Source of the DNA: Myxococcota bacterium
GTDB taxonomy: Bacteria > Myxococcota_A > UBA796 > CAJQPC01
Reading direction: 5' to 3'
DNA length: 64,000 nucleotides
NCBI GenBank assembly: GCA_036012755.1
Contig: DASCPX010000016.1
Coordinates: forward strand, 160,001-224,000
The stretch's first letter is position 1, and each line of letters starts with the position of its first letter. The notes beneath the pieces are model-generated. The model did not search any database. It was not told the DNA's origin and worked only from the letters and a program-made list of their open reading frames with translations. Both the position numbers and the translations under genes were made by a program. This document shows positions 1-64,000 of this stretch, piece after piece.

Positions 1-916
1 TGCGCCAGAACCAGGCCTCGCTCTCTCTCGCTCCGAGGTGGGCCAGCACCGTCCTCATCGCGAAGCCCTCGAACGAAGCGCCGCACTTGGGCGATCGGAG
101 CAGGGCCTCTCGCGTCCCCAGGTCGAGCAGCGCGTGGAGGAGCCCGGAGTCCGTGATGTACAGCCGGGGCGACTTGACCTGCCGCTTCTTGAGGTTGGCG
201 TGCCACGGCTGGAGCTGTCGGACGACGAAGGTGTTGGCGAGGTGGTCGAGGTAGGCCCGCACGGTCTTCGCGGACACGCCGAGCGAGCGTCCCAGCTCGG
301 CGCCGTTCCAGAGCTGGCCATGCCAGTGGGCCAGCATCGTCCAGAACCGTCTCATCGTCGGAGCGGCCACTCCGATCCCCAGCTGGGGGAGATCCCGCTC
401 GAGGAACGTCGTCACGAACTGCGCCCGGAGCTCCATGCTGTCTTCGTCGCTGTCGGCGAGGTAGGGCCTCGGCAGGCCGCCTCGGAGCCAACGCCGGTCG
501 AGATCTCCGACCTCGCTCAGCTCGAAGCCGTCGACCCGGTGGAACTCGATCCTCCCCGCGAGGGTCTCGCTCGACTGCCGCAGCAGGTGAGGTGAGGCGC
601 TGCCGAGGATCAAGAACCGGGCGGGGAGGGGCTCGCGATCGGCCAGGACGCGAAGGAGCGGAAAGAGGTCGGGACGCCGCTGGATCTCGTCCAGGATCAC
701 CAGCCCGGTGAGCGGCCTCAACGCGAAGGACGGGTCCTCGAGCCGCGCCAGGTCTCGCGGGTCCTCGAGGTCGAAGCGCGTCACCGTGTCGTGCTCGCTG
801 GCGACCTGCGCTGCCAGGGTCGTCTTGCCGACCTGCCTGGCTCCGAGGAGCGCAACGACAGGGCTTCGGGCGAGTCGCTTTCGGACCCGATCGAGGTGGG
901 CGGTGCGGGGAATCAC
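1..916 (-). CDS. AAA_14/DUF4143-type ATP-binding protein (3' end runs off the window)
   Basis: Not in the ORF track; translated by hand from GTG 916: MIPRTAHL...LLGARQVGKTTL (Walker A), VILDEIQ (Walker B), FLILGSAS, ETLAGR, RGGLP, FLERD, KSPRLYITDSGL, GASFEGF. Confidence 0.9.
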   Translation of the reverse strand, partial: MIPRTAHLDRVRKRLARSPVVALLGARQVGKTTLAAQVASEHDTVTRFDLEDPRDLARLEDPSFALRPLTGLVILDEIQRRPDLFPLLRVLADREPLPARFLILGSASPHLLRQSSETLAGRIEFHRVDGFELSEVGDLDRRWLRGGLPRPYLADSDEDSMELRAQFVTTFLERDLPQLGIGVAAPTMRRFWTMLAHWHGQLWNGAELGRSLGVSAKTVRAYLDHLANTFVVRQLQPWHANLKKRQVKSPRLYITDSGLLHALLDLGTREALLRSPKCGASFEGFAMRTVLAHLGARESEAWFWR

Positions 917-927
917 CCCAGGAGCTT

Positions 928-966
928 ACCCCGAGAATCGGAACCCGGGCTCCCGATTTTCGGGGT
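928..966. promoter_or_regulatory. 14-bp imperfect inverted repeat (operator or terminator hairpin)
   Basis: ACCCCGAGAATCGG (928-941) and CCGATTTTCGGGGT (953-966) are 13/14 complementary. It lies between the stop at 970 and the TAAGCT box upstream of the DUF4143 gene. Confidence 0.5.
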
Positions 967-969
967 TCA

Positions 970-1710
970 TCACTTCGCCCGAGTCACGCAGATGCCGCTG
1001 CCCTCGAAGTGGACCGAGTTCGCGTTGCCCGAGTCGCAGGTGGAGCCCGAGTCGCTCGTGACGTGGTAGGCGGAGCAGCTCCCGGAGCGGTAGACCGGGC
1101 AGAAGTGGTGCATCTCGAGGGTGTTGTCGCCCTTCTCGAGCCAGAAGGTGCCGACGTAGATCAGCGAGGCGGGCGGTCCGCCGCCGTTGTCCGCGTCGCG
1201 CACGACCCAGTCGGAGCCGCAGTTGCCCCACCGAGGCGCCCCGCTGGGGTTCGCGCTGTTGGGGACGCGGTAGTAGGCGGACTCGTTGCGCTGGCTGGAG
1301 CCCGACTCGGCGATGTGCGAGCTGTAGATGTGGTACCAGGCAGAGGTGCCGGTGCTGACGGTGGCGTCCATCTGTGTCGGGTCCCAGGACAGGACGTAGA
1401 TCGAACTCGACGAGGTGGCCTTCGTGCCCCCGTCGCAGTCGTCGTGCCAGTCGCTCGGCGGGTCGCCGTTGGGTGGGTCTCCGAAGTCCCCGGGCGGATC
1501 GTCGTCGTCCGGAGGCTCGTCGTCGGGATCGTCCGTGTCGTCGTCCGGGACCTCCTCCTGCGGCAGGCTGTCGTGCAGGTGGTCCGTGTCACCGCCCTCT
1601 CCGCTGTCGTCGTACAAGCCGGGGGTGCGGACGGGGTGGTTGGGTTCACGGACGTCTTCCGGCGTGTGGACGCCGTAGTCCATGCAGGCGAGCAGGAGGA
1701 GACTGGACAT
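970..1710 (-). CDS. Putative lipoprotein with Asp/Pro-rich linker and Cys-containing beta-rich C-terminal domain
   Basis: Likely start MSSLLLLAC at 1710, behind AAGGAG. GC-biased third codon positions. Confidence 0.7.
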   Translation of the reverse strand: MSSLLLLACMDYGVHTPEDVREPNHPVRTPGLYDDSGEGGDTDHLHDSLPQEEVPDDDTDDPDDEPPDDDDPPGDFGDPPNGDPPSDWHDDCDGGTKATSSSSIYVLSWDPTQMDATVSTGTSAWYHIYSSHIAESGSSQRNESAYYRVPNSANPSGAPRWGNCGSDWVVRDADNGGGPPASLIYVGTFWLEKGDNTLEMHHFCPVYRSGSCSAYHVTSDSGSTCDSGNANSVHFEGSGICVTRAK

Positions 1711-1915
1711 GTCCGATCTCCTTCGCAAGCCCCGTGCCAGCTTCCAACATGGCAAGAACGCAGGGTTTTTCTCGCAGATCGGGACATTTTTATCGCGATC
1801 TGCGACCTCTTCGTCGCTGTAGTCGGGAGACTACATCTGGATCAAACGGTGCGGCTTCTGGTATACGCTCACGCGCCCTGGTCCGCGCTGAGCCGGGAGC
1901 CCCTTTGGAGGTCCC

Positions 1916-3460
1916 ATGCTCATCGTCCTCGCGCTCGCCTGCTCGGATCAGCAGCTACACCAGATGGTCGCAGGCTCCGGCGGCGAGGGACCGCAGATCC
2001 TCGTCGAGCCCGACCTTCTCGACTTCGGCACCCTGGACGCCGACGCGGATCCCGTGATGCAGACCTTCACGATCTCCAGCGTGGGGACAGAGGGTCTCGC
2101 GCTGAAGGAAGTGCAGCTCCGCGACGGCGACTACGCCAGCTTCGAGCTCCTCACAGAGGTCGAAGCCCACGCCATGGAGCCAGGCGAGAGCATCGCGATC
2201 GACGTGCTCTTCTACCCCTGGGGCAACGACCAGGAGGCTCGCGCGGTCGTCGTGAGCAACGACGAGGACACGCCGAACTGGCCGGTGGACCTCTTCGGCG
2301 ACGCGGACGTGCCGGAGCTGGACGTGGACCCGGATCCGCTGGATCACGGCGACATCGGGGTCGGCTGCGTGCGCGAGAACATCGCCACCATCACCAGCGT
2401 CGGCGCGGCGCCGGTGACCATCTCTGCACTGGAGGTCTCCGGAGACGGCTTCACCATGCTCTCTGGTCCCACCCTCCCGCTGACGCTTCAGCCCGGGGAG
2501 ACCGCCGAGGTCGACATCGAGTTCGCCCCCAGCGTGGTCTACGACTACGAGGGTGCCCTGGTTGTGACCTCGGACGAGGCGATGGGTGTGCGCGAGGCCC
2601 TGCAGCTCGGCTCCGGCGGCGTCGACGGCAGCTACACGGACGACTGGTACATCCCCGAGGGGGACCCGCCCAGCGACATCCTCTTCTCCGTCGACGCCAG
2701 CGGCTCGATGGGCGACGATCTCTGGGACCTCGCCCAGAACTTCGAGACCTTCATCACCGAGCTCGACAACTACACGAGCGACTGGCAGGTCATCATCGGG
2801 AGCAGCGACGACGGCTGCAACTCCGGCGGCATCCTCAAGCCCACCACGGCCAACTACATCCAGACCTTCAAGGACAACATCCTCTGGGGCGGCTTCTTCG
2901 CTGACTGGACAGAGGCGCTGTTGACCATCAACGTCAACGCGATCGAGAACACCGACAGCGGCGAGTGCAACTCGGGCTTCATGCGCGACGGGGCGCTCTT
3001 GCACATCATCGACGTGACCGACGAGCCCGAGCAGTCCGTCGAGATGGGCGGCCTGCCCTGGGACGAGAACGTCCAGAAGCTCTGGGACAAGAAGGGCAGC
3101 GCCAGCCACGTGCGCATCTCGGCCATCGCGGGGCCGGTGCCTGGTGGCTGCGACTCGGCCGATCCCGCCACCGGCTACGCAGAGGCGGTCACCGCCACCG
3201 GCGGCGTGTTCCTGTCCATCTGCGACGACTGGGCCAGCGCCGCGAACCTCGCCCTGTTGGCCGCCGCCAGCGTGAACCAGTCCACCTTCGAGCTCTCCAA
3301 CCCCGCTGTCGAGAGCACGATCATCGTGAAGGTCAACGGCACCGAGCGCTACGACTGGACCTTCGACGCCGGGCGCAACGTGGTCATCTTCGACGACGAC
3401 TACCCCTCTGGTGGAGACAAGGTCGTCATCCACTACGACGGCGTCGAGAGCTGCGACTGA
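1916..3460 (+). CDS. Lipoprotein with two Ig-like (ASH/choice-of-anchor D-like) repeats and a vWA domain
   Basis: GGAGG RBS; MLIVLALAC; 'LDFG...TISSVG..L...PGES' repeats; MIDAS-like DILFSVDASGSM; IDVTDEPEQS. Confidence 0.75.
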   Translation: MLIVLALACSDQQLHQMVAGSGGEGPQILVEPDLLDFGTLDADADPVMQTFTISSVGTEGLALKEVQLRDGDYASFELLTEVEAHAMEPGESIAIDVLFYPWGNDQEARAVVVSNDEDTPNWPVDLFGDADVPELDVDPDPLDHGDIGVGCVRENIATITSVGAAPVTISALEVSGDGFTMLSGPTLPLTLQPGETAEVDIEFAPSVVYDYEGALVVTSDEAMGVREALQLGSGGVDGSYTDDWYIPEGDPPSDILFSVDASGSMGDDLWDLAQNFETFITELDNYTSDWQVIIGSSDDGCNSGGILKPTTANYIQTFKDNILWGGFFADWTEALLTINVNAIENTDSGECNSGFMRDGALLHIIDVTDEPEQSVEMGGLPWDENVQKLWDKKGSASHVRISAIAGPVPGGCDSADPATGYAEAVTATGGVFLSICDDWASAANLALLAAASVNQSTFELSNPAVESTIIVKVNGTERYDWTFDAGRNVVIFDDDYPSGGDKVVIHYDGVESCD

Positions 3461-3471
3461 TCAGCCCGAGC

Positions 3472-4965
3472 TCAGCGCTTGGCCTTCCGAGGCTTCATGA
3501 AGGACCACTCCATCCCAGGAGCGTCAGGGTCGTCCGGAACGTCGAGCTCGTCGTCGAAGTCGCCGATGAGGTAGCGGTGGAGCGCCGCGGCGGCCTTCTT
3601 CGCCTGGCCCATCGCCAGGATGACGGTGGAGCCTCCGGTGATGGCGTCTCCGGCCGCGAACACACCCGGCTTGCTCGTGTGGCAGGTCGCCTTGTCCACC
3701 ATCACGATGCCCCAGCGGTTCGTGCGCACGTCCTTTGCGGTCTCGGCGATGAGCGGGTTCACGTTGCAGCCCAGGCTCATCACCGCCGTCTCCACGGGCA
3801 TCTCGAAGGTGCGCCCGGTGGGCACGGGCCGGCGGCGTCCGCTGTCGTCGGGCTCGGAGAGCTCCATCTCCATGCAGGTCATGGCCCGCACGAAGCCGTT
3901 GTCATCACCCAGGAACTCGACGGGGTTGCTGAGCCAGCGGAAGGCGATGCCTTCCTGCTCGGCGTGCTCGAGCTCCTCTGTCCGGGCGGGGGCCTCGGCC
4001 CTCGAGCGCCGGTAGACACAGGTCACGTTGGCACCGAGCCGTAGCCCCGTCCGCAGCACGTCCATGGCGGTGTTGCCCGCTCCGATGACCGCCATGTTCT
4101 TGCCTTGGAACAAGGGCGTCGGGGACTCGGGGAAGTTCTTGGCGTCCATCAGGAAGACACGGGTGAGGTACTCGTTGGCCGAGTAGACGCCGTTGAGGTT
4201 GGCCCCCGGGATCTTCAGCATCTTGGGGAGCCCGGCGCCTGTGGCGATGAGCACCGCGTCGTAGCCCTCCTCCTCGAGCAGGTCGTCGAGGCTGAAGGTG
4301 CGGCCGATGACCACGTTGTAGACGAACTCGACCCCCATCTCCTCGAGCATTGCCAGGTCTTCGTCCACGACCTCGAGCGGGAGCCGGAAGCGGGGGATGC
4401 CGTAGACCATCACGCCGCCGCCGCGGTGGAAGGCCTCGAAGACCGTGACCTGGTGGCCGCGACGCTGGAGCTCGTAGGCACCGGTCAGCCCCGCGGGTCC
4501 GGCCCCGACGACGGCCACCTTCTTGCCGGTCTTCTCCACCGGCTCGGGCAGCCGATCGAGGTCGTGCTCGCGCTCGTAGTCAGCCACGAAGCGCTCGACG
4601 TTTCCGATGCCGACGGGCGCGTACTTGTTGCCCACGACGCAGACCGCCTGGCACTGCTTGTCCTGGGGGCAGACGCGACCGCAGACGCCGGGCAGGAAGT
4701 TGGTCTCGCGGATGCGACGGGCGGCGCCGGCGATGTCTCCGACCTCGACCAGGCCCAGGAAGCCCGGGATGTCGATGCCCACGGGGCAGCCGATGATGCA
4801 CTTGGCCTTCTTGCACTGGATGCAGCGCAGGGACTCGTCCATGGCCGTCTCGAGCGTGTAGCCGAGGGGGACCTCGTCCCAGGTCTTGCCGCGGGCGACC
4901 GCGTCGGCCAGGGGCATCTCGTTGTGCGGCTTCTGCATCCGCTGCTTTCCGGTCAGCTCAGCCAC
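3472..4965 (-). CDS. nfnB: NfnB/SudA-type flavoprotein (GltD-like large subunit of electron-bifurcating transhydrogenase)
   Basis: RCIQCKKAKCIIGCP and CGRVCPQDKQC Fe-S motifs; GAGPAG and GAGNTA Rossmann motifs; AAGDAITG; overlaps the NfnA-like gene. Confidence 0.85.
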   Translation of the reverse strand: MAELTGKQRMQKPHNEMPLADAVARGKTWDEVPLGYTLETAMDESLRCIQCKKAKCIIGCPVGIDIPGFLGLVEVGDIAGAARRIRETNFLPGVCGRVCPQDKQCQAVCVVGNKYAPVGIGNVERFVADYEREHDLDRLPEPVEKTGKKVAVVGAGPAGLTGAYELQRRGHQVTVFEAFHRGGGVMVYGIPRFRLPLEVVDEDLAMLEEMGVEFVYNVVIGRTFSLDDLLEEEGYDAVLIATGAGLPKMLKIPGANLNGVYSANEYLTRVFLMDAKNFPESPTPLFQGKNMAVIGAGNTAMDVLRTGLRLGANVTCVYRRSRAEAPARTEELEHAEQEGIAFRWLSNPVEFLGDDNGFVRAMTCMEMELSEPDDSGRRRPVPTGRTFEMPVETAVMSLGCNVNPLIAETAKDVRTNRWGIVMVDKATCHTSKPGVFAAGDAITGGSTVILAMGQAKKAAAALHRYLIGDFDDELDVPDDPDAPGMEWSFMKPRKAKR

Positions 4966-5797
4966 AGCGACACCTCCGTGCTTCTTCTTCCTGGGCCGCG
5001 AACATGCGCTGTCGTACCCGCAGTTCCTCGAAGTCGACCCCGGCTCCGTCGAAGTCCGGGCCGTGTACGCAGGCGAAGCGGGTCTCGCCCCCGACCGAGA
5101 CCCTGCAGGCCCCGCACATCCCCGTCCCGTCCAGCATGATCGCGTTGAGCGAGACCTGGCAGGGCACCTCTGCCTGCTCGCACATGCGCGTGACCGCCTC
5201 CATCATCGGGACCGGGCCCACCGCCAGCACGGAGGAGACGTTCTCCACCTCGATGAGCTGGGCCAGGGCGTGGGTGACGAAGCCCTCCGTCCCCGCGGAG
5301 CCGTCGTTGGTGGTCAAGAGGACCTCGTCGCAGGCCTCGGAGAGCTGCTCGACCATGATCAACAGGTCGGCTCGCCGCGCTCCGACGATGCCCACGACCC
5401 GGTTGCCGAGGGCTCGGAGATCCCGGGCGGTGGGGATCACGGCTCCGGTGCCGTAGCCCCCGCCGATGACCACGGAGGTGCCCTCCTCTCGGGCGACGTG
5501 AGAGCGCCGTCCGAGGGGGCCGACGACATCGGAGAAGGCGTCCCCGAGCTCCTTGTCCGTGGCCTCGAGCGAGGTCACGCCGACACCCATGATCACGAGA
5601 TCCAGGGTGCCGGCCTCTCGATCCCATCCAGCGATCGACAGGGGCATGCGCTCGGAGCCGGTGTTGGGGCGCACGATGACGAACTGCCCCGCTTCGATCT
5701 TGCGGGCGACCAGTGGCGCCGAGATCCGGAAGAAGACGGTGCCGGGACAGAGCTCGCGGCGTTGCAGGATGGTGTGGCGACGTTCGTAGGGGGTCAT
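4958..5797 (-). CDS. nfnA: NfnA/SudB-type FAD/NAD-binding [2Fe-2S] subunit
   Basis: Likely start MTPYERR at 5797; AGQFVIVR, ERMPLSI, VGPLG, GGGYG, MLDGTGMCGACRV...ACVHGPDF. Confidence 0.88.
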   Translation of the reverse strand: MTPYERRHTILQRRELCPGTVFFRISAPLVARKIEAGQFVIVRPNTGSERMPLSIAGWDREAGTLDLVIMGVGVTSLEATDKELGDAFSDVVGPLGRRSHVAREEGTSVVIGGGYGTGAVIPTARDLRALGNRVVGIVGARRADLLIMVEQLSEACDEVLLTTNDGSAGTEGFVTHALAQLIEVENVSSVLAVGPVPMMEAVTRMCEQAEVPCQVSLNAIMLDGTGMCGACRVSVGGETRFACVHGPDFDGAGVDFEELRVRQRMFAAQEEEARRCRCG

Positions 5798-5859
5798 GGG
5801 CTCGCCTATATCCCCGATCCGTGAGCCCGTTGGCCACAGATCAGGCTTCTTCGGGTCTG

Positions 5860-7296
5860 TCAGCTCGCCAGGGCTGCGAGCAGGTCCACCAGGAAGAGGT
5901 AGGTCCTGCCCACGGAGGGCAGGTGCAAGCGCTCTTCTGGGCTGTGGGGGTACTGGATCGTCGGACCGAAGGAGATCATGTCCATGCCCGGGCAGTGCTG
6001 GCCGAGGACCCCGCACTCGAGCCCTGCATGGATCGCCTCGACCACTGGCTCTTCGCCGGAGCGCTCGAGATGGACCGCCTTGCAGCGAGCCAGGAGCGGG
6101 GAGTCCAGGTTCGGCTCCCAGCCGGGGTAGCCCTCGTCGGTCACGGCCACCGCTCCGAGCGCGGCGGAGATGCCCTCGATGCGCTCGCAGAGGGCGTCCA
6201 GGTCGGCCCGGACCGAGCTGCGCTGGCTGCTGACGATGGCGGCGTGCCCGGTCTCCGGGTCGGCGGTGACAGTGGCCATGTTGTTGGAGGTCTCGACCAG
6301 TCCAGCGATGGCCTTGGAGAAGGCGGCAACGCCGTGGGGGAGCTCCGACAGCAGAGCCACGAGGGACTGCTGGGAAGCCGGAGTCATCAGCACCCCGACC
6401 GGGCGCTCCACGATCTCCAGAGAGAGCCGCAGGCCAGGCTCGTCCTCTCCGTGCTCGGCGAGCAGCTCGGCCTGGAGCGTCGCGAGTCGTGCCCGCACCG
6501 CCGCCGGGTCGGCCACGCAGACCATCGCCTCGGCGTCCCGGGGGATGGCGTTGTGGGCCGTGCCGCCCTCCAGGCTGGCAGCGCGGACACCGTCGAGGTC
6601 CCGGAGCACCATCGCCAGGGTCTTGTTCGCGCTGACCCTGGGCTCGTGGATGTCCACCCCCGAGTGCCCCCCGCGCAGGCCGTGGACCCGCAGCCGGTGA
6701 AGCGAGCCGGTGGCCGCCTCCCAGGTCAGGGCCAGGGTGATGTCCGTCTGGCGCCCCCCGGCGCAGCCCACCGTCAGGACCCCCTCGGTCTCCGAGTCGA
6801 TGTTCAAGAGCGTGCGCCCTGTCAGCATCGAGGGATCGAGCTCGGTGGCGCCGGTGAGCCCGGTCTCCTCGTCGACCGTGAACAACAGCTCCAGCGGAGG
6901 ATGCACGGTCTCGGGATCGCTGAGGATCGCCAGCGCCATCGCGATCGCGATGCCGTTGTCCGCTCCGAGCGTCGTGCGGTCCGCGCACAGCCAGTCCCCC
7001 TCTCGTCGCAGGACCAGGGGCTCCGTCGCGGGGTCGACCTCGCTGTCGGGGGTGCGCTCGCAGACCATGTCCATGTGTCCCTGGAGCACCACCGCTGGCG
7101 CCTGCTCCTGGCCCGGGCTCCCGGGGGCGATGATCACCAGGTTGCCGATCGCGTCGCGACGGGTGGCCAGGTCACGCTCGGCTGCCCAGCTCTCCAGCCA
7201 GGCGGCGACTCGTTCTTCGCCTCCTGAGGGACGGGGAATTCGCGTGAGGGGCTCGAACCAGCGGAGCACCTGGGCAGTGGGATCAGATGTGGCCAA
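5860..7296 (-). CDS. pepD: Aminoacyl-histidine dipeptidase (M20 family)
   Basis: LQGHMDMVCE, TTLGADNGI, DEETGLTGA, GGHSG, IHAGLECG, HSPEER. Confidence 0.92.
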   Translation of the reverse strand: MATSDPTAQVLRWFEPLTRIPRPSGGEERVAAWLESWAAERDLATRRDAIGNLVIIAPGSPGQEQAPAVVLQGHMDMVCERTPDSEVDPATEPLVLRREGDWLCADRTTLGADNGIAIAMALAILSDPETVHPPLELLFTVDEETGLTGATELDPSMLTGRTLLNIDSETEGVLTVGCAGGRQTDITLALTWEAATGSLHRLRVHGLRGGHSGVDIHEPRVSANKTLAMVLRDLDGVRAASLEGGTAHNAIPRDAEAMVCVADPAAVRARLATLQAELLAEHGEDEPGLRLSLEIVERPVGVLMTPASQQSLVALLSELPHGVAAFSKAIAGLVETSNNMATVTADPETGHAAIVSSQRSSVRADLDALCERIEGISAALGAVAVTDEGYPGWEPNLDSPLLARCKAVHLERSGEEPVVEAIHAGLECGVLGQHCPGMDMISFGPTIQYPHSPEERLHLPSVGRTYLFLVDLLAALAS

Positions 7297-7337
7297 GGGT
7301 CACCTCCGAGCCCCCATAGCGTGGTTACCTTCGAGTC

Positions 7338-8300
7338 GTGCTCTTGCTGTTGCTCGCATGTGTCGCCAGCGGAACCACCTGGGTCGAGGTCGCCTCGCCC
7401 GCGCTCGATGCGGATCAGCAGCTGGCGCTCGAGCGGCTGAACCGCGTGCGCTCGGACCCCCCGAGCTGCGTCGACGACTTCGAGGCCCTCTTCGAGGAGG
7501 AGGAGGCCCGCAGTCCTCGACAGTGTGACGACAGCCTGCGGTCCACCGTGGGGCCGCTGCGCAAGGCCGAGTCCCGTCCCCCTCTGGCGCCGGTGAGCGC
7601 GCTGGTCGAGGTCGCAGAGGCCCACGCCACGGCCATGGCCACCGGCGGCTGGTTCAACCACGTCGATCCCCAGGGGATCGGCCCCAACGAGCGCCTCCGC
7701 CGGGCGGGGGTCGCCCTGGATGTGCGCGTGCCCTCCGACGGACGCGTGTACCTGTACGGGGCCGGGCAGCGGGACAACCAGGTGGAGTCGCTCTACTCCC
7801 GGTCGGCCTTCACCACCGGCGAGGTGGGCGATCCCGAGCTTCACGAGTGGTCCTCTGGCATCGACTCGCTGATCGTCGATCGCTGCGTGAACGGCCGGGG
7901 TCATCGGGACCACGTCCTCGGTCGCACCGTCCTCTCCGAGCAGGACCGCGAGGTCGGCATCGGCACGGCGACGGCGCTCGCCCAGCACCCCACCGATCCA
8001 CGCTTTGGCGGCTGGACCCTCCGGCTGGTGGTGCTCACCCGGGCTCGACTCGAGGGTGACTTCTTCCTGGTGGGATCGGTCTTTTCGGACAAGGACGGCG
8101 ACGGCCGCTACTCCGCCGGAGAGGGCCTCGGGGACGTGCTCGTGGAACTCGCCGAGCTCTCCATCCGCACAAGGACCGCCCCAGGCGGCGGCTTCGTGAT
8201 CCCCGTGCCCGACGGGACCCGCGGGACCCTCAGCGCCCAGACCACCTCTGTGGAGGTCGAGGTCTCCGGCGCCAACCTGTCGGTGCCGCTTCCGCTCTGA
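7338..8300 (+). CDS. CAP (SCP) domain lipoprotein with C-terminal carboxypeptidase-regulatory-like beta domain
   Basis: MLLLLLAC; AEAHATAM...FNH...RLRRAG; GHRDHVL...EVGIG; VGSVFSDKDGDGRY..GEGL. Confidence 0.75.
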   Translation: MLLLLLACVASGTTWVEVASPALDADQQLALERLNRVRSDPPSCVDDFEALFEEEEARSPRQCDDSLRSTVGPLRKAESRPPLAPVSALVEVAEAHATAMATGGWFNHVDPQGIGPNERLRRAGVALDVRVPSDGRVYLYGAGQRDNQVESLYSRSAFTTGEVGDPELHEWSSGIDSLIVDRCVNGRGHRDHVLGRTVLSEQDREVGIGTATALAQHPTDPRFGGWTLRLVVLTRARLEGDFFLVGSVFSDKDGDGRYSAGEGLGDVLVELAELSIRTRTAPGGGFVIPVPDGTRGTLSAQTTSVEVEVSGANLSVPLPL

Positions 8301-8496
8301 GGCCCGCGACGATCCACGCCTGTCGGCATCCCGACGTCAGCGACGGCAGCGGTGAGATCGACCAGGGTGCGGCGCCCTAGAGGGCCCAGACGCCGCCCGC
8401 CTCGCTGGCGCTGCCGTCCTCTAGGGGAGCGCTGGCCACGAGCTCGTCGAGGCCGCCGGCTTCCCCGCTGCCGCGATCGAGCGAGACGCCGTCGAG

Positions 8497-8853
8497 GTGC
8501 CCGAGCACGCCTTCTCCCACTTCCTCTTCAGCGGAGACAAGCCGTGGATGAGCCTGGTGGCGACCCGGACCCACAAGTACGTGCGCTACTACCGGAGCTC
8601 CAGCTCCACGGTCTTCGACACGGAGCTCTACGACACGGACAACGATCCCTGGGAGAGCTCCTCGGTCGCGGACGACCCGAGCTACGCAACCCTCGCGTCC
8701 GAGCTCGACTCGGCCCTCGAGGAGCACCTCGCGGCCATGATGGAGCCCCTCTTCCCGGTGGATCGGAACCAGATCACCTGGGAGCCGGCCGAGGCGATCG
8801 ATCTCAGGCTGGATTCGGATACAAACCCCCGATGGCCCCAAACGCCGAGCTGA
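8497..8853 (+). pseudogene. Sulfatase C-terminal fragment (remnant)
   Basis: RTHKYVRY...ELYDTDNDPWE..VADDPSY...L matches the C-terminal tail of sulfatases; no catalytic N-terminal domain lies upstream. Confidence 0.55.
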
Positions 8854-9566
8854 CCACGCCCTGGGTCGTCGTCTCCTTCCTCATCAGAGGTGTCGCCATC
8901 GCCTCGGTCTCCCTGGCGCTGGCTGGCCTCGCGATGAACTTCCCGTGGCGGGAGCACGCCGGTCTCGGAGCCGGGATGGCGGCCCTGAGCCTGGCGGCTG
9001 TCGGCTTGCTGGTCTTCGTGCTGCTGTACTTCGGCGAGTCCCGATGGGTCTCTGCTGGCTGGCTGGTGCTCTCCTTCGGTGTCGGCGTCGCCGGCGCCTT
9101 CGCGATGGACAGCGTGTCCGAGCAGCACATCCAGCTCGCCGAGCACACCGCAGAGGGCATGAGCCGGCGGCTCACCGGCCGGGTGATCGAGACCCGAGGT
9201 CTCGACTGGCTCCCCGCTGGTACCTCGTGCACGGTCGTGGTCGAGGGCAGCCCGGGACTCGTCAAGTGGACCGAAATAGGCTGGTCTCAGCCCTCCTCCG
9301 ATGACCCGGAGCACCTCGGCCCCTGCCGCGTCCAGGTCCTCTGCGCCGAGGCGACCCTCTACGGGGCGGGGACGGCCGGCTACCTGCGGACCTGCGTCCT
9401 CGGAGACGACGCCTCGCTCGAGGCCCGGGACACCGAGGGCGTGGCCACTGACAGCGACCCCGTCATGAGCCTGTCGACGACGGCGGGCCATCTCGAGGTG
9501 CAGGACGACAGCCAGGGCGGAGCGGCCCCCTACGCCGTGGTGATAGCGCTCGAGCAGTCCCCTTGA
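8832..9566 (+). CDS. Hypothetical membrane protein (3 TM plus extracytoplasmic domain)
   Basis: Start MAPNAEL at 8832; three hydrophobic segments; stop overlaps the uvrC start (TTGA). Confidence 0.65.
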   Translation: MAPNAELTTPWVVVSFLIRGVAIASVSLALAGLAMNFPWREHAGLGAGMAALSLAAVGLLVFVLLYFGESRWVSAGWLVLSFGVGVAGAFAMDSVSEQHIQLAEHTAEGMSRRLTGRVIETRGLDWLPAGTSCTVVVEGSPGLVKWTEIGWSQPSSDDPEHLGPCRVQVLCAEATLYGAGTAGYLRTCVLGDDASLEARDTEGVATDSDPVMSLSTTAGHLEVQDDSQGGAAPYAVVIALEQSP

Positions 9567-11377
9567 GCCTGGAGCGCCAGGCCGCTGAGTTGCCCAGGCA
9601 CAGCGGCGTCTACCTCTTTCGGGACGCCGAGAGCGCCGTGCTCTACGTCGGCAAGGCCAAGGACCTGCGCGCGCGAGTCCGCCAGTACCTCTCGGGCCAG
9701 GACGAGCGCTTCATGGTGCGCTTCCTCGTCGAGCAGTCCCAGAGCGTCGATGTCGTGCTGACGGACACGGAGAAGGAGGCGCTGATCCTCGAGAACACCC
9801 TGATCAAGCAGCATCGGCCGCCGTACAACGTCAAGCTTCGAGACGACAAGAACTTCCTCCACATCCGCATCGACCCCCGAGTGCAGTGGCCGATGTTCAC
9901 GATGGTGCGCCGCATCCGGGCCGACGGAGCGAAGACCTTCGGCCCATACTCATCGGCCCAGAAGGCCAGGCGGACACTGGCTTTCTTGCAGCGCAGCTTC
10001 CCACTGCGGACCTGCAGCGACGCGGTGCTGAGGTCTCGTCGGAAGCCCTGTCTGCTCCACCAGATGAGCCGCTGCGTCGCTCCCTGCGTGGAGGGCCACA
10101 CCACCCCCGAGCGGTACCAGGGCCTCGTCGAAGAGGCGACGCTGGTGCTGTCGGGTCGACGCCAGGACGCCCTTCTGCTGGTCCGAAGCCGCATGCGGGC
10201 CGCCGCCGAGGCCGAGGTCTTCGAGGAGGCCGCGCGCCTGCGGGACCTCGCTCGGGAGATCGAGGCGACCCTGGAGCGGCAGAAGGTGGTCGACCGCAAG
10301 CTCTCCAACCGAGACGTGTGGGGGGTCTTCCGAGAGGGTGACCTCGGCGCCATCGCGGTCTTGCCCGTGCGCGGCGGCATGCTCCGGGAGCCCTGGTTCC
10401 TGAGCATCCGCGGCGAGCCGGGGCCGCTGCCAGAGTGCCTGTCGGGCTGGTTGATGGCCGCCTACTCCGACGGGGGAGCACCGCCAGAGGTCCTGCTGCC
10501 CGAGCTCCCCGAAGAACACGAGGTCCTCTTGGAGCTCCTTCGCGAGGCCCGCGGCGGACGCCTCGCCCTCGTCGTCCCTCTTCGCGGCGACAAGAGGAGG
10601 CTCCTGGAGCTCGCCGAGGCCAACGCGCGGGATCGCTTTCGCCGAGAGGTGGACGAGGGACAGCGCCGCCACAAGACCCTGTCCGAGCTCGCGGACCTCG
10701 TCGGCCTCGACGCTCCCCCGCACCGGATCGAGTGCGTCGACAACAGCAACATCCAGGGTCACGACCCTGTCGCCAGCTGTGTGGTCTTCCTCGACGGCAG
10801 ACCTGCCAAGAAGGAGTACCGCCACTACCGCATCAAGACGGTCATCGGGCCGGACGACTACGCCTCGATGAAGGAGGTGCTCACCCGCCGCTTCACCCGA
10901 GCTGCCAGAGAGGGCCTGTTCCCCGATCTGTTGGTCGTCGACGGCGGAAGAGGACAGCTCGGAGTCGCGCTCGACGTGCTGTCCGAGCTCGGACTCGAGG
11001 ACCAGGCGGTGGTGGGCCTCGCCAAGCCCCGGGCCGAGCGCCTTCGAGGCGAGACCGACGCGGTCGACAAGATCCTGGTCCCCGGCGTCGACGAGCTCGT
11101 CCGCCTGCCCGACAACAGCCCGGTGCTCAACCTGCTGCGCCACCTCCGCGACGAGTCCCACCGCTTCGCCATCGCGTTTCACCGTCGCTCACGGCGGGTC
11201 TCTACGCTGAGGAGCAAGCTCGACGGCATCCCGGGTGTGGGCCCACGCCGCCGAAAGGCCCTGCTGACCCACTTCGGGAGCATGAAGAAGGTGGCCGCCG
11301 CCAGCGCCGAGGAGATCGCCGGCTGCCCGGGCATCGGGCCCGCGCTTGCGGCGGAGATCAACAAGTCGCTGGCATGA
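9563..11377 (+). CDS. uvrC: Excinuclease ABC subunit C
   Basis: GIY-YIG (GVYLF...LYVGKAKDLRARV..Y), UVR domain, RNase H-like IECVDNS/VDGGRGQ/RDESHRFA, C-terminal HhH. Confidence 0.97.
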   Translation: MSLERQAAELPRHSGVYLFRDAESAVLYVGKAKDLRARVRQYLSGQDERFMVRFLVEQSQSVDVVLTDTEKEALILENTLIKQHRPPYNVKLRDDKNFLHIRIDPRVQWPMFTMVRRIRADGAKTFGPYSSAQKARRTLAFLQRSFPLRTCSDAVLRSRRKPCLLHQMSRCVAPCVEGHTTPERYQGLVEEATLVLSGRRQDALLLVRSRMRAAAEAEVFEEAARLRDLAREIEATLERQKVVDRKLSNRDVWGVFREGDLGAIAVLPVRGGMLREPWFLSIRGEPGPLPECLSGWLMAAYSDGGAPPEVLLPELPEEHEVLLELLREARGGRLALVVPLRGDKRRLLELAEANARDRFRREVDEGQRRHKTLSELADLVGLDAPPHRIECVDNSNIQGHDPVASCVVFLDGRPAKKEYRHYRIKTVIGPDDYASMKEVLTRRFTRAAREGLFPDLLVVDGGRGQLGVALDVLSELGLEDQAVVGLAKPRAERLRGETDAVDKILVPGVDELVRLPDNSPVLNLLRHLRDESHRFAIAFHRRSRRVSTLRSKLDGIPGVGPRRRKALLTHFGSMKKVAAASAEEIAGCPGIGPALAAEINKSLA

Positions 11378-11437
11378 GTCCAGATTCGGTCACCGTCCGC
11401 GTTTGGTGGATCGGTGAGGCCCTTTCGGGCTCCCCGG

Positions 11438-14179
11438 CTAGCCGTCGCCGTCGAAGTGGTATGGGTCCTTCGCTGACAGGTCAGCGGCAGTGAGCTCCCG
11501 GCAGCTGTTCAGCTCCCCCTTGTGGATGCACAGCTCGTGGCTCCCTTCGTCGTCCGGTAGCGGCACTTCGGCGGGGGCCTTGCCGTAGTCGGAACCGTCG
11601 AAGGTGATGCGAGCGTTCGCCGGGTCCGTCGTGACCATGACCCACTCGCCCTCGCGCACCACGGCGGTGCTCGACCCGTTGTCGACCGTGGCCGGAGCGT
11701 CTTCGGCGGCCTCCGGGGTGTCGTCACCGGACAAGGCCACCCAGGCGCCGCCCAGCAGCACGAGCGCGAGCACCACCGCTACGCCGAGCTTGCCCTTGGA
11801 GGGCGGGTCCTGTTCGATCGGCATCCTGCGAGCTGGGGTGCTCGGCAGGACCTTGGAGATGTCCTGGGTCGAGCGCGGCTTGGTCTGCTCAGCGCCCCAC
11901 TTTCCGCTCCCGAGCTCCTGTTCCCGCTTGCTGCTGTCCCTGCTGACGCCGACCTCGCCGAGCATCCAGTCACCACCCCGGTCGCGGCCGCCGAGGATGC
12001 TGTTGACCTCGCCCGCTCCGAAGAGGATGTCGCTCGATGCCTCCTCCTGGAGCGGCTCCTCCGCGCGCTCCTTCGACGGCTGCTCGGGCTCGTCGACGAC
12101 CTGCCTGACGAAGGTCTTGCCGGGCTGTTGGACGATTGGCTTCTTGGGTGGAACGGCCGGCTCGATGGGGCCGTCGAAGTCCTCGGTCTCGTCGGTCGGC
12201 TCGAGCGGCCTGGTCTGCGCCGCTTTCTTCTGGGCCTTCTTGCGATCTGCCTCGACGCGGGCAGCTTCTTTCTTGCGGGCCTCGGCCTCGGCCTTCTTTC
12301 GGGCCTTCTCTCGAGCCTCTTCGGCCTTCTCTCGAGCGTCCTGGTCCGCTCTGCGGCGAGCTTCGGCCTTCGCGGCGCGGTGGGCATCCTCCTCGGCCCG
12401 CTTGCGCACGGCCTCCGCCTCCGCCTTCTTCCGGGCCTCTTCCTCCGCTCGACGCCGAGCCAGCGCTGCGGCGCGGGCGTGCGCGGCCTTCTTTCGAGCT
12501 TTCTCTTCGGCCTTCTTTCGAGCTTCGGCTTCCGTGGCGCGGCGGGCCTCCTCTGCCTTCCAGCGCTCCTCGGCCAGGCGAGCCGCTTCCTCCGCGGCAC
12601 GGCGAGCTTCTTCCGCCTTGTCCCGCTCCTCTTCGGCCTTGCGCTGGACCTCCTCGATACGGCAGGCCTCCTCTTCGGCGGCCTTGCGGGCGGCTTCGGC
12701 AGCCTGGCGCGCCTTCTTGCTGGCCTCCTTCTCCGCTGCGATGCGGGCCTCCTCCGCGCGCCCCCGGGCCTTCTCCGCCGCGCGACGTCCCTCGTCGGCC
12801 TTCCGCGCAGCTTCACCCTCGAGACGAGCGCGTTCCTCGGCCTCGCGGCGGGCCTCTTCGGCGGCGTGGCGCTCGGCCTCGCGCTGGCGCGCTTCCTCGG
12901 CGGCACGGGCCTCGTCCTCGGCCTTCCTGCGGGCGTCGACCGCGTCGCGACACATCTGCTCCAAACGCTCGCGTTCCTCGCTGAGCTCCTGCAGTTGCGC
13001 TTCGACGGCAACGTTGCGGGCTTCCTCGGTGGCCCGACGAGCATTGGCCTCCTCCTGCTCGCGACGCGCCTGCTCTTCGAGGCGCTGGCGAACCTCCTCC
13101 TCGACCCGACGGCGGGTCTCCTCCTCGACTTCCCTGCGAAGCTCGGCTTCGCGCTCGGCGGCGGCCACCTTGGCGGCGGCCTCGCGCTTCTCGGCCTCCA
13201 GACGAGCCTCGGCCTGCCGGATGGCCTCGGCGGCTTCGGCCTGAACCGCCACTTCTCGTTTGGCATCGTCTGCGCGACGGGCTTCGTCAGCGCGTCGAGC
13301 CTCCTCGAGGCGCCTTCGCTTCGACTCACGACGGGCGTCGTCCTCGTCCTGGCCCCGGGTGACCACCCGCGGGCTCCGGCCCAGCACGCTTGGCGCTGTG
13401 GTGGGGGCGGGGGGAGCGACCTCGACCACGCCGAGGCTGCGCAGCGCGCGCCCGACACCGACCTCCTCGAGCAGCTCGACGACCAAGGCGTCCGGATCCA
13501 GCTGCGAGGTGTGGAAGAGGGCGGACAGAGCCTGGACGAGCGCTCGAGCAGGGTGCAGCCGGAGGCGGGAACGCTCGCGCAGCATGCCGGTGAGCACGAG
13601 CATTGCGCGGCTGGCGTCGAGCCCCTCGAGCTCGACCGGCGCGACCATCTTGGGGGGCCACACCTCGCCCTGCAGGTAGCGCACGACGGCTCCGAGTACT
13701 CTGCAGTCGGTCGCAGGCCCGATGTCGTCGCCGCCCGGCTCGGTCATCGCGGGGAAGTGCAACGCTGGCCGAATCCGCAGCACGCCGCCCTCGTCGAAGC
13801 CGATCCCCTCGGGGTGCAGGTGCCCGTGCCAGCTGCTCGTGTCATGGACACCGCGCAGGGCCTCGGCCACCAGGAGTACGATCGCGAAGGCAGCGGGGTC
13901 CTCGAGCGGACGCCGGAGCGCCGTGAGGGGGACCTTGAGGGCGGAACGGCTGACCACCCAGGCCTCGCCATCCTCGACTCCCCAGGTCAACTCCGCGAAG
14001 GGGCCCCCGCGGGGCAAGGACGCGGCCTCTGCCGCCAGCACTTCGGGGCCCAGGAAGATCTCTGCGGTGCCGCTGTCGCCTTCGGCGGACCAGCGCTGCA
14101 CGTCGCGGCGAGAGGACTGCAGGCGGTTCGTCGGACGGAAGCCGGCGAAGGTCCGCGCCTGCGGGTTGGGAGCGGCCAT
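11438..14179 (-). CDS. Pseudokinase-like N-terminus + long Ala/Glu/Arg/Lys coiled coil + TM + PEGA domain protein
   Basis: AEALRGVH...WHGHLHPEGI (degenerate catalytic loop), DCRVLG; long EEARRKA repeats; TM LGVAVVLALVLLGGAWV; VTTDPANARITFDG..YGKAP (PEGA). Confidence 0.75.
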   Translation of the reverse strand: MAAPNPQARTFAGFRPTNRLQSSRRDVQRWSAEGDSGTAEIFLGPEVLAAEAASLPRGGPFAELTWGVEDGEAWVVSRSALKVPLTALRRPLEDPAAFAIVLLVAEALRGVHDTSSWHGHLHPEGIGFDEGGVLRIRPALHFPAMTEPGGDDIGPATDCRVLGAVVRYLQGEVWPPKMVAPVELEGLDASRAMLVLTGMLRERSRLRLHPARALVQALSALFHTSQLDPDALVVELLEEVGVGRALRSLGVVEVAPPAPTTAPSVLGRSPRVVTRGQDEDDARRESKRRRLEEARRADEARRADDAKREVAVQAEAAEAIRQAEARLEAEKREAAAKVAAAEREAELRREVEEETRRRVEEEVRQRLEEQARREQEEANARRATEEARNVAVEAQLQELSEERERLEQMCRDAVDARRKAEDEARAAEEARQREAERHAAEEARREAEERARLEGEAARKADEGRRAAEKARGRAEEARIAAEKEASKKARQAAEAARKAAEEEACRIEEVQRKAEEERDKAEEARRAAEEAARLAEERWKAEEARRATEAEARKKAEEKARKKAAHARAAALARRRAEEEARKKAEAEAVRKRAEEDAHRAAKAEARRRADQDAREKAEEAREKARKKAEAEARKKEAARVEADRKKAQKKAAQTRPLEPTDETEDFDGPIEPAVPPKKPIVQQPGKTFVRQVVDEPEQPSKERAEEPLQEEASSDILFGAGEVNSILGGRDRGGDWMLGEVGVSRDSSKREQELGSGKWGAEQTKPRSTQDISKVLPSTPARRMPIEQDPPSKGKLGVAVVLALVLLGGAWVALSGDDTPEAAEDAPATVDNGSSTAVVREGEWVMVTTDPANARITFDGSDYGKAPAEVPLPDDEGSHELCIHKGELNSCRELTAADLSAKDPYHFDGDG

Positions 14180-14306
14180 CGGCGTCGAGCATAACCGGGC
14201 TCGAACCTCCGGTGAGCTTCCCGACGCCGAGCCTGTTGATCGGCGTCGATCCGGTGGTTAGCCCCGGAGGCCCCCGCCATGGCATTGGCGGGGCACGGAG
14301 AGAGCA

Positions 14307-17300
14307 ATGAACCGCGTCGAGGATGCCATCCAGAAGGGTCGCTGCGTCATCGCGTTTGGCGGCCGCACACTGGCTGAAGACAACGTGCTCGTGGAGCTTC
14401 GCCGGCGCAGCGGCATTCCAGCGGTCATGTTGGGCGGGGACGCCGTCCAGCCGGCTCAGGCCTTGAGCGCAGAGGCCATCGCGCCCGCGACCGCCAGCCA
14501 AGGCGGCATCCTTGTGCTGATCGAGCCGGACGCGGGCACCGACGGGCGAGCGCTCGAGAGCCTCGGCGGTCTGCTCAAGGCGGCCCCGAACAAGCCTCGC
14601 GTGCACATCGTGGCGCGCGCCTTCAACCCCTTCCTCCTTCCGATGTCGATGCGCCTGTTGAAGCTCGACCAGCACAAGGTCCGAGCGAAGGACTTCATGG
14701 CGCGACTGCCCATGGTCGCCCCCGGGGGACCGGCCCCGGACAAGAAGAAGGCGAAGAAGCAGAAGAGCGGTCCTCGGGCGCCACGGATCGAATTCATCGG
14801 GCGTGAGGAGGAGCTGGCGGAGCTCGCCCACGTCCTCTCCGAGCCTGGCCCGGTCGCGGTCGTCGGCCACCCGGGCGTCGGTCGTACCTGGCTCGTCGAG
14901 AAGGCACTGGAGGCCTCGGAGCTCCGACGCCTGCCCGACTTCCTGGTCGAGGACGGCTCCGGCTTCGACACCCTCGCGGCTCGCATCGCCGAGGCCAGCG
15001 GGGACGACGCGGTCAAGAAGCTGGTGCGGAGCGGCGAGCGCGCACCGATGGACGTGATCGAGGGGCTCACCGCCGCCATGGAGGGCGAGGCCTTCGAGAA
15101 CACGGCGATGGTCTTCCGCAACCTGCGCTACTTGCAGCACCCGGACGGCTCCATCGCGCGGCGGGACCGGCTCAGCCTGTTTGTCATGGCGCTGTTGAGC
15201 CGCCCCACGCAGTGCCGGGTGGTGTTCGTGACGGATCGCAAGCCCGCGCTCTACGGAGACGGGCAGACAGCCGCGATCCGAGTCGTCGCGCTCGGTGGTC
15301 TGCGTGGAAAGGACCTCCATGCCATCTGGGAGGCCTACGGGGCCAGCGAGGTCGATCGCGCCAAGATGGGCCAGGTGTTCTCAACTACCGGCGGTCACGC
15401 CCTCGCCAACCGCGCCTTCGCGATCGCCTGGGCGGGGAAGAAGGACGACGGGCTCATCGACGGGAAGAAGTTCCTGAAGCTGACCGAGCGCAACGTCGAG
15501 CCGCTCTCCCGCCACCTGATGCGGCGGGTCGAGAAGCTGCCCTCCAGTCTCTCTCGCGCCCTGGCTACGGCGGCGCACGCCAGCCTCCCCGTCAGCGGAC
15601 GAGAGCTCAGCGAGCTGGGTCTGAACCGGGAACGTCGCACCGAGCTGCTCGTCGCCGGCCTGCTGGACGCCCTGCCGGTCGGTGAGCCTCGCGAGTACCG
15701 GGTCCACCCCCTCGTCAGGCGCACGATGCATCCCCGCGCCCTGTCCGACTTCGACACGCTCGAGGTCCTTGGCCGCTTGCAGCGCCAGCGCGCGGAGGCG
15801 GCCGAGGGTGTCGACGCCCTCGCCTGGCACCAGCGGGCCAACCGCACCCTGACCGCGGCCCGCCGGCGTCGGGGACTTCGGGATGTCGGCTACCCCGACA
15901 ACGACGGGGCGCTGGATTCCGTTCGCGGCATCCTCCGCAACCAGAAGAACCCGCGCTTCGACGTCGCGCTGCAGATCATCCGGCCCGTCCGTCGGAGCGC
16001 CCCTCGGGACCCCGAGGCCGCCTGCCTCGAGGCCTGGGTGCTGCACTACAACGACAAGACCGACGAGGCCGAGGCGGTCTTCGCCGACGCCCGGACCAAC
16101 GCAGCCACTCCAGAGGTCTTCCACACAGAGGCCAGCTGGCGCCTCGAGCGCCGACAGAAGGGTGATGTGCAGAAGGCAGCGGAGGCCCTGCAAGCGGGCA
16201 CGGCGGTCTTCCCCGGCGACGGCACGCTCTGGCGTCGCCTCGGGGCGATCCAGCAGGTGGAGCTCAACCGCCAGAAGGACGCCGAGGCGTCGTTCCGCAA
16301 GTCCCTGGAGGTCGAGCCCGGAGCACCAGAGGCCTGGTCCCGCTTGGGCGAGGTCCTGCTGGCGCAGGGCCCGGACAGGCACGCCGACGCCGAGCAGGCG
16401 ATCCGCTACGCCCTCGGGCTGGAGCCCGAGCGCCCGACCCATGGCTACCGCCTCGCGCGCTTGCTGCGCCGTCGCGCGCTGGTGGCAGAGGACGCAGAGA
16501 CCCGCGCCGCGCTCAACGCCGAGGCAAAGGCCGGCCTGGAGAAGGCCGTCCAGGCCCATCCTCGCAACCCCGGCCCCTACCTGGAGCTGGCGGAGCTGCT
16601 GCTCGAGCTCGGGGAGTCCCTCGATCGCGCCGAGTGGTGTGCGCGCAAGGCCGCGAAGATCCGCAAGACGCCAGCAGGTCAGGTCCTGAAGGCGCGCATC
16701 CTCGCCCGGACCGGTCGCACCGCAGAGGCAGAGGCCGCCATCCAGCGCCTCGCCGGCCAGAAGGGCAGCCAGCACCAGGCGCACGCTGCGCTATCGGAGC
16801 TGTTCTTCGCCCAGCGCAAGGTCTTCGCCGCGGATCAGGAGCTGCACAAGGCCATACAGCTGTGTCCCGAGAGCAGCCCGGCGTTTTCCCGCTACAAGCT
16901 CGAGAAGGCACGCCTCGAGCTCTTGATCTCCAGCGGCCAGGCCACGGAGATCGAGCGCCAGGCGGACCAGGAGCAGACGGCCATCGCTGATGCCGCTGCG
17001 GCCGAGGTCAAGACGACCCACGACCGCGGCACCGTGGTGCGCCGAAAGGGAAAGAAGGACAAGGGCGACGTCGTCGTCGGAGATCTCGGCAGCCAGACCG
17101 TTCCCCTGAAGCAGGCCCAGGAGACCCCGGTGGAAGCCCAGGAGATCCCGGTCGAGGAGACCCCGGTGGAGGCCCAGGAGATCCCGGTCGAGGAGACCCC
17201 GGTGGAAGCCCAGGAGCCCCCGGTGGAGGAGACCCCGGTGGAGGAGACCCCGGTGGAAGCCCAGGAGACCCCCAAGACCGCGCCAGAGGCGCAGTCCGCG

Positions 17301-17336
17301 GAGCCCTCGGCGCCAGAGCCCGTCGAAGAGGCGTGA
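14307..17336 (+). CDS. STAND-like P-loop/TPR protein with C-terminal ETPVE repeats
   Basis: GGAGAG RBS; FIGREEEL...VVGHPGVGRTWL; GGHALA; YRVHPLVR (MHD-like); multiple TPRs. Confidence 0.8.
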   Translation: MNRVEDAIQKGRCVIAFGGRTLAEDNVLVELRRRSGIPAVMLGGDAVQPAQALSAEAIAPATASQGGILVLIEPDAGTDGRALESLGGLLKAAPNKPRVHIVARAFNPFLLPMSMRLLKLDQHKVRAKDFMARLPMVAPGGPAPDKKKAKKQKSGPRAPRIEFIGREEELAELAHVLSEPGPVAVVGHPGVGRTWLVEKALEASELRRLPDFLVEDGSGFDTLAARIAEASGDDAVKKLVRSGERAPMDVIEGLTAAMEGEAFENTAMVFRNLRYLQHPDGSIARRDRLSLFVMALLSRPTQCRVVFVTDRKPALYGDGQTAAIRVVALGGLRGKDLHAIWEAYGASEVDRAKMGQVFSTTGGHALANRAFAIAWAGKKDDGLIDGKKFLKLTERNVEPLSRHLMRRVEKLPSSLSRALATAAHASLPVSGRELSELGLNRERRTELLVAGLLDALPVGEPREYRVHPLVRRTMHPRALSDFDTLEVLGRLQRQRAEAAEGVDALAWHQRANRTLTAARRRRGLRDVGYPDNDGALDSVRGILRNQKNPRFDVALQIIRPVRRSAPRDPEAACLEAWVLHYNDKTDEAEAVFADARTNAATPEVFHTEASWRLERRQKGDVQKAAEALQAGTAVFPGDGTLWRRLGAIQQVELNRQKDAEASFRKSLEVEPGAPEAWSRLGEVLLAQGPDRHADAEQAIRYALGLEPERPTHGYRLARLLRRRALVAEDAETRAALNAEAKAGLEKAVQAHPRNPGPYLELAELLLELGESLDRAEWCARKAAKIRKTPAGQVLKARILARTGRTAEAEAAIQRLAGQKGSQHQAHAALSELFFAQRKVFAADQELHKAIQLCPESSPAFSRYKLEKARLELLISSGQATEIERQADQEQTAIADAAAAEVKTTHDRGTVVRRKGKKDKGDVVVGDLGSQTVPLKQAQETPVEAQEIPVEETPVEAQEIPVEETPVEAQEPPVEETPVEETPVEAQETPKTAPEAQSAEPSAPEPVEEA
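17121..17270 (+). repeat. Intragenic tandem repeat, about 36-bp unit (ETPVEAQEIPVE), about 4 copies
   Basis: GAGACCCCGGTGGAAGCCCAGGAGATCCCGGTCGAG repeated with variants. Confidence 0.9.
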
Positions 17337-17483
17337 AGAGAGTGCGATCGGGCTGAAAGAAAGGAACCGCTCGTACGTCTACCGGTCGGAACCAGAGGTG
17401 CACATCTGCTGCACGAAGGTTCACCCGCGTTTCAACTCGATCCCGAGCCTGTCGCGGGTAGCTTGGAAGCACTGGGGACCTTG

Positions 17484-18587
17484 ATGCATCTCGTCCACAC
17501 CTCGTCCACCTTCCTCCTCCTCGGACTCGCTTGGGTGATGGCCCTGTCCATCATCTTCCGGCCCTCCTGGCAGCTTCGTCCCTCGCTCACCCAGGCCCTC
17601 TTCGCCGGGGCATTGGCCGTCGAAGCAGCCCTCTGCATCGGTCTCTGGGAGATCGAGGCCTCTCCCGGACTGTCGACCTGGACCCCGATGCTGGTCCTCG
17701 CCGCGGGTGGCGCGATGGCCGTCGGCGCGCTCAGGCGTGGCCGAACCCCGGCCGAAGTCCGCTCGATCCGCCACTGGCGCGGGGGCATCGCCCTGTTCGC
17801 TGTCGGCGCCCTCGTGGCCAACTGGAAGCGGCTGGAGGCCCTCGAGTACCTCGGCCGCACCAGCCTCGAGCAGGACCTCATCGCCAACGCGACCGGGATC
17901 GCGGGCTTCGCCGCCCTCGCCCTGATCGTCGTGGCCGCTGCACCCGTGATCGCCGTCCACCGTCAGCGCTGGCTCCGGCGTGCCGCCGTGCCGCTGGCGG
18001 CCGCGCTCATCCTGGGACTTCCCTTCCTCTTTGCTCCCGCGGCGCTGGCCATCGACGCTACCTGTGAGAGCTCGGTGGGCATCGAGAAGGCCTGGTGTCG
18101 GCGAAGCAGCTCCGGTCACGTCGTCGAGAGCTACGCCCTTCGCAGTGAGCTCTGGTATCCGGACGGCGGCGTCCTCACGAGCCAGTCCGCTCGCCTGGCT
18201 GGTCGAGTCCCCATCGACGAGGACACCTGGTACGAGGGCTTCGCCAAGGGTGACGGGACAGGACTCCGCGTCGGGAGCGCCCTGGCGATCGACGGCTACG
18301 TGACGCCGGAGCGATTCACGACCAACCTCGTCAACGGCCTCGACGACATAGAGGACTGCTTCGTCCGGGCAGAGAAGCGCGGCGCCATCGAGCCGGGCAC
18401 CCACGAGCTCATGCTCCACGCCGAGTACTCCGAGCTCACCTCGGCCTATGTCGAGTCCGGCGACGCCGACCTCGACCTCTGCGTCGCCGACACTCGCTGG
18501 CTCTCCAACCTCGGCAAATCCGGGGCGACCGACGTGGCGGTGGAGCTCGTCTACCCGGGCCAGGGCACAGAGGTCGCCCAGCGCTGA
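17484..18587 (+). CDS. Hypothetical polytopic membrane protein with C-terminal soluble domain
   Basis: About 6 hydrophobic helices, then a Cys-containing domain; start uncertain (17463/17481/17484). Confidence 0.65.
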   Translation: MHLVHTSSTFLLLGLAWVMALSIIFRPSWQLRPSLTQALFAGALAVEAALCIGLWEIEASPGLSTWTPMLVLAAGGAMAVGALRRGRTPAEVRSIRHWRGGIALFAVGALVANWKRLEALEYLGRTSLEQDLIANATGIAGFAALALIVVAAAPVIAVHRQRWLRRAAVPLAAALILGLPFLFAPAALAIDATCESSVGIEKAWCRRSSSGHVVESYALRSELWYPDGGVLTSQSARLAGRVPIDEDTWYEGFAKGDGTGLRVGSALAIDGYVTPERFTTNLVNGLDDIEDCFVRAEKRGAIEPGTHELMLHAEYSELTSAYVESGDADLDLCVADTRWLSNLGKSGATDVAVELVYPGQGTEVAQR

Positions 18588-18697
18588 CCCAGAGTCAGGG
18601 TGCGCGCATGTCCGATCCAGCCGGGCTCCTGCAGCGCGTCCCCGAGTTCGCCCGGGGCTGCGGCAGCTGGCCCGACACCCTGACGTAGGATCGCTCC

Positions 18698-20599
18698 GTG
18701 CTGTTGATCCTGCTCAGTTGCCTGACGGCGCCGGCTTCCTACCGGGCCCTCGTCCGCGACGTCATCGACGCCGACGGGGATGGCTTCTACGACGAGGAAC
18801 AGTGGGCTGGAGACGAGCACCTCGACGACCTCGACCTGCTCCCAGGGGATTGCAACGACGACGACCCGTTGGTGAACCCGGACGCGGAGGAGATCTGCGA
18901 CGGCGTCGACAACGACTGCGATGGTGGGACCGACGAGGACCTCGAGGAGCTCGTCGGCTGGTACATCGACGATGACCGGGACGGCTTTGGCGACCCCGAC
19001 CAGCCCCTCGGGGCCTGCCCCTTCCCGGACAACGCGGTGGAGGACGACACGGACTGCGACGACGCCGACGCCGGTGTCTTCCCCGGCGCCGCAGAGGCCT
19101 GCAACGGCGTCGACGACGACTGCGACGGCGAGCCCGACGATGGCGCGATGATCACCTGGTACGAAGACCCGGACGCCGACGGCTACGGCTCCGGGACGGC
19201 GACGGAGACCTGCGACCCCGGCGAGGGCTACGCCCAGGAGCCCGGCGACTGCGACGAGTCGGACCCCGACATCAACCCTGGCGAGACCGAGGTCTGCAAC
19301 GACGGCATCGACAACGACTGCGACGAGACCACCGACTGCCGCTGGTCTGGGGTGGTGTCCGCCGAGACCCTCGACATTGTCTACGGGGAGGTCGACGGGG
19401 ACTCATTCGGCGCCCGTCTGGCATTGGGTGACATCGACGGCGCAGCCGCCAACGACCTGCTGGTGAGTGCAGCTGACGCGTGGGTAGAGGGCGAGGAGCC
19501 AGGTAAGGTCTATCTCTTCAAGGATGGCTTGGCGGCCACCGCCACGGACGCCCACAGCATCTTCATCGGCCCCGAAGACCAAAGCGGATTCGGAGTTGGC
19601 GTCGACCTCTTCGATCTTGACGGAGACTCTCGCGATGAGGTGATCGTGGGTGGAGACCGCGCTGGCGGAACTGTTCACGTGTTCACGCGGCCGTGGAACG
19701 AGCTGAGCGAGGCCTCGACTGCGACGACGGTGTTCACGCCGTCGGGCAGCTCGGGGCGGTTCGGACACGCCGTAGCTGGCTTCGTCGACATCGACGGAGC
19801 CGGGACACCTGGAATTGGTGTGGGCGCCATCTCCGCGTCCACCACGGGCGGGATCTATGCTGTCCCGTATCAGGGCAGCGGCGAGTTCGACCCCGTGAGC
19901 ACGGGCACGCTCGTCCTGGGAGAGGGCGACGGCGACGAGCTCGGTGAGGTGGTCACCCGGGGAGATCTCGACGGCGACGGAGTTCCCGAGTTGTTGGCTT
20001 CAGCTCCCGGCTCTGATCGGGTCTCGGACGAAGGGGGAGCGGCCTACGTGTTCGAGCTTCCGCTGTCCTCGACCGACATCGGCGATGCACGGTCCGTCAT
20101 CGGAGGCGCCATCGAGAACGGCCGCCTCGAGGGCATCAACATCTCCGACCTGGACGACGACGGCGTAGACGACCTCTTCCTCGGCGCGCCGGCTACAGGC
20201 TGGGATCCGGCAGGGACCTTGTATGTCTTCACCGATCTGGAGTCAGGGGCTGTTTCGACGGCGACCGCGGACTTGAGGGTCGACGGAGAGACCGCCTACG
20301 GCGGTTTCGGCTATCGGGGCCTCGTGCTCGACCTCGACAACACGGGCGGGCCGGATCTGGCTGTCGCTGCCTCTTTGGAGGGGGCTGTCTACCTGTTCTA
20401 TGACGCAGCCGCGTCGGGCGTGCTCACCGCAAGCGATGCAGACGGCCATGTCGAGCTCACCTCGACGCAGAAGCTCCCGCTCGTCGCGACGCAGGCCTGG
20501 TCCCCCGACGGACAGACGCTGGTGTTTGGATGCAAGACCTGCGTGCTCGATTCCGCCAAGACCGGGGCTTTCCTCTGGCTGGATGCGTCAGGCCCGTGA
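18698..20599 (+). CDS. Lipoprotein with MopE-related/putative metal-binding Cys repeats and FG-GAP (integrin-alpha-like) propeller
   Basis: MLLILLSC; repeated DCND..PDAEEICDGVDNDCDG; FG...GDIDG..DLLVSA, GDLDGDGVPELLASAP. Confidence 0.85.
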   Translation: MLLILLSCLTAPASYRALVRDVIDADGDGFYDEEQWAGDEHLDDLDLLPGDCNDDDPLVNPDAEEICDGVDNDCDGGTDEDLEELVGWYIDDDRDGFGDPDQPLGACPFPDNAVEDDTDCDDADAGVFPGAAEACNGVDDDCDGEPDDGAMITWYEDPDADGYGSGTATETCDPGEGYAQEPGDCDESDPDINPGETEVCNDGIDNDCDETTDCRWSGVVSAETLDIVYGEVDGDSFGARLALGDIDGAAANDLLVSAADAWVEGEEPGKVYLFKDGLAATATDAHSIFIGPEDQSGFGVGVDLFDLDGDSRDEVIVGGDRAGGTVHVFTRPWNELSEASTATTVFTPSGSSGRFGHAVAGFVDIDGAGTPGIGVGAISASTTGGIYAVPYQGSGEFDPVSTGTLVLGEGDGDELGEVVTRGDLDGDGVPELLASAPGSDRVSDEGGAAYVFELPLSSTDIGDARSVIGGAIENGRLEGINISDLDDDGVDDLFLGAPATGWDPAGTLYVFTDLESGAVSTATADLRVDGETAYGGFGYRGLVLDLDNTGGPDLAVAASLEGAVYLFYDAAASGVLTASDADGHVELTSTQKLPLVATQAWSPDGQTLVFGCKTCVLDSAKTGAFLWLDASGP

Positions 20600-21177
20600 G
20601 GCTACTGGCGCTGGCCTGCCACCCGACGTCCGACGCTGAGCTCATCGCAGAGTCCATCGCAGAGCTCACGGCAGGCCGTCCGAAAGCCGCCGCGGCCATC
20701 TGCCTTCAGGTTTCGCAAACCCAGGCAGCGGCAGAGTGCGCGTGGAGCGTGGCCGCTGTCGTTGCCGAGAGCGATCCGGCAGCAGCCACAGCAATCTGCC
20801 GGACTCTCTCCGGGGCACACGCCGACGAGTGCGCATTCGTAGTGGCAGAGGCATCGCAAGACCCTGAGCTCTGCTCGGGCACCGGTGGACTCGAGGTGAA
20901 GTGCCAGCTCCACTTCTACAGGGACGGGCTGAGCGCATGGGTGCCTCCGGACGCCCGCGTCGGCCAGGTTGATGGGCTTGCGCAGGAACACATGACTGCG
21001 TTGGGGCTAGCGGTGGAGACCGAGGCCGCCTGGTTCAGGACCTACCGGTACGTCCTCGCCCACACGGCAGAAGACACCACCACCGAAGAATGTCAGACGC
21101 TTGGACCGATTCGCGCAAGGGCGTGTGAGCGAGCTCTGGAGATGGACCAGGCGCGCCCTGGCACGCACCGCCCCTAG
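20596..21177 (+). CDS. Cys-rich helical lipoprotein
   Basis: GTG start overlaps the upstream TGA (GTGA); MRLLALAC; repeated C-x8-10-C pattern. Confidence 0.65.
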   Translation: MRLLALACHPTSDAELIAESIAELTAGRPKAAAAICLQVSQTQAAAECAWSVAAVVAESDPAAATAICRTLSGAHADECAFVVAEASQDPELCSGTGGLEVKCQLHFYRDGLSAWVPPDARVGQVDGLAQEHMTALGLAVETEAAWFRTYRYVLAHTAEDTTTEECQTLGPIRARACERALEMDQARPGTHRP

Positions 21178-21473
21178 CCGCAGCTCTCGTACCACTCCGG
21201 GTCTTCGGGCTCCGGGAAGGGCTCGTCGGGGTCGATGCAGTTCTCTGTGTAGTCCTTCACCCACTCCTTGACCTCGGCGCGCGGCACCGGGCTCGGGTTC
21301 TCGGCGCAGGCCGCGTAGGGGCCCTCTTCGTAGAGCGCCATCCAGTCGTCCTGGCAGTCGCGCCAGGGTTGCTCCTGCTCGCACTTGCAGTGCGCCTTCG
21401 TGAGATCCGACCAGTAGTCGTCGACCGTGTAGGCGCAGGCCAGGAGGAGGAAGAGCACGGCGCCCACTAACAC
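21174..21473 (-). CDS. Small Cys-rich lipoprotein
   Basis: LFLLLAC lipobox-like; paired cysteines; start may be the later GTG. Confidence 0.65.
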   Translation of the reverse strand: MLVGAVLFLLLACAYTVDDYWSDLTKAHCKCEQEQPWRDCQDDWMALYEEGPYAACAENPSPVPRAEVKEWVKDYTENCIDPDEPFPEPEDPEWYESCG

Positions 21474-21536
21474 CTCGGAGCGCCTCGTCTATCGGGCATC
21501 ACCGCGAGCGCGGAGACCCCTGCCCTGTTCGAGCCC

Positions 21537-22094
21537 TCAGGTCTGGGACAGCGCCTGCAGGGCGAAGGCCGTCTCGCTCGGTGCCAGCTCACCCCTGGCG
21601 CTCAGGGCCGCGATCTCGAGCCGCCTCAGGAAGGGATGGTCCGGCATCTGCTCCAGCGCTGGTCTCAGCACGGCGAGCGAGGCAGCGGGCCGGTCGTCGC
21701 GCAGCAACCTCACGGCGGCCTCGCGGGTGGTGTCCGCTTGGACCCGATCCCAGACGGAGGGGACCGCCGCCTCCCGCACGATCCTCAGCCACTCGGCCAG
21801 GCGCTGCGGGTCATAGAGGCAGTCCAAGGCCTCCTCGACGACCTTCTGGGCTTCTGTCGACCAGGAGGTCCTGGTACGGAGGGCCTCGAGCAGTCGACGC
21901 TGGAGCACATGGGGGCGCCACAGCGCGTGTGGATCCGCCGCCACTTCGGGCAGGAGCGCCAGCGGAGAGAACAGCAGCAAGGCCTCGCGGCGTCGATCCG
22001 GAGAGAAGAGCTCCAGCATGTTCACGTCATTCATGGCGCGGCAGGCAGTGGACCTCTCACGGGTCCGAACGAGAAGACGAGCGAATGCGGTCAT
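21537..22094 (-). CDS. Hypothetical protein coupled to the RAYT-like gene (TPR-like C-terminus)
   Basis: ATGA overlap with the stop at 22091; helical; start may be later (MNDVNM). Confidence 0.5.
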   Translation of the reverse strand: MTAFARLLVRTRERSTACRAMNDVNMLELFSPDRRREALLLFSPLALLPEVAADPHALWRPHVLQRRLLEALRTRTSWSTEAQKVVEEALDCLYDPQRLAEWLRIVREAAVPSVWDRVQADTTREAAVRLLRDDRPAASLAVLRPALEQMPDHPFLRRLEIAALSARGELAPSETAFALQALSQT

Positions 22095-22843
22095 GACCTG
22101 TCCTCCAGGGCGAGACGAAGTCGGGCGGCGATCAGATCGCGGGGATCGGGTCGATGTCGGCGAAGTCGAGAGAGCGCCGACCGAGAGCGCCGAAGACCAC
22201 GGCGGACTTCGGCAGAGCTGAGCCCAGCTTCGAGCGCCAACGCCAGCGCGACCGACACGGCCCGCAAGACCGGAGCGCTGCGACCGGGCAGCTCCGGCGC
22301 GACACAACAGGCGGCGGCAGAGGCCCGAGTCAGGCGCTCGATGCCATCGCTGGCGGCAGCCTCTCGAGGCTCCAGCGGACGGGGCTTCAGCCCGACCAGC
22401 GGGAAGACCTCGCGCATCCGCAGCCGAGGTAGCTCCTCGAAGATGGCGAGACGATCGAGCCCCGGCAGGCGGCGAGCTCCGACGAGATCCTGGAAGCTGG
22501 AGCCGCTCCACGTGGCGTCCGGCCCCAGCCCCTTCTCCCCAGACTGCTGGTAGACGTAGCGCACCAGGAAGCGGAGGTAGGAGCGGGAGTCGACGAGCTC
22601 GGGATGGGCTCGCTTGAGCCTGAGCTCAGGTCTCAGGCCCCCCAGCCCAAGGCCCACGGATCGGCCGAGACGACCAGGTTGTCGCGCCCTGACCACGAGG
22701 TGGAGGTGGTCGTCGACGACGTTGAAGAGGAGGAGGCTGTCCCCGGCAAGCCGAGCCAGCATTCGCACGACGGCGCGGCGCTCGGACTCGGTGCGGGCGA
22801 GGGCCTTTCGACCCCGGACGGCGATGGTGAGGTGGACGATCAT
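22091..22843 (-). CDS. REP-associated tyrosine transposase-like (Y1 HUH nuclease) with C-terminal HTH
   Basis: N-terminal HLTIA; HUH motif VVDDHLHLVV; catalytic-Tyr-like RYVYQQ; WSGSSF; HTH GLSSAEVRRGLRRSRSALSRL. Confidence 0.72.
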   Translation of the reverse strand: MIVHLTIAVRGRKALARTESERRAVVRMLARLAGDSLLLFNVVDDHLHLVVRARQPGRLGRSVGLGLGGLRPELRLKRAHPELVDSRSYLRFLVRYVYQQSGEKGLGPDATWSGSSFQDLVGARRLPGLDRLAIFEELPRLRMREVFPLVGLKPRPLEPREAAASDGIERLTRASAAACCVAPELPGRSAPVLRAVSVALALALEAGLSSAEVRRGLRRSRSALSRLRRHRPDPRDLIAARLRLALEDRS

Positions 22844-23016
22844 GGCCGCCCACAACGCAAGTCCTGCGCCACACGGGATCCCGCATACTTGTAGCGTCGG
22901 CGGTGGCGATTCCGGCGGAACGCGGTCACCCAGCCGGCGACACCTCGCCAGGCACTGTCACGCTTCTGCCTCGGTTCTCGAGAACCCCCGGCGATGTGCA
23001 ACATCTCGTCCGCTTC

Positions 23017-23082
23017 TGTGAGGCCCCGGCGGTCAGGGTCGGCGAACGCCTCGTGTGAGGCCCCGGCGGTCAGGGTCGGCGA
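23017..23082. repeat. 29-bp direct repeat x2 upstream of the RAYT-like gene
   Basis: TGTGAGGCCCCGGCGGTCAGGGTCGGCGA at 23017-23045 and 23054-23082, bracketed by the inverted repeat AGGCACTGTCA (22950-22960) / TGACAGTGCCT (23100-23110). Confidence 0.85.
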
Positions 23083-23232
23083 GCGCCCTGCCTCGTGCCT
23101 GACAGTGCCTCGTCCCGGCACGGAGAGGGCCCGGGCGAGGATCTCGTCGCCTCGCACGCAGGCCGCACCGCTCCTACCGGGCCGGCGATGTGCGTGACCT
23201 CGACCCAGGTCCACCAGAGACCCGGCCGCTGC

Positions 23233-25254
23233 TCAGAGTTCCCCCGAGAGCTCCAAGGCGTACTGTTCCAGGGCCCGAAGCTGGTCGCGCACGCTGGCGG
23301 CGGCTTCGTACTCCAGCTTCTGGGCGTGGGCCTTCATCTCCGCGCGGAGGGACCTGAGCTTCTTGGGGATGTCCTCCAGTTCGAGATCCTCGAAGCCCTC
23401 TGGGGCGGCTTCCGCCTGCTCCTTTCGGTCCTTCGGGATCTCCACCGTGTCCGAGAGCAGCTGGGCCAGTGGGCTCTCGATCGCGCGCTTGATGGTCGCT
23501 GGTGTGATGCCGTGCTCCGCGTTCCACTCCTCCTGGATGGCGCGCCGGCGGTCGGTCTCGTCGATGGCGAGCTTCATCGCGTCGGTGATCTTGTCCCCGT
23601 AGAGGATGCAGCGTCCTTCGACGTTTCGAGCTGCTCGGCCGATGGTCTGGATCAAGCTGCGCCCGCTGCGCAGGAAGCCCTCGCGGTCGGCGTCGAGGAT
23701 GGCGACCAGCGCCACCTCTGGCAGATCCAGGCCCTCCCGGAGCAGGTTGATGCCGACGAGCACGTCGAACTCACCAGCCCGCAGGTCTCGCAGGATGTCC
23801 ATGCGCTCGAGCGTGTCGACGTCGCTGTGGAGGTAGCGGATCCGGACTCCGAGCTCCCGGTAGTAGTCGGTCAGCTCCTGGGCCATGCGCTTGGTCAAGG
23901 TCGTCACGAGCACGCGATGACCCCCCGCGACGACCTCGCGGATCTCGTCGAGGAGGTCGTCGACCTCGCCCTTGGCAGGGCGCACCTCGACCTCCGGGTC
24001 GAGCAGGCCGGTGGGTCGGATGACCTGCTCGGTCACCAGGCCCCCGGTCTTGTCCAGCTCGTAGGGGCCCGGGGTGGCCGAGACATAGATGACCTGGTTG
24101 ACGCGTTGTTCGAGCTCGTCGAAGCGCAGCGGCCGGTTGTCCAGCGCCGATGGCAGGCGGAAGCCGTGGCGGACCAGGGTCTCCTTTCGGGCCCGGTCGC
24201 CTCGGTACATGCCCCCCACCTGGGGAACGGCCACGTGGGACTCGTCGACGACGAGCAGCCAGTCATCTGGGAAGTACTCGATCAGGTTCGGCGGTGGCTC
24301 GCCCGAAGGCAGCCCGGTCAGGTGCCGGCTGTAGTTCTCTATGCCCGAGCAGTAGCCGAGCTCCTCGATCATCTCGAGGTCGAAGAGGGTGCGCTGCTCC
24401 AACCGCTGGGCCTCGAGCAGCTTGTCCTCGACCCGCAGCGTGCCGAGCCGCTCCAGGAGCTCCTCGCGGATGGTCCCCACGGCCTGCTCCACTCGCGACC
24501 GCGGCGTGACGTAGTGACTCGCCGGGAAGATGGTCGTGTACTGCATGGTCTCGGTCCGCACGCCCCGCAGCGGATCCGTCGCCGAGATGGCCTCGACCTC
24601 GTCCCCCCAGAGCTCCACGCGGATCGCCGCGTCCTGCGCATCTGCTGGGAAGATCTCGATGACGTCCCCCCGCGCCCGGAAGGTGCCCCTGCGGAAGTCC
24701 ATCTCGTTCCGCGAGTACTGGATCTCCACCAGCTTGCGGAGGATGGCGTCCCGGTCGATCTGCTGGCCGACCTCGAGGCGCAGCATCATGCCGTCGTAGG
24801 CCTCTGGCGAGCCGAGGCCGTAGATGCAGCTCACCGACGCCACGATGACCACGTCCCGTCGGGTCAACAGGGCCTTCGTCGCCCGGTGACGGAGCTTGTC
24901 GATCTGGTCGTTGATCAGGCTGTCCTTCTCGATGTACGTGTCGCTCGAGGGGACGTAGGCCTCTGGCTGGTAGTAGTCGAAGTAGCTGACGAAGTACTCG
25001 ACGGCGTTGTCGGGAAAGAGCCTCTTGAACTCGCCGTAGAGCTGGGCCGCGAGGGTCTTGTTGTGGGCGAGGACCAGGGTCGGGCGCTTCACACGGTCGA
25101 TGACGTTCGCGATCGTCAGGGTCTTGCCCGAGCCGGTGATGCCCAAGAGCACCTGGTGCTGCCTCGGCTCGTTCAAGCCCTCGACGAGCTCCTCGATGGC
25201 TCGGGGCTGGTCCCCGGCGGGAGCGAAAGGCGACTGGAGGCGCAGCTCGGGCAT
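23233..25254 (-). CDS. uvrB: Excinuclease ABC subunit B
   Basis: [59 protein letters not shown]-terminal UVR. Confidence 0.98.
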
Positions 25255-25295
25255 GGTGTCGGTCTATCCCACCGAGCGACCAGGAACTGACCGGG

Positions 25296-25919
25296 TCAGT
25301 AGACGCTGTTGGGGGTGACCATCACGGTGTTGATGGACTTCGTCGCCGTGTAGATCGCGGGGTTGCCGTCTCCGTCGACGTCGATCATGCCGGTGACGAT
25401 GAAGTCACAGCAGCCGAGCGTGTCGACCTGGTAGGTGCCTCGAACCTCGCCGTCCGGCGCCCAACCGAGCTTGTCGAAGCCCTGGGAGCCGGTCCAGCGG
25501 ACGGCGTTCTTCCCCAGCACGTGAGACGGTCGCGGAGCCGGCCGCGCCGGGATGAACTCGTCGAAGGCAGCGTCGTAGGTCATCTCCGCATTCTTGATGC
25601 CGTCCACGTTGGCGGGGACCTCCGCGCGTTTGGCCCGGTACTGCATGGCGACGAAGTTCGGGATGGCGATCGCTGCCAGGATCCCGATCACCGGCAGGCC
25701 CATGCACAGCACGATGACGATGACGATCCCGATCCCGATCGTGGCGCCAGCGCCTCCACCGTCGGACTTCTTCGCCTCGGAAGCGGGCGGCGGTTTTGCT
25801 GTCGGCTTGGACAGCAAGGGCTGAGAAGCCGAGGTCGGCATCGGACCCCCGCAGCCCGGACAGGTGGGGGCTCGGTCGCTGACTTCGCGGCCACAGTCGT
25901 TACAGCGGGTCAATCCCAT
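25296..25919 (-). CDS. Zinc-ribbon fused type IV pilin-like protein
   Basis: Start MGLTRCNDCG behind GGAGG; CxxC...CPGC; IGILAAIAIPNF..Q.RAKRAEV pilin helix; lacks the G|FTLIE prepilin site. Confidence 0.8.
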   Translation of the reverse strand: MGLTRCNDCGREVSDRAPTCPGCGGPMPTSASQPLLSKPTAKPPPASEAKKSDGGGAGATIGIGIVIVIVLCMGLPVIGILAAIAIPNFVAMQYRAKRAEVPANVDGIKNAEMTYDAAFDEFIPARPAPRPSHVLGKNAVRWTGSQGFDKLGWAPDGEVRGTYQVDTLGCCDFIVTGMIDVDGDGNPAIYTATKSINTVMVTPNSVY

Positions 25920-25954
25920 CGCTCCCTCCGGAAGGCACCAGGATAGTCCAAAGC

Positions 25955-26505
25955 TCAGTAGGCGCTGGTCGGTGTCAACATCCGCGCGCTGTCCTCGCGC
26001 GTGGCGACGTAGTGCGCTGGCTCGCCGTCGGCGTCGATGTCGATCATGCCGTGGACCTCGAAGTCGTCTCCGAGATCGACCACCCAGCAGGCACCCCGGA
26101 CCTGGCCATCCGGCGACCACCCGAGCTGCTCGAAGCCCCCCCATCCGGCCAGGGCACGGCCGCCCCGTCCAGCGCCGTCACGGGCCGCGGCGTCGGGTCC
26201 GGGATTCCCAGGTAGCTGTCGAAGGCGGCGGCGTAGGCCAACTCCGCGGCTCGGATGCCGTCGACGTTGGAAGGCACCTCTGCGCGCTTGGCGCGCCAGC
26301 CCATCTGGAGCATGCTCGGGATGGCGATGGCCGCCAGGAGGCCCACAACCACGATGAGCAGGACGCCCGCCCCGAGGACCCCGGCGACGATCCCCCCGAT
26401 CGAGGAGGGCCGCTCTGTCGACGACATCGAGCCACCACAGTGGGGACAGCTGGTCCTGCGCTCGCTGACGTCGCCGCCGCAGTCCCTGCAGATCACTACG
26501 CCTAT
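25955..26505 (-). pseudogene. Tandem paralogue of the zinc-ribbon pilin-like gene, frameshifted at a G7 tract, with ATA in place of the start
   Basis: The N-half is in ORF 26044..26583 and the C-half in ORF 25955..26602. The break is at C7 26136-26142. GGAGG-N5-ATA at 26505 aligns with the paralogue ATG. Confidence 0.8.
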
Positions 26506-26538
26506 CGCGGCCTCCAGCGTCCACGATAGACCTACGGT

Positions 26539-27105
26539 GTGCTGCTCCTCTTCCTTGCATGCCAGCCAAGCGCCGATCCTCACTGGGTCGCGATGCAGAC
26601 ATGCCTAGCCATGCCGGGTCTGTACATGGACGGAGCCTCTCAGGCGCTGGCCAGCCGGGCCGTGGCGCAGGAGGAGCTCGAGATCTGGCGCGGTGACGCC
26701 AGCTACGGCGTCGAGGGCTACGGGCCGGTCTACGAAGAGCTCGGGCTCGAGGGCGTCGCCGTCATCCGCAGCAACTCCCTCTGCTCGGTCGACGAGGTCA
26801 GCGACTCCACCGCTACGGTCACGCGAAAGGAGCCCGACATCGAGGCGATGGACCCCTGGAAGATCAAGGAGGTCTGGAAGCTCGAGCTCGTGGCGCGAAC
26901 CCACACCTTCGACATCGGGCCCTCTGATGAGGGCTACCGCGCCTTCCTCGGCCTGAGATCGAAGCGTGGCCTCGCCCTGTCCTCGGAGCTGCTGGTGGCC
27001 CAGGGCCGCTTCGACGAGGCCGTCGAGGAGTACCGCGCGCTCCACGCCGAGTTCCCCGACCCGCGCATCCTCTGGCGCATCCGCCAGATCGAAGCGAAGC
27101 GGTAG
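26539..27105 (+). CDS. Hypothetical lipoprotein with C-terminal TPR-like motif
   Basis: MLLLFLAC; QGRFDEAVEEYRAL..EFP. Confidence 0.7.
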   Translation: MLLLFLACQPSADPHWVAMQTCLAMPGLYMDGASQALASRAVAQEELEIWRGDASYGVEGYGPVYEELGLEGVAVIRSNSLCSVDEVSDSTATVTRKEPDIEAMDPWKIKEVWKLELVARTHTFDIGPSDEGYRAFLGLRSKRGLALSSELLVAQGRFDEAVEEYRALHAEFPDPRILWRIRQIEAKR

Positions 27106-27822
27106 TCACTCCTCCAAGAGCGCGAACTCGTCGAAGTAGACCCCGCCGTTGCCATCGAAGCAGCCGGGGTCCTGGGCCTTGCACTGCCAGAAGATGAGCA
27201 CGGCCTGCAGGATCGCGCTGTCTGTCGGAGCCGTGCCCTTCGCGGTCAGCTCGTGCCAGGTGCCGGTCGCCGAGTCCTTCGTGATCGGGTCGCTCTCCGC
27301 TTCGCCGAGGAGCTCGCCGTAGCCCTCCGAGTAGAACTTCAGCTCGAGCTGGGCGTAGGTGTGCGTCGCGGTCAGGGGGTCGTCTTCGTGGTGCCAGCCA
27401 GTAGCCGACAGCGTGTAGACCGAGCCCGCGGTGGCAGTCGTCTCCTGGTAGATCGCCGTGTCGTTCTCCACGCCCTCGTCCAGCCACTCCCCGTAGAGCT
27501 TCAGCGACTGCGAGCCCTCCGGCGCCGCGAAGGTGTCGGTGCTGTTGAAGAGGGTGTCGCCGGTCGCGACGATCTCGTAGTTGTCCTGGTCCGCCGTGTA
27601 GATCAACCAGTCGGCGAAGCCATCCTCGAAGCCGGGGTTCGAGAGCAGGTTGAGATCCGTGTCGGCGTCGGCGTCGGCGTCCGTGTCGCTGTCCGTGTCG
27701 CTGTCCGTGTCGCTGTCGGCGTCGCTGTCCGAGTCCGAGTCCGTGTCCGCGTCTGTCTCCGAAACGAGCCCGGAATCGAGGGCGTTCAGGCCGGTGCAGG
27801 CCCACAACAGAGCGAGTGTCAT
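27106..27822 (-). CDS. Lipoprotein with DxD low-complexity linker and carbohydrate-binding (CBM_4_9-like) jelly-roll
   Basis: MTLALLWAC; DADTDSDSD linker; NLLSNPGFEDG...EGSQSLKL...YFDEFAL. Confidence 0.78.
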   Translation of the reverse strand: MTLALLWACTGLNALDSGLVSETDADTDSDSDSDADSDTDSDTDSDTDADADADTDLNLLSNPGFEDGFADWLIYTADQDNYEIVATGDTLFNSTDTFAAPEGSQSLKLYGEWLDEGVENDTAIYQETTATAGSVYTLSATGWHHEDDPLTATHTYAQLELKFYSEGYGELLGEAESDPITKDSATGTWHELTAKGTAPTDSAILQAVLIFWQCKAQDPGCFDGNGGVYFDEFALLEE

Positions 27823-27869
27823 TCGAGCCTCCTCTTCAGCCGGATATCCTCCGACCTCTCGGAGGCTAG

Positions 27870-29030
27870 ATGCTGCTTCTCCTGATGGCCTGCAACGGCG
27901 ACACGGATCCCATCTACGAGGAGCTGGACAGCGATCCCTACGTTCCCTGGCCCGACTCCGGCGACGACGGGACCGACGAGGACGGGGACGGGTGGTCTGT
28001 CGAAGAGGGCGACTGCGACGACGACGACATCTACATCCACCCTGGTTGGGAGGAGTCCGACCAGGAGGGCAACCACACCGACGGCAAGGACAACGACTGC
28101 GACGGCACCATCGACGAGACCTTCCGGGGACTCGTCGTGCTCCAGCAGGGGCGCTGGGATCTCGGTACCAGTTCCAGGATCGTGCTCGTCGACAGCTTCG
28201 GCGAGACAGAGGAGGAGGTCGAGTTCCTCGATCTGAACGTCCAGCCCATCCAGTTCCAGGACAACTCGGGCAAGTGGTACGACTTCACCTTCGAGCTGGC
28301 CCCAGGTGTCTTCGACGGCTGGGCCGTGCTCGGCGAGGATCGGACCACCCACGGACGCCTCATGGTCGAGGTCAGCGAGACCGGCGAGGTCTCCCAGCTC
28401 GTCGACTTCAGCGACGCCGAGGCCTACCCCGGCGGCGCCTGGGGGATCGACGTCCACCCCGACGGCTACTACCTCGTCGCTGGCCTGACCGTGCTCTACA
28501 AGGTCGACCCGAGCGGGCAGGTCGAGACCGTCGCGGAGTTCCTCGACACCGACGGCGAGACCCCCCTGATGCTCGCCTTCGAGGTCGGTGTGGACAACAT
28601 CACCGGTCAGATCGCGGTCTTCGGCTACTACGGCGGCGCGGCGCTGATCGATCCCGAGACCTTCGAGGTGACCTGGGTCATCCAGACGGACTTCGACAAC
28701 ATCACCCACAACATGTGGTCAGCCTCTCACTGGGACACCCGCGGCGGCTGGTACGCCGGCGGCCAGGACTCGGAGGGGTGGAAGGTCTTCCGGCTGAACG
28801 AGACCAACAGCGAGTGGGTCGAGAAGGCCGTCTTCGACGAGTCGTGGGAGCCTCACGCGATGACCGTCGACACGGTCTACGGCGAGTACTTCATGTCCGC
28901 CTACGGTGGCCAGTACCCCGTCGTCTGGGAGCTCGACGCCGAGACCGGCGAGCAGCCCAGCCAGTTCTTCGCGTCCCCTCACAGCGGCACCTACTTCCTG
29001 GACATGTGGGACCTCACGACCCGGTACTGA
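27870..29030 (+). CDS. Lipoprotein with MopE-like Cys motif and probable beta-propeller
   Basis: GGAGG, in-frame TAG directly before the ATG; MLLLLMAC; DEDGDGW...DCDD..IHPG...DGKDNDCDG. Confidence 0.75.
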   Translation: MLLLLMACNGDTDPIYEELDSDPYVPWPDSGDDGTDEDGDGWSVEEGDCDDDDIYIHPGWEESDQEGNHTDGKDNDCDGTIDETFRGLVVLQQGRWDLGTSSRIVLVDSFGETEEEVEFLDLNVQPIQFQDNSGKWYDFTFELAPGVFDGWAVLGEDRTTHGRLMVEVSETGEVSQLVDFSDAEAYPGGAWGIDVHPDGYYLVAGLTVLYKVDPSGQVETVAEFLDTDGETPLMLAFEVGVDNITGQIAVFGYYGGAALIDPETFEVTWVIQTDFDNITHNMWSASHWDTRGGWYAGGQDSEGWKVFRLNETNSEWVEKAVFDESWEPHAMTVDTVYGEYFMSAYGGQYPVVWELDAETGEQPSQFFASPHSGTYFLDMWDLTTRY

Positions 29031-29107
29031 GGCAGGGGACTTTGCCTTCCGAGATGGTCGTGGTTTCATGACCGCGGAGACAGGACGTCCTCTGGAGTCG
29101 ACAAAGA

Positions 29108-29983
29108 TTGCCAACGCTGCCCGCACTCGATGACCTCCGATGCTTCGAGGCCGCAGCGGTCAGGCTGAACTTCCGGGCAGCCAGCAGCGCCGTCGGTCTG
29201 TCGCCGGCCGCCTTCAGCGAGCGCATCAAGCGCTTGGAGGACCGCCTCGGTGTCCGGCTCTTCAACCGCACCACCCGCCGCGTCCAGCTCACTCTGGAGG
29301 GCGAGCGCCTGCTCCCCCAGGCGCGCAGGACCCTGGCCGAGGCGAGGGCTTGCCTCGATCTCGGTGGCGGGCCGAGCCCCTTCGAGCTGACCCTCGGCGT
29401 CGGCTTCGAGTTGGGCCTGTCCTGGCTCGTTCCGGGCCTGGAGACCCTCCGTGAGGAGCGCCCCGAGCGCAGGCTCCACCTCACCTTCGGTGATGGCCAG
29501 GACCTCGTCCAAGCACTCGATCAGGGCCACGCCGATGCGGTGATCGGGAGCATGCAGCCGCCCTCACCCACTCTCGAGGCCGCGCTCCTGCACGAGGGAC
29601 ACCACCTGCTGGTGAGCTCGCCCGAGCTGGACATCGAGTCGCCAGAGGACGCCGCGGCCCTGACGCTGGTCGACATCTCTCCGAAGCTGCCGCTCTTCCA
29701 GTCTTGGCGACAAGCCCAGCCTGCCGAGCAGGTGTGGCGCTTCGGGTCGCATGAGTACATGGGCACGATCGGCGCGATCAAGGCTCGCCTGTTGGCTGGT
29801 GCCGGAGTCGCGGTGCTGCCCGAGTACTTCGTCCGCGAGGCCCTGACGGCTGGTGACCTCGTCGAGCGCACGCCCGGTCATCGCCCTCGCAGCGACTGGC
29901 TCCGTCTCCTCTGGCGACCGGATCACCCGCGCGCTGGGGAGCTGCAGTGCCTCGCGACGTCCCTCCGGGCGCTGCCCCTCTGA
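29108..29983 (+). CDS. LysR-family transcriptional regulator
   Basis: NFRAASSAVGLSPAAFSERIKRLEDRLGVRLFNRTTRRVQLT; substrate-binding domain. Confidence 0.93.
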   Translation: MPTLPALDDLRCFEAAAVRLNFRAASSAVGLSPAAFSERIKRLEDRLGVRLFNRTTRRVQLTLEGERLLPQARRTLAEARACLDLGGGPSPFELTLGVGFELGLSWLVPGLETLREERPERRLHLTFGDGQDLVQALDQGHADAVIGSMQPPSPTLEAALLHEGHHLLVSSPELDIESPEDAAALTLVDISPKLPLFQSWRQAQPAEQVWRFGSHEYMGTIGAIKARLLAGAGVAVLPEYFVREALTAGDLVERTPGHRPRSDWLRLLWRPDHPRAGELQCLATSLRALPL

Positions 29984-29987
29984 TCGC

Positions 29988-31433
29988 TCACCGCTCCAAG
30001 CGCCCGAGCGCCGGCGCCTCCGCGAAGGCGCGCTTGTAGTCGGCGAAGCGTCCCCCTGCTGCGACGGCGTCGTAGAGAGCGCGGCCCTCCGGGGGGCCGC
30101 CCTGGGCGAGGACCGCCTCGACCCATGCCCACCTCGCCGACGTGGCGCGCACCTCGGCGGCGCCCTTCAGCCCTCGGCGCAGACGCCGCAAGCGCCGCTC
30201 GATCTGCTTCTGGCCCGCGAAGCCCGCGTCCACCAGCGGCGTCCCGAGCTTCGGCACGAAGGGGGCGATGCCCAGGGCGACGGGGTGGATGCTGGCGAGC
30301 TGTCGGGTGAAGGCGACGAGCTCGTCGATGTCCTCGTCCTGCTCCCCGGGGACGCCGACCATCATGTAGACCTTCAGGACCCGGAACCGGTGCTCCCGGG
30401 CCAGTTCGGCGCAGCGCAGCAGGTGCCGCTCGACGGTGCCCTTCTCCAGGTCCCGACGAAGCCGCTGGCTGGCGGCGTCGCTGGCGACGGTCAGGGTGGA
30501 GTAGCCCCCCGCCCGCAACAGCCGCGCGATGTCCGGCCTGAGGGCTACGCGATCCGCGCGCAGCGAGGAGATGCCCAGACCGACCCCGGCTTCGACCAGC
30601 CTATCGAGCAAGGGAACCAGCCCCGGGTGGTCGGAGATGGCGGCGCCGACGAGCCCGACCCGAGACGCGTAGGGAGGCACGAGCTCCAGGACGCGCTCCG
30701 GGCTCACCAGCCGCATGCCGCCGGAGGTCGAGCGACGCATCACGCAGAAGGTGCACTGGCGGTGGCAACCACGTTCGCCCTCGACGAGGAACATGTTGGA
30801 GAGCTCTGCATGAGGCGTGACGATCTGCGATCTCGCCGGAAGCAGCTCGTCAGGCGCCCTCGCGACCGGAACGAGGCCCTCGCGCCGAGAGGGCACGAGC
30901 CCCCCGGGCAGTCCCTCGATCACGCTGAGCCAGTCCTCGTCCCGCAGCGCCGCGTCCATCGCGGGCACGACCTGTTCGTCGGCCTCGCCGAGCAACAGGG
31001 CGTCGACGAAAGGGCTCAGCGGGAGGGGATTGCTGAAGGTCAGCGGGCCGCCGGCGAGGATGCGGGGATGCCGGTCCCCGCGGTCCTTTGACAGCGGCGG
31101 GATCCCGGCCAGCTCGAGGCACTTGATCAGCCCGGCCAGCTCGAGCTCGTAGGCGACGCTCACCCCAACCACCGGGAAGTGCGACAGGGGCGTCTCTGTC
31201 TCGATCGTGAGGAGCGGTCCGCGCCAGGCTCCGGGGTCGTCGGGCAACACGGCCCGCTCGACGGCGAAGCCCGCGTCGGACAGCAGGCGGTGGATCCACT
31301 GGAACCCCAGCGACGACATCGCGGCGCGGTAGGGCGAGGGGTACAGGAGCGCGACGCGCCGCGGTCCGGGCGAGAACGTCGAGCCTTGCTCTTCCGCGCG
31401 CCACGCGCGCAGCTGCCGGAGGGGATCCGCCAT
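29988..31433 (-). CDS. Radical SAM protein with N-terminal B12-binding-like region
   Basis: LLYPSPY..MSSLG; SVAYELE; AGGP...NP; ERGCHRQCTFC; SSLRAD; YMMVGVPGE. Confidence 0.88.
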   Translation of the reverse strand: MADPLRQLRAWRAEEQGSTFSPGPRRVALLYPSPYRAAMSSLGFQWIHRLLSDAGFAVERAVLPDDPGAWRGPLLTIETETPLSHFPVVGVSVAYELELAGLIKCLELAGIPPLSKDRGDRHPRILAGGPLTFSNPLPLSPFVDALLLGEADEQVVPAMDAALRDEDWLSVIEGLPGGLVPSRREGLVPVARAPDELLPARSQIVTPHAELSNMFLVEGERGCHRQCTFCVMRRSTSGGMRLVSPERVLELVPPYASRVGLVGAAISDHPGLVPLLDRLVEAGVGLGISSLRADRVALRPDIARLLRAGGYSTLTVASDAASQRLRRDLEKGTVERHLLRCAELAREHRFRVLKVYMMVGVPGEQDEDIDELVAFTRQLASIHPVALGIAPFVPKLGTPLVDAGFAGQKQIERRLRRLRRGLKGAAEVRATSARWAWVEAVLAQGGPPEGRALYDAVAAGGRFADYKRAFAEAPALGRLER

Positions 31434-31505
31434 GGCCCCAGACTAACTGCGCCCGGTCCTGGCCCACCGCTTGCACTGACAGCCGGCAGGCACCCCGGGA
31501 ATCCG

Positions 31506-32057
31506 ATGGCGACTTCGTTGCCCCCCATGGCGATCAACCAGGGCCTGGCTACCGCGCGCAAGATGGCAGCCAAGGGGCAGCTGGAGCAGGCGCGCGGGGT
31601 CGCCAAGGCGCTCTTCGGCGCCGCCCAGGGTCACCCGGAGCTCGCGGCCGAGGCCCTCGGGCACCTCGGCTGCATCGACCTCGAGCGCGGGGATCTCGAC
31701 GAGGCGGACCAGCGCCTTCAGACCGCCCTGCAGGGAGGCCTGGACGAGGACACGCGGGCTCGCTTCGAGGGCGCGCTCGCGGAGCTCTGGGCTCGGCTGG
31801 GGGACCCCGGAGGTCAGGCGCTCCTCGCCCAGGCCTTCCGTCGGGTGAGGTGCCCGGAACAGAGAGCCGTGCTCCTCTGCCGCGCAGGGAGCATCGCGAT
31901 GCTCAACGGCGACCCGCTGGTCGGGATGGCGGCCCTGTGGGACGCCAGAGCAGCCAGGCGCGAGCTGGGCAGTGCACCCGAGCTCGACTGGGCGGTGGGG
32001 GGCCTCGAGTACACCCTGAACCCGAGCACGGAAGACACAGACAGCTGGGTCGCCTGA
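31506..32057 (+). CDS. Short TPR-like hypothetical protein
   Basis: Start MATSLPPM; ALGHLGCIDLERGDLDEADQRLQTAL. Confidence 0.6.
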   Translation: MATSLPPMAINQGLATARKMAAKGQLEQARGVAKALFGAAQGHPELAAEALGHLGCIDLERGDLDEADQRLQTALQGGLDEDTRARFEGALAELWARLGDPGGQALLAQAFRRVRCPEQRAVLLCRAGSIAMLNGDPLVGMAALWDARAARRELGSAPELDWAVGGLEYTLNPSTEDTDSWVA

Positions 32058-32096
32058 TCGGGGTTTGCGCGCCTCAGGTGAGGCGCGCAGGTCGCA

Positions 32097-32498
32097 TCAC
32101 TCGCCGAGGCTCCAGAGGCCTTCGATGAGCGCGCAGTCGAGGCTGGATTCCTGGGCACCGGTGGCCCGGATCCAGTCGATCAGCTCGTCCATGGGGGCAT
32201 CGGGGAGGACATCACCCTCCTGCAGGCTCACCGCGAGGGCCTTGCCCTTGTCGGTGGTGACCTTGGCGTCGGCCAGGGCGGCGTCGGTCTCGGCGTCGGT
32301 CTCGCCAGACTCGGTGATGGCCACGCAGAGGGCCTCGACGTCAGCCTTCTCTCCGCTGGAGGCGGAGGCTGCGGGTGCGTCCACTGCTGTGGGAACGTCG
32401 ATCGAGATGTCCTCGACCTCTCCACCACCACATGCAAGGGCCATTGCGACCAGGGCGGCGCCACCAATGAGGGTACGGATCTTCACTACAACTCCCAT
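32097..32498 (-). CDS. Hypothetical lipoprotein
   Basis: Canonical signal KIRTLIGGAALVAMALAC. Confidence 0.7.
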   Translation of the reverse strand: MGVVVKIRTLIGGAALVAMALACGGGEVEDISIDVPTAVDAPAASASSGEKADVEALCVAITESGETDAETDAALADAKVTTDKGKALAVSLQEGDVLPDAPMDELIDWIRATGAQESSLDCALIEGLWSLGE

Positions 32499-32555
32499 GT
32501 CAAGGCCCGGTGCGTAACCAACTTCGCACTGCGAGGCTCGACCAATCGAGCGGCT

Positions 32556-33320
32556 TCAGCCGACGAGCCCATCCGGGAGCCGACCGCGCCTGCGCTTGTG
32601 CTTGTGGGCGGACTTCGGCCACTGGAGCACGTCGAGGGCGGTCCGTGCAGAGGTGGGCATCGAGGGGTCCAGCAGGATCACGATGAGTCGCTTCACGCCT
32701 TCTGCCCGCCGCCAGCCCGCGACCGGGCGCTCGTCGAGCAGGCTGCCGAGCACCCAGGCGACCGCGGAGAGGTCGCTCGCTGCGTCGCCGTCTCCCGCCA
32801 TGGCAGCGGGACGCACCAGGACGGCCCGCGCCTCGTCCACGCCTACGTGCACCGTGTCCAGCGTGATGTTCCCGTGGATGAGGCCGTCGCCGTGCAGCAC
32901 GACGAGGGCCTGCAGGAGCGACACCGCGACGCCGCGCACGAGGTCTTCGGACAGCGCGCCGCCAGCGGTGATCGCGCGGGCCGTCGGCTCCTCGGGAGTT
33001 CGACAGATCCGGTAGGACAGGCCGTCCTCATCTCCGACCACATCGATCCCGCCGAGGGCCTCGTGCTCCAGGCCCTGGAGGAGTCGGCTCCGGTCGATGA
33101 AGGACCGGGGCTCCCAGCGCTCGCCGAGCGCATCGGCGACGCCTCGCGCGACGATGCGCCCCTCCGTGTCGACTCCCAGCGCCTCACAGCTCGAGAACTG
33201 TCCGTCCCGGGCCAACATGCGACCGAGCAACCAGCGCTCGATGGCTGGAGGCTCGCAGACGAGGCACGCGCAGGAGGCGCAGGAGATGCCGCAGCGCGCG
33301 CAGCGCGGGAGTCGCTCCAT
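32556..33320 (-). CDS. Degenerate Ser/Thr kinase-like protein with N-terminal Cys cluster
   Basis: CARCG..CASCACLVC; LQGLEHEAL; LLQALVVLHGDGLIHGNITLDTVHV; ASDLSAVA. Catalytic HRD/DFG absent. Confidence 0.55.
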   Translation of the reverse strand: MERLPRCARCGISCASCACLVCEPPAIERWLLGRMLARDGQFSSCEALGVDTEGRIVARGVADALGERWEPRSFIDRSRLLQGLEHEALGGIDVVGDEDGLSYRICRTPEEPTARAITAGGALSEDLVRGVAVSLLQALVVLHGDGLIHGNITLDTVHVGVDEARAVLVRPAAMAGDGDAASDLSAVAWVLGSLLDERPVAGWRRAEGVKRLIVILLDPSMPTSARTALDVLQWPKSAHKHKRRRGRLPDGLVG

Positions 33321-33439
33321 TCGATGCCCTGGCAGGAGTGCGCCCCCAGAATCGCAGTGTCTCGAACAATCGAGGTTTCCCTGCGATTTCGATCGCGCCT
33401 CGTCGGTCACGTTAGGATCTCCGCACTCTCGGAGTCCAT

Positions 33440-34006
33440 GTGCCGCTGCTGCTCGCACTCTTCGCCTGCCAGACCCGCTCTGGCGACCTCATGACGATGT
33501 TCACGCCCAAGGCCGTCGAGACCTCGGCCGAAGCGGTGGTCTCGGGCGCGGAGCCGATCATCGACGAGGCCTTCGCGGCGCGTCGTAGCCAGGAGTGCAT
33601 CGACAATCCGCTCGACTGTCCCGAGGCCACGGAGACGGACGAGACGGCCCCTGTTGTGGAGGCCGTCGAGGCCGTGGTCCTGGACGCGGTCGATGCCGTG
33701 TTCGAGGGTGTCCAGCTGGATACGGAGGAGCCCCCGGCGGCGCTGCCGACTCCCACGGGTCTCCCGAGCGAGCCTGCCTGGGGTGTTCGGCTGCTCCAGA
33801 CCCTGCCGAGCGCCCAGCCTCCGCGCGCGGCGCTGGGCTTGTCCAACGGCGACGAGATCATCGTCGCTCCGGGCTCGATGATCGAGGCCGCCGGCCTTGT
33901 GGTGATCGCGGTCGGCGACCAGACCGTGCAGCTGGCGAAGGTCGAGCCGGTCGGAGACCACGCCGAGATCGAGACCGTCACCCTCCACGCCCTCTATCCG
34001 CGCTAG
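33440..34006 (+). CDS. Lipoprotein with PilP/GspC-like C-terminal beta domain
   Basis: MPLLLALFAC; long acidic linker; VRLLQT...PRAAL...IIVAPGSMI...VIAVG...V. Confidence 0.6.
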   Translation: MPLLLALFACQTRSGDLMTMFTPKAVETSAEAVVSGAEPIIDEAFAARRSQECIDNPLDCPEATETDETAPVVEAVEAVVLDAVDAVFEGVQLDTEEPPAALPTPTGLPSEPAWGVRLLQTLPSAQPPRAALGLSNGDEIIVAPGSMIEAAGLVVIAVGDQTVQLAKVEPVGDHAEIETVTLHALYPR

Positions 34007-34029
34007 TCATCGGCGGTTAGCTGGCGCGC

Positions 34030-35709
34030 ATGCGCCTCTCAGAGCTCCCAGCCGACCAGCCAGAACTCGCTGACCTTCGGGGCGCAGCGACGGCGCTGAT
34101 CACGGACTTCGACGCCGCGCCCGACGCCGACGCCAAGGTCTCGGTCATGAGACGCTGGGACGCCTGGAAGGCCGAGTACGAGGCCGCGATGTTCCTCGCG
34201 AGCATCCGCTTCTCCCAGGACACGACAGACGCGAGCCGCAAGGCGCTCAAACAGCACTTCGACAGGGTCGACCCGGACGTGAAGGAGCTCGACACCAAGC
34301 TCCTCCGCCGAGTGGTCGAGTCCCCGGAGCGGGCCCTGCTGGAGGAGCGCCTGGGCAGCCAGGCCCTGGCCCTGTGGCGCTGCACGCTGGACTCCTTCGA
34401 CCCGGCCATCGCCGACGAGCTTCGGGCCGAGTCCGACCTCGTGAATCGCTACGACGAGCTGCGAGCCTCGCTCCGGGTCGACTTCCGGGGTGAGTCCCAC
34501 GGGCTGTCCTCGATGCGCGGGTTCTACGGCGACGCCGATCGCTCCACCAGACACGCGGCGCGCAAGGCCCAGAACCAGCTCCTGTCGGGCGCCGTCGATG
34601 AGCTCGACTCGCTCTTCGCGGAGCTCGTCGCCGTGCGCCACCGGATGGCACGGAAGCTCGGCGAGGCCACCTACACTCCCCTGGGCTATCGCATGTTGGG
34701 CCGCACGGACTACGACGGAGGGGACGTCGCGGCGTTCCGCGGCGCCATAGAGGCCCGCATCGTGCCGCTGTGCACCGCGATTCGTGCGCGCCACGCAGAG
34801 CAGCTCGGGCTCGACGACTACGCCTTCCACGACACGAGCGTGAGCGACACCTTGGGCGTGCCTCGGCCCAACGGAGACCACGACTGGATGCTGGCGCAGG
34901 CCACCACGATGTTCGAGCGGATGGGCGCCGACTTCAGCGCCTTCTTCGAGCAGATGAAGGCCGGGGAGCTGCTGGACCTGAAGGTGCGCGACGGGAAGAT
35001 GGGCGGTGGATACTGCGAGGCGCTCATTCACTACGGACTGCCCTTCATCTTCGCGAACTTCAACGGGACCCAGGACGACGTCAACGTCTTCACACACGAG
35101 TGCGGCCACGCCTTCCAGTGCTGGACCACCATGCAGCGAAACGTGCTGCGGGACTACGTCTGGCCGACCTACGAGGCCTGCGAGATCCACTCGATGGGCC
35201 TCGAGATGCTGACCTACCCGCACATGGAGCTCTTCTTCGGCGATGACGCCGAGCGCTTCCGCCGGGGCCACGTGGAGGGCGGTCTCCTCTTCCTGCCCTA
35301 CGGCGCCGCCGTCGACGCCTTCCAGCACGAGGTCTACGACGACCCCACACAGACTCCGGACCAGCGGAACGCCACCTGGAGCGACCTCGAGTCCCGCCTG
35401 TTGCCCGAGTGGCGCTACGACGGTCTCCCCCACTTCGAGAGCGGTCGCTTCTGGCAGCGCCAGGGCCATCTCTACTCGAACCCCTTCTATTACATCGACT
35501 ACTGCCTCGCACAGACCTGCGCCTTCCAGCTCTGGCGAAACAGCCGCCGCGACCACGCCGGGACCATGTCCCAGTACCGTCATCTGTGTCGACTCGGCGG
35601 CGAGCTCCCCTTCCGCGCCCTGGTGGCGGAGGTCGGCCTGAAGGACCCCTTCGATCCCGACACCCTGGCCGAGGTCGCCGACGATCTCGCCGAGCAGCTG
35701 GATCTCTGA
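34030..35709 (+). CDS. M3-family oligoendopeptidase
   Basis: GKMGGGYC, PFIFANFNG, HECGH, EIHSMGLE, HLY..PFYYIDY. Confidence 0.93.
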   Translation: MRLSELPADQPELADLRGAATALITDFDAAPDADAKVSVMRRWDAWKAEYEAAMFLASIRFSQDTTDASRKALKQHFDRVDPDVKELDTKLLRRVVESPERALLEERLGSQALALWRCTLDSFDPAIADELRAESDLVNRYDELRASLRVDFRGESHGLSSMRGFYGDADRSTRHAARKAQNQLLSGAVDELDSLFAELVAVRHRMARKLGEATYTPLGYRMLGRTDYDGGDVAAFRGAIEARIVPLCTAIRARHAEQLGLDDYAFHDTSVSDTLGVPRPNGDHDWMLAQATTMFERMGADFSAFFEQMKAGELLDLKVRDGKMGGGYCEALIHYGLPFIFANFNGTQDDVNVFTHECGHAFQCWTTMQRNVLRDYVWPTYEACEIHSMGLEMLTYPHMELFFGDDAERFRRGHVEGGLLFLPYGAAVDAFQHEVYDDPTQTPDQRNATWSDLESRLLPEWRYDGLPHFESGRFWQRQGHLYSNPFYYIDYCLAQTCAFQLWRNSRRDHAGTMSQYRHLCRLGGELPFRALVAEVGLKDPFDPDTLAEVADDLAEQLDL

Positions 35710-37389
35710 TCAGAACGGAAAGGCCAGCGCGAGCGAGGCCTGGGGTTCGCGGGGACCTCTGACCTCCGCCTCGACCCACACCCACTCCCTGACGAGGACA
35801 CGGGTGCCGGCGGCGAGCTCGTACTCGGCGATGCCGTCGAGGCGGACCCAGCGGGTCCCTCCCATGAGCCAGAGGTCCCGCCACACCCTCGCCTCTGCGC
35901 CCGCGAAGGCCTCGAGCTGGCGGAAGTCGCCGCGGGAGCCGAACTCGACGTTCAGCAGGTCACGTTCGACCCACTGGAGGCTCCAGGAGCCGCCCGAGGC
36001 CGCAGCCCCGATCCCCAGGGCGTAGCGGTCGCCCTCGACCACCGCTCGCGCCGAGACGTGGTGGCGCTCTTCTGCCCACTCATCGTCGAAGATCGGCGGC
36101 GCGTCATCCAGCAGCCCGCCGCCGTTCCAGCGGCCACGCCAGGTGGCCTCGACGTACCCACCGTCAAGCTGCAGGCGCGGGGTCGCCCGGAGCTGGACCA
36201 GCTGGCCGATGACCTCGAGATCGTCGATGTCCTGGCGGATGCCGCCGATGCCTGCCTCGCCCACGACCGAGAATCTCTGGCCCATCCTCAAGGAGACGTT
36301 GGCGCCGCCCTCGCTGATCGGGGCCGCCGTGTAGCCCCATGCGGTGGCGCCGACCGCCGTCCCGGGGATGGTGATGATGCCCGTGATCGTCCGCCCGACG
36401 GAGCCCCGACCGCCGAGCAACAATGGGGTCGTGCCGCTGTCGTCCTGGAAGGTCGGGCCGCCGTCGAGGGCGACCCCGTCGACGTCACTCCGGCCAGGCA
36501 CCACCTGGCTGTAGAGGCCCTCTACGACGAAGCCCGAGTCGTCCCTGGCTTCACCCATCGCCAAGCTGGTGGTGGTGCCCTCGAAGGTCCAGCTGCTGCG
36601 GGCCTCCAGCACGCGCAGCTCGGTGCCCGGGAGCTCTGCCCCCATGCGGTCCATCGCCGCCGGGAGCGCTCCAGTGGTGGCCACCGAGCGAGTGCGGCCT
36701 CCGTCGAAGCGACGAGGCACGCGCTCGACCACCCAGGCCTCACGGACCATCGGCATCATCGGCTCGACGCCCTCGAGCTCGTCGTAGCCCCCCCGCGGTC
36801 TGGGGCCGCCGAGGTAGCCCTGGTCCAGGGCCACGTCGACGGCCTCGGCGAAGGTCAACAGCTCGGCCCCCTGCACGCGGTCGGGCACGAAGGACACCAG
36901 CGTGAAGATGCCCTCGCGGTTCCAGCCCTCCTCGGTCAGTCGCTCGAAGGCCGCCAGGTCCGCCTCCAGCGCCGGGTCCGGAGCGCGCCTGCCGCTGCCT
37001 TCGTAGAAGAGGACGAGCAGCGCCTCGACCTCGGCCGGTCCCGGAGCGTAGCCGAGGGGCTCGTCAGAGACCTCGCCGAGCACCTCGTTCGGATCGTAGC
37101 CCTCCGGCAGGACGAGATCCTCCTCGTAGTCCAGGGCCGCCGCGAGGTGACTCTCGAGGATGCCGGAGAGCGTGTAGGCATCAGCACCCTCCACGTAGGC
37201 GACGATGTAGCGCACGGCTTTTTCGAGCTCGGCCGCGCTGTGGTCGCTCTCGAGCAGCGCCTCGATGTCGTCGTCGAGGAAGGCGGTCGGCACGGGCTTG
37301 CCGAGCTGCTGGTAGTAGAGGCGGGCGATGCGCTCGGCGTCGGCCTCGGAGAGCTCGGCGGCGAAGGCGCTGGCGACCAGCAGGATCAC
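35710..37389 (-). CDS. Exported protein with helical N-terminus and probable C-terminal beta-barrel
   Basis: MILLVASAFA; alternating beta-strands; ends in aromatic ...LALAFPF; GTGA-coupled to the sulfatase-like gene. Confidence 0.65.
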   Translation of the reverse strand: MILLVASAFAAELSEADAERIARLYYQQLGKPVPTAFLDDDIEALLESDHSAAELEKAVRYIVAYVEGADAYTLSGILESHLAAALDYEEDLVLPEGYDPNEVLGEVSDEPLGYAPGPAEVEALLVLFYEGSGRRAPDPALEADLAAFERLTEEGWNREGIFTLVSFVPDRVQGAELLTFAEAVDVALDQGYLGGPRPRGGYDELEGVEPMMPMVREAWVVERVPRRFDGGRTRSVATTGALPAAMDRMGAELPGTELRVLEARSSWTFEGTTTSLAMGEARDDSGFVVEGLYSQVVPGRSDVDGVALDGGPTFQDDSGTTPLLLGGRGSVGRTITGIITIPGTAVGATAWGYTAAPISEGGANVSLRMGQRFSVVGEAGIGGIRQDIDDLEVIGQLVQLRATPRLQLDGGYVEATWRGRWNGGGLLDDAPPIFDDEWAEERHHVSARAVVEGDRYALGIGAAASGGSWSLQWVERDLLNVEFGSRGDFRQLEAFAGAEARVWRDLWLMGGTRWVRLDGIAEYELAAGTRVLVREWVWVEAEVRGPREPQASLALAFPF

Positions 37390-38756
37390 TGGAGGTACCC
37401 CAGGGCTTCGAGTCGCTTCTTCTCTTCGGCTCCCAAGGTGACGGCGCGCTCGGCGAAGCCCAGCGGACGTGCGCCCTCGACCTCGGCGTCCGGGGGCAGC
37501 AGCGCGAAGGAAGCACCCTCAGAGGGACTCGCCGGATGGGTCCACGCCGAGGTCCGCACCTCGCCCGTGGCCAGGTGAGTGCGCGGCAGCCTGTCGCGAA
37601 GCTCGGCCTCGAGGCGCGCCGCGGTCTCCGGATCGTCGAGCTCGACCAGCTCGGCGGGGTCCCCATACAGGGTCCTCTTCGAGCTCGACAGGTCCCAGTC
37701 CAGGCGGGCCCCCTCTCGGTAGATTCCCAGCCTGTTCGTGTCGAAGCGCGAGGTGTCGGAGAGGAAGGAGCGCGCAGGGATGTCCTCGCCGATGAGGACC
37801 TGGCCTTGTCGCTCCAGCCCCGCCAGCGAGGCGAGGGTCGCCGCGATGTCCTGGGTGCCGACGACGTCCTCTACGACGGCGACGCCCACTCCGGGGCCGT
37901 GGATGACCAGCGGAACGTGGAGCTGCTCGGGGTGGAGCGTGTGGGCATGGCCCCAGCTGCCGCGCTCGCCGAACTCCTCGCCGTGGTCGGAGGTGACGAC
38001 GAAGATCACGGGGCGACCGGCGGCGGAGAAGCTCTCGTGGAGCCGCCTGAGCTGGTCGTCGACGTAGCGGATCTCCTCGTCGTACTGGGCGACCTGGTGA
38101 GCCATCTGATCGGCCTCGACCGGGTGCTCGAGGTAGTGGTGGTACTGCTTGTAGGCGAGGTCCCCGTCGGTGGCCGCCCGATCGAACAGCGTGTCGTAGC
38201 CCCCCGGCGCCGCGTAGGGGTAGTGGGCGTCGTAGAGGTGCAGGAAGACGAAGGCCTCCTGCCCCGCCGGCAAGCTGCGCATCAGGGCATCGACGACGTC
38301 CTCTGCATCCACCGTGCTCTGTCGGTTCGTCTTCTTGTCGTGCACCTCGAAGTCCTCCCACACATCGAAGCCCCTGTCGAAGCCGAAGCGGGCCGACACG
38401 AAGAAGGTGCTGACGACGCCCACGGTCGTGAAGCCTCCCGAGCGGAAGGTCTCCTGGATGAGCGCGAGCTCGTCGGGGATCGCGCGGCCGTCGTCGACCA
38501 CCCCGTGCTCCAGCGGAGTCGATCCGCTCAGCAGCGTCGCGTGCGAGGGCAGCGTCCACGGCGAAGGGCTGCGCGCGTGGGCGAAGCGCGTCCCGGTCGC
38601 CGCCAGGCCATCGATGAAGGGCGAGGTGTCGCGGGAGTGGCCGTAGCAGCCGAGGTGGTCGGCCCGCAGGGTGTCGATGCTGACCAGCACCACGTCGGGG
38701 CGCTCTCCGCCGGGGGGGATCGCGCGTGGGGTGCAGGCCAGCGAGGCGAGGATCAT
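37386..38756 (-). CDS. Sulfatase-like / alkaline-phosphatase-superfamily lipoprotein (Thr at the nucleophile position)
   Basis: MILASLAC; SIDTLRADH; WTLPSHATLLSG; HLYDAH; TSDHGEEF; LEALGYL. Confidence 0.88.
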   Translation of the reverse strand: MILASLACTPRAIPPGGERPDVVLVSIDTLRADHLGCYGHSRDTSPFIDGLAATGTRFAHARSPSPWTLPSHATLLSGSTPLEHGVVDDGRAIPDELALIQETFRSGGFTTVGVVSTFFVSARFGFDRGFDVWEDFEVHDKKTNRQSTVDAEDVVDALMRSLPAGQEAFVFLHLYDAHYPYAAPGGYDTLFDRAATDGDLAYKQYHHYLEHPVEADQMAHQVAQYDEEIRYVDDQLRRLHESFSAAGRPVIFVVTSDHGEEFGERGSWGHAHTLHPEQLHVPLVIHGPGVGVAVVEDVVGTQDIAATLASLAGLERQGQVLIGEDIPARSFLSDTSRFDTNRLGIYREGARLDWDLSSSKRTLYGDPAELVELDDPETAARLEAELRDRLPRTHLATGEVRTSAWTHPASPSEGASFALLPPDAEVEGARPLGFAERAVTLGAEEKKRLEALGYLQ

Positions 38757-40051
38757 TGCAGTCCGACCGGGAGGTACCAGAGCGTGAGCGGGATCGCGAG
38801 GGCCAGGGTGACCAACAGCGCCGCCAGGCGCCAGCCGCGGATCGCAGACCCGGGCGCCGCGAGGAAGCCAGCGGTCCAGATCAGCCAGAGCCCGTCGAGC
38901 GGGACGCGGAAGCGGGTCGTGCCCAGGAGCACCGCGACCACGGCGCAGTGGTAGAGCACGATCAAGAGCGTGATGGGGAAGAGCCAGCTCCGACCCCGAG
39001 CGAAGGCGCCGACGCTGCCTCCCCAGACGGTGAGCAGGGAGAACCCGATCGTGCCGAGGCAGAGGAACTCGGCGACAGGCGCGGGCAGACCCTTGTAGCG
39101 CCCGGCTCGGACCTTGCGCGTGAGGAAGCTGTTGGGGTTGAAGAGGAAGGCCTCGCGCTGGGGGATCCGGCGCAGGAACTCCGCTGGGTTGTCCCGGATC
39201 CAGCCCAGCGCCGTGTCACGCTGGCAGTCCGCCCACTCGGTCCTGGGGAGCTCGATGTCGCACATCGGTCGGCCGGTGGCGGTGATTCGCCTGAACTCGG
39301 CGGTGCTCTGGCTGAGCCCGTGGTCCCAGGTGATCAGCGGGAAGTCGTTGTTGCTCAGCCACAGGTTGTGACCGAGGGTGGTGTCCGTGATGACCACGCC
39401 GCCGAACTTCTTGCTGGCGTAGATCGAGTAGGGCGCGACGGTGAGGATCGCGACGAGCGCCATGGCGCCGGCTTGTCGCCATTGCCTTCGTGGCACGAAG
39501 GCCAGCATGAAGATCGGGAGCAGGTATGTGGCGACCCCCCGCAGGAGCACCGACAGGCCGATGAGCAGGCCCGCCAACAGTGCCCACCGCCAGGATCGAT
39601 CCCGGGCCAGGCCGATGGTGTAGAGCGTTCCCAAGAGCAGCGTCAGGTAGATGGACTCGGTCCAGAGGTGACCGGCGAAGAAGGCCAGGGTGGGGCTCAG
39701 CGCGTAGAGCCACGCGGCGATGCGTCCGGCGCGCAGATCCAGGTGGTCCCGGGCCAACAGGTAGACGAGGACCTGCGCGACGCCGAAGCCGACGACCTGT
39801 GTGACGAGGCCCACGTCTGCCCAGCCGGAGAGCACCTCGTGGGCCGCGAGGAAGGTCACGTAGCCCGGGGCCCAGACGTAGGGGATGAAGGTGTCGGCGG
39901 TCATGCCCTCGCCTGCCGCCATGCGGTGGGCGAGCTGCAGGTAGGAGCACTCGTCCCTGGTGCAGGGCACGTCCCACCAGAAGATGAAGGGGAAGGCACG
40001 GAGCACCAGCCCGACCACCAGCGAGGCCAGGAGCCAGCGGTCGCGCCTCAC
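38753..40051 (-). CDS. ArnT/PMT-like (GT39/GT83) membrane glycosyltransferase
   Basis: DE..Y..LA in first loop; PGY; WTES; multiple TMs; TRFRVP. Confidence 0.8.
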   Translation of the reverse strand: MRRDRWLLASLVVGLVLRAFPFIFWWDVPCTRDECSYLQLAHRMAAGEGMTADTFIPYVWAPGYVTFLAAHEVLSGWADVGLVTQVVGFGVAQVLVYLLARDHLDLRAGRIAAWLYALSPTLAFFAGHLWTESIYLTLLLGTLYTIGLARDRSWRWALLAGLLIGLSVLLRGVATYLLPIFMLAFVPRRQWRQAGAMALVAILTVAPYSIYASKKFGGVVITDTTLGHNLWLSNNDFPLITWDHGLSQSTAEFRRITATGRPMCDIELPRTEWADCQRDTALGWIRDNPAEFLRRIPQREAFLFNPNSFLTRKVRAGRYKGLPAPVAEFLCLGTIGFSLLTVWGGSVGAFARGRSWLFPITLLIVLYHCAVVAVLLGTTRFRVPLDGLWLIWTAGFLAAPGSAIRGWRLAALLVTLALAIPLTLWYLPVGLQ

Positions 40052-40521
40052 TTCTCGAGGCGTTCCTCGAGCTCGGCCAGGCGAGCACGGAGCGCGTCCA
40101 GCTCGTCATCCGAGGCGCGGAGTGGCGGCTCGGGATCGGGCTCCGGGGCGTCGGGGGCGCGGGGGGCCTGCTGTCCGGGCCTGAGCATCGCCTCGACCTG
40201 GTCCATCTGGGCGGAGACCAGGGCCAGGCCTGTCGTGAGCTGCTCGCGCAGCATCGCCTGCCAGGGATCGTCGCCGGTGGACCGGATCATGCGGTGGAGC
40301 ATCGAGGTCGGGATCAGCTCGGCGCCGCCAAGGGACTTCAGCACCACCTCGCCGAGGACCTGGGGCGTCAGGTCCTCTTCGGTCTTTGCGTCCACCACCT
40401 GCACCGTCGTCCCCTCGCGGATCATCGCCGCGAGCTCCTCGAGGTTCAGGTACCTCGAGGCCGAGGTGTCATAGAGGCGCCTGTTGCCATATTTCTTGAT
40501 GGTGACCACGATCGACGACAT
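40048..40521 (-). CDS. phaR: PHA synthesis regulator (PhaR-type DNA-binding domain)
   Basis: IKKYGNRRLYDTSASRYLNLEEL..MI..G..VQVVDAKTEEDLT..VL. Confidence 0.9.
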   Translation of the reverse strand: MSSIVVTIKKYGNRRLYDTSASRYLNLEELAAMIREGTTVQVVDAKTEEDLTPQVLGEVVLKSLGGAELIPTSMLHRMIRSTGDDPWQAMLREQLTTGLALVSAQMDQVEAMLRPGQQAPRAPDAPEPDPEPPLRASDDELDALRARLAELEERLEK

Positions 40522-40531
40522 ATCCCGCCAG

Positions 40532-40615
40532 GGGGTCAGACCCTGACATGTGACGGGCGCGTGACATGGTTTCGTGTGTAATCCCAACCCCCTACACGGG
40601 GTCAGACCGTGACAT
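40532..40615. promoter_or_regulatory. Two copies of GGGGTCAGACC(C/G)TGACAT in the phaR/hydrolase divergent region
   Basis: Copies at 40532-40549 and 40598-40615; internal palindrome GTCAG-ACC-CTGAC; third TGACAT at 40562. Confidence 0.6.
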
Positions 40616-40671
40616 CGGCGCCAGGTGGAGGCCGACTGAGCCCTGGCACGGGACTTGAATCACAGCTCGGC

Positions 40672-40770
40672 ATGCTCGCGTTCACGCTCCTGGCCTGCAC
40701 CGACGCCCTCATCGACGGCCTGCGAATCGACCTCGAGGGTGACCTCGCACCGACAACCCCGGAGGCTTGA
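40672..40770 (+). pseudogene. 32-aa mini-lipoprotein or collapsed lipoprotein remnant
   Basis: MLAFTLLACTDALIDGLRIDLEGDLAPTTPEA*; same short signal as other lipoproteins in the window; ends 1 nt before the next ATG. Confidence 0.5.
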
Positions 40771-40771
40771 G

Positions 40772-41437
40772 ATGCCCTTCGCGCTCAGCGGCGACTGCCA
40801 CATCTACTGGACCGCCATCGGTCGCGGCCCGCCCATCGTGCTGGTCCGCGGACTCGCCCGCTCCCACCGCTACTTCGAGCCGATCGTCCCGTACCTGGCC
40901 CGCTACTTCCGGGTGATCCTCTTCGACAACCGCGGCTCGGGGCGCTCCGATCGCCCTGCGGGTCCCTACTCCTCGGACCAGATGGCGGATGACGTCGTGG
41001 CGGTCATGGACGCTGCTGGCGCTCGAAGTGCCTGGATCCTCGGCATGTCACTCGGCGGCATGATCGCGCTGGATACGGCTCGGCGCCATCCCCGTCGGGT
41101 GAGCGGGCTCGTGCTCGGATCGTGCACGGCGCGGGGCCGTGGCTACCCGACTCGCGTCCCGCTCTGGCCGAAGCTCCTGCTGGCGATCAGCGCGCTCTTG
41201 CCTCGCTCGATGGGGCGCCGCGTCCAGGCCTTCGTGACCCTGAGCGATGCCTTCATGGACCGCGCCGAGCTCGAGATCGTCGCCGACTGTGGCCACAACA
41301 TCGAGACCGAGCAGCTTGGCTGGATGGCCCGCCGCGTCCTGGTCTTCGTGGACACCCACGCGTCCGAGGCGCCCTACGCCAACCAGGCCCCAGCGAGGAC
41401 GACAGGTACGCTCAAGACTGCGCCGATCGCCAGGTAG
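40772..41437 (+). CDS. Alpha/beta hydrolase (candidate intracellular depolymerase), apparently internally deleted
   Basis: FDNRGSGRS; lipase box GMSLGG; His motif CGH; lid and catalytic-Asp strand are missing between AFMD and RAELEIV. Confidence 0.7.
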   Translation: MPFALSGDCHIYWTAIGRGPPIVLVRGLARSHRYFEPIVPYLARYFRVILFDNRGSGRSDRPAGPYSSDQMADDVVAVMDAAGARSAWILGMSLGGMIALDTARRHPRRVSGLVLGSCTARGRGYPTRVPLWPKLLLAISALLPRSMGRRVQAFVTLSDAFMDRAELEIVADCGHNIETEQLGWMARRVLVFVDTHASEAPYANQAPARTTGTLKTAPIAR

Positions 41438-41781
41438 AGCGGCTTGTCGTGGCGCTGCCTCCCCATGACGAGGGCGGCCAGGGGGCCGAGCACCGCGAAA
41501 GCTGCGCCAGCGACGGCCAGGTCAGCTCCCTGGGGGAGCATCGTGCCTGCGTAGAAGGTGCCCGCCCAGCTCAGCGCCAGTGCCGCCACCGAGGTCACGA
41601 GGCAGCGCAGGGTCGGCCCCAGCGGGAAGAAGGCTGGCACCATGCCCACGACGAGTCCGCCGGCGAGTCCGAAGAAGAAGCCCGCGAACAAGAGCCAGGG
41701 CGAGACGGCGGCGAGTCCGAGGGCTCCGACGATGGAGCCGATGGCCGCCATCCAGGCCGCTGTTCGTTCGGGGGTGCGCAT
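41374..41781 (-). CDS. Small 4-TM membrane protein
   Basis: MRTPERTAAW...; four hydrophobic segments. Confidence 0.65.
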   Translation of the reverse strand: MRTPERTAAWMAAIGSIVGALGLAAVSPWLLFAGFFFGLAGGLVVGMVPAFFPLGPTLRCLVTSVAALALSWAGTFYAGTMLPQGADLAVAGAAFAVLGPLAALVMGRQRHDKPLYLAIGAVLSVPVVLAGAWLA

Positions 41782-41845
41782 CGCGAGCGCATGGTCCCAC
41801 GCGGATGTGCAGGAGCTGTGCAACTCGATCACGCGGCCAGTTTTT

Positions 41846-41882
41846 TGCGTTGCAACAAGAAAGTCCTTGTTGCAACGCAGCA
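41846..41882. promoter_or_regulatory. Candidate PhaR operator: perfect 14-bp inverted repeat with two TGC-N3-GCA boxes
   Basis: TGCGTTGCAACAAG-aaagtc-CTTGTTGCAACGCA, about 40 nt upstream of the phasin-like gene. Confidence 0.78.
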
Positions 41883-41919
41883 TCCTTCTTATGTTGTGGA
41901 CGTCAAACAAGGAGACGGC

Positions 41920-42090
41920 ATGTTCGAGACCGAGCAGTACCAGGATGCGGCGGAGCGCTACTTCGCCCTTCAGAACGAGTCCATCAAGGTGGCGATGAAG
42001 CAGTGGGAGACCACTATGGAGGCGCAGAAGGCCATGACGAAGGCCCTGCTCGCTGCCTCCTGGGCTTCCAAGCCCGAGGCGACGTCCTGA
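41920..42090 (+). CDS. 56-aa phasin-like amphipathic helical protein
   Basis: AAGGAG RBS; MFETEQYQDAAERYFALQNESIKVAMKQWETTMEAQKAMTKALLAA; first gene after the PhaR-like operator. Confidence 0.7.
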   Translation: MFETEQYQDAAERYFALQNESIKVAMKQWETTMEAQKAMTKALLAASWASKPEATS

Positions 42091-42098
42091 GTCCGCTG

Positions 42099-42128
42099 AC
42101 GCAGCAGGGGATCGTCCCTGCTGCGTTT
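42099..42128 (+). terminator. GC-rich hairpin after the phasin-like gene (leaky terminator or mRNA stabiliser)
   Basis: ACGCAGCAGGG-gatcgt-CCCTGCTGCGT, perfect 11-bp stem with only a short T run. Confidence 0.65.
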
Positions 42129-42174
42129 GCACATCCGATTTGACGCATTGCGGCATCTGGAGTAGAGAGAGACC

Positions 42175-42639
42175 ATGAGCGACACCGAGATGTACAAGGC
42201 CTGGGAGAAGGCCATGACCCAGTGGTGGGACACCGTGCTGGACTCCCCTGCCTTCGTGAAGGGCATGGGGCAGGGTCTCGCCGGCCACAGCAGGACCCGG
42301 AAGGCCTACGAGGATCACCTCGACCGGAACATGGAGGCCATGCACCTCCCCACGCGAAAGGACCTCGTCCGCGTCGCGAAGATCTGCAGCCTCCTCGAAG
42401 ATCGGCTGCTCGGGTTGGAGGACCGCCTGCTGGAGCTCGAGGATCAGCGCGTCGAGGCCGAGAAGCTCTCCCTCCAGGCGCGCATCGACGCCGCCGAGGC
42501 TCGGCTGGAGCTGAAGGGCCGCCTCTCGTCGATCGAGGCGAAGCTCGACGCGGCGCTCGCTACAAAGGCCGCCCCGAAGGCCAAGGCTGCGCCGAAGGCC
42601 GCCTCCACGAAGCGCAAGGCTCCGGCGAAGAAGAAGTGA
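42175..42639 (+). CDS. phaE: PHA synthase accessory subunit (PhaE / class IV PhaR-like) with Lys/Ala-rich tail
   Basis: W...WW..L.SPAF...MG; LPTRKDL...LEDRL coiled coil; KAAPKAKAAPK tail; TGATG-coupled to phaC. Confidence 0.75.
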   Translation: MSDTEMYKAWEKAMTQWWDTVLDSPAFVKGMGQGLAGHSRTRKAYEDHLDRNMEAMHLPTRKDLVRVAKICSLLEDRLLGLEDRLLELEDQRVEAEKLSLQARIDAAEARLELKGRLSSIEAKLDAALATKAAPKAKAAPKAASTKRKAPAKKK

Positions 42640-43571
42640 TGTTGCAGCGCGCCATCGACGCGGCCGCTTTCCTCGCTACGGATCCGATCGGCCAGGCGCG
42701 ACCAGGCGCCTCGCCACACACCGTGATCCACTCTCAGGCCTCCGCGAAGCTGCGCTTCTTCGCCTCCACCGGCCGGCGCGCCCTCTTCGTGTGCATGCCG
42801 CTGATCAACACGTGGACGATCTGGGACCTGCTCCCTGGACACAGCGTGGTCGCGGCCCTGGTCGATGCGGGCATCGACGTCTACGTGCTCGACTGGGGCA
42901 AGCCCGGCCCGGAGGCCGAGGATCGTCCCCTGGACCACTACGTCGACGAGATCCTCGGGCGGGCGCTGGACAGGGCTCGCCGCCACGCTGGCACCACCCT
43001 CGACGTTGCTGGTTACTGCGTCGGGGGCACCTTCCTGGCCTGGCACCTGGCGCGGAATCGGCCCGAGGTGCGCTCCGCTGCCTTCGTGGCGACCCCGATC
43101 GACTTCCACGCCTCCGGGCGCCTTTCACGCTGGGCCGACCCGGCCCACTTCCCGCTGGATGCCCTCCACGGCAACTTCCCAGCGGAGCGCCTGCGCGCGA
43201 GCTTCGCCTGGCTGAAGCCGATGGGTCAGGCTCGGAAGTGGAGGTCGCTCTTGGAGCGACCGCAGGCCCGCGAGCTCTGGGCGCACCTCGAGTCCTGGTC
43301 CCGTGACGGCGTGGACTTCCCGGGGCGCGCCTACCGCGAGTACGTGCGTGCCTGCTACTTCGACAACCGCCTCCGCGAGGAGCTCGGTGGTGTCGACGTG
43401 CCTGCTCTGAGCGTCGCCGCGAGCCGGGACCACATCGTGCCTCCGCCGGCCGCGCACGACCTCTCGGCGGTCTGGGACGGCCCGGTCACCGAGAGGACGC
43501 TGCGTGGTGGCCACGTCGGCATCTGCCTCGAGAAGGCGCTGCCAGCGGCGCTGTCGGAGTGGCTCTCGTGA
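42639..43571 (+). CDS. phaC: Class III-type PHA synthase catalytic subunit (copy 1)
   Basis: PLIN...DL.PG.S.V..L..AG.DVY.LDWG; GYCVGG; PIDF; RDHIVP; GGHVG. Confidence 0.82.
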   Translation: MLQRAIDAAAFLATDPIGQARPGASPHTVIHSQASAKLRFFASTGRRALFVCMPLINTWTIWDLLPGHSVVAALVDAGIDVYVLDWGKPGPEAEDRPLDHYVDEILGRALDRARRHAGTTLDVAGYCVGGTFLAWHLARNRPEVRSAAFVATPIDFHASGRLSRWADPAHFPLDALHGNFPAERLRASFAWLKPMGQARKWRSLLERPQARELWAHLESWSRDGVDFPGRAYREYVRACYFDNRLREELGGVDVPALSVAASRDHIVPPPAAHDLSAVWDGPVTERTLRGGHVGICLEKALPAALSEWLS

Positions 43572-44539
43572 TCGCGGAGATGTCTCGCGGTGCCTGGCTC
43601 CTCGCGAGCCACCCACGGCCGCCCGTCGGGCAGAGCGCCCACAGGGTGATCCACGTCCACGACAAGCTGCGGGTCCGCTTCTACGCCGGCGCCGGGGCCT
43701 GCCCCATCGTCATCGTCCCGAGCCTCATCAACCGAGCGTGGATCGTCGACCTCGAAGAAGATCGGAGCCTCGTGCGGGCCCTGACCGAAGAGGGCCACCC
43801 GGTCTACCTCGTCGACTGGGGCGTGCCCGGCCCGGAAGACGCTGACGAGGACGTCGCCTACGTGCTCGACTCACTGCTCGCGCGGGCCCTGCGTCGCATC
43901 CGCCGACACGCGAGGGCTCCGGTGTGCCTGCTCGGCTACTGCATGGGCGGCACCCTGGCGGCGATGTGCTTGGCCCGGCATCCAGGCCTCGCGGAGCGGC
44001 TCGTCCTGCTGAACGCCCCCTTCCGCTTTTGCGAGGGTGGGCGCTTCTTCGACCTCTGTCGCGATCTCGACGTCGAGGCGCTGATCGACAGCGACGGCCT
44101 CGTGCCGGTCGAGCTCATGAAGCCCGCCTTCTCGATGCTCGACCCAGCCGGCAACTTCACGAAGCTCGTCGCGATCGAAGAGGCCAGCCGGGACCCTCGC
44201 CGCATGCTCCGCACGATGGCTCGCGAGCGCTGGCTCGAAGAGAACGTGCCCATGCCAGGGGCCTTCGCGCGGGAGTGGATCCGCCACACCTACCAGGACG
44301 ACGATCTGCTCGATGGCGCCTGGGTGATCGGGGACTCCGCTGTCGACCTGGCCGCGCTGGACCACCCCACCTTGGTGCTCGCCGCCGAGCGCGACTTCAT
44401 CGCGCCTGTCGCCAGCGTGCTCCCCGTCGCGGAGGTCATCCCGGGGGCCACCGTAGAGGTCCTCCCGACCGGTCACATCGGCGCGGTGGTCGGGCGCTAC
44501 CTCCCGCGGCTGGTCCAGAGGATCCACTCGTGGCTCTGA
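43568..44539 (+). CDS. phaC: Class III-type PHA synthase catalytic subunit (copy 2)
   Basis: PSLINRAWIVDLEEDRSLV; LVDWG; GYCMGG; ERWL; ERDFIAP; TGHIG; GTGA-coupled. Confidence 0.87.
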   Translation: MIAEMSRGAWLLASHPRPPVGQSAHRVIHVHDKLRVRFYAGAGACPIVIVPSLINRAWIVDLEEDRSLVRALTEEGHPVYLVDWGVPGPEDADEDVAYVLDSLLARALRRIRRHARAPVCLLGYCMGGTLAAMCLARHPGLAERLVLLNAPFRFCEGGRFFDLCRDLDVEALIDSDGLVPVELMKPAFSMLDPAGNFTKLVAIEEASRDPRRMLRTMARERWLEENVPMPGAFAREWIRHTYQDDDLLDGAWVIGDSAVDLAALDHPTLVLAAERDFIAPVASVLPVAEVIPGATVEVLPTGHIGAVVGRYLPRLVQRIHSWL

Positions 44540-45903
44540 GCTGGGCGCTGTTCCTCGTCTACGCGGTGCTGACGGCGCTGTTGGCCTGGAGAGGTGGGCG
44601 GCAGTCGTCCACCGGCGCGGGCTTCGCCATCGGCAGCGGGCGCATGTCCTGGTGGGTCGCCGGCATCACCCTGGGTGCTTGCCTGGCGTCCTCTGCCACC
44701 TTCGTCATCGTGCCCGGCTTCGTGTACTCGGAGGGGCTCCCGGCGCTCGTCGGCTTCACCGCCCCCTTCATCGCCGGCATCGCGCTCGGGCTCTTCGTCT
44801 TCACGGGCCCCTTCAAGGAGCGCACGCGAGGTGCCCTCACGGTGCCCCACTGGCTCGGCGAGCGCTACGACAGCCCCGCCCTGCGCAAGCTCTTCGCCGG
44901 GCTCAACGTGCTCAACGTCGCCTACCTCGTGCTCATCACGGTCGGCTGTGGCTACGTGATGCAAGCGGCGCTGGGGGTGCCCTACCCCGTGGCCGTGGTC
45001 GGCATCGTGGCCTTCGTCTTCGGCTACACGGGCTTCGGCGGCGCCGGGGCTCATGCCCTGACCAACACCCTGCAGGGCATCGTGATGCTCGTGGTCGCCG
45101 TGGTCATCGCCTCGGCGGGCCTCGATCAGCTCGGCGTCACCTGGCAGAGCCTGGCCTCGACCGGCTGGACGGCACCGGACAGCCTGCTCTTCTCCACCCC
45201 CGGCGAGGTCTGGCTCGTGCCCTTCTTCATGGGCATCGCGCTGACCACCCAGCCCCACCTGCTGTGCAAGGCGCTCTACGTCGCCGACCGGGCTGCGGTG
45301 CGCAAGATGGTGGTCGTCGCGATCCTGTGCTTCGCGGTCTTCAGCCTCGTGCTGCTCGCTGGCGCCCACGCCCGCGTGGTGCTCCCAGAGGGCATCGCCC
45401 AGGACCAGGTCATGGCCACCTACCTCGTCGAGGCCTTCCCCTGGAAGCCCCTGTCCGCCCTGGTCAGCGTGGCGATCCTCGCCGCCAGCATGAGCACCCT
45501 GGACGGTCTCCTCGTCGCCATCGCCGCCAGCGTCGGCGGTGACCTCTTCGAGCGCCCCTCGGTCTCCCGCAACCGGCTCGTGCTCGCCGGGCTCGCGGTC
45601 GTGACGGTCGCCATCGCCCTGTCACCTCCGCAGCTCGTGCTGATCCTCGGTCAGCTCGGTGTCTATGGCCTCGTCGCGGCCTCCGCGGGCCCCTTGCTCG
45701 CCGGACTCTTCAGGGATGGCCGCCTCCACGCCGTCCCGGCGCTGTGCTCGGCCATCGTGGCCTTGATCGTGCACTTCGGTCTCGCGCTCACGGTCTTCGA
45801 CAACCCGGGCCTGGCAGCCTGCGCCGCGGTGGCGGTCGGAATACCGATCGCGCTGTTGCCCGTGCCTGCGCTGTCGGCGGCACCCAAGAGGGAGAAGGCG
45901 TGA
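44530..45903 (+). CDS. Sodium:solute symporter family protein
   Basis: SSATF...PG; LTVPHWLGERYDS; YTGFGG....TNTLQG; AASMSTLDG; about 13 TMs. Confidence 0.9.
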   Translation: MALSWALFLVYAVLTALLAWRGGRQSSTGAGFAIGSGRMSWWVAGITLGACLASSATFVIVPGFVYSEGLPALVGFTAPFIAGIALGLFVFTGPFKERTRGALTVPHWLGERYDSPALRKLFAGLNVLNVAYLVLITVGCGYVMQAALGVPYPVAVVGIVAFVFGYTGFGGAGAHALTNTLQGIVMLVVAVVIASAGLDQLGVTWQSLASTGWTAPDSLLFSTPGEVWLVPFFMGIALTTQPHLLCKALYVADRAAVRKMVVVAILCFAVFSLVLLAGAHARVVLPEGIAQDQVMATYLVEAFPWKPLSALVSVAILAASMSTLDGLLVAIAASVGGDLFERPSVSRNRLVLAGLAVVTVAIALSPPQLVLILGQLGVYGLVAASAGPLLAGLFRDGRLHAVPALCSAIVALIVHFGLALTVFDNPGLAACAAVAVGIPIALLPVPALSAAPKREKA

Positions 45904-47225
45904 GCTGGACCGGAGACCACCAGGGACTCGCGCTCTCGGATCAGCGGCGGAGCTGGACCTATTCCCAGCTCCGGGACGAGGCCGCGCGCTGGGCCGGCAC
46001 CCTCGCGGCCCGCGGCGTCGAGGCAGGAGACCGCGTGGCGCTGCTCGCCAGGAACCGCGGCGAGTTCATCGTCCTGCTGCTTTCCTGCGAGCACCTCGGC
46101 GCGATCTTCCAGCCGATGAACTGGAGGCTGTCCGAGGCAGAGCTCGACTGGCAGATCGCGGACTCGACCCCCCGAGTCGTGCTGCGCGACGCGGACCTCG
46201 ACGAGGGCCCCGGCGACGCGGCGATCCGCGGTGACGAGCGCGCCGAGACCGAGCCCTGGATGCTGCTCTACACCTCTGGCACGACCGGCAAGCCGAAGGG
46301 AGCCCTGATCACTCACGGGCAGGTCCGGGCCAACGCCGCGGTCACCCTCGGGGCCTGCGAGCTGACCGCCGAGGACAGCACGCTGACCTTCACGCCCCTG
46401 TTCCACACCGGCGGCCTGAACTGCCTCACGACGCCGCTGTTGCGCGTCGGTGGTCACGTGGTCCTGCGCCCCTCTCTGGAGGACGCGCTTGATGTCATCC
46501 GGGACGAGGGCATCACGCTGTTGACCGGCGTGCCGACGATCTACCAGTTCCTCTCCGAGCGTCCCGGCTTCTCCGAGGCGATGGGTTCTGTTCGGGACGC
46601 CCTCTGCGGCGGGGCCCCGCTGTCGCTGACGCTGCTCCAGACCTACCTCGAGCTCGGCATCCCGCTGCGGCAGGGCTTCGGCCTCACGGAGGTGGGGCCC
46701 AACTGCTTCTCCACGCCACCGCAGCGCGTGCGCGAGAAGCTCGGGACCGTCGGTCGACTCGTGCCCGGGCTGGAGGCCCGCCTCGTCGACGGCGAGCTTC
46801 AGCTGCGCGGCCCGATGGTCTTCGGCGGCTACTGGGGCCACCCTCCCCACGAGGGCTGGTTTCACACCGGCGACGTCCTGCAGGTCGACGACGAGGGCTT
46901 CTGGTCCGTCACAGGGCGCAAGAAGGAGATGTTCATCTCCGGCGGAGAGAACGTCTACCCGGCCGAGGTCGAGGCAGCGCTCTATGCCTGCGGCGGCATC
47001 GCCCAGTGCGCGGTCATCGGCGTGGAGGACGAGCGCTGGGGCGAGGTCGGACGAGCCTTCGTCGAGCCCAGTCCGGGGGCGACGCTCTCGCCAGAGGCTC
47101 TCCACGGTGCCCTCCAAGGACGCCTGGCCCGCTACAAGCAGCCCAAGCGCATCGAGGTGCTGGCTTCGCTGCCCCGCACTCCCAGCGGCAAGATCGACAA
47201 GCAGCGACTCGGAGAGATGCCGTGA
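45900..47225 (+). CDS. Acyl-CoA synthetase (AMP-binding, FadK/MenE-like)
   Basis: YTSGTTGKPKG; PLFHTGG; QGFGLTE; FHTGD; GRKKEMFISGGENVYPAEVE; SGKIDK. Confidence 0.92.
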   Translation: MSWTGDHQGLALSDQRRSWTYSQLRDEAARWAGTLAARGVEAGDRVALLARNRGEFIVLLLSCEHLGAIFQPMNWRLSEAELDWQIADSTPRVVLRDADLDEGPGDAAIRGDERAETEPWMLLYTSGTTGKPKGALITHGQVRANAAVTLGACELTAEDSTLTFTPLFHTGGLNCLTTPLLRVGGHVVLRPSLEDALDVIRDEGITLLTGVPTIYQFLSERPGFSEAMGSVRDALCGGAPLSLTLLQTYLELGIPLRQGFGLTEVGPNCFSTPPQRVREKLGTVGRLVPGLEARLVDGELQLRGPMVFGGYWGHPPHEGWFHTGDVLQVDDEGFWSVTGRKKEMFISGGENVYPAEVEAALYACGGIAQCAVIGVEDERWGEVGRAFVEPSPGATLSPEALHGALQGRLARYKQPKRIEVLASLPRTPSGKIDKQRLGEMP

Positions 47226-47704
47226 TCCTGCTCCTTCTGGCCTGCCTTCCAGAGGATGTCGCGCTCGACGACTCCGTCCCGGTCCTCGACGACACCGCCG
47301 CCGCGAGCACCGAGCCCCTCTACGGCCAGTGGATCTCCGACGGAGCGGACATCAGCCCGCTGTTTTCCGGCGCACCCTTCGAGTACCTGAGCATCGACGC
47401 TGTCTTCGGGGACGAGGGCTACGAGGTGGTCGGCCACACGGCAGACGACGACTACACCTTCGCCGGGACCTTCACGATCGACACCTCGAGCACTCCAGCC
47501 TCGATCGAGCTCATCCAGACCCAGCCCGGAAACGCCGTGGCCCGGGGCATCTACCTCGTCGAGGACGAGGTGCTCACCTACGAGGTCGTCCAGGTCGAGC
47601 CGGACTATGGCTACGCGCCCCCGACCCCGGAGGAGGGCTTCGGCTCCACCACCGGCCCCAACCTCTCAGAGGGCGACAACGTGCAGGTCTACCGCAGACC
47701 GTGA
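47222..47704 (+). CDS. Small beta-rich (lipocalin-like?) lipoprotein
   Basis: GTGA-coupled; MILLLLAC; LYGQW motif; beta-strand pattern. Confidence 0.7.
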   Translation: MILLLLACLPEDVALDDSVPVLDDTAAASTEPLYGQWISDGADISPLFSGAPFEYLSIDAVFGDEGYEVVGHTADDDYTFAGTFTIDTSSTPASIELIQTQPGNAVARGIYLVEDEVLTYEVVQVEPDYGYAPPTPEEGFGSTTGPNLSEGDNVQVYRRP

Positions 47705-49119
47705 TCTGGATCTGTGCCGCATTCGCGCGAGAGCCGGTCGAGGCCCTGAGGCCCGTCGAGGAGCCCCCGGATGTGGGCCTCGACTTCGTGGGGCTCGCCC
47801 AGGTCAAGACCTCGGGCACGAACGTGGCCACCACGAACGCCTTCCTCGATGGGCAGGTCATCGGCGTGATCGACGGGGACTCGGGCGCAGACGCCGGGGA
47901 CTCCCTGAGCCACTTCAGCGAACAGCGCGTGGCGGCTTTTCTGGGCTACCGTCCGCCGCTGTTGGATGGCCACGCGGCCCTTCACGGCGGCTTCGAGATC
48001 GACTTCGCCTTTGGAGACGCCGCCTACGGCATCGGGGGCAACACCGGCGGCGGCTTCGGCGGCGACCAGGTGAACCTCCAGACCCGCCGCCTCTACGTCG
48101 AGGTCGACAGCCAGCTCTTGCGACACGAGCAGGACTGGAGGGTGGGCCTGCACTTCGTGAGCGACGGCGTCGGACTCCCGGAGGAGGGCCTCGACGCCAT
48201 CTTCCGCAGCGGAGCACGCGGCACGGTCTTTGCCAGCGAGGCAGCCGGCGCCTCGCTCCACGGGCAGCTCCCCGAGCGCTTGCGATACAGGCTCGGGGTC
48301 TACAAGCTCGTCGAGAACGCCAGCTCGCAGCCGGACGACGTCACCCTGGGCATGGGGGATGTCGAGCTGCAACCCGGCTGGCGCACGCGGGTGGGCCTGC
48401 ACGCCTGGTACCTGCGAGATCGCTCGGATGGCCAGGGCGGCGCCCTGGGCGTGGGGCCTTCATCCTCGACCTCGGCGCTCCAGGGGGGCCCCTCTCTGGA
48501 CGTCGATGGGGACGTAGACGTCACCTGGCTGGGGGCCGACGCCGGCTGGAACGCGGACCTGCGCCGCGGTGACCTCGGAGCCCACGGCGTCGCCTTGGCT
48601 CACCTCGGCTCCCTCGGCGACGTCGACGCCCAGGGCTTCAGCGCCAACGGCGAGGCCCGCTGGCGTTGGACCGCGGGCAAGGGCAGCGTGCTCCGGGCAG
48701 AGGTCCTCTATGCCACTGGCGATTCCGTGTCTGATGTCGGCTACACCGGCGTCCTCACCGGAAACACCTGGGGCATCGCGGGGGCCAACCACACCACCCA
48801 CGGCACCCTGTTGCTGCACCCGGATCTCTTCTCTATCAACCGCCAGGTGAGCCACACCGGCGACCTGGCGGCCTCTGGGCGGGGCCAGCTCAGCTTCACC
48901 GGGTCACTGGGCTACGACCCCGTCCCAGACCGCCTGACCGTCCAGTTCGGCGGTGGTCACGCGAGCTATGGCGGCGGGACCTCGGCCCAGGAGATCAACC
49001 TCCGGGTGCTCGGCGAGCCCTACCTGTTCATGCGGACCGGTCTCTCCGGCGCCTACCTCGCGAGGCCGGGCACGGACGCCTGGATCGTCTACGCCTCCTT
49101 CGACTGGCTGGTGATCTGA
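47701..49119 (+). CDS. Putative outer-membrane beta-barrel (porin/channel)
   Basis: GTGA-coupled; MIWICAAFA; amphipathic strands; FEIDFAFGD...NLQTRRLY; aromatic-rich end YASFDWLVI. Confidence 0.72.
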   Translation: MIWICAAFAREPVEALRPVEEPPDVGLDFVGLAQVKTSGTNVATTNAFLDGQVIGVIDGDSGADAGDSLSHFSEQRVAAFLGYRPPLLDGHAALHGGFEIDFAFGDAAYGIGGNTGGGFGGDQVNLQTRRLYVEVDSQLLRHEQDWRVGLHFVSDGVGLPEEGLDAIFRSGARGTVFASEAAGASLHGQLPERLRYRLGVYKLVENASSQPDDVTLGMGDVELQPGWRTRVGLHAWYLRDRSDGQGGALGVGPSSSTSALQGGPSLDVDGDVDVTWLGADAGWNADLRRGDLGAHGVALAHLGSLGDVDAQGFSANGEARWRWTAGKGSVLRAEVLYATGDSVSDVGYTGVLTGNTWGIAGANHTTHGTLLLHPDLFSINRQVSHTGDLAASGRGQLSFTGSLGYDPVPDRLTVQFGGGHASYGGGTSAQEINLRVLGEPYLFMRTGLSGAYLARPGTDAWIVYASFDWLVI

Positions 49120-50048
49120 TGCCCCTGAACGCCTTGTTCTTCGGCCTGGCCTGCGCGCCCCGGTATGGCTCCGCGCCACCGCTGGCGCCATCCGAGCTCC
49201 ACGCGCCCCTCCCCGTGTCCCACGTCGATCTCGACGGTGTCCGTGTCGCCTACGCGAGCGCAGGGGAAGGCACGGCCCTGGTCTTCCTGCACGGCCTGTC
49301 CTCCTACATGGGCTACTGGGAGCACCAGCTCCCACACTTCGCACAGTCCCACCAGGTCTTCGCGCTCGACCTCCCGGGCTACGGGATGTCGTCACGCCCG
49401 GACGCGCCCTACACGCCTCCCTGGTTCGCCCAGACGGTGGTGGACTGGATGGACGAGGTGGGCTTGTCCTCAGCGGTCTTCGTGGGCCACTCGATGGGCG
49501 GACAGGTCGCCCTGACCCTCGCGCTCGAGCACCCAGAGCGTGTAGACGCCCTCGTGCTCGCTGCCCCCGCCGGAATCGAGACCTTCTCTCCGGGCGCCGC
49601 TGACTGGATGAAGGGCTGGTGGACCGAGTCCAGGGCCATGGAGTCCACGGAAGAGGACATCCGCGCCACGATGACCACCATGGTGTTCAACGTCCACGAC
49701 GAGGGCGTCGAGCGGCTCATCGAGGAGCGGGTTCGGCTGGGTCGTCACGAGGACTTCGGCGGCACCTCGGTGGCCGTCTCCCGCAGCATCGCGGGCATGC
49801 TCGACCACCCGGTCGCCGGGCGCCTGTCCGAGGTCTCCGCCCCGACGCTCATCGTCTTCGGCGAGGACGATCGCATGATCCCGAACCCGGTCTTCACCGG
49901 CGGCCGCACCTCGGCCATCGCGAAGCAGGGGCAGCGGTCCATTCCGGGCTCCTCGCTGGTCCTGGTCCCGAGGGCCGGCCACACCGTGCACCACGACGAC
50001 CCCGGCGCATTCAACGACGCAGTCGAGCGCTTCCTGGAGGGCCTGTGA
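49119..50048 (+). CDS. Alpha/beta hydrolase lipoprotein
   Basis: FFGLAC; FLHGL; DLPGYG; GHSMGG; GEDDRMIP; AGH. Confidence 0.88.
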   Translation: MPLNALFFGLACAPRYGSAPPLAPSELHAPLPVSHVDLDGVRVAYASAGEGTALVFLHGLSSYMGYWEHQLPHFAQSHQVFALDLPGYGMSSRPDAPYTPPWFAQTVVDWMDEVGLSSAVFVGHSMGGQVALTLALEHPERVDALVLAAPAGIETFSPGAADWMKGWWTESRAMESTEEDIRATMTTMVFNVHDEGVERLIEERVRLGRHEDFGGTSVAVSRSIAGMLDHPVAGRLSEVSAPTLIVFGEDDRMIPNPVFTGGRTSAIAKQGQRSIPGSSLVLVPRAGHTVHHDDPGAFNDAVERFLEGL

Positions 50049-51721
50049 TCTGGATCGCGACCGCGCTGGCGACCACCGACTTCACCGGTACGCCCGTCAC
50101 CACCTACACCGGCGAGGAGACCTTCCTCCAGGACGGCTCCGTGCAGCTGTGGGGGCAGATCGAGCTCCACGAAGACGGAGACCGCCTGCTGTTTGTGCAA
50201 GAGGACTTCAACGACTCGCTGGAGTGGCCAGCGGACAGCGACTGGGCTCCGTGGATCCACCAGATGTTCGGCACGGGGGACCCTCACTCCTCGAACTTCC
50301 TGCTGCACTCGGCCCCGCTGGAGCCCATCTCGGAGGGCACGCCCATCCTGCTCGTCCCCGGGGCCGGAGACAACGGCAGCCGTGGCTTCATCGTGATGGC
50401 CTCGCGCCTGGACGGCAGCGGGCGGCCCGTGTTCGTCCTGACCTTCGCCCACCCCCACGGCGATGTCTTCATGCAGGCCGAGATCGTAGCGGATGCCATC
50501 GAGCGCATCAGACAGCGGCGAGGCGTCTCCCAGGTCGACGTGGTAGGCCACAGCAAGGGAGCCATCGCCGCCGCCGTCTACGCCAGCAACCACTCTTCGG
50601 CCTCCTGGCCGAGCAGCGCCTATGAGCAGGTCGGGACCGAATATGCGAACGATATTCGCCGGTTCGTTGCGATCGGTGCTCCCCTGGACGGCATCGACAC
50701 CGCCTACCGGTGGCCGGCCCAGAACTGGCTCTCTCTGGAGAGCGACGAGGCCTTCTCGCCCTCGTCCTGGAGCACCTACTACCCCTACACGACTGCCAAC
50801 CTGTACGTGACGCAGGACCTCTCCGAGCAGGACCACCTCTCTGATGGGGGCGACCTCTTTCCAGGCCACCGCCAGCTGCTTCGGCGCCAGGCGCACGCCC
50901 TGCCGGGTGAGTCCTTCCTCGGTCCGTACTCGGTCCAGCAGGACTGGTACACGACCTACGAGGGCGGCCTTGGCTACGTCAGCTGGAGCGAGGGCATCGA
51001 CGCGGCCATCGACGACGCCGGCGACTTGCTGGCGGCGCTCGAGGAAAACGGCGTCGATCCAGAGGTCGAGCTCTTCGTGCTCGCCGGAGAGAACCCGCTC
51101 TTGCACAACGGCGCTGAGTACCAGTGGATCGCAGCCTTTGGAGAGAGCTGGGTGGACGTGGCCACCGCTGGCCTCGACGCGTGGGCCGAGCTGCTGGCAG
51201 AGGCCGCGGAGGAGGCTGGAGTCGTGGACATCGACCCGGACGAGCTCCGTGGGCTGGTGCAGGGCAAGCTCGTGCTCGGCGAGATCAGCGGGCCCTCCGA
51301 CGGCCTGGTGTTCCTCTCCAGCGCGACGCGGGTCGAGACCCTCACCGGCCGAGGAGCGAGCGTCGGAGAGCTCCGCGTGGTCGACCTGGCCCACCTCGAT
51401 CTGCTCTATGCCTCTGAGATCACCGGACAGATCCTCATCGACGCCGGCGAGGCCGATCCAACGGAGGACGGCTGGATGCGGGCCGTCGGCGAGCGGTATG
51501 TCGAGGCGGACACCCTCGGCTGGGTCGAGACGGTCCTCGCCGATCCCGACACCGACGAACCCGACATCGACGACACGGGGTTCGTCGAGGACGACGACCC
51601 TGGCGATCCGGACGGCTCCGGGCGCCTTGCCCGCAACTGTGATGGATGCGCCAGCGGCACCGGGGCCCTCGGCGCGGCCTGGCTGGGGCTCCTGGTGCTG
51701 CGGAGGAGACGATGGAGTTGA
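50045..51721 (+). CDS. Secreted lipase/esterase-like hydrolase with MYXO-CTERM-like sorting tail
   Basis: MIWIATALA; PILLVPG; VGHSKG; SDGLV; AHLDL; C-terminus CDGCASG...WLGLLVLRRRR. Confidence 0.8.
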   Translation: MIWIATALATTDFTGTPVTTYTGEETFLQDGSVQLWGQIELHEDGDRLLFVQEDFNDSLEWPADSDWAPWIHQMFGTGDPHSSNFLLHSAPLEPISEGTPILLVPGAGDNGSRGFIVMASRLDGSGRPVFVLTFAHPHGDVFMQAEIVADAIERIRQRRGVSQVDVVGHSKGAIAAAVYASNHSSASWPSSAYEQVGTEYANDIRRFVAIGAPLDGIDTAYRWPAQNWLSLESDEAFSPSSWSTYYPYTTANLYVTQDLSEQDHLSDGGDLFPGHRQLLRRQAHALPGESFLGPYSVQQDWYTTYEGGLGYVSWSEGIDAAIDDAGDLLAALEENGVDPEVELFVLAGENPLLHNGAEYQWIAAFGESWVDVATAGLDAWAELLAEAAEEAGVVDIDPDELRGLVQGKLVLGEISGPSDGLVFLSSATRVETLTGRGASVGELRVVDLAHLDLLYASEITGQILIDAGEADPTEDGWMRAVGERYVEADTLGWVETVLADPDTDEPDIDDTGFVEDDDPGDPDGSGRLARNCDGCASGTGALGAAWLGLLVLRRRRWS

Positions 51722-52437
51722 GGGACGTCCGAGCGCTGGTGACCGGCGGCGCCAGCGGCATGGGGGCGCACTTCGTCGAGCGGCTCGGGGACGAAGGAGC
51801 CGGAGTCTTCTCCTGCGATATCCAGCCCTTGGACGGCGGGACCGTGGCGGACGTCTCCAGCGAGGAAGACGTGACCCGCTTGTTCCTGGAGGCCGAAGCG
51901 GCTCTGGGCGGGCCGGTGAACCTGCTCGTCAACAACGCCGGGATCATCCGGGACGGCCTGCTCGTCAAGCGCGATCGCGACACGGGAGAGCTCTCGACCA
52001 TGTCGACGACGAAGTGGCAGCAGGTCCTCGACGTGAACCTCACTGGCCCCTTCCTGTGCATGCGGGAGTTCGCTCGGCGGGCCATCGAGAGCGAGACGAA
52101 GCCGGGCCTCGCCGTCAACATGTCCTCCATCAGCCGGGCGGGGAACCCTGGCCAGAGCAACTACGCCGCCGCGAAGGCTGGCCTCGTCGCCGACACCGTG
52201 CTGTGGGCCAGGGAGTTGGCTCGGTACGGACTGCGGGTCGTCGCCATCGCCCCCGGCTTCGTGCGCACGCCGATGGTCGAGTCGATGCCGCCCCAGGCCC
52301 TCGAGCGCGCCCTGAAGCCCGTACCGATGCGTCGCCTCGGCGAGCCGGAGGAGATCTGGACTGCTCTTCGCTTCTGCATCGAGTGCAGCTACTTCACGGG
52401 CCGCGTGGTCGAAGTCGACGGCGGACTTCGCCTATAA
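51712..52437 (+). CDS. SDR, 3-oxoacyl reductase (FabG/PhaB-like)
   Basis: TGGASGMG; NNAGIIRDG; NMSS; GQSNYAAAK; IAPGF. Confidence 0.88.
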   Translation: MELRDVRALVTGGASGMGAHFVERLGDEGAGVFSCDIQPLDGGTVADVSSEEDVTRLFLEAEAALGGPVNLLVNNAGIIRDGLLVKRDRDTGELSTMSTTKWQQVLDVNLTGPFLCMREFARRAIESETKPGLAVNMSSISRAGNPGQSNYAAAKAGLVADTVLWARELARYGLRVVAIAPGFVRTPMVESMPPQALERALKPVPMRRLGEPEEIWTALRFCIECSYFTGRVVEVDGGLRL

Positions 52438-52441
52438 CAGG

Positions 52442-53674
52442 TCAATATTGCTCGATGTTTTCATCGATCCAGGCCAGGCGCGCGGGGATCCACTCCCGGA
52501 TCTTCTCAACCTCTGCGTCGTAGTCTTCGACCACGGGCAGGTAGCCTCCGAGGAAGTCGATGTCGTCCCAGACCCAGACCTCGAAGTTCTCGTAGGCGGC
52601 GTCACCGAGGAGCTCGCGCTGGGCCTCGAAGCGCGCCAGGGCTGCCTCGTCGGACAGCGTGCCCTCGCGGAGCTCGAACCAGCGCGCCGCCAGGGCCTCT
52701 GAGAAGCCCTCTGCGCTGGTCATCCTCGCCACCCACGTCGGTCTGTACAGGATCCAGCCGGTCGGCACGACGTTGTCGTTGTAGGTCGGCTGGCCGAAGG
52801 TGAGGTCGAGGTCCCAGGGGGTGAAGGCCATCAGGCCGGAGGCGTCCCGCCACAGGTGCACGCTCAGGTAGTAGGCGTCGTTGTTCTTCATGAACTCCTG
52901 CAAGAGCACGAAGTCGATCGCCGAGTCCCGATCGAGCACGTCGAAGATGGCGTCGGGATCGTCCAGGATCGCCGCCTGCCAGGAGGCGAGGATCTGTTGG
53001 ATGGCGCTGATCTCCTCGGTGGTCGGCGCCTCTGGGTGGACGGGCGCCCAGGTGCCGAAGCCGACAGCGTCGTTCGGGTAGATCCCGCCCTGGTCGTCGA
53101 GCTTCAGCACGAAGCCCTCTTCGTCGATGTCGATGCGGGCGGCGTCCCGCTTGACCCGCTCGACCAGGAAGTAGATGCCCCAGTCGGCTCCGTCCAGGCG
53201 CAGCTGGCAGGTGCGGCTCTCTGGCCCGTAGTGCTCGGGGCTCCAGTCCTGGTACAGATCGTAGCCGTACTTGTTCCGCGTCAGGGCCCGGTCGATCCAG
53301 GCACCGTTGAGCACCCAGTCGCTCTCTGCGCCCATGCCGAAGAGATCGACCTCGAGGGCCTCTCCGTCCCTGCGCAGCTCGACGGCGTACTGCTTCTTCG
53401 GGAAGCCAGAAGAGCTCCGCCCGCGGATCTCGACCCCTGCCTCCCCGTCGAAGAGCACGAGCCCCTCGGCGTCGGCGATCTCGAGATCACAGTCGATCTT
53501 CGGCTCGTCGGGGATCGCCTGTCCGCAGTCCAGCTCGATGCGGCAGATGCCCTCCGCGACGCCCGGGACGTCCTCGACTCCGCTGTCGTCCGGGTCCTCG
53601 ATGGGGATGGAGTCGGAGTCCACCGGCAGCGAGGGCACGCTCGGGTCGGTGCAGGACAACAAGGCGAGGACCAT
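52442..53674 (-). CDS. CotH kinase family lipoprotein
   Basis: MVLALLSC; IRGRSS..FPKKQY; ESDWVL; DRALTRN; G.Y..VE; KNND; PWDLDLTFG. Confidence 0.88.
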   Translation of the reverse strand: MVLALLSCTDPSVPSLPVDSDSIPIEDPDDSGVEDVPGVAEGICRIELDCGQAIPDEPKIDCDLEIADAEGLVLFDGEAGVEIRGRSSSGFPKKQYAVELRRDGEALEVDLFGMGAESDWVLNGAWIDRALTRNKYGYDLYQDWSPEHYGPESRTCQLRLDGADWGIYFLVERVKRDAARIDIDEEGFVLKLDDQGGIYPNDAVGFGTWAPVHPEAPTTEEISAIQQILASWQAAILDDPDAIFDVLDRDSAIDFVLLQEFMKNNDAYYLSVHLWRDASGLMAFTPWDLDLTFGQPTYNDNVVPTGWILYRPTWVARMTSAEGFSEALAARWFELREGTLSDEAALARFEAQRELLGDAAYENFEVWVWDDIDFLGGYLPVVEDYDAEVEKIREWIPARLAWIDENIEQY

Positions 53675-53907
53675 GCCGCATTGTCACCCGTTTCGCGCCG
53701 ATCACTCCGGTTGATCCGCCCTCGCTGGCCCTGCGCACGCCTGGCGGCGGCAACGAGGCTCGCCGACCTTCGGGTTTGGCAACGCGTCGCCCCGTTGGCC
53801 CTCCTCGAAGTGTCCAGACACGCCTTCGTCGGGCCGTCTACCCAGCCGCACGCATTGCGGCGCGATCATCGAATCAACCTATGTGATCGGCGCGATATCC
53901 TCGCCCC

Positions 53908-54112
53908 ATGTTGGTTCTGTACATGCTGATGGCTCCCACCTGTGCGGGCTTCGGCGACGCGGGCTTCGGCGACGGACTCCGCCAAGAAAGAGTGGCGCGA
54001 GGAGGTCACGGAGCTCCTGTCGGTCCGGGACTGCAGCACCCCGGGCACGGTCGACTTCTACGCCTTCATCGGCGCGAACCACGTCTCGACGACCGTGGAG
54101 TACTCCCAGTGA
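53908..54112 (+). pseudogene. Possible remnant of a secreted-protein gene
   Basis: Signal-like MLVLYMLMAPTCA, then a 15-bp tandem duplication GCGGGCTTCGGCGAC (53944-53973), then an out-of-frame coding-like tail DSAKKEWREE...VEYSQ*. Confidence 0.35.
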
Positions 54113-54241
54113 GTGGGGCTCGGCGGTAGCATCGCCGCCTGGACGGCCACATGATCCTCCTCGCGCTCGCGCAGAGCCTGGACTCGTGAAGGCCGCGGCC
54201 GGCAGACGTACAGCTGAGCGCCGGGGCCTTCAGCTTCTGAG

Positions 54242-54916
54242 TCAGTCTTCGGCCGGGCTCGCGAAGTAGGCGTCGAGCCCCGCGTCCACCGCCCGGGCGA
54301 AGCGGTCCATCGTCTCCTCCTGCTGCCAGGCCTCGACCTCGGCGGGATCCCAGGCGTGGTGGGTCTCGATGATCACGCTCGGCATGGTCGGGCGGCGCAG
54401 CATGCGAAGCCCTCGCCGATCGAGGAAGACGCCGGGGGTCCCTTCCGCGTCGTAGGCGGCCTTGTAGTCGCGGCCGTCGTAGGCCACGAAGTCCTCGGCG
54501 AGCATCCCGTCTGCCAGCGAGCGTGCGAGGCGCAGACGCCCGTCCCGATCCTCTGGCTCGTCGGAGACCAGGATGGTGAAGCCGGGGTGGCCCAGGTTGC
54601 GCATGCACCCATCGACCTCGACGCCCTCCGACGTGGCCCGGGCGTCGGAGTGGAGCGACAGGAAGACCTCTGCGTCCCCTGCTGACGCCACCCGCTCGGC
54701 GTAGCCCGTCTGGTCCTCGCCCTCGCGGGTGAGGCGGACCTCGTACTCGGGCTCCAGGCGCTCCTCGAGCTCCAGGGCCACCCGGAGCATCTCGTCCTGC
54801 TCGGAGAGGCAGGTGGCGCCTGTGTTCCCGGGGTTGTCGGGCTCGCCGTGGCCGGGGTCGATGAGCACGCGGTGGGGACTGGCGAGAGCGACGGGGATCA
54901 GCAGGAGCATGGACAC
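54242..54916 (-). CDS. N-acetylmuramoyl-L-alanine amidase (Amidase_3)
   Basis: VLIDPGHG; E; LTR; FLSLHSDA; PSVIIET. Confidence 0.88.
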   Translation of the reverse strand: MSMLLLIPVALASPHRVLIDPGHGEPDNPGNTGATCLSEQDEMLRVALELEERLEPEYEVRLTREGEDQTGYAERVASAGDAEVFLSLHSDARATSEGVEVDGCMRNLGHPGFTILVSDEPEDRDGRLRLARSLADGMLAEDFVAYDGRDYKAAYDAEGTPGVFLDRRGLRMLRRPTMPSVIIETHHAWDPAEVEAWQQEETMDRFARAVDAGLDAYFASPAED

Positions 54917-54992
54917 GTCGACAGCCTACGGAGCGCTGCGGTTCCATGCTTGCCATCACCACGCCGGTGGAGTGAGCTACGAGCGTGCTTGC

Positions 54993-55686
54993 TCAGTGAC
55001 GGGCAAAGGGCGCTTGCGGCCCGTCGATCGGGTTCCATCGCCAGCCCTCTGGGCTGGGGGCGCCGATCGGGAAGTCGACAGCGGGCTGCGGCGACTCGGG
55101 CCGAGCCTCTGATGGAAGGAAGACGACCATCACCAGCTCACCCTCGAAGGCCAGGTGCTCATCGCCACTGGGCTCGATCGAGTACGAGCGCCAGTACAGG
55201 GCGCGAGACGTGACGGCGAGCTGGTCGAAGAGCATGCCGATGCGGTTCCAGTCGCCGTCGAAGCCCACGCTCATCGCAGGTTCTGTGTGGAATGCGAACT
55301 CGGGACCTTCCAGGTCTTCCGTGGCGACGATCTCCAGCGCAAGGTCGTTCCCGATACCCTCGAGCCGCTCTCGGAGTTTGTCCGCGTAGGGCTCGTCGGG
55401 CACCCGGCGCAGGCGCTCTTTCGCTTCGGCGACCGCGGTCCCCAAGGCCTCTGTGGCGGCGTCTCTGCCCGCGGGGTCCCGCTGGGCTGGCAGCGCGAGC
55501 TCGGCCTTGATGACGACGGCGACATCCCCGTCGAGGTCCTCGGTCGAGATCTCGGGGTTCGACGACGTAGCCGAAGCCCTTGTAGGCAGAGCCGGCTGCC
55601 AGGCATGCCTCGAGGTCACCTCCAGTGCAGGCCTGGGCCAGCTCCTCGGCGAGCGCCCGGTGATCCTCGACTCCGGTGATGGACAT
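54993..55686 (-). pseudogene. Out-of-frame chimera: Sel1-like N-terminus joined to a PilO-like domain
   Basis: ACTGGDLEACLAAG..Y..G..V..DLDR (Sel1-like); frame change near 55540 at GATCTCGAC/GACCTCGAC; then VPDEP...FHTEPAMSVGFDGDW..I..LFD.L....R (PilO-like). Confidence 0.5.
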
Positions 55687-55896
55687 GGGAGGACACTTCG
55701 CGCAGTGGGCCGCGAGGAGAGTCGCCAGGAAGACGTGTCTCTTCGTCGGGTCCTATCTCCTGCAACACGGGCACGCAGTCACCTCGAGACGGCGCGGGGG
55801 TCGAGCTGGAGCTCACCCACCTCTACTGGCACTACTGACGCGCAACATTGCGGGATTCGATCGGCTAATGGTTCGCGCCCCCGGACGCAGGACCCC

Positions 55897-57147
55897 ATGG
55901 CCTTCGGAAAGATCCCCCGCTTCTCTCCCTCCTTCTCCGCGCGCGAGGCCCTCGTGGCCGCCCGCTACCTGAGCAGGAGTGGAGACGACACCCCCGTCGT
56001 CCGGAAGTTCGAGCAGGCCTTCTCGGAGTACATCGGCGCCGAGCACGCCGTCATGGTGCCCAGCGCCCGGTACGGCTTCCACCTCCTGTTGGCCGGCTGG
56101 GGCATCGGAGAGGGCGACGAGGTCATCCTGCCCGCCCTGACCTACTTCGCGATCCCGAGCCTGGCGATCGCCACCGGGGCGACCCCGGTCTTCGCGGACA
56201 TCGGGCTGACGACCCACGTGCTGGACCCGGGCGCCTTCGAGGCCGCCATCACGCCAAGGACCAAGGCGGTCGTGCCGACCCACCTCTTCGGCACCCCCTG
56301 CGACATGGAGCCGATCCGCAAGATCGCCGAGCTCCACGGGATCAAGGTCATCGAGGACGTCGCCCAGGCCACAGGCGCCCGCTACCAGGGTGCGCGCGTC
56401 GGCTCATTTGGCGACGCCAGCTACTTCACCTTCGGCCTGACGAAGAACATCACGACGCTCTCGGGCGCGATGATCACGACCAACGACGCCGAGCTCGCCG
56501 CGAACGTCCGGTCCAAGATGGAGGCCAGCGAGTGGGCCCCGCTCTCCGGCAGCGCGAAGGAGACCCTGACCGGGCTCGCGATGATGGTCGCCACCCACCC
56601 CCTGGTCTACCCCTTCACGGTCCATCCGGCGGTGGTGCTCGGGAACCGCCTCGGCAAGGACCCGATCCACGAGCGCTTCGGCGAGGCGGAGAAGCGCTAC
56701 GACAGCGTGCCCGAGTACTACACGAAGGCCCGCCCCCGGGCGGTCCAGGCTGCCGTCGGGCTCAAGCAGCTCACCCGCATCGAGGCGCTCAACGGTGCCC
56801 GCATCCGCAACGGCCGCTTCCTCGATGACAACCTGGGCAGCGTGCAGGGCCTCACCGTGCCGAGCTACCCGGAGACCGCCGAGCCCATCTACATGAGCTT
56901 CGTCGTTCACCACGCCGACCGGGACGGCCTCGCCGCGGGCCTCCGCGACCGCGGAGTGGACACGACCATCGGCTACATGTCGAACTGCGCGAACAACCCG
57001 CTGTTCTCTGAGTTCTCTGCCCGCTGCCCCAACGCCGAGCGCGCCTTCACGGACCTTCTCCACATCCCGGTCCACCCCAATCTTTCGAACTCCGATCTTC
57101 GGCACATGTGCGAAGCTGTTCGCCAGGCGGCCCTAGGTCTCACGTGA
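55897..57147 (+). CDS. DegT/DnrJ/EryC1/StrS PLP-dependent aminotransferase
   Basis: GDEVILPALT; TKAVVPTHLFG; IEDVAQA; SYFTFGLTKNITT. Confidence 0.92.
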   Translation: MAFGKIPRFSPSFSAREALVAARYLSRSGDDTPVVRKFEQAFSEYIGAEHAVMVPSARYGFHLLLAGWGIGEGDEVILPALTYFAIPSLAIATGATPVFADIGLTTHVLDPGAFEAAITPRTKAVVPTHLFGTPCDMEPIRKIAELHGIKVIEDVAQATGARYQGARVGSFGDASYFTFGLTKNITTLSGAMITTNDAELAANVRSKMEASEWAPLSGSAKETLTGLAMMVATHPLVYPFTVHPAVVLGNRLGKDPIHERFGEAEKRYDSVPEYYTKARPRAVQAAVGLKQLTRIEALNGARIRNGRFLDDNLGSVQGLTVPSYPETAEPIYMSFVVHHADRDGLAAGLRDRGVDTTIGYMSNCANNPLFSEFSARCPNAERAFTDLLHIPVHPNLSNSDLRHMCEAVRQAALGLT

Positions 57148-58322
57148 AGCTGAACCTCCGGAACTACGCGCGCATCGCCCGGGCCGCAGCGACCCGGAAG
57201 GTCCCGGTCTACGCCCACTTCGGCATCACCCATCGCTGCGATCTGACCTGCAAGATGTGCGGCATCTGGCGCTACGGGAACAAGAAGGAAGAGCTCTCGA
57301 TCGACCAGATCAAGCAAATGGCCGCGCGCATGCGGCGGCTCGGGGTGGTCCAGATCTCGATCGGCGGCGGCGAGCCCTTCGCCTGCGAGGAGATCGAGTG
57401 GGCGGCGAAGGCCTTCGTGGACGAGGGCCTCACCGTGCGGGTCCTCACCAACGGCGTGAACGTGACGACCGAGCGGCTCGACCGCGCGATCGACTTCGGC
57501 GTCAAGAACTTCAGCATCTCGCTGGACAGCCTCTACCCGGTCCGCTTCGACTACATCTGCGAGGTCGAAGGCAGCTGGGACAGGGCCGTCCGCAACATGG
57601 TCTACCTCAGCGACAAGCTGCGCGGCTCCGGCGGCATGCTGATCCTGAACTGCGTGGTCTCGAACCTGAACCTCGAGGAGTGCCCCGACATCGTGCGCTT
57701 CGCGAAGGAGCTGGGCTTCGCGGTCAGCTTCCTCCCCATCGAGCTCCTCCCCGACGCCAAGGCCGGGGTGCGGAACTGGGAGGCCCGCTTCATCCGCTAC
57801 CGCCCGGAGATGGGCCTGGAGGCCGGACCCCAGGACGACGTCACCGGGCGCATCGACCGCGCCTACGACACGCTGATCCGGATGAAGAAGGAGGGCTGGC
57901 CGGTCCTGAACTCCACGCCGTATCTCGAGTCCAGCCGCGTCTACTTGAAGACCGGTCGCTTCCCGGCGGACGGCTGTGACGCCGGCGCGCTGTACTTCTC
58001 GATCTCGCCCAACGGCCAGTTCACCATCTGCCACCGCACCTCGCACGGCTACAAGCACTTCCTCGACCCGGACTTCGAGGAGTTCTTCCGCTCCGTCGAG
58101 TACGACTACAAGCGCAAGATGGAAGCCGGCGCTTGCGAGGGCTGCATGCGGGCCTGCTGGATCGACACGAGCTCCATGTTCCGCACCCTCGAGGGCTTCT
58201 TCGAGACCGCCCAGCTCAACCTGAGACCGCAGCTGGGGACTCCCTGCACCCTCGACGAGGCGATGGCCTGGGCGAGGTACGACGGCGTCGACATCGTCCC
58301 CGGAAAGGTCTCCGCCAAGTAG
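57144..58322 (+). CDS. Radical SAM / SPASM-twitch protein
   Basis: GTGA-coupled; CDLTCKMC; GGGEP; TNG; ISLDS; CDAG...ICH...CEGCMRAC. Confidence 0.9.
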   Translation: MKLNLRNYARIARAAATRKVPVYAHFGITHRCDLTCKMCGIWRYGNKKEELSIDQIKQMAARMRRLGVVQISIGGGEPFACEEIEWAAKAFVDEGLTVRVLTNGVNVTTERLDRAIDFGVKNFSISLDSLYPVRFDYICEVEGSWDRAVRNMVYLSDKLRGSGGMLILNCVVSNLNLEECPDIVRFAKELGFAVSFLPIELLPDAKAGVRNWEARFIRYRPEMGLEAGPQDDVTGRIDRAYDTLIRMKKEGWPVLNSTPYLESSRVYLKTGRFPADGCDAGALYFSISPNGQFTICHRTSHGYKHFLDPDFEEFFRSVEYDYKRKMEAGACEGCMRACWIDTSSMFRTLEGFFETAQLNLRPQLGTPCTLDEAMAWARYDGVDIVPGKVSAK

Positions 58323-58326
58323 GTCC

Positions 58327-59013
58327 TCAGAAGAGCTCGCCGCGAACGCCCGCCGAGACGAGGAACCCGCGGTACGTCGCCCAGTCGGTCTCTGGCGCGT
58401 AGCCGCCCATCGCCCGGACGAACCACGAGCCGTGGTCGTAGGTGTAGCCAGCGACCGGCGTCAGCCCGAGCAGTCCGAGGCGGGCCCGATGCCCGCCGTA
58501 GATGACCGACAAACCGAGCTCCTGGAACTCGCCGCGGGCGGGATCCCAGTAGCGCTCGCCGTCCCAGTCGGACTCCCAGCTGTGGGCGGCGAAGGGCGTT
58601 CGGGTCGCATCGACAACGACGCGCTCGCCCCCCGCTTCGAGGGCCCAGCCGATGCCGATGCCGGTGCGATCGTCGTACTCGTCGCTCTCGGAGAGCTTCA
58701 GCCAGGCGCCGCTCTGGAGGTGGAAGCCGAAGCGGATGTGCTCCTGGTCCACGATCAGGGTGCGCACTCCGAAGTGTGGGAGGACGCCCATGTCGTAGTC
58801 GTCGTAGGCGAGCCCGATCGTCAGCGTCGCGCGATCGTGGAGGTCGACGTGGGTCTCCAGCAGCCCCCCCTCGAAGCGCGCGCGGGTGGAAGAGTCGGTC
58901 ACCTGGAAGCCGGTCACCGAGGCTGTGACCTCGCCGTCGCTACCGGGCGCGGCGCCTACGAGGAAGGCGCCGGAAGGCACGGCGGCACCTGCAAGAGAGA
59001 CCCACAACAACAT
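58327..59013 (-). CDS. Hypothetical exported beta-rich protein
   Basis: MLLWVSLAGA; beta-strand pattern; ends SAGVRGELF. Confidence 0.65.
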   Translation of the reverse strand: MLLWVSLAGAAVPSGAFLVGAAPGSDGEVTASVTGFQVTDSSTRARFEGGLLETHVDLHDRATLTIGLAYDDYDMGVLPHFGVRTLIVDQEHIRFGFHLQSGAWLKLSESDEYDDRTGIGIGWALEAGGERVVVDATRTPFAAHSWESDWDGERYWDPARGEFQELGLSVIYGGHRARLGLLGLTPVAGYTYDHGSWFVRAMGGYAPETDWATYRGFLVSAGVRGELF

Positions 59014-59140
59014 CGCTACTCCCGAGCCCTGCACCTGGAGTGTACCGGCGTCTCTCCGGAGGCGTCAGGCCCCTGTCGCAAAGCAGTCGTTGACCTCGCC
59101 TGCTGTTTTGAGAAAAATTAGTCACCAGGAAGGAAAAAAA

Positions 59141-59738
59141 ATAAGCAGGACCGCTCCCCGTCCTCTATGTGGACGACGAGGAGGGAAACCTCTTCGTCTT
59201 CGAGGAGGCCATGGAGGGCCTCTTCCCGGTCCACCTCGTGTCCTCAGCCAGCGAGGCCCTGCGCTTCATGGAGGAGCACGAGGTCGCCATCCTGGTGACC
59301 GACCAGCGCATGCCGCAGATGACCGGCATCGAGCTCTGCGAGATCGCCCGGCGGCGCCATCCGGGCGTGCGCCGCGTCCACGCGCTGCGCGAGGCCCTCG
59401 ACGAGAGCGGCTCGATCCTCCCGACCGCCGCGATGGAGACGCTGGCCGGCGAGATGGACTGCCTCGACGAGGCGGTCAACTACCTCTTGGGGCTTCACCA
59501 GCGCACCCGCCGCCTGTCCCTCAGGAACACGAGCCAGAAGGGCCGCGTGCTCCTGGCCGAGATCAGGGAGCGGCTCTTCGAGCCCTTCCGGACGACCCGT
59601 CATGACAGCGGCGGGACGGGGCTCGGCCTCAGCATCTGCCGCTCGCTCGCCAAGAGCAACGACGGGAGCATCGCCCTGTTGCCCAGCCCGACGGGCACGA
59701 CCTTCGAGGTGCGCCTGCCCAGGGCGACGGCCACCTGA
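59141..59738 (+). pseudogene. Collapsed receiver-histidine kinase hybrid
   Basis: Receiver N-half (VLYVDDE...VTDQRMP.MTG.EL) joined to a helical fragment and the HATPase F/G2 boxes. H, N and G1 boxes are missing. An in-frame TAA lies just upstream of the first beta-strand. Confidence 0.7.
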
Positions 59739-60877
59739 TGGGCCCGGCCCCTCGGCGGTACAAGTGGGTGCTGGCCCTCGTCGGGCTCGGACTGGGCGGT
59801 GGCGCCGCGGCTCTGGCGGGCCTCGAGGTCTGGCAAGTCTTGGTCTTCTCCGGACTCACAGCGGCGATCGGCTTCCTCCTCGGCGTCACGTTGGACCTTC
59901 GCGGACAGCTCGTCCGACACCGCGGGGACCTCGCCAGGCTGGACGAGGCGCTCCAGAGCGCCGCCGTGGCCAACGAGCGCCGCACCGCGGAGCTCTCGCA
60001 GACCCGGGACGAGCTCGGCGAGACACTGGCGAGGGTCCAGGCGCTCTCGGAGTCGCAGAGCCGCTTCTTCGCGAACCTGAGCCACGACCTCCGCACGCCG
60101 CTGACGCTGATCATGGGCCCGCTCGAGGACCTCTCCCAGGGCCGGGAGCCCCCCGGCGGTCGAGACCGCGCGCTGCTCCAGATGCGTAGGAACGGCCTGC
60201 GCGTGCAGCAGCTCATCGACCAGATCCTGTTGCTCGCCCGCTTCGACGCCGGCGCGATCAAGATGGTGAAGCGAAGGACGGACCCGGTCCTGCTCGGGCA
60301 CACCTCCACCGACGCTGAGGCTCCGCTGGCTCTCGTGGTGGACGACGCCGCCGAGCTGCACAACCCGCTCAACGCGCTGCTCTCTGCGGTGGAGCTGCTG
60401 CCCAGGCGCCTGCCCGATGATCGCCACGAGCGGATCGACGGGCTGCTCGAGGTCATGGAAGAAGCCAGCCGCCGCATCCACACCCTCACAGAAGACCTCC
60501 TCGGACTCTCCGGTGTCCAGAAGGGTGACTACGAGCCCTTCAAGCCGGCCGCACCCCTCGAGGCTGCCTTGCGCCTCTTCGAGAACGCGGTCCGCGCTGT
60601 CGAAGGCGGCGGCACGATCCGCGTGCGCAGCGGAAAGAGCCAGGGTGACTACCTCTTCTGCGTCGAGGACGACGGCCCTGGCGTCGACACAGAGGTCGAG
60701 GAGCGCATCTTCGCGCCCTTCTTCACGACCCGCGCCGCAGGCGAGGGCACCGGGCTCGGCCTGAGCATCGCCCGCCGCGTCGTGCAGGAACACGACGGTC
60801 GCATCGAGGTCGGCCGATCCTCGCTGGGCGGGGCCCGCTTCACAGTCCGTGTGCCACTGAGCGCCCAACCCGGTTAG
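59738..60877 (+). CDS. Membrane histidine kinase formed from in-frame fragments of a larger hybrid kinase (may be a pseudogene)
   Basis: 2 TM; SHDLRTPL; orphan receiver start ALVVDD; second H-box remnant ELHNPL; ENA, DDGPG, FFTT, GTGLGL. Confidence 0.7.
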   Translation: MGPAPRRYKWVLALVGLGLGGGAAALAGLEVWQVLVFSGLTAAIGFLLGVTLDLRGQLVRHRGDLARLDEALQSAAVANERRTAELSQTRDELGETLARVQALSESQSRFFANLSHDLRTPLTLIMGPLEDLSQGREPPGGRDRALLQMRRNGLRVQQLIDQILLLARFDAGAIKMVKRRTDPVLLGHTSTDAEAPLALVVDDAAELHNPLNALLSAVELLPRRLPDDRHERIDGLLEVMEEASRRIHTLTEDLLGLSGVQKGDYEPFKPAAPLEAALRLFENAVRAVEGGGTIRVRSGKSQGDYLFCVEDDGPGVDTEVEERIFAPFFTTRAAGEGTGLGLSIARRVVQEHDGRIEVGRSSLGGARFTVRVPLSAQPG

Positions 60878-60886
60878 CCGCCGCAT

Positions 60887-61603
60887 GTGCGGACGGTCCT
60901 GGCCATCTATCGTCGGGAACTGGCGAGCAGCTTCAACTCGCCGCTGGCCTACATCGTCGTGCCCGTCTACCTCGTCCTCGTCGGGCTCTTCGCGCTCTAC
61001 TTGAACGACATCTTCGACACCGGGCTGGCGACCATGCGCGTCGTCTTCTTCTGGTGCGCGATGTTCCTGCTGCTCTTGGTGCCAGCGGTGACGATGCGCC
61101 TCTTCGCAGAGGAGAAGCGGACCGGCAGCCTCGAACTCCTCGTCACGATGCCGGTCACAGAGGGCGAGGTCGTGCTGGGCAAGTACCTCGCCGCGCTCAC
61201 CCTGATCCTCGTCTCCCTGGGCCTGACCATCGGCTACCCGCTGGTGCTGAGCTCGATGGCGGACATGGACTGGGGGCCGGTGATGGGCGGCTACCTCGGG
61301 CTGGTGCTGCTGGCCGCCGCCTACACCGCCATCGGGACGGCTGCCTCCAGCATCACGAACAACCAGATCATCGCCTTCCTCATCGCCGTGTCCTTCTGCA
61401 TCATTCCCTACGTCGTGGGCTTCTTCCTCACGGCGGTCCCGGCGACGTTCCTGCCGTTGGTGCAGTACCTGTCCTTCGACTACCACTTCAGCTCGCTGGC
61501 GCGCGGCGTCGTCGACACCCGCAACATCGTCTTCAACCTCAGCGTGGCCGCGCTCTTCCTCCACGTAGCGGTCTGTGCCCTCGAGCAGCGGAGGCTCTCG
61601 TGA
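60887..61603 (+). CDS. ABC-2 permease (GldF-like)
   Basis: RREL.S.F.SPLAY; TMRLFAEEKRTGSLELL.T.P; GKYLA; RGVVD. Confidence 0.9.
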   Translation: MRTVLAIYRRELASSFNSPLAYIVVPVYLVLVGLFALYLNDIFDTGLATMRVVFFWCAMFLLLLVPAVTMRLFAEEKRTGSLELLVTMPVTEGEVVLGKYLAALTLILVSLGLTIGYPLVLSSMADMDWGPVMGGYLGLVLLAAAYTAIGTAASSITNNQIIAFLIAVSFCIIPYVVGFFLTAVPATFLPLVQYLSFDYHFSSLARGVVDTRNIVFNLSVAALFLHVAVCALEQRRLS

Positions 61604-63153
61604 GGCGCAAGCTCCGAGGCAACTCCCTGTTCCAGATGGGGATGGTGGTGCTCATCGTCGTGCTGGCGAACGTGCTCGCCACCAGGCACTTCTCTCGCCT
61701 GGACCTGACAGAGGACCGCGTCCACAGCCTCTCCCACGCTGCTCGCGTGCTGATGGCGCGCCTGGAGAAGCCGCTGGTCGTGAAGGTCTACTTCACCTCT
61801 GGCCTCGAGGCGCCCTACAACAACCACCAGCAGATCCTCGTCGACAAGCTGGACGAGTTCCGGGCCTGGTCTGGCGGAAGGCTGGAGCTCACGGTCGTCG
61901 ATCCCACCCTGGACGAGGACCTCCAGGAGGAGGCCAAGCGCCTCGGCATCTCGCCGATCCCCTACAGCTTCCGGAGCAAGAGCCGCTCGGAGCTGCGGCA
62001 GGTCTACATGGGCGCCGCCTTCATCTACGGCGACCGCCAGAAGACCCTCCGCGCGATCACCCAGGTCGAGACCATCGAGTACGACGTGGCCCGCACCATC
62101 AAGACGCTGCTCGACGCCGACGACGTGAAGACCATCGGGCTGCTGACCGGCCACGGCGAACCGGACGTGCTCGCTGGCAAGGGGCCCATCAAGCAGCTCC
62201 GCGACAACCTCGCCCAGTCCTACCGGCTCCGGGTCGTCCAGCTCGGCGGCGAGACCGGCGTCCCGGACGACGTCGACGCCCTCTGGGTGATCGGGCCCCA
62301 GTCCACCGTGGGCCTGCGCGAGCAGTACCAGATCGACCAGTTCCTCATGCAGGGCAAGCCGGTCGCCTTCTTCCTGTCCAACTACAAGCCGGACATGCGC
62401 ACCCTGCGCGCGACCCGGGTCGACCACGGGCTCGAGGCCCTCGTCGGCCACTTCGGTGTCGAGCTGAACAAGGACGTCGTCGTCGACCGGGTGAACAACG
62501 GCAAGATGCGCTTCCCGGTCCGGCAGGGCGACTACGTCAAGTACCTGCCGATCAACTACCCCCTGATCCCGCTGGTCCTGGACCTCGCAGAGGACAACGT
62601 CGTGGTGAAGGACCTCGACGCCATGACCTTCCCCTTCGCCTCGTCACTGGATCTGCCCGAGAGCCCGAACCCGACGGTCGAGGTCGATGTGCTCGCCCGC
62701 TCGGACGAGGACAGCGGCCGCATCAAGGCACCCCAGCTCATCGACCCGCGGGTCTACCAGCGGCGCGATCCGAGCGAGGAGATCGGCGCCTGGCCCCTCA
62801 TCGTCACGGTCAGCGGCGAGTACCGCAGCTTCTTCGCGACAGAGGACATCCCCGACTCACCAGCCTCCGGCGAGCTCGTCCCCTTCATCGAGGACAGCGC
62901 ACCGACGAGGCTGGTGGTCGCTGGCAGCGCGGACTTCATCGCCAACAACCTCGCCTTCATGTCGAACCTGGCGGACTGGATGGTCCAGGACGAGGATCTC
63001 ATCGGCATCCGCAGCAAGACGGTCCAGGTGCCGGCGCTGGAGTCGGTCGAGGACGGCAAGCTGGCGGGCCTGAAGCTCGGCATGCTGCTCGGTCCCATCG
63101 GCCTGTTGCTGCTCTTCGGCGGGGCTCGTGCCGGCTGGCGGAGTCGCCGCTGA
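61600..63153 (+). CDS. GldG-like ABC transporter auxiliary component
   Basis: GTGA-coupled; RLDLTED..HSLS; EYD; TGHGE; IDQFLM.G; N..F..NL.DW...DEDLI.IRSK. Confidence 0.88.
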   Translation: MRRKLRGNSLFQMGMVVLIVVLANVLATRHFSRLDLTEDRVHSLSHAARVLMARLEKPLVVKVYFTSGLEAPYNNHQQILVDKLDEFRAWSGGRLELTVVDPTLDEDLQEEAKRLGISPIPYSFRSKSRSELRQVYMGAAFIYGDRQKTLRAITQVETIEYDVARTIKTLLDADDVKTIGLLTGHGEPDVLAGKGPIKQLRDNLAQSYRLRVVQLGGETGVPDDVDALWVIGPQSTVGLREQYQIDQFLMQGKPVAFFLSNYKPDMRTLRATRVDHGLEALVGHFGVELNKDVVVDRVNNGKMRFPVRQGDYVKYLPINYPLIPLVLDLAEDNVVVKDLDAMTFPFASSLDLPESPNPTVEVDVLARSDEDSGRIKAPQLIDPRVYQRRDPSEEIGAWPLIVTVSGEYRSFFATEDIPDSPASGELVPFIEDSAPTRLVVAGSADFIANNLAFMSNLADWMVQDEDLIGIRSKTVQVPALESVEDGKLAGLKLGMLLGPIGLLLLFGGARAGWRSRR

Positions 63154-64000
63154 TGCTCACGAAGAAGAGCCTGGTCCTGGCCGGAGTCGCCGTCGTGCTC
63201 GCCGGACTGTCGCTGATGGAGCCCAGCGGTCCGGTGGCGGATGTCCTCCCGACCCTCGACGGTGTCGCCCGCGAAGAGGTCACCCGCGTCGAGATCACGA
63301 AGGGTCAAATCCAGAAGGTCGTCATCGAGGGCACCTGGGACGATGGCTACGAGGTCCTCCAGCCCTTCGAGGGCTCCGCGGACTTCATGTCTCTCCGACC
63401 GGTGCTCAACGCCTTCGTCGACCCCATCGAGATGGACCTGCGGGTAGACGAGGGCGACCTCGAGTCCTACGGCGTGGACGACCAGACCGGCGTGCTCGTC
63501 GAGCTCTTCACCGTCGGCGACAGACCCGCGATGAGCGTCGTCGTCGGCTACGACGTGCCAGGCGGCTCCAGCTTCGTGCGAATCCCCGGCTCCGACGAGG
63601 TCTACCGGGCCAAGGTCGGTGGTCGCGCCCGCTACGAGCACCAGCCCATCCACTGGAAGGACCGCATGGTCGCCGAGTGGAGCCACGAGGAGATGGTCTC
63701 CATCGCAGTAGACGCCAGCGCCCATGGCAGCTGGGCCTTCCGCCGCGAGGCCACCGGCGATCTCGATCCGGGCGGCCGACCGGAGCTGGGAGACTGGTAC
63801 GCCGTGGGCGGCCCCCCCGACCTGGTGCCCGACGAGGCCGCCATCAGCGCCCTGGTGCGCTCGACGTGCGTCCTGCGCAGCGGGCGCATCCTCTCGGACG
63901 ACTACGACGGCGGCTGGGAACCTCCAGGCGCGGTGGTGACGCTGCTCGACATCGAGGGCCAGCAGCACGTGCTCACCTTCGGCTCCCGGGTCTTCGACGG
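63153..64000 (+). CDS. DUF4340-like protein (partial, runs off the window)
   Basis: TGATG-coupled; N-terminal TM; LESYGVD; VVVG...SFVR..GSDEVY...WKDR; usual position after GldG. Confidence 0.75.
   Translation, partial: MLTKKSLVLAGVAVVLAGLSLMEPSGPVADVLPTLDGVAREEVTRVEITKGQIQKVVIEGTWDDGYEVLQPFEGSADFMSLRPVLNAFVDPIEMDLRVDEGDLESYGVDDQTGVLVELFTVGDRPAMSVVVGYDVPGGSSFVRIPGSDEVYRAKVGGRARYEHQPIHWKDRMVAEWSHEEMVSIAVDASAHGSWAFRREATGDLDPGGRPELGDWYAVGGPPDLVPDEAAISALVRSTCVLRSGRILSDDYDGGWEPPGAVVTLLDIEGQQHVLTFGSRVFD

What the first reader, a model, noticed from the sequence alone, without database searches (positions are those of the whole stretch)
970..59013. Window-wide ultra-short signal peptides, nearly all without a basic n-region
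Seen, lipoprotein-like: MLIVLALAC (1916), MLLLLLAC (7338), MLLILLSC (18698), MRLLALAC (20596), MLLLFLAC (26539), MTLALLWAC (27822), MLLLLMAC (27870), MPLLLALFAC (33440), MILASLAC (38756), MLAFTLLAC (40672), MILLLLAC (47222), MVLALLSC (53674). Seen, SPase I-like: MILLVASAFA, MIWICAAFA, MIWIATALA, MLLWVSLAGA. Starts are constrained by an in-frame TAG directly before 27870, by GTGA/ATGA overlaps, or by being the first possible start codon. The mature domains (CotH, FG-GAP, CBM, CAP, barrels) are extracytoplasmic. Established: Sec and lipoprotein signals are usually about 15-30 aa with a basic n-region. Inference: this lineage uses a non-canonical minimal export or lipidation signal, implying altered Sec/SRP, Lgt or LspA recognition.
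Basis: partly seen in the sequence, partly recalled or inferred. Interest (0 to 1): 0.8.

Follow-up and report, generated by a model that had tools for sequence, protein, structure and literature searches.

The report
Ultra-short uncharged export signals, clade-wide
In this uncultured marine myxobacterium and some of its relatives, most exported and lipid-anchored proteins begin with a signal of only about 7 to 13 greasy residues and no positive charge, roughly half the textbook length, which calls for a direct test of how little a bacterial export signal needs.

Summary
All claimed N-termini are in the window, and seven have an in-frame stop 0-24 nt upstream.

Genome-wide, measured from the first possible start codon, the lipobox Cys peaks at residue 8. 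It lies at residues 7-12 in 521 of 5389 genes, against 0.5% at internal start-like codons. With a pattern that does not force it, only 15 of 331 such leaders hold K/R.

- **Starts are real:** Shine-Dalgarno sites, leaderless-type -10 boxes at exactly -12, absent upstream coding signal and an independent metagenome assembly all support them.
- **The proteins are export-type:** BamA, OmpA-family proteins, an amidase and a sulfatase carry such leaders, while orthologues in related genera keep Arg-bearing leaders.
- **Long leaders persist:** Tat-type leaders and a minority of canonical ones coexist in the genome.
- **Spread:** a DNA proxy is dense only in parts of two to three families of one order, among 401 genomes of the phylum.
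- **Machinery:** no trait-linked change appeared in LspA, Lgt copy number or SecY.

Five literature searches found no description. The scan had already noted this on this genome and on other Myxococcota.

The parts
970..1710 (-). Lipoprotein-like gene, leader MSSLLLLAC from the ATG at 1710. An upstream TTG at 1755 would instead give a 24-residue Arg-rich leader, so the start is ambiguous.
   Evidence: Shine-Dalgarno site AAGGAGA at -12 of the ATG at 1710 and none before the TTG. Coding score begins 18 codons after the TTG. No Pfam hit.
1916..3460 (+). Lipoprotein-like gene, leader MLIVLALAC (Cys 9), with Ig-like domains.
   Evidence: TGA 24 nt upstream and GGAGG at -9. Pfam HYDIN/VesB-like Ig, 7.1e-12.
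7338..8300 (+). Lipoprotein-like gene, GTG start, leader M/VLLLLLAC (Cys 8).
   Evidence: TAG 18 nt upstream and TACCTT at -12. No Pfam hit at E <= 0.01, so the CAP claim is not confirmed.
18698..20599 (+). Lipoprotein-like gene, GTG start, leader VLLILLSC (Cys 8), with MopE metal-binding repeats and FG-GAP repeats.
   Evidence: TAG 9 nt upstream, inside TAGGAT at exactly -12. Pfam MopE 8.5e-24 and FG-GAP 4.2e-10. The start region is identical in an independent run, X2.
20596..21177 (+). Lipoprotein-like gene, GTG start overlapping the previous stop (GTGA), leader VRLLALAC (Cys 8, one Arg).
   Evidence: No Pfam hit. My gene caller did not pick this ORF.
21174..21473 (-). Small lipoprotein-like gene, leader VLVGAVLFLLLAC (Cys 13).
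   Evidence: TAG 15 nt upstream.
26539..27105 (+). Lipoprotein-like gene, GTG start, leader VLLLFLAC (Cys 8), with a TPR repeat.
   Evidence: TAG 9 nt upstream. Pfam TPR_14, 6.1e-5. A contig of run X2 covers 24924-27693 with one difference, at 25579.
27106..27822 (-). Lipoprotein-like gene, leader MTLALLWAC (Cys 9), with an Asp/Ser/Thr-rich repeat after the Cys.
   Evidence: GAGGAGG at -12 to -9. No start codon in the 462 nt open upstream.
27870..29030 (+). Lipoprotein-like gene, leader MLLLLMAC (Cys 8). This is the most tightly constrained start in the window.
   Evidence: TAG directly before the ATG and GGAGG at -9. MopE motif, 2e-4. A contig of run X2 covers 27664-28000 with 0 differences.
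32097..32498 (-). Counter-example: a canonical 23-residue lipoprotein leader, MGVVVKIRTLIGGAALVAMALAC.
   Evidence: It shows that long basic leaders coexist with the short ones.
33440..34006 (+). Lipoprotein-like gene, GTG start, leader VPLLLALFAC (Cys 10).
   Evidence: TAG 24 nt upstream and GGAG at -9.
35710..37389 (-). SPase I-like leader VILLVASAFA|AEL, GTG start overlapping the stop of the sulfatase gene.
   Evidence: Coding score begins at this start. No Pfam hit.
37386..38756 (-). Sulfatase lipoprotein, leader MILASLAC (Cys 8). The ATG overlaps the stop of the upstream membrane-protein gene.
   Evidence: The Pfam Sulfatase domain (1.2e-41) begins at residue 20. Orthologues in 30 relatives range from 8-residue uncharged leaders to canonical Arg-bearing ones.
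40672..40770 (+). 32-aa ORF starting MLAFTLLAC. A possible mini-lipoprotein, not a full-size gene.
   Evidence: Stop after 32 codons. GC3 is 0.84. The next gene's Shine-Dalgarno site and ATG follow at 40772.
47222..47704 (+). Lipoprotein-like gene, GTG start, leader VILLLLAC (Cys 8), 160 aa.
   Evidence: Coding score begins about 2 codons before this GTG inside a longer open frame. GGAG at -11.
47701..49119 (+). SPase I-like leader VIWICAAFA, GTG in a GTGA overlap with the previous gene.
   Evidence: No Pfam hit.
49119..50048 (+). Alpha/beta-hydrolase lipoprotein, leader MPLNALFFGLAC (Cys 12).
   Evidence: Pfam Abhydrolase_1, 1.2e-27. Coding score begins at this ATG.
50045..51721 (+). SPase I-like leader VIWIATALA, GTG in a GTGA overlap, GGAGG at -9.
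52442..53674 (-). CotH-family lipoprotein, leader MVLALLSC (Cys 8).
   Evidence: TGA 9 nt upstream. Pfam CotH, 3.7e-42.
54242..54916 (-). N-acetylmuramoyl-L-alanine amidase with a 12-residue SPase I-like leader, VSMLLLIPVALA|SPH.
   Evidence: The Amidase_3 domain (6.3e-22) begins at residue 17. TAG 9 nt upstream, inside TAGGCT at -12.
58327..59013 (-). SPase I-like leader MLLWVSLAGA. A GTG 7 codons upstream is also possible.

Best explanation
These are real translated N-termini that serve as Sec-type export signals. Most are lipoprotein (SPase II) signals of Met, about six mostly Leu residues and Cys. A smaller set are SPase I signals of about 10-15 residues ending in A-x-A.

The basic n-region has been lost and the hydrophobic core is about half the usual length. 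The trait belongs to part of one order of uncultured Myxococcota, not to this window.

Inferred, not shown: the ordinary SecYEG/SecA/SRP, Lgt, LspA, Lnt and LepB enzymes encoded in the genome handle these leaders. Three things may make up for the missing parts:
- the very Leu-rich core;
- the free N-terminus;
- the strongly acidic exported proteins, whose acidity is not specific to the region next to the leader.

Also inferred: having no charge may be what lets so short a leader reach the Lgt, LspA and LepB active sites at the outer face of the membrane. Tat substrates and a minority of Sec substrates keep full-length leaders.
For: **Starts.**
- The Cys position measured from the longest possible N-terminus peaks at 8.
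- 262 of 521 short-leader genes have the in-frame stop within 30 nt of the start.
- 309 of 521 have a Shine-Dalgarno site, or TANNNT at -13 to -11, or both. TANNNT at exactly -12 occurs in 78 of 521, against 0.09% of internal sites.
- In-frame upstream DNA has GC3 of 0.63, against 0.885 in coding sequence.
- An independent run of another study reproduces 18001-28000 with 0-1 differences per contig piece and no listed indel at any start.

**No charge.** K/R occurs in 15 of 331 leaders under an unforced pattern, against 18% at control sites.

**Export.**
- BamA begins MIHLLLAFWIALAQ|SG, and OmpA-family proteins begin MLQLLIGLAQA|QS and MLAVLLWIGVAEA|QD.
- The Amidase_3 domain starts at residue 17 and the sulfatase domain at residue 20.
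- BamA and sulfatase orthologues in sister genera and families carry Arg-bearing leaders of 18-28 residues in front of the same mature start.

**Machinery present.**. The LspA catalytic motifs are intact.

**Internal control.** 30 Tat-like N-termini were matched, most of them 20-35 residues long with a twin-arginine motif, though some rows are not plausible Tat signals.

**Core composition.** The core averages 6.0 residues, 49% Leu, mean hydropathy 2.54. In 40 canonical control leaders it averages 12.0 residues, 27% Leu, 2.14.
Against: - No protein-level or RNA-level evidence: cleavage, lipidation and location are untested.
- In E. coli, loss of the N-terminal positive charge is reported to need a longer hydrophobic stretch. 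I saw only the title of Hikita and Mizushima 1992, in the reference list of PMC5427057. Here the stretch is shorter, so ordinary machinery may not suffice.
- The acidity of the early mature region (-2.86 per 20 residues) equals that of internal segments of the same proteins (-2.68). It is therefore not a local compensating feature.
- The SPase I-like class is only about 3-fold enriched with my pattern: 173 of 5389 genes against 1.1% of control sites.
- My gene calls come from a home-made codon-score caller and include some wrong ORFs.
Confidence: 0.68

Rival explanations
1. The short leaders work only because the clade has changed or added recognition machinery. Candidates are a specialised LspA, Lgt or LepB paralogue, an altered SecY, SecA or Ffh, or an unknown targeting factor.
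For: - The leaders break both parts of the E. coli rule, charge and length together (title seen).
- The genome has two tandem lspA genes and two tandem lgt genes in one operon, five Lgt homologues in all, and three S26 peptidases.
- SecB was not found in a genome that is 95.95% complete.
Against: - LspA is present in one or two copies and Lgt in 3-6 copies in trait-poor and trait-rich relatives alike.
- The LspA active-site region and its loop insertion are alike in 23 sequences of both kinds.
- 0 SecY columns have a residue shared by >= 80% of 14 trait-rich genomes and found in <= 15% of 23 trait-poor ones.
- Canonical and Tat leaders are still used in the same genome.
- SecA, Ffh, YidC, LepB and gene-content differences were not compared.
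Confidence: 0.2
2. The hydrophobic N-termini are not cleaved signals. They act as short uncleaved membrane tethers, or the proteins reach the envelope by another route.
For: - A core of about six residues is too short to span a bilayer.
- Nothing here shows cleavage.
Against: - The lipobox and A-x-A motifs sit exactly where the cleavage sites of orthologues with canonical leaders lie.
- Lgt, LspA, Lnt and S26 peptidases are encoded.
Confidence: 0.07
3. The starts are wrong. The true starts lie upstream through non-canonical codons, stop-codon read-through, recoding or assembly frameshifts, giving normal leaders.
For: - 135 of 519 short-leader genes have no in-frame stop within 30 codons upstream.
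- At least 143 further genes have an open upstream extension.
- One window gene, 970-1755, is truly ambiguous.
Against: - 384 of 519 have at least one in-frame stop within 30 codons upstream, and all three stop codons occur there.
- Upstream in-frame sequence lacks the coding signal.
- Shine-Dalgarno sites and -10 boxes sit at fixed spacing to these starts.
- The gaps between stop and start in the window hold no start or near-cognate codon (my reading of the printed codons).
- An independent assembly agrees.
- Tat leaders are found at full length by the same procedure.
Confidence: 0.03

Closest known systems
Canonical bacterial lipoprotein (Sec/SPase II) signal peptides, E. coli Lpp type
   Same: - A lipobox of the L-[A/S]-[G/A]-C type directly before the mature protein. 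The motif is as stated in the review PMC9360617, passages read.
- Lgt, LspA and Lnt are encoded.
- A flexible Pro/Asp/Gly-rich linker follows the Cys.
   Different: - No positively charged n-region: K/R in 15 of 331 leaders. The review describes the n-region as positively charged.
- The Cys sits at residues 7-12, with the mode at 8. The PROSITE-type rule, recalled and not checked here, expects about 15-35.
- The hydrophobic core averages 6.0 residues, against 12.0 in 40 control leaders.
Canonical Sec/SPase I signal peptides
   Same: - A hydrophobic core followed by A-x-A and a polar mature start, often Q-D or A-E.
- Found on BamA and OmpA-family proteins.
- S26 peptidases are encoded.
   Different: - Total length is about 9-15 residues, with the mode at 11.
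- K/R occurs in 2 of 173 leaders. The pattern itself forbids charged residues in the core, so this figure is largely forced.
Engineered E. coli signal peptides without N-terminal positive charge (Hikita and Mizushima 1992, J Biol Chem 267:12375)
   Same: Export signals that function without a basic n-region.
   Different: There the loss of charge is compensated by a longer hydrophobic stretch. I saw only the title, in the reference list of PMC5427057, and did not read the paper. Here the stretch is shorter but richer in Leu.
Tat (twin-arginine) signal peptides, including Tat lipoproteins
   Same: They are present in the same genome, and some end in a lipobox, so the same LspA and Lgt must accept both kinds.
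   Different: The short leaders have no RR motif and no n-region. Most of the 30 Tat-like N-termini matched here are 20-35 residues long.
Type IV pilin / archaeal class III signal peptides (recalled; 'extremely short signal peptide' in PMC2913515 seen only as a search hit)
   Same: A very short N-terminal leader.
   Different: As I recall, in those the short leader is charged and is cut before the hydrophobic segment, which stays in the mature protein. Here the short leader is itself the hydrophobic segment. I did not test this.

Membership tests
Bacterial lipoprotein signal peptide (Sec/SPase II) | A lipobox [LVI][ASTVI][GAS]C at the end of the leader. | tested here: met
   331 genes have such a box with Cys at residues 7-12, against 25.7 expected from internal sites.
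Bacterial lipoprotein signal peptide (Sec/SPase II) | A positively charged n-region, with at least one K/R near the N-terminus. | tested here: not met
   K/R before the lipobox occurs in 15 of 331 leaders under an unforced pattern. The n-region is described as positively charged in PMC9360617.
Bacterial lipoprotein signal peptide (Sec/SPase II) | Lipidated Cys at about residue 15-35 (PROSITE-style rule, recalled). | tested here: not met
   The mode is residue 8, measured from the first possible start codon. A minor second mode lies at 16-25.
Bacterial lipoprotein signal peptide (Sec/SPase II) | Modification and cleavage enzymes Lgt, LspA and Lnt present. | tested here: met
   - Lgt: 5 matches.
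- LspA: 2 matches with the GNxxDR and FNxAD motifs intact.
- Lnt: 246.6 bits.
Bacterial lipoprotein signal peptide (Sec/SPase II) | Diacylglyceryl transfer to the Cys and cleavage before it. | not testable with these tools
   This needs proteomics, acyl labelling or LspA-inhibitor assays.
Sec/SPase I signal peptide | Tripartite n-h-c structure with a basic n-region and a length of about 18 residues or more (recalled). | tested here: not met
   - The leaders of BamA, BamD and four OmpA-family proteins are 11-15 residues with no K/R.
- The pattern class peaks at 11 residues.
Sec/SPase I signal peptide | Small residues at -3 and -1 (A-x-A) before a polar mature start. | tested here: inconclusive
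   - The pattern itself limits -3 to A/V/S/T/G and -1 to A/G/S, so small residues there are forced.
- Within that limit Ala dominates: 108 of 173 at -3 and 137 of 173 at -1.
- The class is only about 3-fold enriched over internal sites.
Tat signal peptide | A twin-arginine motif in the n-region. | tested here: not met
   The short leaders have no Arg pair. Separate Tat-like N-termini exist in the genome, 30 matched.

The most novel reading that the evidence does not exclude
Part of one order of uncultured Myxococcota has rewritten the grammar of Sec-type signals. Hundreds of proteins per genome are exported, and most of them lipidated, using leaders of Met plus about six Leu-rich residues with no charge.

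That is well below the accepted minimum for both charge and hydrophobic length. Either the universal Sec/Lgt/LspA machinery tolerates far less than the textbook says, or the clade carries an unrecognised adaptation.
Probability: 0.6. Interest if true: 0.85.

Novelty: new variant of a known kind. Interest (0 to 1): 0.77.

Why it matters
- **Rules and predictors.** The rules for signal peptides, namely a basic n-region, a hydrophobic core of about 7-15 residues and Cys at about residue 15-35, underlie every predictor and much engineering. A clade that breaks them on hundreds of proteins would set a natural lower bound for what SecYEG, Lgt, LspA and LepB can recognise.
- **Annotation.** The envelope proteome of these abundant uncultured bacteria is probably under-annotated.
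- **Engineering.** It would offer very short secretion and lipidation tags.
- **A natural experiment.** Sister genera with and without the trait allow a search for whatever permits it.

Tried and rejected
- **RNA evidence.** No RNA holder was listed for 18001-28000, so starts could not be checked at transcript level.
- **The search for related loci with LspA and UvrB.** Both returned loci scattered over many phyla. They were useless for placing the lineage and served only as negative controls.
- **Sampling 11-60 kb per relative.** This was too small. G033 showed 0 short leaders in 60 kb yet has 44 pattern hits genome-wide. I replaced it with a whole-genome DNA pattern.
- **Acidic early mature region as a local compensator.** Rejected: the net charge is the same as in internal segments, and it is the same in short-leader and long-leader proteins.
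- **LspA loop insertion as a trait marker.** Rejected: it is shared across the order.
- **LspA and Lgt copy number.** No link to the trait.
- **SecY trait-specific columns.** None found. A few negative-set fragments were over-long ORFs and may be the wrong frame.
- **Leaderless transcription as a cause.** Rejected: the -10 pattern excess is as strong in trait-poor genus g3 as in g1 and g4.
- **Loss of deformylase.** Rejected: two deformylase-like genes were found by recalled motifs.
- **'No K/R' as an artefact of my first pattern.** My first lipobox pattern forced that result. I repeated the count with an unforced pattern.
- **Literature.** Five searches found no paper on genome-wide ultra-short bacterial signals. 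The library lacks most subscription journals.
- **Not done.** The complex-prediction job for LspA with a short leader was not sent. SignalP was not available.

Full report
**The observation in the window.** The window is 67-71% G+C and lies on contig C16 of a 6.73-Mb, 250-contig assembly.

Walking upstream in frame gives a stop directly before the ATG at 27870. Stops lie 9 nt before 18698, 26539 and 53674, 18 nt before 7338, and 24 nt before 1916 and 33440. No ATG, GTG or TTG lies in between, and by my reading of the printed codons no CTG, ATT, ATC or ATA either.

The four SPase I-like N-termini are at 37389(-), 47701(+), 50045(+) and 59013(-). Three of them start in GTGA overlaps with the preceding gene.

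Corrections:
- 40672 opens only a 32-codon ORF.
- 20596 has an Arg at residue 2.
- 970-1755 is ambiguous between a TTG start, which gives a 24-residue Arg-rich leader, and the ATG at 1710, which has the Shine-Dalgarno site.
- 32097-32498 carries a canonical 23-residue basic leader.

Pfam confirms CotH, FG-GAP plus MopE, a sulfatase whose domain begins at residue 20, Amidase_3 beginning at residue 17, an Ig-like domain and an alpha/beta hydrolase. It finds no CAP domain at 7338.

**Genome-wide test.** I called 5478 genes with a codon-score caller trained on the genome's own long ORFs. It makes some errors. For each gene I took the first ATG, GTG or TTG after the upstream in-frame stop, which is the longest possible N-terminus.

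- The lipobox Cys then peaks at residue 8 and lies at residues 7-12 in 521 of 5389 genes. At 76652 internal in-frame start-like codons the figure is 383, or 0.5%.
- That first pattern forbade charged residues near the Cys, so I repeated the count with a bare lipobox. This gave 331 genes with Cys at 7-12 against 25.7 expected. Only 15 of the 331 have K/R before the box, against 18% at control sites.
- The same count shows a second, smaller mode at Cys 16-25: 126 genes against 27 expected, mostly with K/R. Many of these look like short leaders with an open upstream extension.
- I therefore estimate, by eye, that about four in five lipoprotein-type leaders are ultra-short. This is not a computed count.
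- The hydrophobic core averages 6.0 residues and 49% Leu. In 40 canonical leaders from control loci it averages 12.0 residues and 27% Leu.
- Very hydrophobic residues 2-8 occur in 493 of 5389 genes, against 1.7% of internal sites.
- An A-x-A pattern class of 173 genes peaks at 11 residues but is only about 3-fold enriched.

**Are the starts real?**
- The stop lies within 30 nt of the start in 262 of the 521 genes.
- 384 of 519 have at least one in-frame stop within 30 codons upstream.
- Upstream DNA read in frame has GC3 of 0.63 and a negative codon score, against 0.885 and a positive score inside the genes. Read-through or recoding therefore has no support.
- A Shine-Dalgarno core lies at -17 to -5 in 217 of 521, against 15% of internal sites.
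- TANNNT lies at exactly -12 in 78 of 521, against 0.09% of internal sites. It is preceded by G at -14 in 64% of cases, which is the geometry expected of leaderless transcripts.
- In all, 309 of 521 have one or both signals, counting TANNNT at -13 to -11.
- Contigs of an independent metagenome run from another study cover 18001-18919, 19298-21533 and 22425-28000 with 0-1 differences per piece. No indel is listed at any start.
- The same procedure recovers Tat-like N-termini: 30 matched, most of them 20-35 residues long with a twin-arginine motif and including Tat lipoproteins, though some rows are not plausible Tat signals. So the procedure does not truncate N-termini as a rule.

**Are the proteins exported?** Universal envelope proteins carry the short leaders.
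- BamA begins MIHLLLAFWIALAQ|SG.
- A BamD homologue begins MFALLLTLSLPAVAA|KNQ.
- OmpA-family proteins begin MLQLLIGLAQA|QS and MLAVLLWIGVAEA|QD. Each of these starts at or within a few codons of the first possible start.

Orthologue series show the change directly.
- **BamA.** Leaders are uncharged and 13-17 residues long in genera g1 and g4 and in family f4. In family f7 they are 13 residues with no basic n-region but one Lys near the cleavage site. They are Arg-bearing and 22-28 residues long in g2, g3 and g8, with Arg also in f2, f3 and f5. In 12 of the 30 loci the N-terminus was not resolved in the stretch I printed.
- **The window's sulfatase.** Leaders are 8-10 residues and uncharged in g1 (3 of 3 genomes), g4 (4 of 4), g7 (3 of 3) and one f4 genome. 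They are 13 residues without K/R in two g3 genomes. They are canonical with Arg in several f2 and f5 genomes.

**Spread of the trait.** A DNA pattern for Met/Val, five codons with T at the second position, then [A/G/S] and Cys hits the own genome 93 times (13.8 per Mb). It hits 0 times in 1.3 Mb of other phyla.

- Within the GTDB family, genera g1 and g4 have 59-116 hits per genome, g6 has 34 and g2 has 36. Genera g7, g3, g5, g8 and g9 have 2-17. The reversed-pattern control gives 0-3.
- Among 401 genomes of the phylum, 4 or more hits per Mb occur only in the own order. These are four of the 12 family-f1 genomes sampled (own g1 genome, two g4, one g6), 10 of 12 genomes of family f7, and one of three genomes of f6.
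- None of the 341 genomes outside the order reaches that density (densities are my arithmetic on rounded genome sizes).
- The proxy sees only one exact form. It misses Trp-rich or 13-residue leaders such as those of g7 and g3, so the trait is graded rather than all-or-none.
- The nearest named records are MAGs labelled Myxococcota. Runs holding this DNA are marine or seawater metagenomes.

**Machinery.**
- The genome encodes one SecY, one SecA, one Ffh, one Lnt and three S26 peptidases. It has two tandem LspA genes followed by two tandem Lgt genes, and five Lgt homologues in all. SecB was not found.
- Both LspA copies align with solved LspA structures and keep the GNxxDR and FNxAD motifs.
- A loop insertion between those motifs is shared by 23 LspA sequences from trait-rich and trait-poor genomes alike.
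- Lgt has 3-6 matches in all 41 relatives. LspA has one or two in 40 of 41.
- In 41 SecY sequences, no column has a residue shared by >= 80% of 14 trait-rich genomes and found in <= 15% of 23 trait-poor ones.
- The leaderless -10 signature is as strong in trait-poor genus g3 as in g1 and g4.
- Nothing I could test ties the trait to changed machinery. SecA, Ffh, YidC, LepB and gene content were not compared.

**How it most likely works.**

Shown: short, uncharged, Leu-rich leaders ending in a lipobox or A-x-A sit on export-type proteins, at real start codons, in a defined clade.

Inferred: they enter the ordinary Sec route and are processed by Lgt, LspA and Lnt, or by LepB.

Also inferred: the missing charge may be what allows so short a segment to sit in the outer half of the membrane, where these enzymes act. 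The dense Leu core may supply the hydrophobicity that length normally provides.

The acidic character of the exported proteins (D+E about 20%, K+R about 6%) may help translocation. It is not specific to the region next to the leader.

This departs from the E. coli result that loss of N-terminal charge needs a longer core. I saw only the title of Hikita and Mizushima 1992. That contrast keeps the altered-machinery rival alive.

[quoted passage not shown] Five full-text searches returned no paper on genome-wide ultra-short bacterial signals. The library lacks most subscription journals.

The scan itself had already noted the same thing on two other pieces of this genome and on three other Myxococcota genomes. 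One of those notes warned that a search pattern can force the 'no charge' result, which led to the unforced recount.

Noticed in passing
genome-wide; in the window at 7338, 18698 and 54916(-): A promoter-like TANNNT, often TAGNNT with G at -14, sits exactly 12 nt before the start codon in 248 of 2238 genes with constrained starts. This suggests many leaderless mRNAs. It also explains why TAG is the commonest in-frame stop just upstream (135 of the 262 close stops). The pattern excess is seen across the family, including genera poor in the trait.
   Followed up: partly
G000 contig C59:99943-102645 (loci L001-L005): An operon of two tandem lspA genes followed by two tandem lgt genes. The genome holds five Lgt homologues, and relatives of the order hold 3-6 each.
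   Followed up: partly
L001:1444-2037 and L001:2051-2569 (both LspA copies): Compared with solved LspA structures, both copies carry an insertion of about 9-13 residues between the two catalytic Asp motifs. The insertion is shared by most of the 23 LspA sequences of the order that I examined, and is shorter in two.
   Followed up: partly
window 40672-40770: A 32-codon ORF with a short lipobox leader and coding-like GC3 lies directly before an alpha/beta-hydrolase gene whose Shine-Dalgarno site sits inside the ORF's end. It may be a mini-lipoprotein or an upstream ORF.
   Followed up: no
G000 contig C149:39842-40597: The BamD (YfiO) homologue has no lipobox Cys. It begins MFALLLTLSLPAVAA|KNQ, so it looks like a soluble or SPase I-processed protein and not a lipoprotein.
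   Followed up: no
window 18669-19336: The MopE-repeat part of the FG-GAP lipoprotein draws 10-40 times more metagenome contig depth than its flanks. It also draws many joints and loose ends, so it is a repeat shared with many other genes or organisms.
   Followed up: no
window 27106-27822(-): The mature N-terminus is a long Asp-Ser/Asp-Thr repeat (DADTDSDSDSDADSDTDSDTDS...). Similar repeats follow the Cys in other short-leader proteins, for example at C59:95118-96062.
   Followed up: no
genome-wide: Short-leader proteins are very acidic along their whole length: D 11.7%, E 8.7%, K 1.2%, R 4.5%. The proteome averages D 7.3%, E 7.0%, K 2.0%, R 8.0%.
   Followed up: partly
genome-wide: SecB was not found in this genome, which is 95.95% complete.
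   Followed up: no
window 38753-40051(-): The membrane protein encoded just upstream of the sulfatase starts MRRDRWLLASLVVGLVL. Basic residues before a first transmembrane segment are therefore kept where a real membrane anchor is needed.
   Followed up: no

Follow-up and report, generated by a model that had tools for sequence, protein, structure and literature searches.

The window analyzed here, a stretch of 64,000 nucleotides from a Myxococcota bacterium, contains a run of genes in which PHA synthase-like genes are followed by genes for uptake, activation and exported hydrolases, with a divergent repressor gene and candidate operators at the 5' end. In what follows, counts of genes upstream of the barrel refer to the 45 barrel loci with sufficient 5' DNA, and counts of hydrolases and the SDR refer to 57 loci. 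The features are as follows.

40048-40521, minus strand: PhaR, PHB-sensing repressor (PF07879, 84 bits, cut-off 25; TIGR01848, 81 bits, below its cut-off of 109)
41840-41885, no strand: inverted repeat of 15 pairs, candidate PhaR operator before the phasin-like gene
41920-42090, plus strand: phasin-like protein of 56 aa, a small Gln/Ala-rich ORF (GC3 0.89)
42095-42130, plus strand: strong RNA hairpin in the spacer from the phasin-like gene to phaE (-27.7 kcal/mol, z -5; matched in stability by 0 of 200 shuffles)
42138-42158, no strand: perfect copy of the complete PhaR motif that overlaps a TTGACG -35-like hexamer, 17 nt 5' of phaE
42175-42639, plus strand: short PhaE/PhaR(Bmeg)-like synthase subunit of 154 aa (TIGR02132, E 1e-4; TIGR01834, E 3e-4)
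42639-43571, plus strand: PhaC1, class III-like synthase, accessory paralogue (GYCVGG, DHIVP, GHVG; 26 of 45 loci)
43568-44539, plus strand: PhaC2, class III-like synthase, core paralogue (GYCMGG, DFIAP, GHIG; 36 of 45 loci)
44530-45903, plus strand: sodium:solute symporter, inner-membrane importer (PF00474, SSF, 105 bits)
45900-47225, plus strand: acyl-CoA ligase of a module-specific subfamily (PF00501, AMP-binding, and PF13193)
47222-47704, plus strand: small lipoprotein, weakly lipocalin-like, family unnamed (LLAC lipobox)
47701-49119, plus strand: beta-barrel channel of the outer membrane, family unnamed (18 long strands, AlphaFold2 pLDDT 90.8)
49119-50048, plus strand: alpha/beta-hydrolase lipoprotein (GHSMG), candidate oligomer hydrolase (GLAC lipobox)
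50045-51721, plus strand: exported lipase-fold hydrolase (GHSKG) that has an acidic linker and a tail resembling MYXO-CTERM, possibly a PHA depolymerase of the cell surface; its family is unnamed
51712-52437, plus strand: FabG/PRK08217-like SDR, candidate (R)-3-hydroxyacyl-CoA dehydrogenase/reductase (NF006072, 268 bits, cut-off 298)

The ten genes from phaE to the SDR are overlapping ORFs on the plus strand (42175-52437; GC3 0.87-0.93), and all nine junctions overlap, by GTGA at five, by TGATG at two and by 10 nt at the phaC2/symporter and hydrolase/SDR junctions. This ten-gene overlapping operon, already noted in a preliminary description of the DNA, is real according to its ORF coordinates, junctions and GC3. 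The family order proposed at that time, phaE-phaC1-phaC2-symporter-ligase-lipoprotein-barrel-GHSMG hydrolase-GHSKG hydrolase-SDR, agrees with the profile matches, those of the synthases, PhaE and the SDR being below cut-off and the lipoprotein and barrel having no family. Signal peptides and lipoboxes of the window proteins were called by eye.

The divergent phaR gene, which is also found 5' of the barrel in 31 of 45 loci, and the PhaR-type boxes had been overlooked in the preliminary description. The boxes were searched with the S. meliloti PhaR motif, as given in the part of PMC12542648 that is available. The exact match at 42138-42158 is unique in the 64 kb (expected 0.08; 7 of 100 shuffles reach one), and TTGACGCA occurs in 17 of 36 related phaR-phaE spacers. 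The upstream repeat contains two YGCRNYGCR cores (41846-41854 and 41871-41879) and, at 41840-41860, the motif with one mismatch, the count of such matches being not beyond chance; TGC-N3-GCA is present in 31 of the 36 spacers, four times the background. A phaR gene and a promoter YGCRNYGCR box with AT-rich arms, both hallmarks of a PhaR regulon, thus occur together, the operator being predicted. The 56-aa ORF has no family match in profile searches; similar small Gln/Ala-rich ORFs precede phaE in 36 of 43 related loci under a loose filter (several of the 22 listed are false calls), so that the earlier term "phasin-like" is reasonable on this recurrence, although profiles lend it no support. 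The hairpin, which has no U tract, is a possible terminator or stabilizer.

The PhaE-like subunit, which has a Lys/Ala-rich tail and is found in 35 of 45 loci, scores 21 bits on TIGR01834 against a cut-off of 155 and is likewise far below the cut-off of TIGR02132, and the two PhaC-like proteins reach 147 and 182 bits on TIGR01836, for which 365 is required. The Cys/Asp/His triad of PhaC1 is intact in 31 of 31 sequences; in PhaC2, Cys and Asp are kept in 50 of 50 sequences and His in 49, the remaining one being truncated. To judge from these sequences, PhaE, PhaC1 and PhaC2 would work like a class III/IV synthase without being formal class III members. A PhaC2 orthologue is present in 24 of 41 relatives, including all 23 that bear the barrel. 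The earlier observation that no thiolase gene lies within the pha cluster of the window is true, but four above-cut-off thiolases are encoded elsewhere in the host genome, so that the absence of phaA is uninformative. The SDR was considered as PhaB and rejected (TIGR01829, 142 bits against 302; NF042966, 128 against 436). Profile searches of the host genome found no BdhA or PhaB above cut-off, with which a CoA-ligase route for 3HB fits.

The nearest solved relative of the ligase is feruloyl-CoA synthetase (Fcs; 288 bits), and many plasmid matches are Rhizobium Fcs at 37-38%. Together with the passage of aromatic acids through OccK channels, this likeness would suit the use of hydroxycinnamates or other aromatic esters by feruloyl esterases, an Occ-type channel and an Fcs-type ligase, with the PHA genes adjoining for regulatory convenience. 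The pocket region, however, reads FHTGGLN/TEVGPN, against FHAAALG/TEAAPG and FHTIGLI/SEAGTV in the compared ligases, and the signature FHTGG[L/W]N ... TEVGPN is common to the module ligases of Myxococcota and Bacteroidota and absent from Fcs. Unlike in the Rhizobium fcs locus, neither an enoyl-CoA hydratase/aldolase (ech) nor an aldehyde dehydrogenase recurs among the neighbors. The identification of the ligase as Fcs was therefore rejected on its pocket motifs and neighbors, and aromatic ester use is considered very improbable.

The lipoprotein, barrel and GHSMG hydrolase form a recurrent triad. Among the 45 loci, the lipoprotein is present in all, the ligase in 38, phaC in 36 and the symporter in four, and the GHSMG hydrolase lies immediately 3' of the barrel in 55 of 57 loci at an identity of at least 40%, the remaining two being at 36-39%. 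The window lipoprotein has no family match in Pfam and NCBIfam profile searches; a lipocalin-like lead came from Atlas (0.83), and of the 107 members of its family, 8 match Lipocalin_4 and 12 match DUF5004 at E<=0.05. NF050058 is absent among the best 25 profile matches listed for the GHSMG hydrolase. The window barrel, which has no Pfam or NCBIfam match, resembles in its model AlgE (Z 25.9, rmsd 3.1, 341 aligned, identity 14%), OpdQ (Z 24.4) and OccD2 (Z 24.2), with Occ channels at Z 22-24; it has the 18 strands expected of Occ/OprD channels, at identities of 6-12% that limit the likeness to the fold level. It is thus predicted, on its structural model, to be an AlgE/Occ-like channel whose family has no name; most of its conserved side chains are polar. 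Assignment as the AlgE alginate exporter (PF13372) was rejected, since neither the window barrel nor its close family matches this profile, matches to which are confined to far relatives; no alginate genes are among the recurring neighbors of barrel loci.

That the polymer exporter AlgE is the top fold match, together with the two synthase paralogues and the PGAP1/LCAT-like acyltransferase clusters among the Atlas neighbors of the hydrolase, could point to export, in which short polyester chains made by PhaEC would leave through the barrel and be trimmed or transferred onto surface molecules by the hydrolases. The gap in Z between AlgE and the Occ channels is nevertheless small at an AlgE identity of 14%, and in Bacteroidota SSS or MFS carriers accompany the module in 30 of 34 loci while a class III synthase is missing in 33 of 34 genomes; export is accordingly given very little credence.

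In the tailed hydrolase, S170, D419 and H450 are invariant in 119 sequences. Its tail, read by eye as C-x-x-C, a hydrophobic helix and RRRR, follows a pattern present in 91 of 120 homologues; the window tail matches neither TIGR03901 nor TIGR03382, and 5 of 40 homologues are above one of these cut-offs. Membership in the PhaZ7 type (NF050060) was rejected, as 40 of 40 homologues score 14-29 bits, on the nucleophile elbow only, against a cut-off of 450, and the type-1 extracellular dPHAscl depolymerase (NF050058) was rejected for want of a profile match. The fold is no nearer to PhaZ7 (5mlx; Z 17.8, rmsd 3.7, 235 aligned) than to ordinary lipases (Z about 20), such as BlEst2 (Z 20.2, rmsd 2.8, 233 aligned).

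The strongest indication of function comes from loci in which this hydrolase is replaced. Among the 301 sampled Myxococcota genomes, five have the barrel without the tailed hydrolase, and in the barrel cluster of all five lies a gene of the type-1 extracellular PHB-depolymerase family: L156, L161 and L159 score 274, 260 and 172 bits on NF050058 (cut-off 150), and L153 and L154 score 154 and 150 bits on TIGR01840 (cut-off 108). Two of the five have an acidic linker and a MYXO-CTERM-like tail like the window hydrolase, and in one genome (G136) the gene touching the barrel is the sole above-cut-off depolymerase match in 8 Mb. As a control, depolymerase-family genes are absent from 20 and 78 other barrel loci. 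This exchange, with cases drawn from two families only, is the best evidence that external PHB is probably scavenged into storage.

The tailed hydrolase tracks phaR and phaC more tightly than it tracks the barrel: it adjoins phaR and/or phaC in all 14 close homologue loci fetched away from the barrel (two of five for distant homologues), and 15 of 50 genomes have it without the barrel. Such a pattern would suit turnover of the cell's own PHA, in which exported hydrolases mobilize or recapture its polymer and leaked oligomers, the ligase closes a PHA cycle and external PHA is a minor source. PhaR control would induce the hydrolase once the cell holds PHB, according to the available part of PMC12542648, and the periplasmic "intracellular" depolymerase of Rhodospirillum rubrum would offer a model. 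Against this stand the cell-surface sorting of MYXO-CTERM proteins (excerpt of PMC11980579), away from cytoplasmic granules, the substitution of the hydrolase by an extracellular depolymerase family, and the retention of the uptake module in 33 of 34 Bacteroidota genomes in which no class III synthase was found, which together make own-PHA turnover quite improbable.

The barrel was found in 40 of 301 sampled Myxococcota (13%) and 34 of 401 sampled Bacteroidota (8%). The refuting condition set earlier, a lack of linkage to pha genes elsewhere, does not hold, since barrel, lipoprotein, ligase and both hydrolases keep their place with phaEC and phaR throughout the order and also outside it. The fusion to storage is true of Myxococcota; in Bacteroidota, by contrast, the uptake module is free-standing, with a class III PhaC in 1 of the 34 barrel-bearing genomes (8 of 367 others). 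The symporter and SDR, formerly counted as parts of the system, are accessory in Myxococcota (4 of 45 and 11 of 57 loci) and regular in Bacteroidota, where the symporter occurs in 22 of 34 loci, an MFS carrier in its stead in eight, FabG in 31, the GHSMG hydrolase in 33 and MaoC in six. Type-1 depolymerases at E<=1e-40 are present in 5 of 34 barrel-bearing Bacteroidota against 21 of 367 others (p 0.06, kin not being independent), none of them inside any Bacteroidota barrel locus examined. PhaEC is replaced there by a KAS III-like protein whose gene is absent from the window. It was rejected as FabH, as the Cys-His-Asn triad is broken, with His changed to Thr, Met or Leu and Asn to Tyr in 32 copies; the same genome's own FabH copies retain HQAN and GNT.

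On balance, the PhaR-controlled operon probably scavenges external short-chain PHA, such as the PHB of lysed or preyed-on cells, and stores it again. The scavenging-to-storage reading of the preliminary description is thus supported by the pha linkage and the depolymerase exchange, with PHB as the presumed substrate. On the cell surface, the tailed hydrolase would convert PHB into 3-hydroxybutyrate oligomers, which may cross the 18-strand channel, perhaps with the help of the small lipoprotein, the fold being predicted and cargo and direction presumed. Trimming by the GHSMG hydrolase, probably in the periplasm, would be followed by import of the acid through the symporter, or through some other carrier in loci that lack it, and by its conversion to (R)-3-hydroxybutyryl-CoA by the ligase, the families of both being established and their substrates presumed. 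PhaE-PhaC1/C2, with triads intact, could polymerize this ester directly, without PhaA/PhaB; alternatively, the SDR might oxidize it to acetoacetyl-CoA for the thiolases encoded elsewhere. In Bacteroidota, the uptake line would be purely catabolic, PhaEC giving way to FabG and the KAS III-like protein, from which the His and Asn for decarboxylation are missing. Bdellovibrio depolymerases degrade prey PHA, the mcl enzyme yielding mainly dimers and trimers (available part of PMC4834554), and in Bradymonas PHA builds up during predation (available part of PMC7460792).

Scavenging is supported by the operon structure, phaEC/phaR synteny, PhaC2 co-occurrence, the position of the tailed hydrolase beside phaR and/or phaC away from the barrel, depolymerase exchange, PhaR boxes, Bacteroidota importers, the lack of above-cut-off BdhA and PhaB in the genome and the precedents in Bdellovibrio and Bradymonas. 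Counting against it are the near absence of PhaC and the few depolymerases in genomes with the Bacteroidota module, the proximity of the ligase to feruloyl-CoA synthetase, the fold of the tailed hydrolase, which is no nearer to PhaZ7 than to ordinary lipases, and its low PhaZ7-model scores, the role of AlgE as an exporter, the lack of the symporter from 41 of 45 loci, the origin of the five substitutions in two families only, and the attribution of Bradymonas PHA to fatty-acid beta-oxidation by its authors (same part of PMC7460792). The last point would favor a general scavenging of lipids or esters, in which the phospholipid, lipid A or ornithine lipids of prey membranes, or other esters, are cleaved by the hydrolases to fatty or 3-hydroxy fatty acids, the channel-ligase pair plays the part of FadL-FadD, and PHA arises from beta-oxidation intermediates via the FabG-like SDR or MaoC. 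The lipase-like fold and Lipase_2-type neighbors of the tailed hydrolase, the lipocalin-like lipoprotein, the proximity of the ligase to long-chain ligase models and the FabG and MaoC genes of Bacteroidota loci mostly devoid of PHA genes agree with it. Class III synthases, however, favor C3-C5 monomers, the missing hydrolase is replaced by a PHB-depolymerase-family gene in 5 of 5 cases, the barrel resembles AlgE/Occ channels for small polar acids and has largely polar conserved side chains, and acyl-CoA dehydrogenases and crotonases are not among the recurring genes of the loci, so that lipid scavenging is regarded as unlikely.

A broader and more tentative possibility is that of a polyester utilization locus spanning two phyla, the PHB counterpart of a polysaccharide utilization locus. 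If this is true, 3-hydroxybutyrate oligomers would have an outer-membrane channel family devoted to them, and the PHA depolymerases anchored at the cell surface would form a new family; Myxococcota would move prey polymer into their own granules, bypassing acetyl-CoA, and in Bacteroidota oligomers would be CoA-activated once and split by the His/Asn-less KAS III-like protein as a thiolytic transferase, single activation saving ester-bond energy. PHB scavenging itself would be another possible origin of the PHA that builds up in feeding myxobacterial predators, and its direct route from 3HB to polymer would be of use in PHB recycling. The tailed hydrolases would represent depolymerases that escape profile surveys, with a bearing on bioplastic turnover in water and sludge. 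No description of the passage of PHB breakdown products across the outer membrane was found in searchable papers, and the locus supplies a candidate channel, lipoprotein and oligomer hydrolase for this step.

No description of this system was found in the literature searched, and it appears from its sequences to be an extracellular PHA utilization system with three unnamed protein families that is new in this form. Like known extracellular PHA degradation (type-1 dPHAscl, PhaZ7 of Paucimonas lemoignei, Bdellovibrio Bd3709 and Bd2637), it has an exported serine hydrolase that would attack outside PHA, and true type-1-family genes sit in the cluster of five related genomes. Its own enzyme, however, belongs to an unnamed family, has a putative surface-sorting tail and is encoded with a channel, ligase and synthase, and as no BdhA was found in the host genome, the products seem to be routed into CoA esters and storage. 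With class III (PhaEC) and class IV (PhaRC) operons it has in common Cys-Asp-His synthases of about 320 aa, a partner subunit and a phasin-like gene and, with those that have PhaR, a divergent phaR and a PhaR-type operator; it differs in its two sub-cut-off synthase paralogues, 154-aa partner, lack of phaA/phaB in the operon and five to seven added envelope and activation genes 3' of the synthases. In the Pseudomonas putida PHA cycle (PhaZ, acyl-CoA synthetase, PhaC), which includes a synthetase step, hydrolyzed monomer likewise passes via CoA ester to polymer, but that cycle is cytoplasmic and acts on the cell's own mcl-PHA, whereas the present operon encodes exported hydrolases and a channel. 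The barrel shares its architecture with the 18-stranded AlgE and Occ/OprD channels, and the channel-plus-ligase logic is that of FadL-FadD, while its low identity (8-14%), lack of a Pfam match, fixed lipoprotein-barrel-hydrolase triad and polyester neighbors set it apart. OleABCD olefin/beta-lactone clusters combine a KAS III-fold protein, an alpha/beta hydrolase, an adenylating ligase and an SDR, as does the Bacteroidota module; Ole models, however, are not among the best NCBIfam matches listed, the Bacteroidota SDR is a classical FabG, C/TQ-N/GY-GS replaces the C/HQAN/GNT of FabH, and the module includes importers and a channel.

The ten genes at 42175-52437 of the window are all located on the + strand, overlap at 9 of 9 junctions, and display GC3 values of 0.87-0.93, which are coding-type for all ten. 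In family scans of these reading frames, the PhaE-like subunit matched weakly and two proteins were PhaC-like; the others comprised an SSF symporter, an AMP-binding ligase, a pair of alpha/beta hydrolases, a FabG-like SDR, and two proteins without a family match. The overlaps, GC3, and family scans bear out the gene list and order proposed in the preliminary description, to which a divergent phaR is now added. The features of the region are as follows.

37386-40051, - strand: sulfatase and PMT_2 glycosyltransferase genes, immediately downstream of phaR
40048-40521, divergent: phaR (PF07879, 84 bits)
40772-41437, + strand: alpha/beta-hydrolase of 221 aa between phaR and the operon, apparently internally shortened and possibly a broken gene (Pfam match ends at model position 136 of 245)
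41374-41790, - strand: small membrane protein without a family, found between phaR and the phasin-like gene in this genome only
41920-42090: small phasin-like gene
42175-52437, + strand: phaE, phaC1, phaC2, symporter (SSS), ligase, lipoprotein, barrel, lipoprotein hydrolase, tailed hydrolase, SDR
47222-47704, + strand: lipoprotein
47701-49119, + strand: barrel, a predicted outer-membrane channel
49119-50048, + strand: lipoprotein hydrolase (GHSMG)
50045-51721, + strand: tailed hydrolase (GHSKG)
52442-53674, - strand: CotH-kinase-family lipoprotein, convergent with the SDR across a 4-nt gap, with three paralogues elsewhere in the genome

The cluster indeed lacks a thiolase, but the argument previously drawn from the absence of phaA was dropped because four thiolases over the cut-off are encoded elsewhere in the genome. 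The genome search revealed neither BdhA nor PhaB over the cut-off, and its only class III-type matches were the two operon PhaC genes.

Among 41 related genomes, the barrel is present in 23 and a PhaC2 orthologue in 24, with all 23 barrel genomes possessing both, and the one additional genome with PhaC2 and no barrel is 73% complete. Loci were fetched for 20 of the 23, and phaC2 lies no more than 5 kb away in 18; of the two exceptions, one locus is truncated where its contig stops and the other is split. Names of homologues and titles of records assign the lineage to Myxococcota, represented throughout by metagenome-assembled genomes. The 78 named loci and the 41 genomes overlap as one collection, so that the two sets are not to be summed, and kin are not independent. 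In the 45 loci with at least 7 kb upstream, the lipoprotein was found in 45, the ligase in 38, phaC2-type genes in 36, phaE in 35, phaR in 31, phaC1 in 26, and the symporter in 4; with 4.5 kb or more downstream, available for 57 loci, the counts were 55 for the lipoprotein hydrolase, 50 for the tailed hydrolase, and 11 for the SDR (at least 40% identity). The expected synteny with phaEC holds for the barrel and ligase and mostly fails for the symporter. These counts therefore divide the operon into a core of phaR, phaE, phaC, ligase, lipoprotein, barrel, hydrolase, and tailed hydrolase, and an accessory set of symporter, SDR, and phaC1. Neither the upstream hydrolase nor the membrane protein nor the CotH gene further down is conserved with the operon (0/45, 0/45, and 0/57 related loci), and all three were left out of the system. 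More broadly, the barrel occurs in 40 of 301 Myxococcota genomes, and in distant-family loci phaC adjoins it in 5 of 13, with differing gene orders. The myxobacterial operon also turns up in several public records whose titles name Klebsiella, Bifidobacterium, Enterobacterales, or Cognaticolwellia (L048, L064, L066, L079, and others), apparently through mislabelling by submitters.

A scan with the PhaR motif of S. meliloti, as presented in PMC12542648, gave a single exact match in 64 kb, located at 42138-42158, 17 nt upstream of phaE, against 0.08 expected and with at least one match reached in 7 of 100 shuffles. A copy with one mismatch precedes the phasin-like gene. In the window, one-mismatch copies of the full motif are not above chance by count (3 vs 2.1 expected) and the short YGCRNYGCR core by itself shows no enrichment (49 vs 63 expected); the weight for the PhaR boxes comes only from position, the exact match, and conservation, with TGC-N3-GCA present at four times the background (31 of 36 related phaR-phaE spacers). 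A strong hairpin separates the phasin-like gene from phaE, and a sigma-70 consensus scan returned 0 sites. The operon is probably co-transcribed and under PhaR control, with the boxes as putative operators.

Both synthases retain their catalytic residues: Cys, Asp, and His are intact in 31/31 sequences of paralogue 1, and in paralogue 2 Cys and Asp are intact in 50/50 and His in 49/50, since one sequence is truncated. A quick tree separates the paralogues into two old clades. With scores short of the class III cut-off for both and a partner subunit of only 154 aa, they would function in the manner of class III/IV synthases but are not assigned to those classes.

The main argument for the use of external PHB is carried by the tailed hydrolase, in which S170, D419, and H450 are invariant. 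Its fold is lipase-type, with PhaZ7 no closer than ordinary lipases, and the PhaZ7 model (NF050060) matched weakly, far below its cut-off, in 40/40 homologues tested, out of 120 listed. A closer tie to PhaZ7 was sought by sequence and fold and was not found, and a search for shorter relatives gave 13 matches, mostly fragments at contig ends. The MYXO-CTERM-like tail is evident by eye, the profile cut-off being passed by 5 of 40 homologues, and MYXO-CTERM proteins are described in PMC11980579 as going to the cell surface. The family occurs in 50 of 301 Myxococcota genomes, 35 of which have the barrel. In 19 fetched loci where the gene is not beside the barrel, it adjoins phaR and/or phaC for 14/14 close and 2/5 distant homologues. 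In loci L257-L261, L263, and L264, from genomes that lack the barrel, a divergent PhaC-like gene (28-33% to a class III-like PhaC) comes either immediately after the tailed-hydrolase gene or a short distance further along.

In all five barrel genomes without the tailed hydrolase, the barrel cluster contains a gene of the type-1 extracellular PHB-depolymerase family.

Depolymerase-family genes in barrel clusters without the tailed hydrolase (NF050058, type-1 extracellular dPHAscl depolymerase model, cut-off 150; TIGR01840, cut-off 108)
L156: NF050058, 274 bits
L161: NF050058, 260 bits
L159: NF050058, 172 bits
L153: TIGR01840, 154 bits; below the NF050058 cut-off
L154 (2443-3687): TIGR01840, 150 bits; below the NF050058 cut-off

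At L154, the gene at 3783-5018 was rejected as the depolymerase in favour of the next gene. No depolymerase-family gene was found in other barrel loci (control sets of 20 and 78), and metagenome locus L183 has the same depolymerase-barrel-hydrolase order. The L153 and L154 proteins resemble the tailed hydrolase of the window in build, with an acidic linker and a MYXO-CTERM-like tail at the C-terminus. Because they come from two families, the five cases count as about two independent events. In one genome (G136), with 14 depolymerase matches at E<=1e-8, the sole match over the cut-off touches the barrel; the genome of the window carries a single NF050058 match, marginally over the cut-off, on a different contig. 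Recycling of the cell's own PHA, with which the linkage to phaR and phaC would also be compatible, appears improbable beside the surface-type tail and the exchange with extracellular-type enzymes.

The barrel is predicted to fold into 18 long strands (pLDDT 90.8), with AlgE as the best structural match (Z 25.9, rmsd 3.1, 341 aligned, 14% identity) and Occ/OprD channels at Z 22-24. No Pfam match was found for the window barrel and its close family, PF13372 or porin models being touched by far relatives only. The lipoprotein is weakly lipocalin-like, with no solved relative found (best E 0.012); a complex prediction for the two scored 0.00 and, without folded controls, counts neither for nor against. 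As modelled, the barrel fold does not discriminate import from export, and polyester export, which the AlgE likeness might suggest, is nevertheless considered highly improbable, as module composition in Bacteroidota argues for import.

The barrel family occurs in 34 of 401 genomes of Bacteroidota, the phylum of a Cytophagales record, usually in the order regulator (25), FabG (31), KAS III-like (31), SSS (22) or MFS (8), ligase (33), sometimes MaoC (6), lipoprotein (32), barrel, and hydrolase (33), some absences among the 34 loci being contig ends. From this recurrence, the symporter and a FabG-type SDR are genuine components of the uptake line. The genome search here covered class III PhaC (1/34 barrel genomes vs 8/367 others) and type-1 depolymerase (5/34 vs 21/367), with weak or no enrichment of either. 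This scarcity tells against PHB scavenging and, like the lipase-type fold, would accommodate general lipid or ester scavenging, which remains unlikely given the depolymerase replacement in Myxococcota.

The Bacteroidota KAS III-like protein lacks the His and Asn of FabH and is therefore unlikely to be a decarboxylating synthase; it might instead transfer thioesters, with thiolysis of oligomer-CoA as a hypothetical role. The window genome has canonical FabH copies only. The His/Asn-less family (L177:3901-4887, L088:12375-13361, L154:11860-12837, L157:12354-13289, L252:9989-10996) occurs in Bacteroidota, on a Chloroflexota plasmid, and in some Myxococcota (there mostly where phaC is missing), accompanied by FabG, hydrolases, and either ligases or CoA transferases. 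A further gene of KAS III fold, marked by a CC motif, lies within the module at L224:10671-11690 and L226:8316-9335, both genomes also having an adjacent thiolase. A 470-aa helical protein of no clear family (weak TPR match) recurs in or beside the Bacteroidota module (L114:5082-6503, L177:7860-9284, L228:5837-7228, L251:17222-18658). On a plasmid of the cultured strain Chondrinema litorale WSW3-B12 (L251:11177-21365), a KAS III-like gene lies with fabG and the symporter, ligase, and hydrolase genes ahead of a TonB-dependent receptor, and the stretch fetched contains no homologue of the barrel.

The motifs FHTGG[L/W]N and TEVGPN are common to most module ligases of both phyla in a 48-row subsample, from which the FastTree phylogeny has an unreliable root. 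The nearest solved relative is feruloyl-CoA synthetase (288 bits), which would suit aromatic ester use; however, its motifs differ and its partner genes do not recur at module loci, and this use is very doubtful. Compared with its orthologues, the window ligase (45900-47225) lacks 40-60 aa in length, and the [HF]WNA[VI]NT motif of most of them reads RANAAVT.

For the use of external PHB, the following route is, as a whole, the favoured reading and moderately probable. PHB outside the cell, presumably from prey, would be cut at the surface, and the oligomers would pass inward through the channel and be trimmed in the periplasm. The trimmed product would then be imported and CoA-ligated, and the CoA ester either re-polymerised directly by PhaEC or oxidised by the SDR. 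That this is a polyester utilisation locus, combining a dedicated oligomer channel with prey-to-predator transfer of a storage polymer, is a bolder and less likely proposal.

Searches of paper listings, covering few subscription papers, gave no published description of the architecture, of an oligomer channel, or of the link to storage, and an earlier mention is possible. A term search of a 2025 review of PHA degradation (PMC11893044) found neither 'uptake' nor 'transport'. Bdellovibrio uses two depolymerases to break down the PHA of its prey (PMC4834554), PHA granules form in Bradymonas while it preys on other cells, an accumulation attributed by the authors to fatty-acid oxidation (PMC7460792), and standard depolymerases are predicted in Myxococcota (10.1101/2020.05.08.085522). 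The present system is rated as a putative form of extracellular PHA utilisation that involves three protein families without a name.
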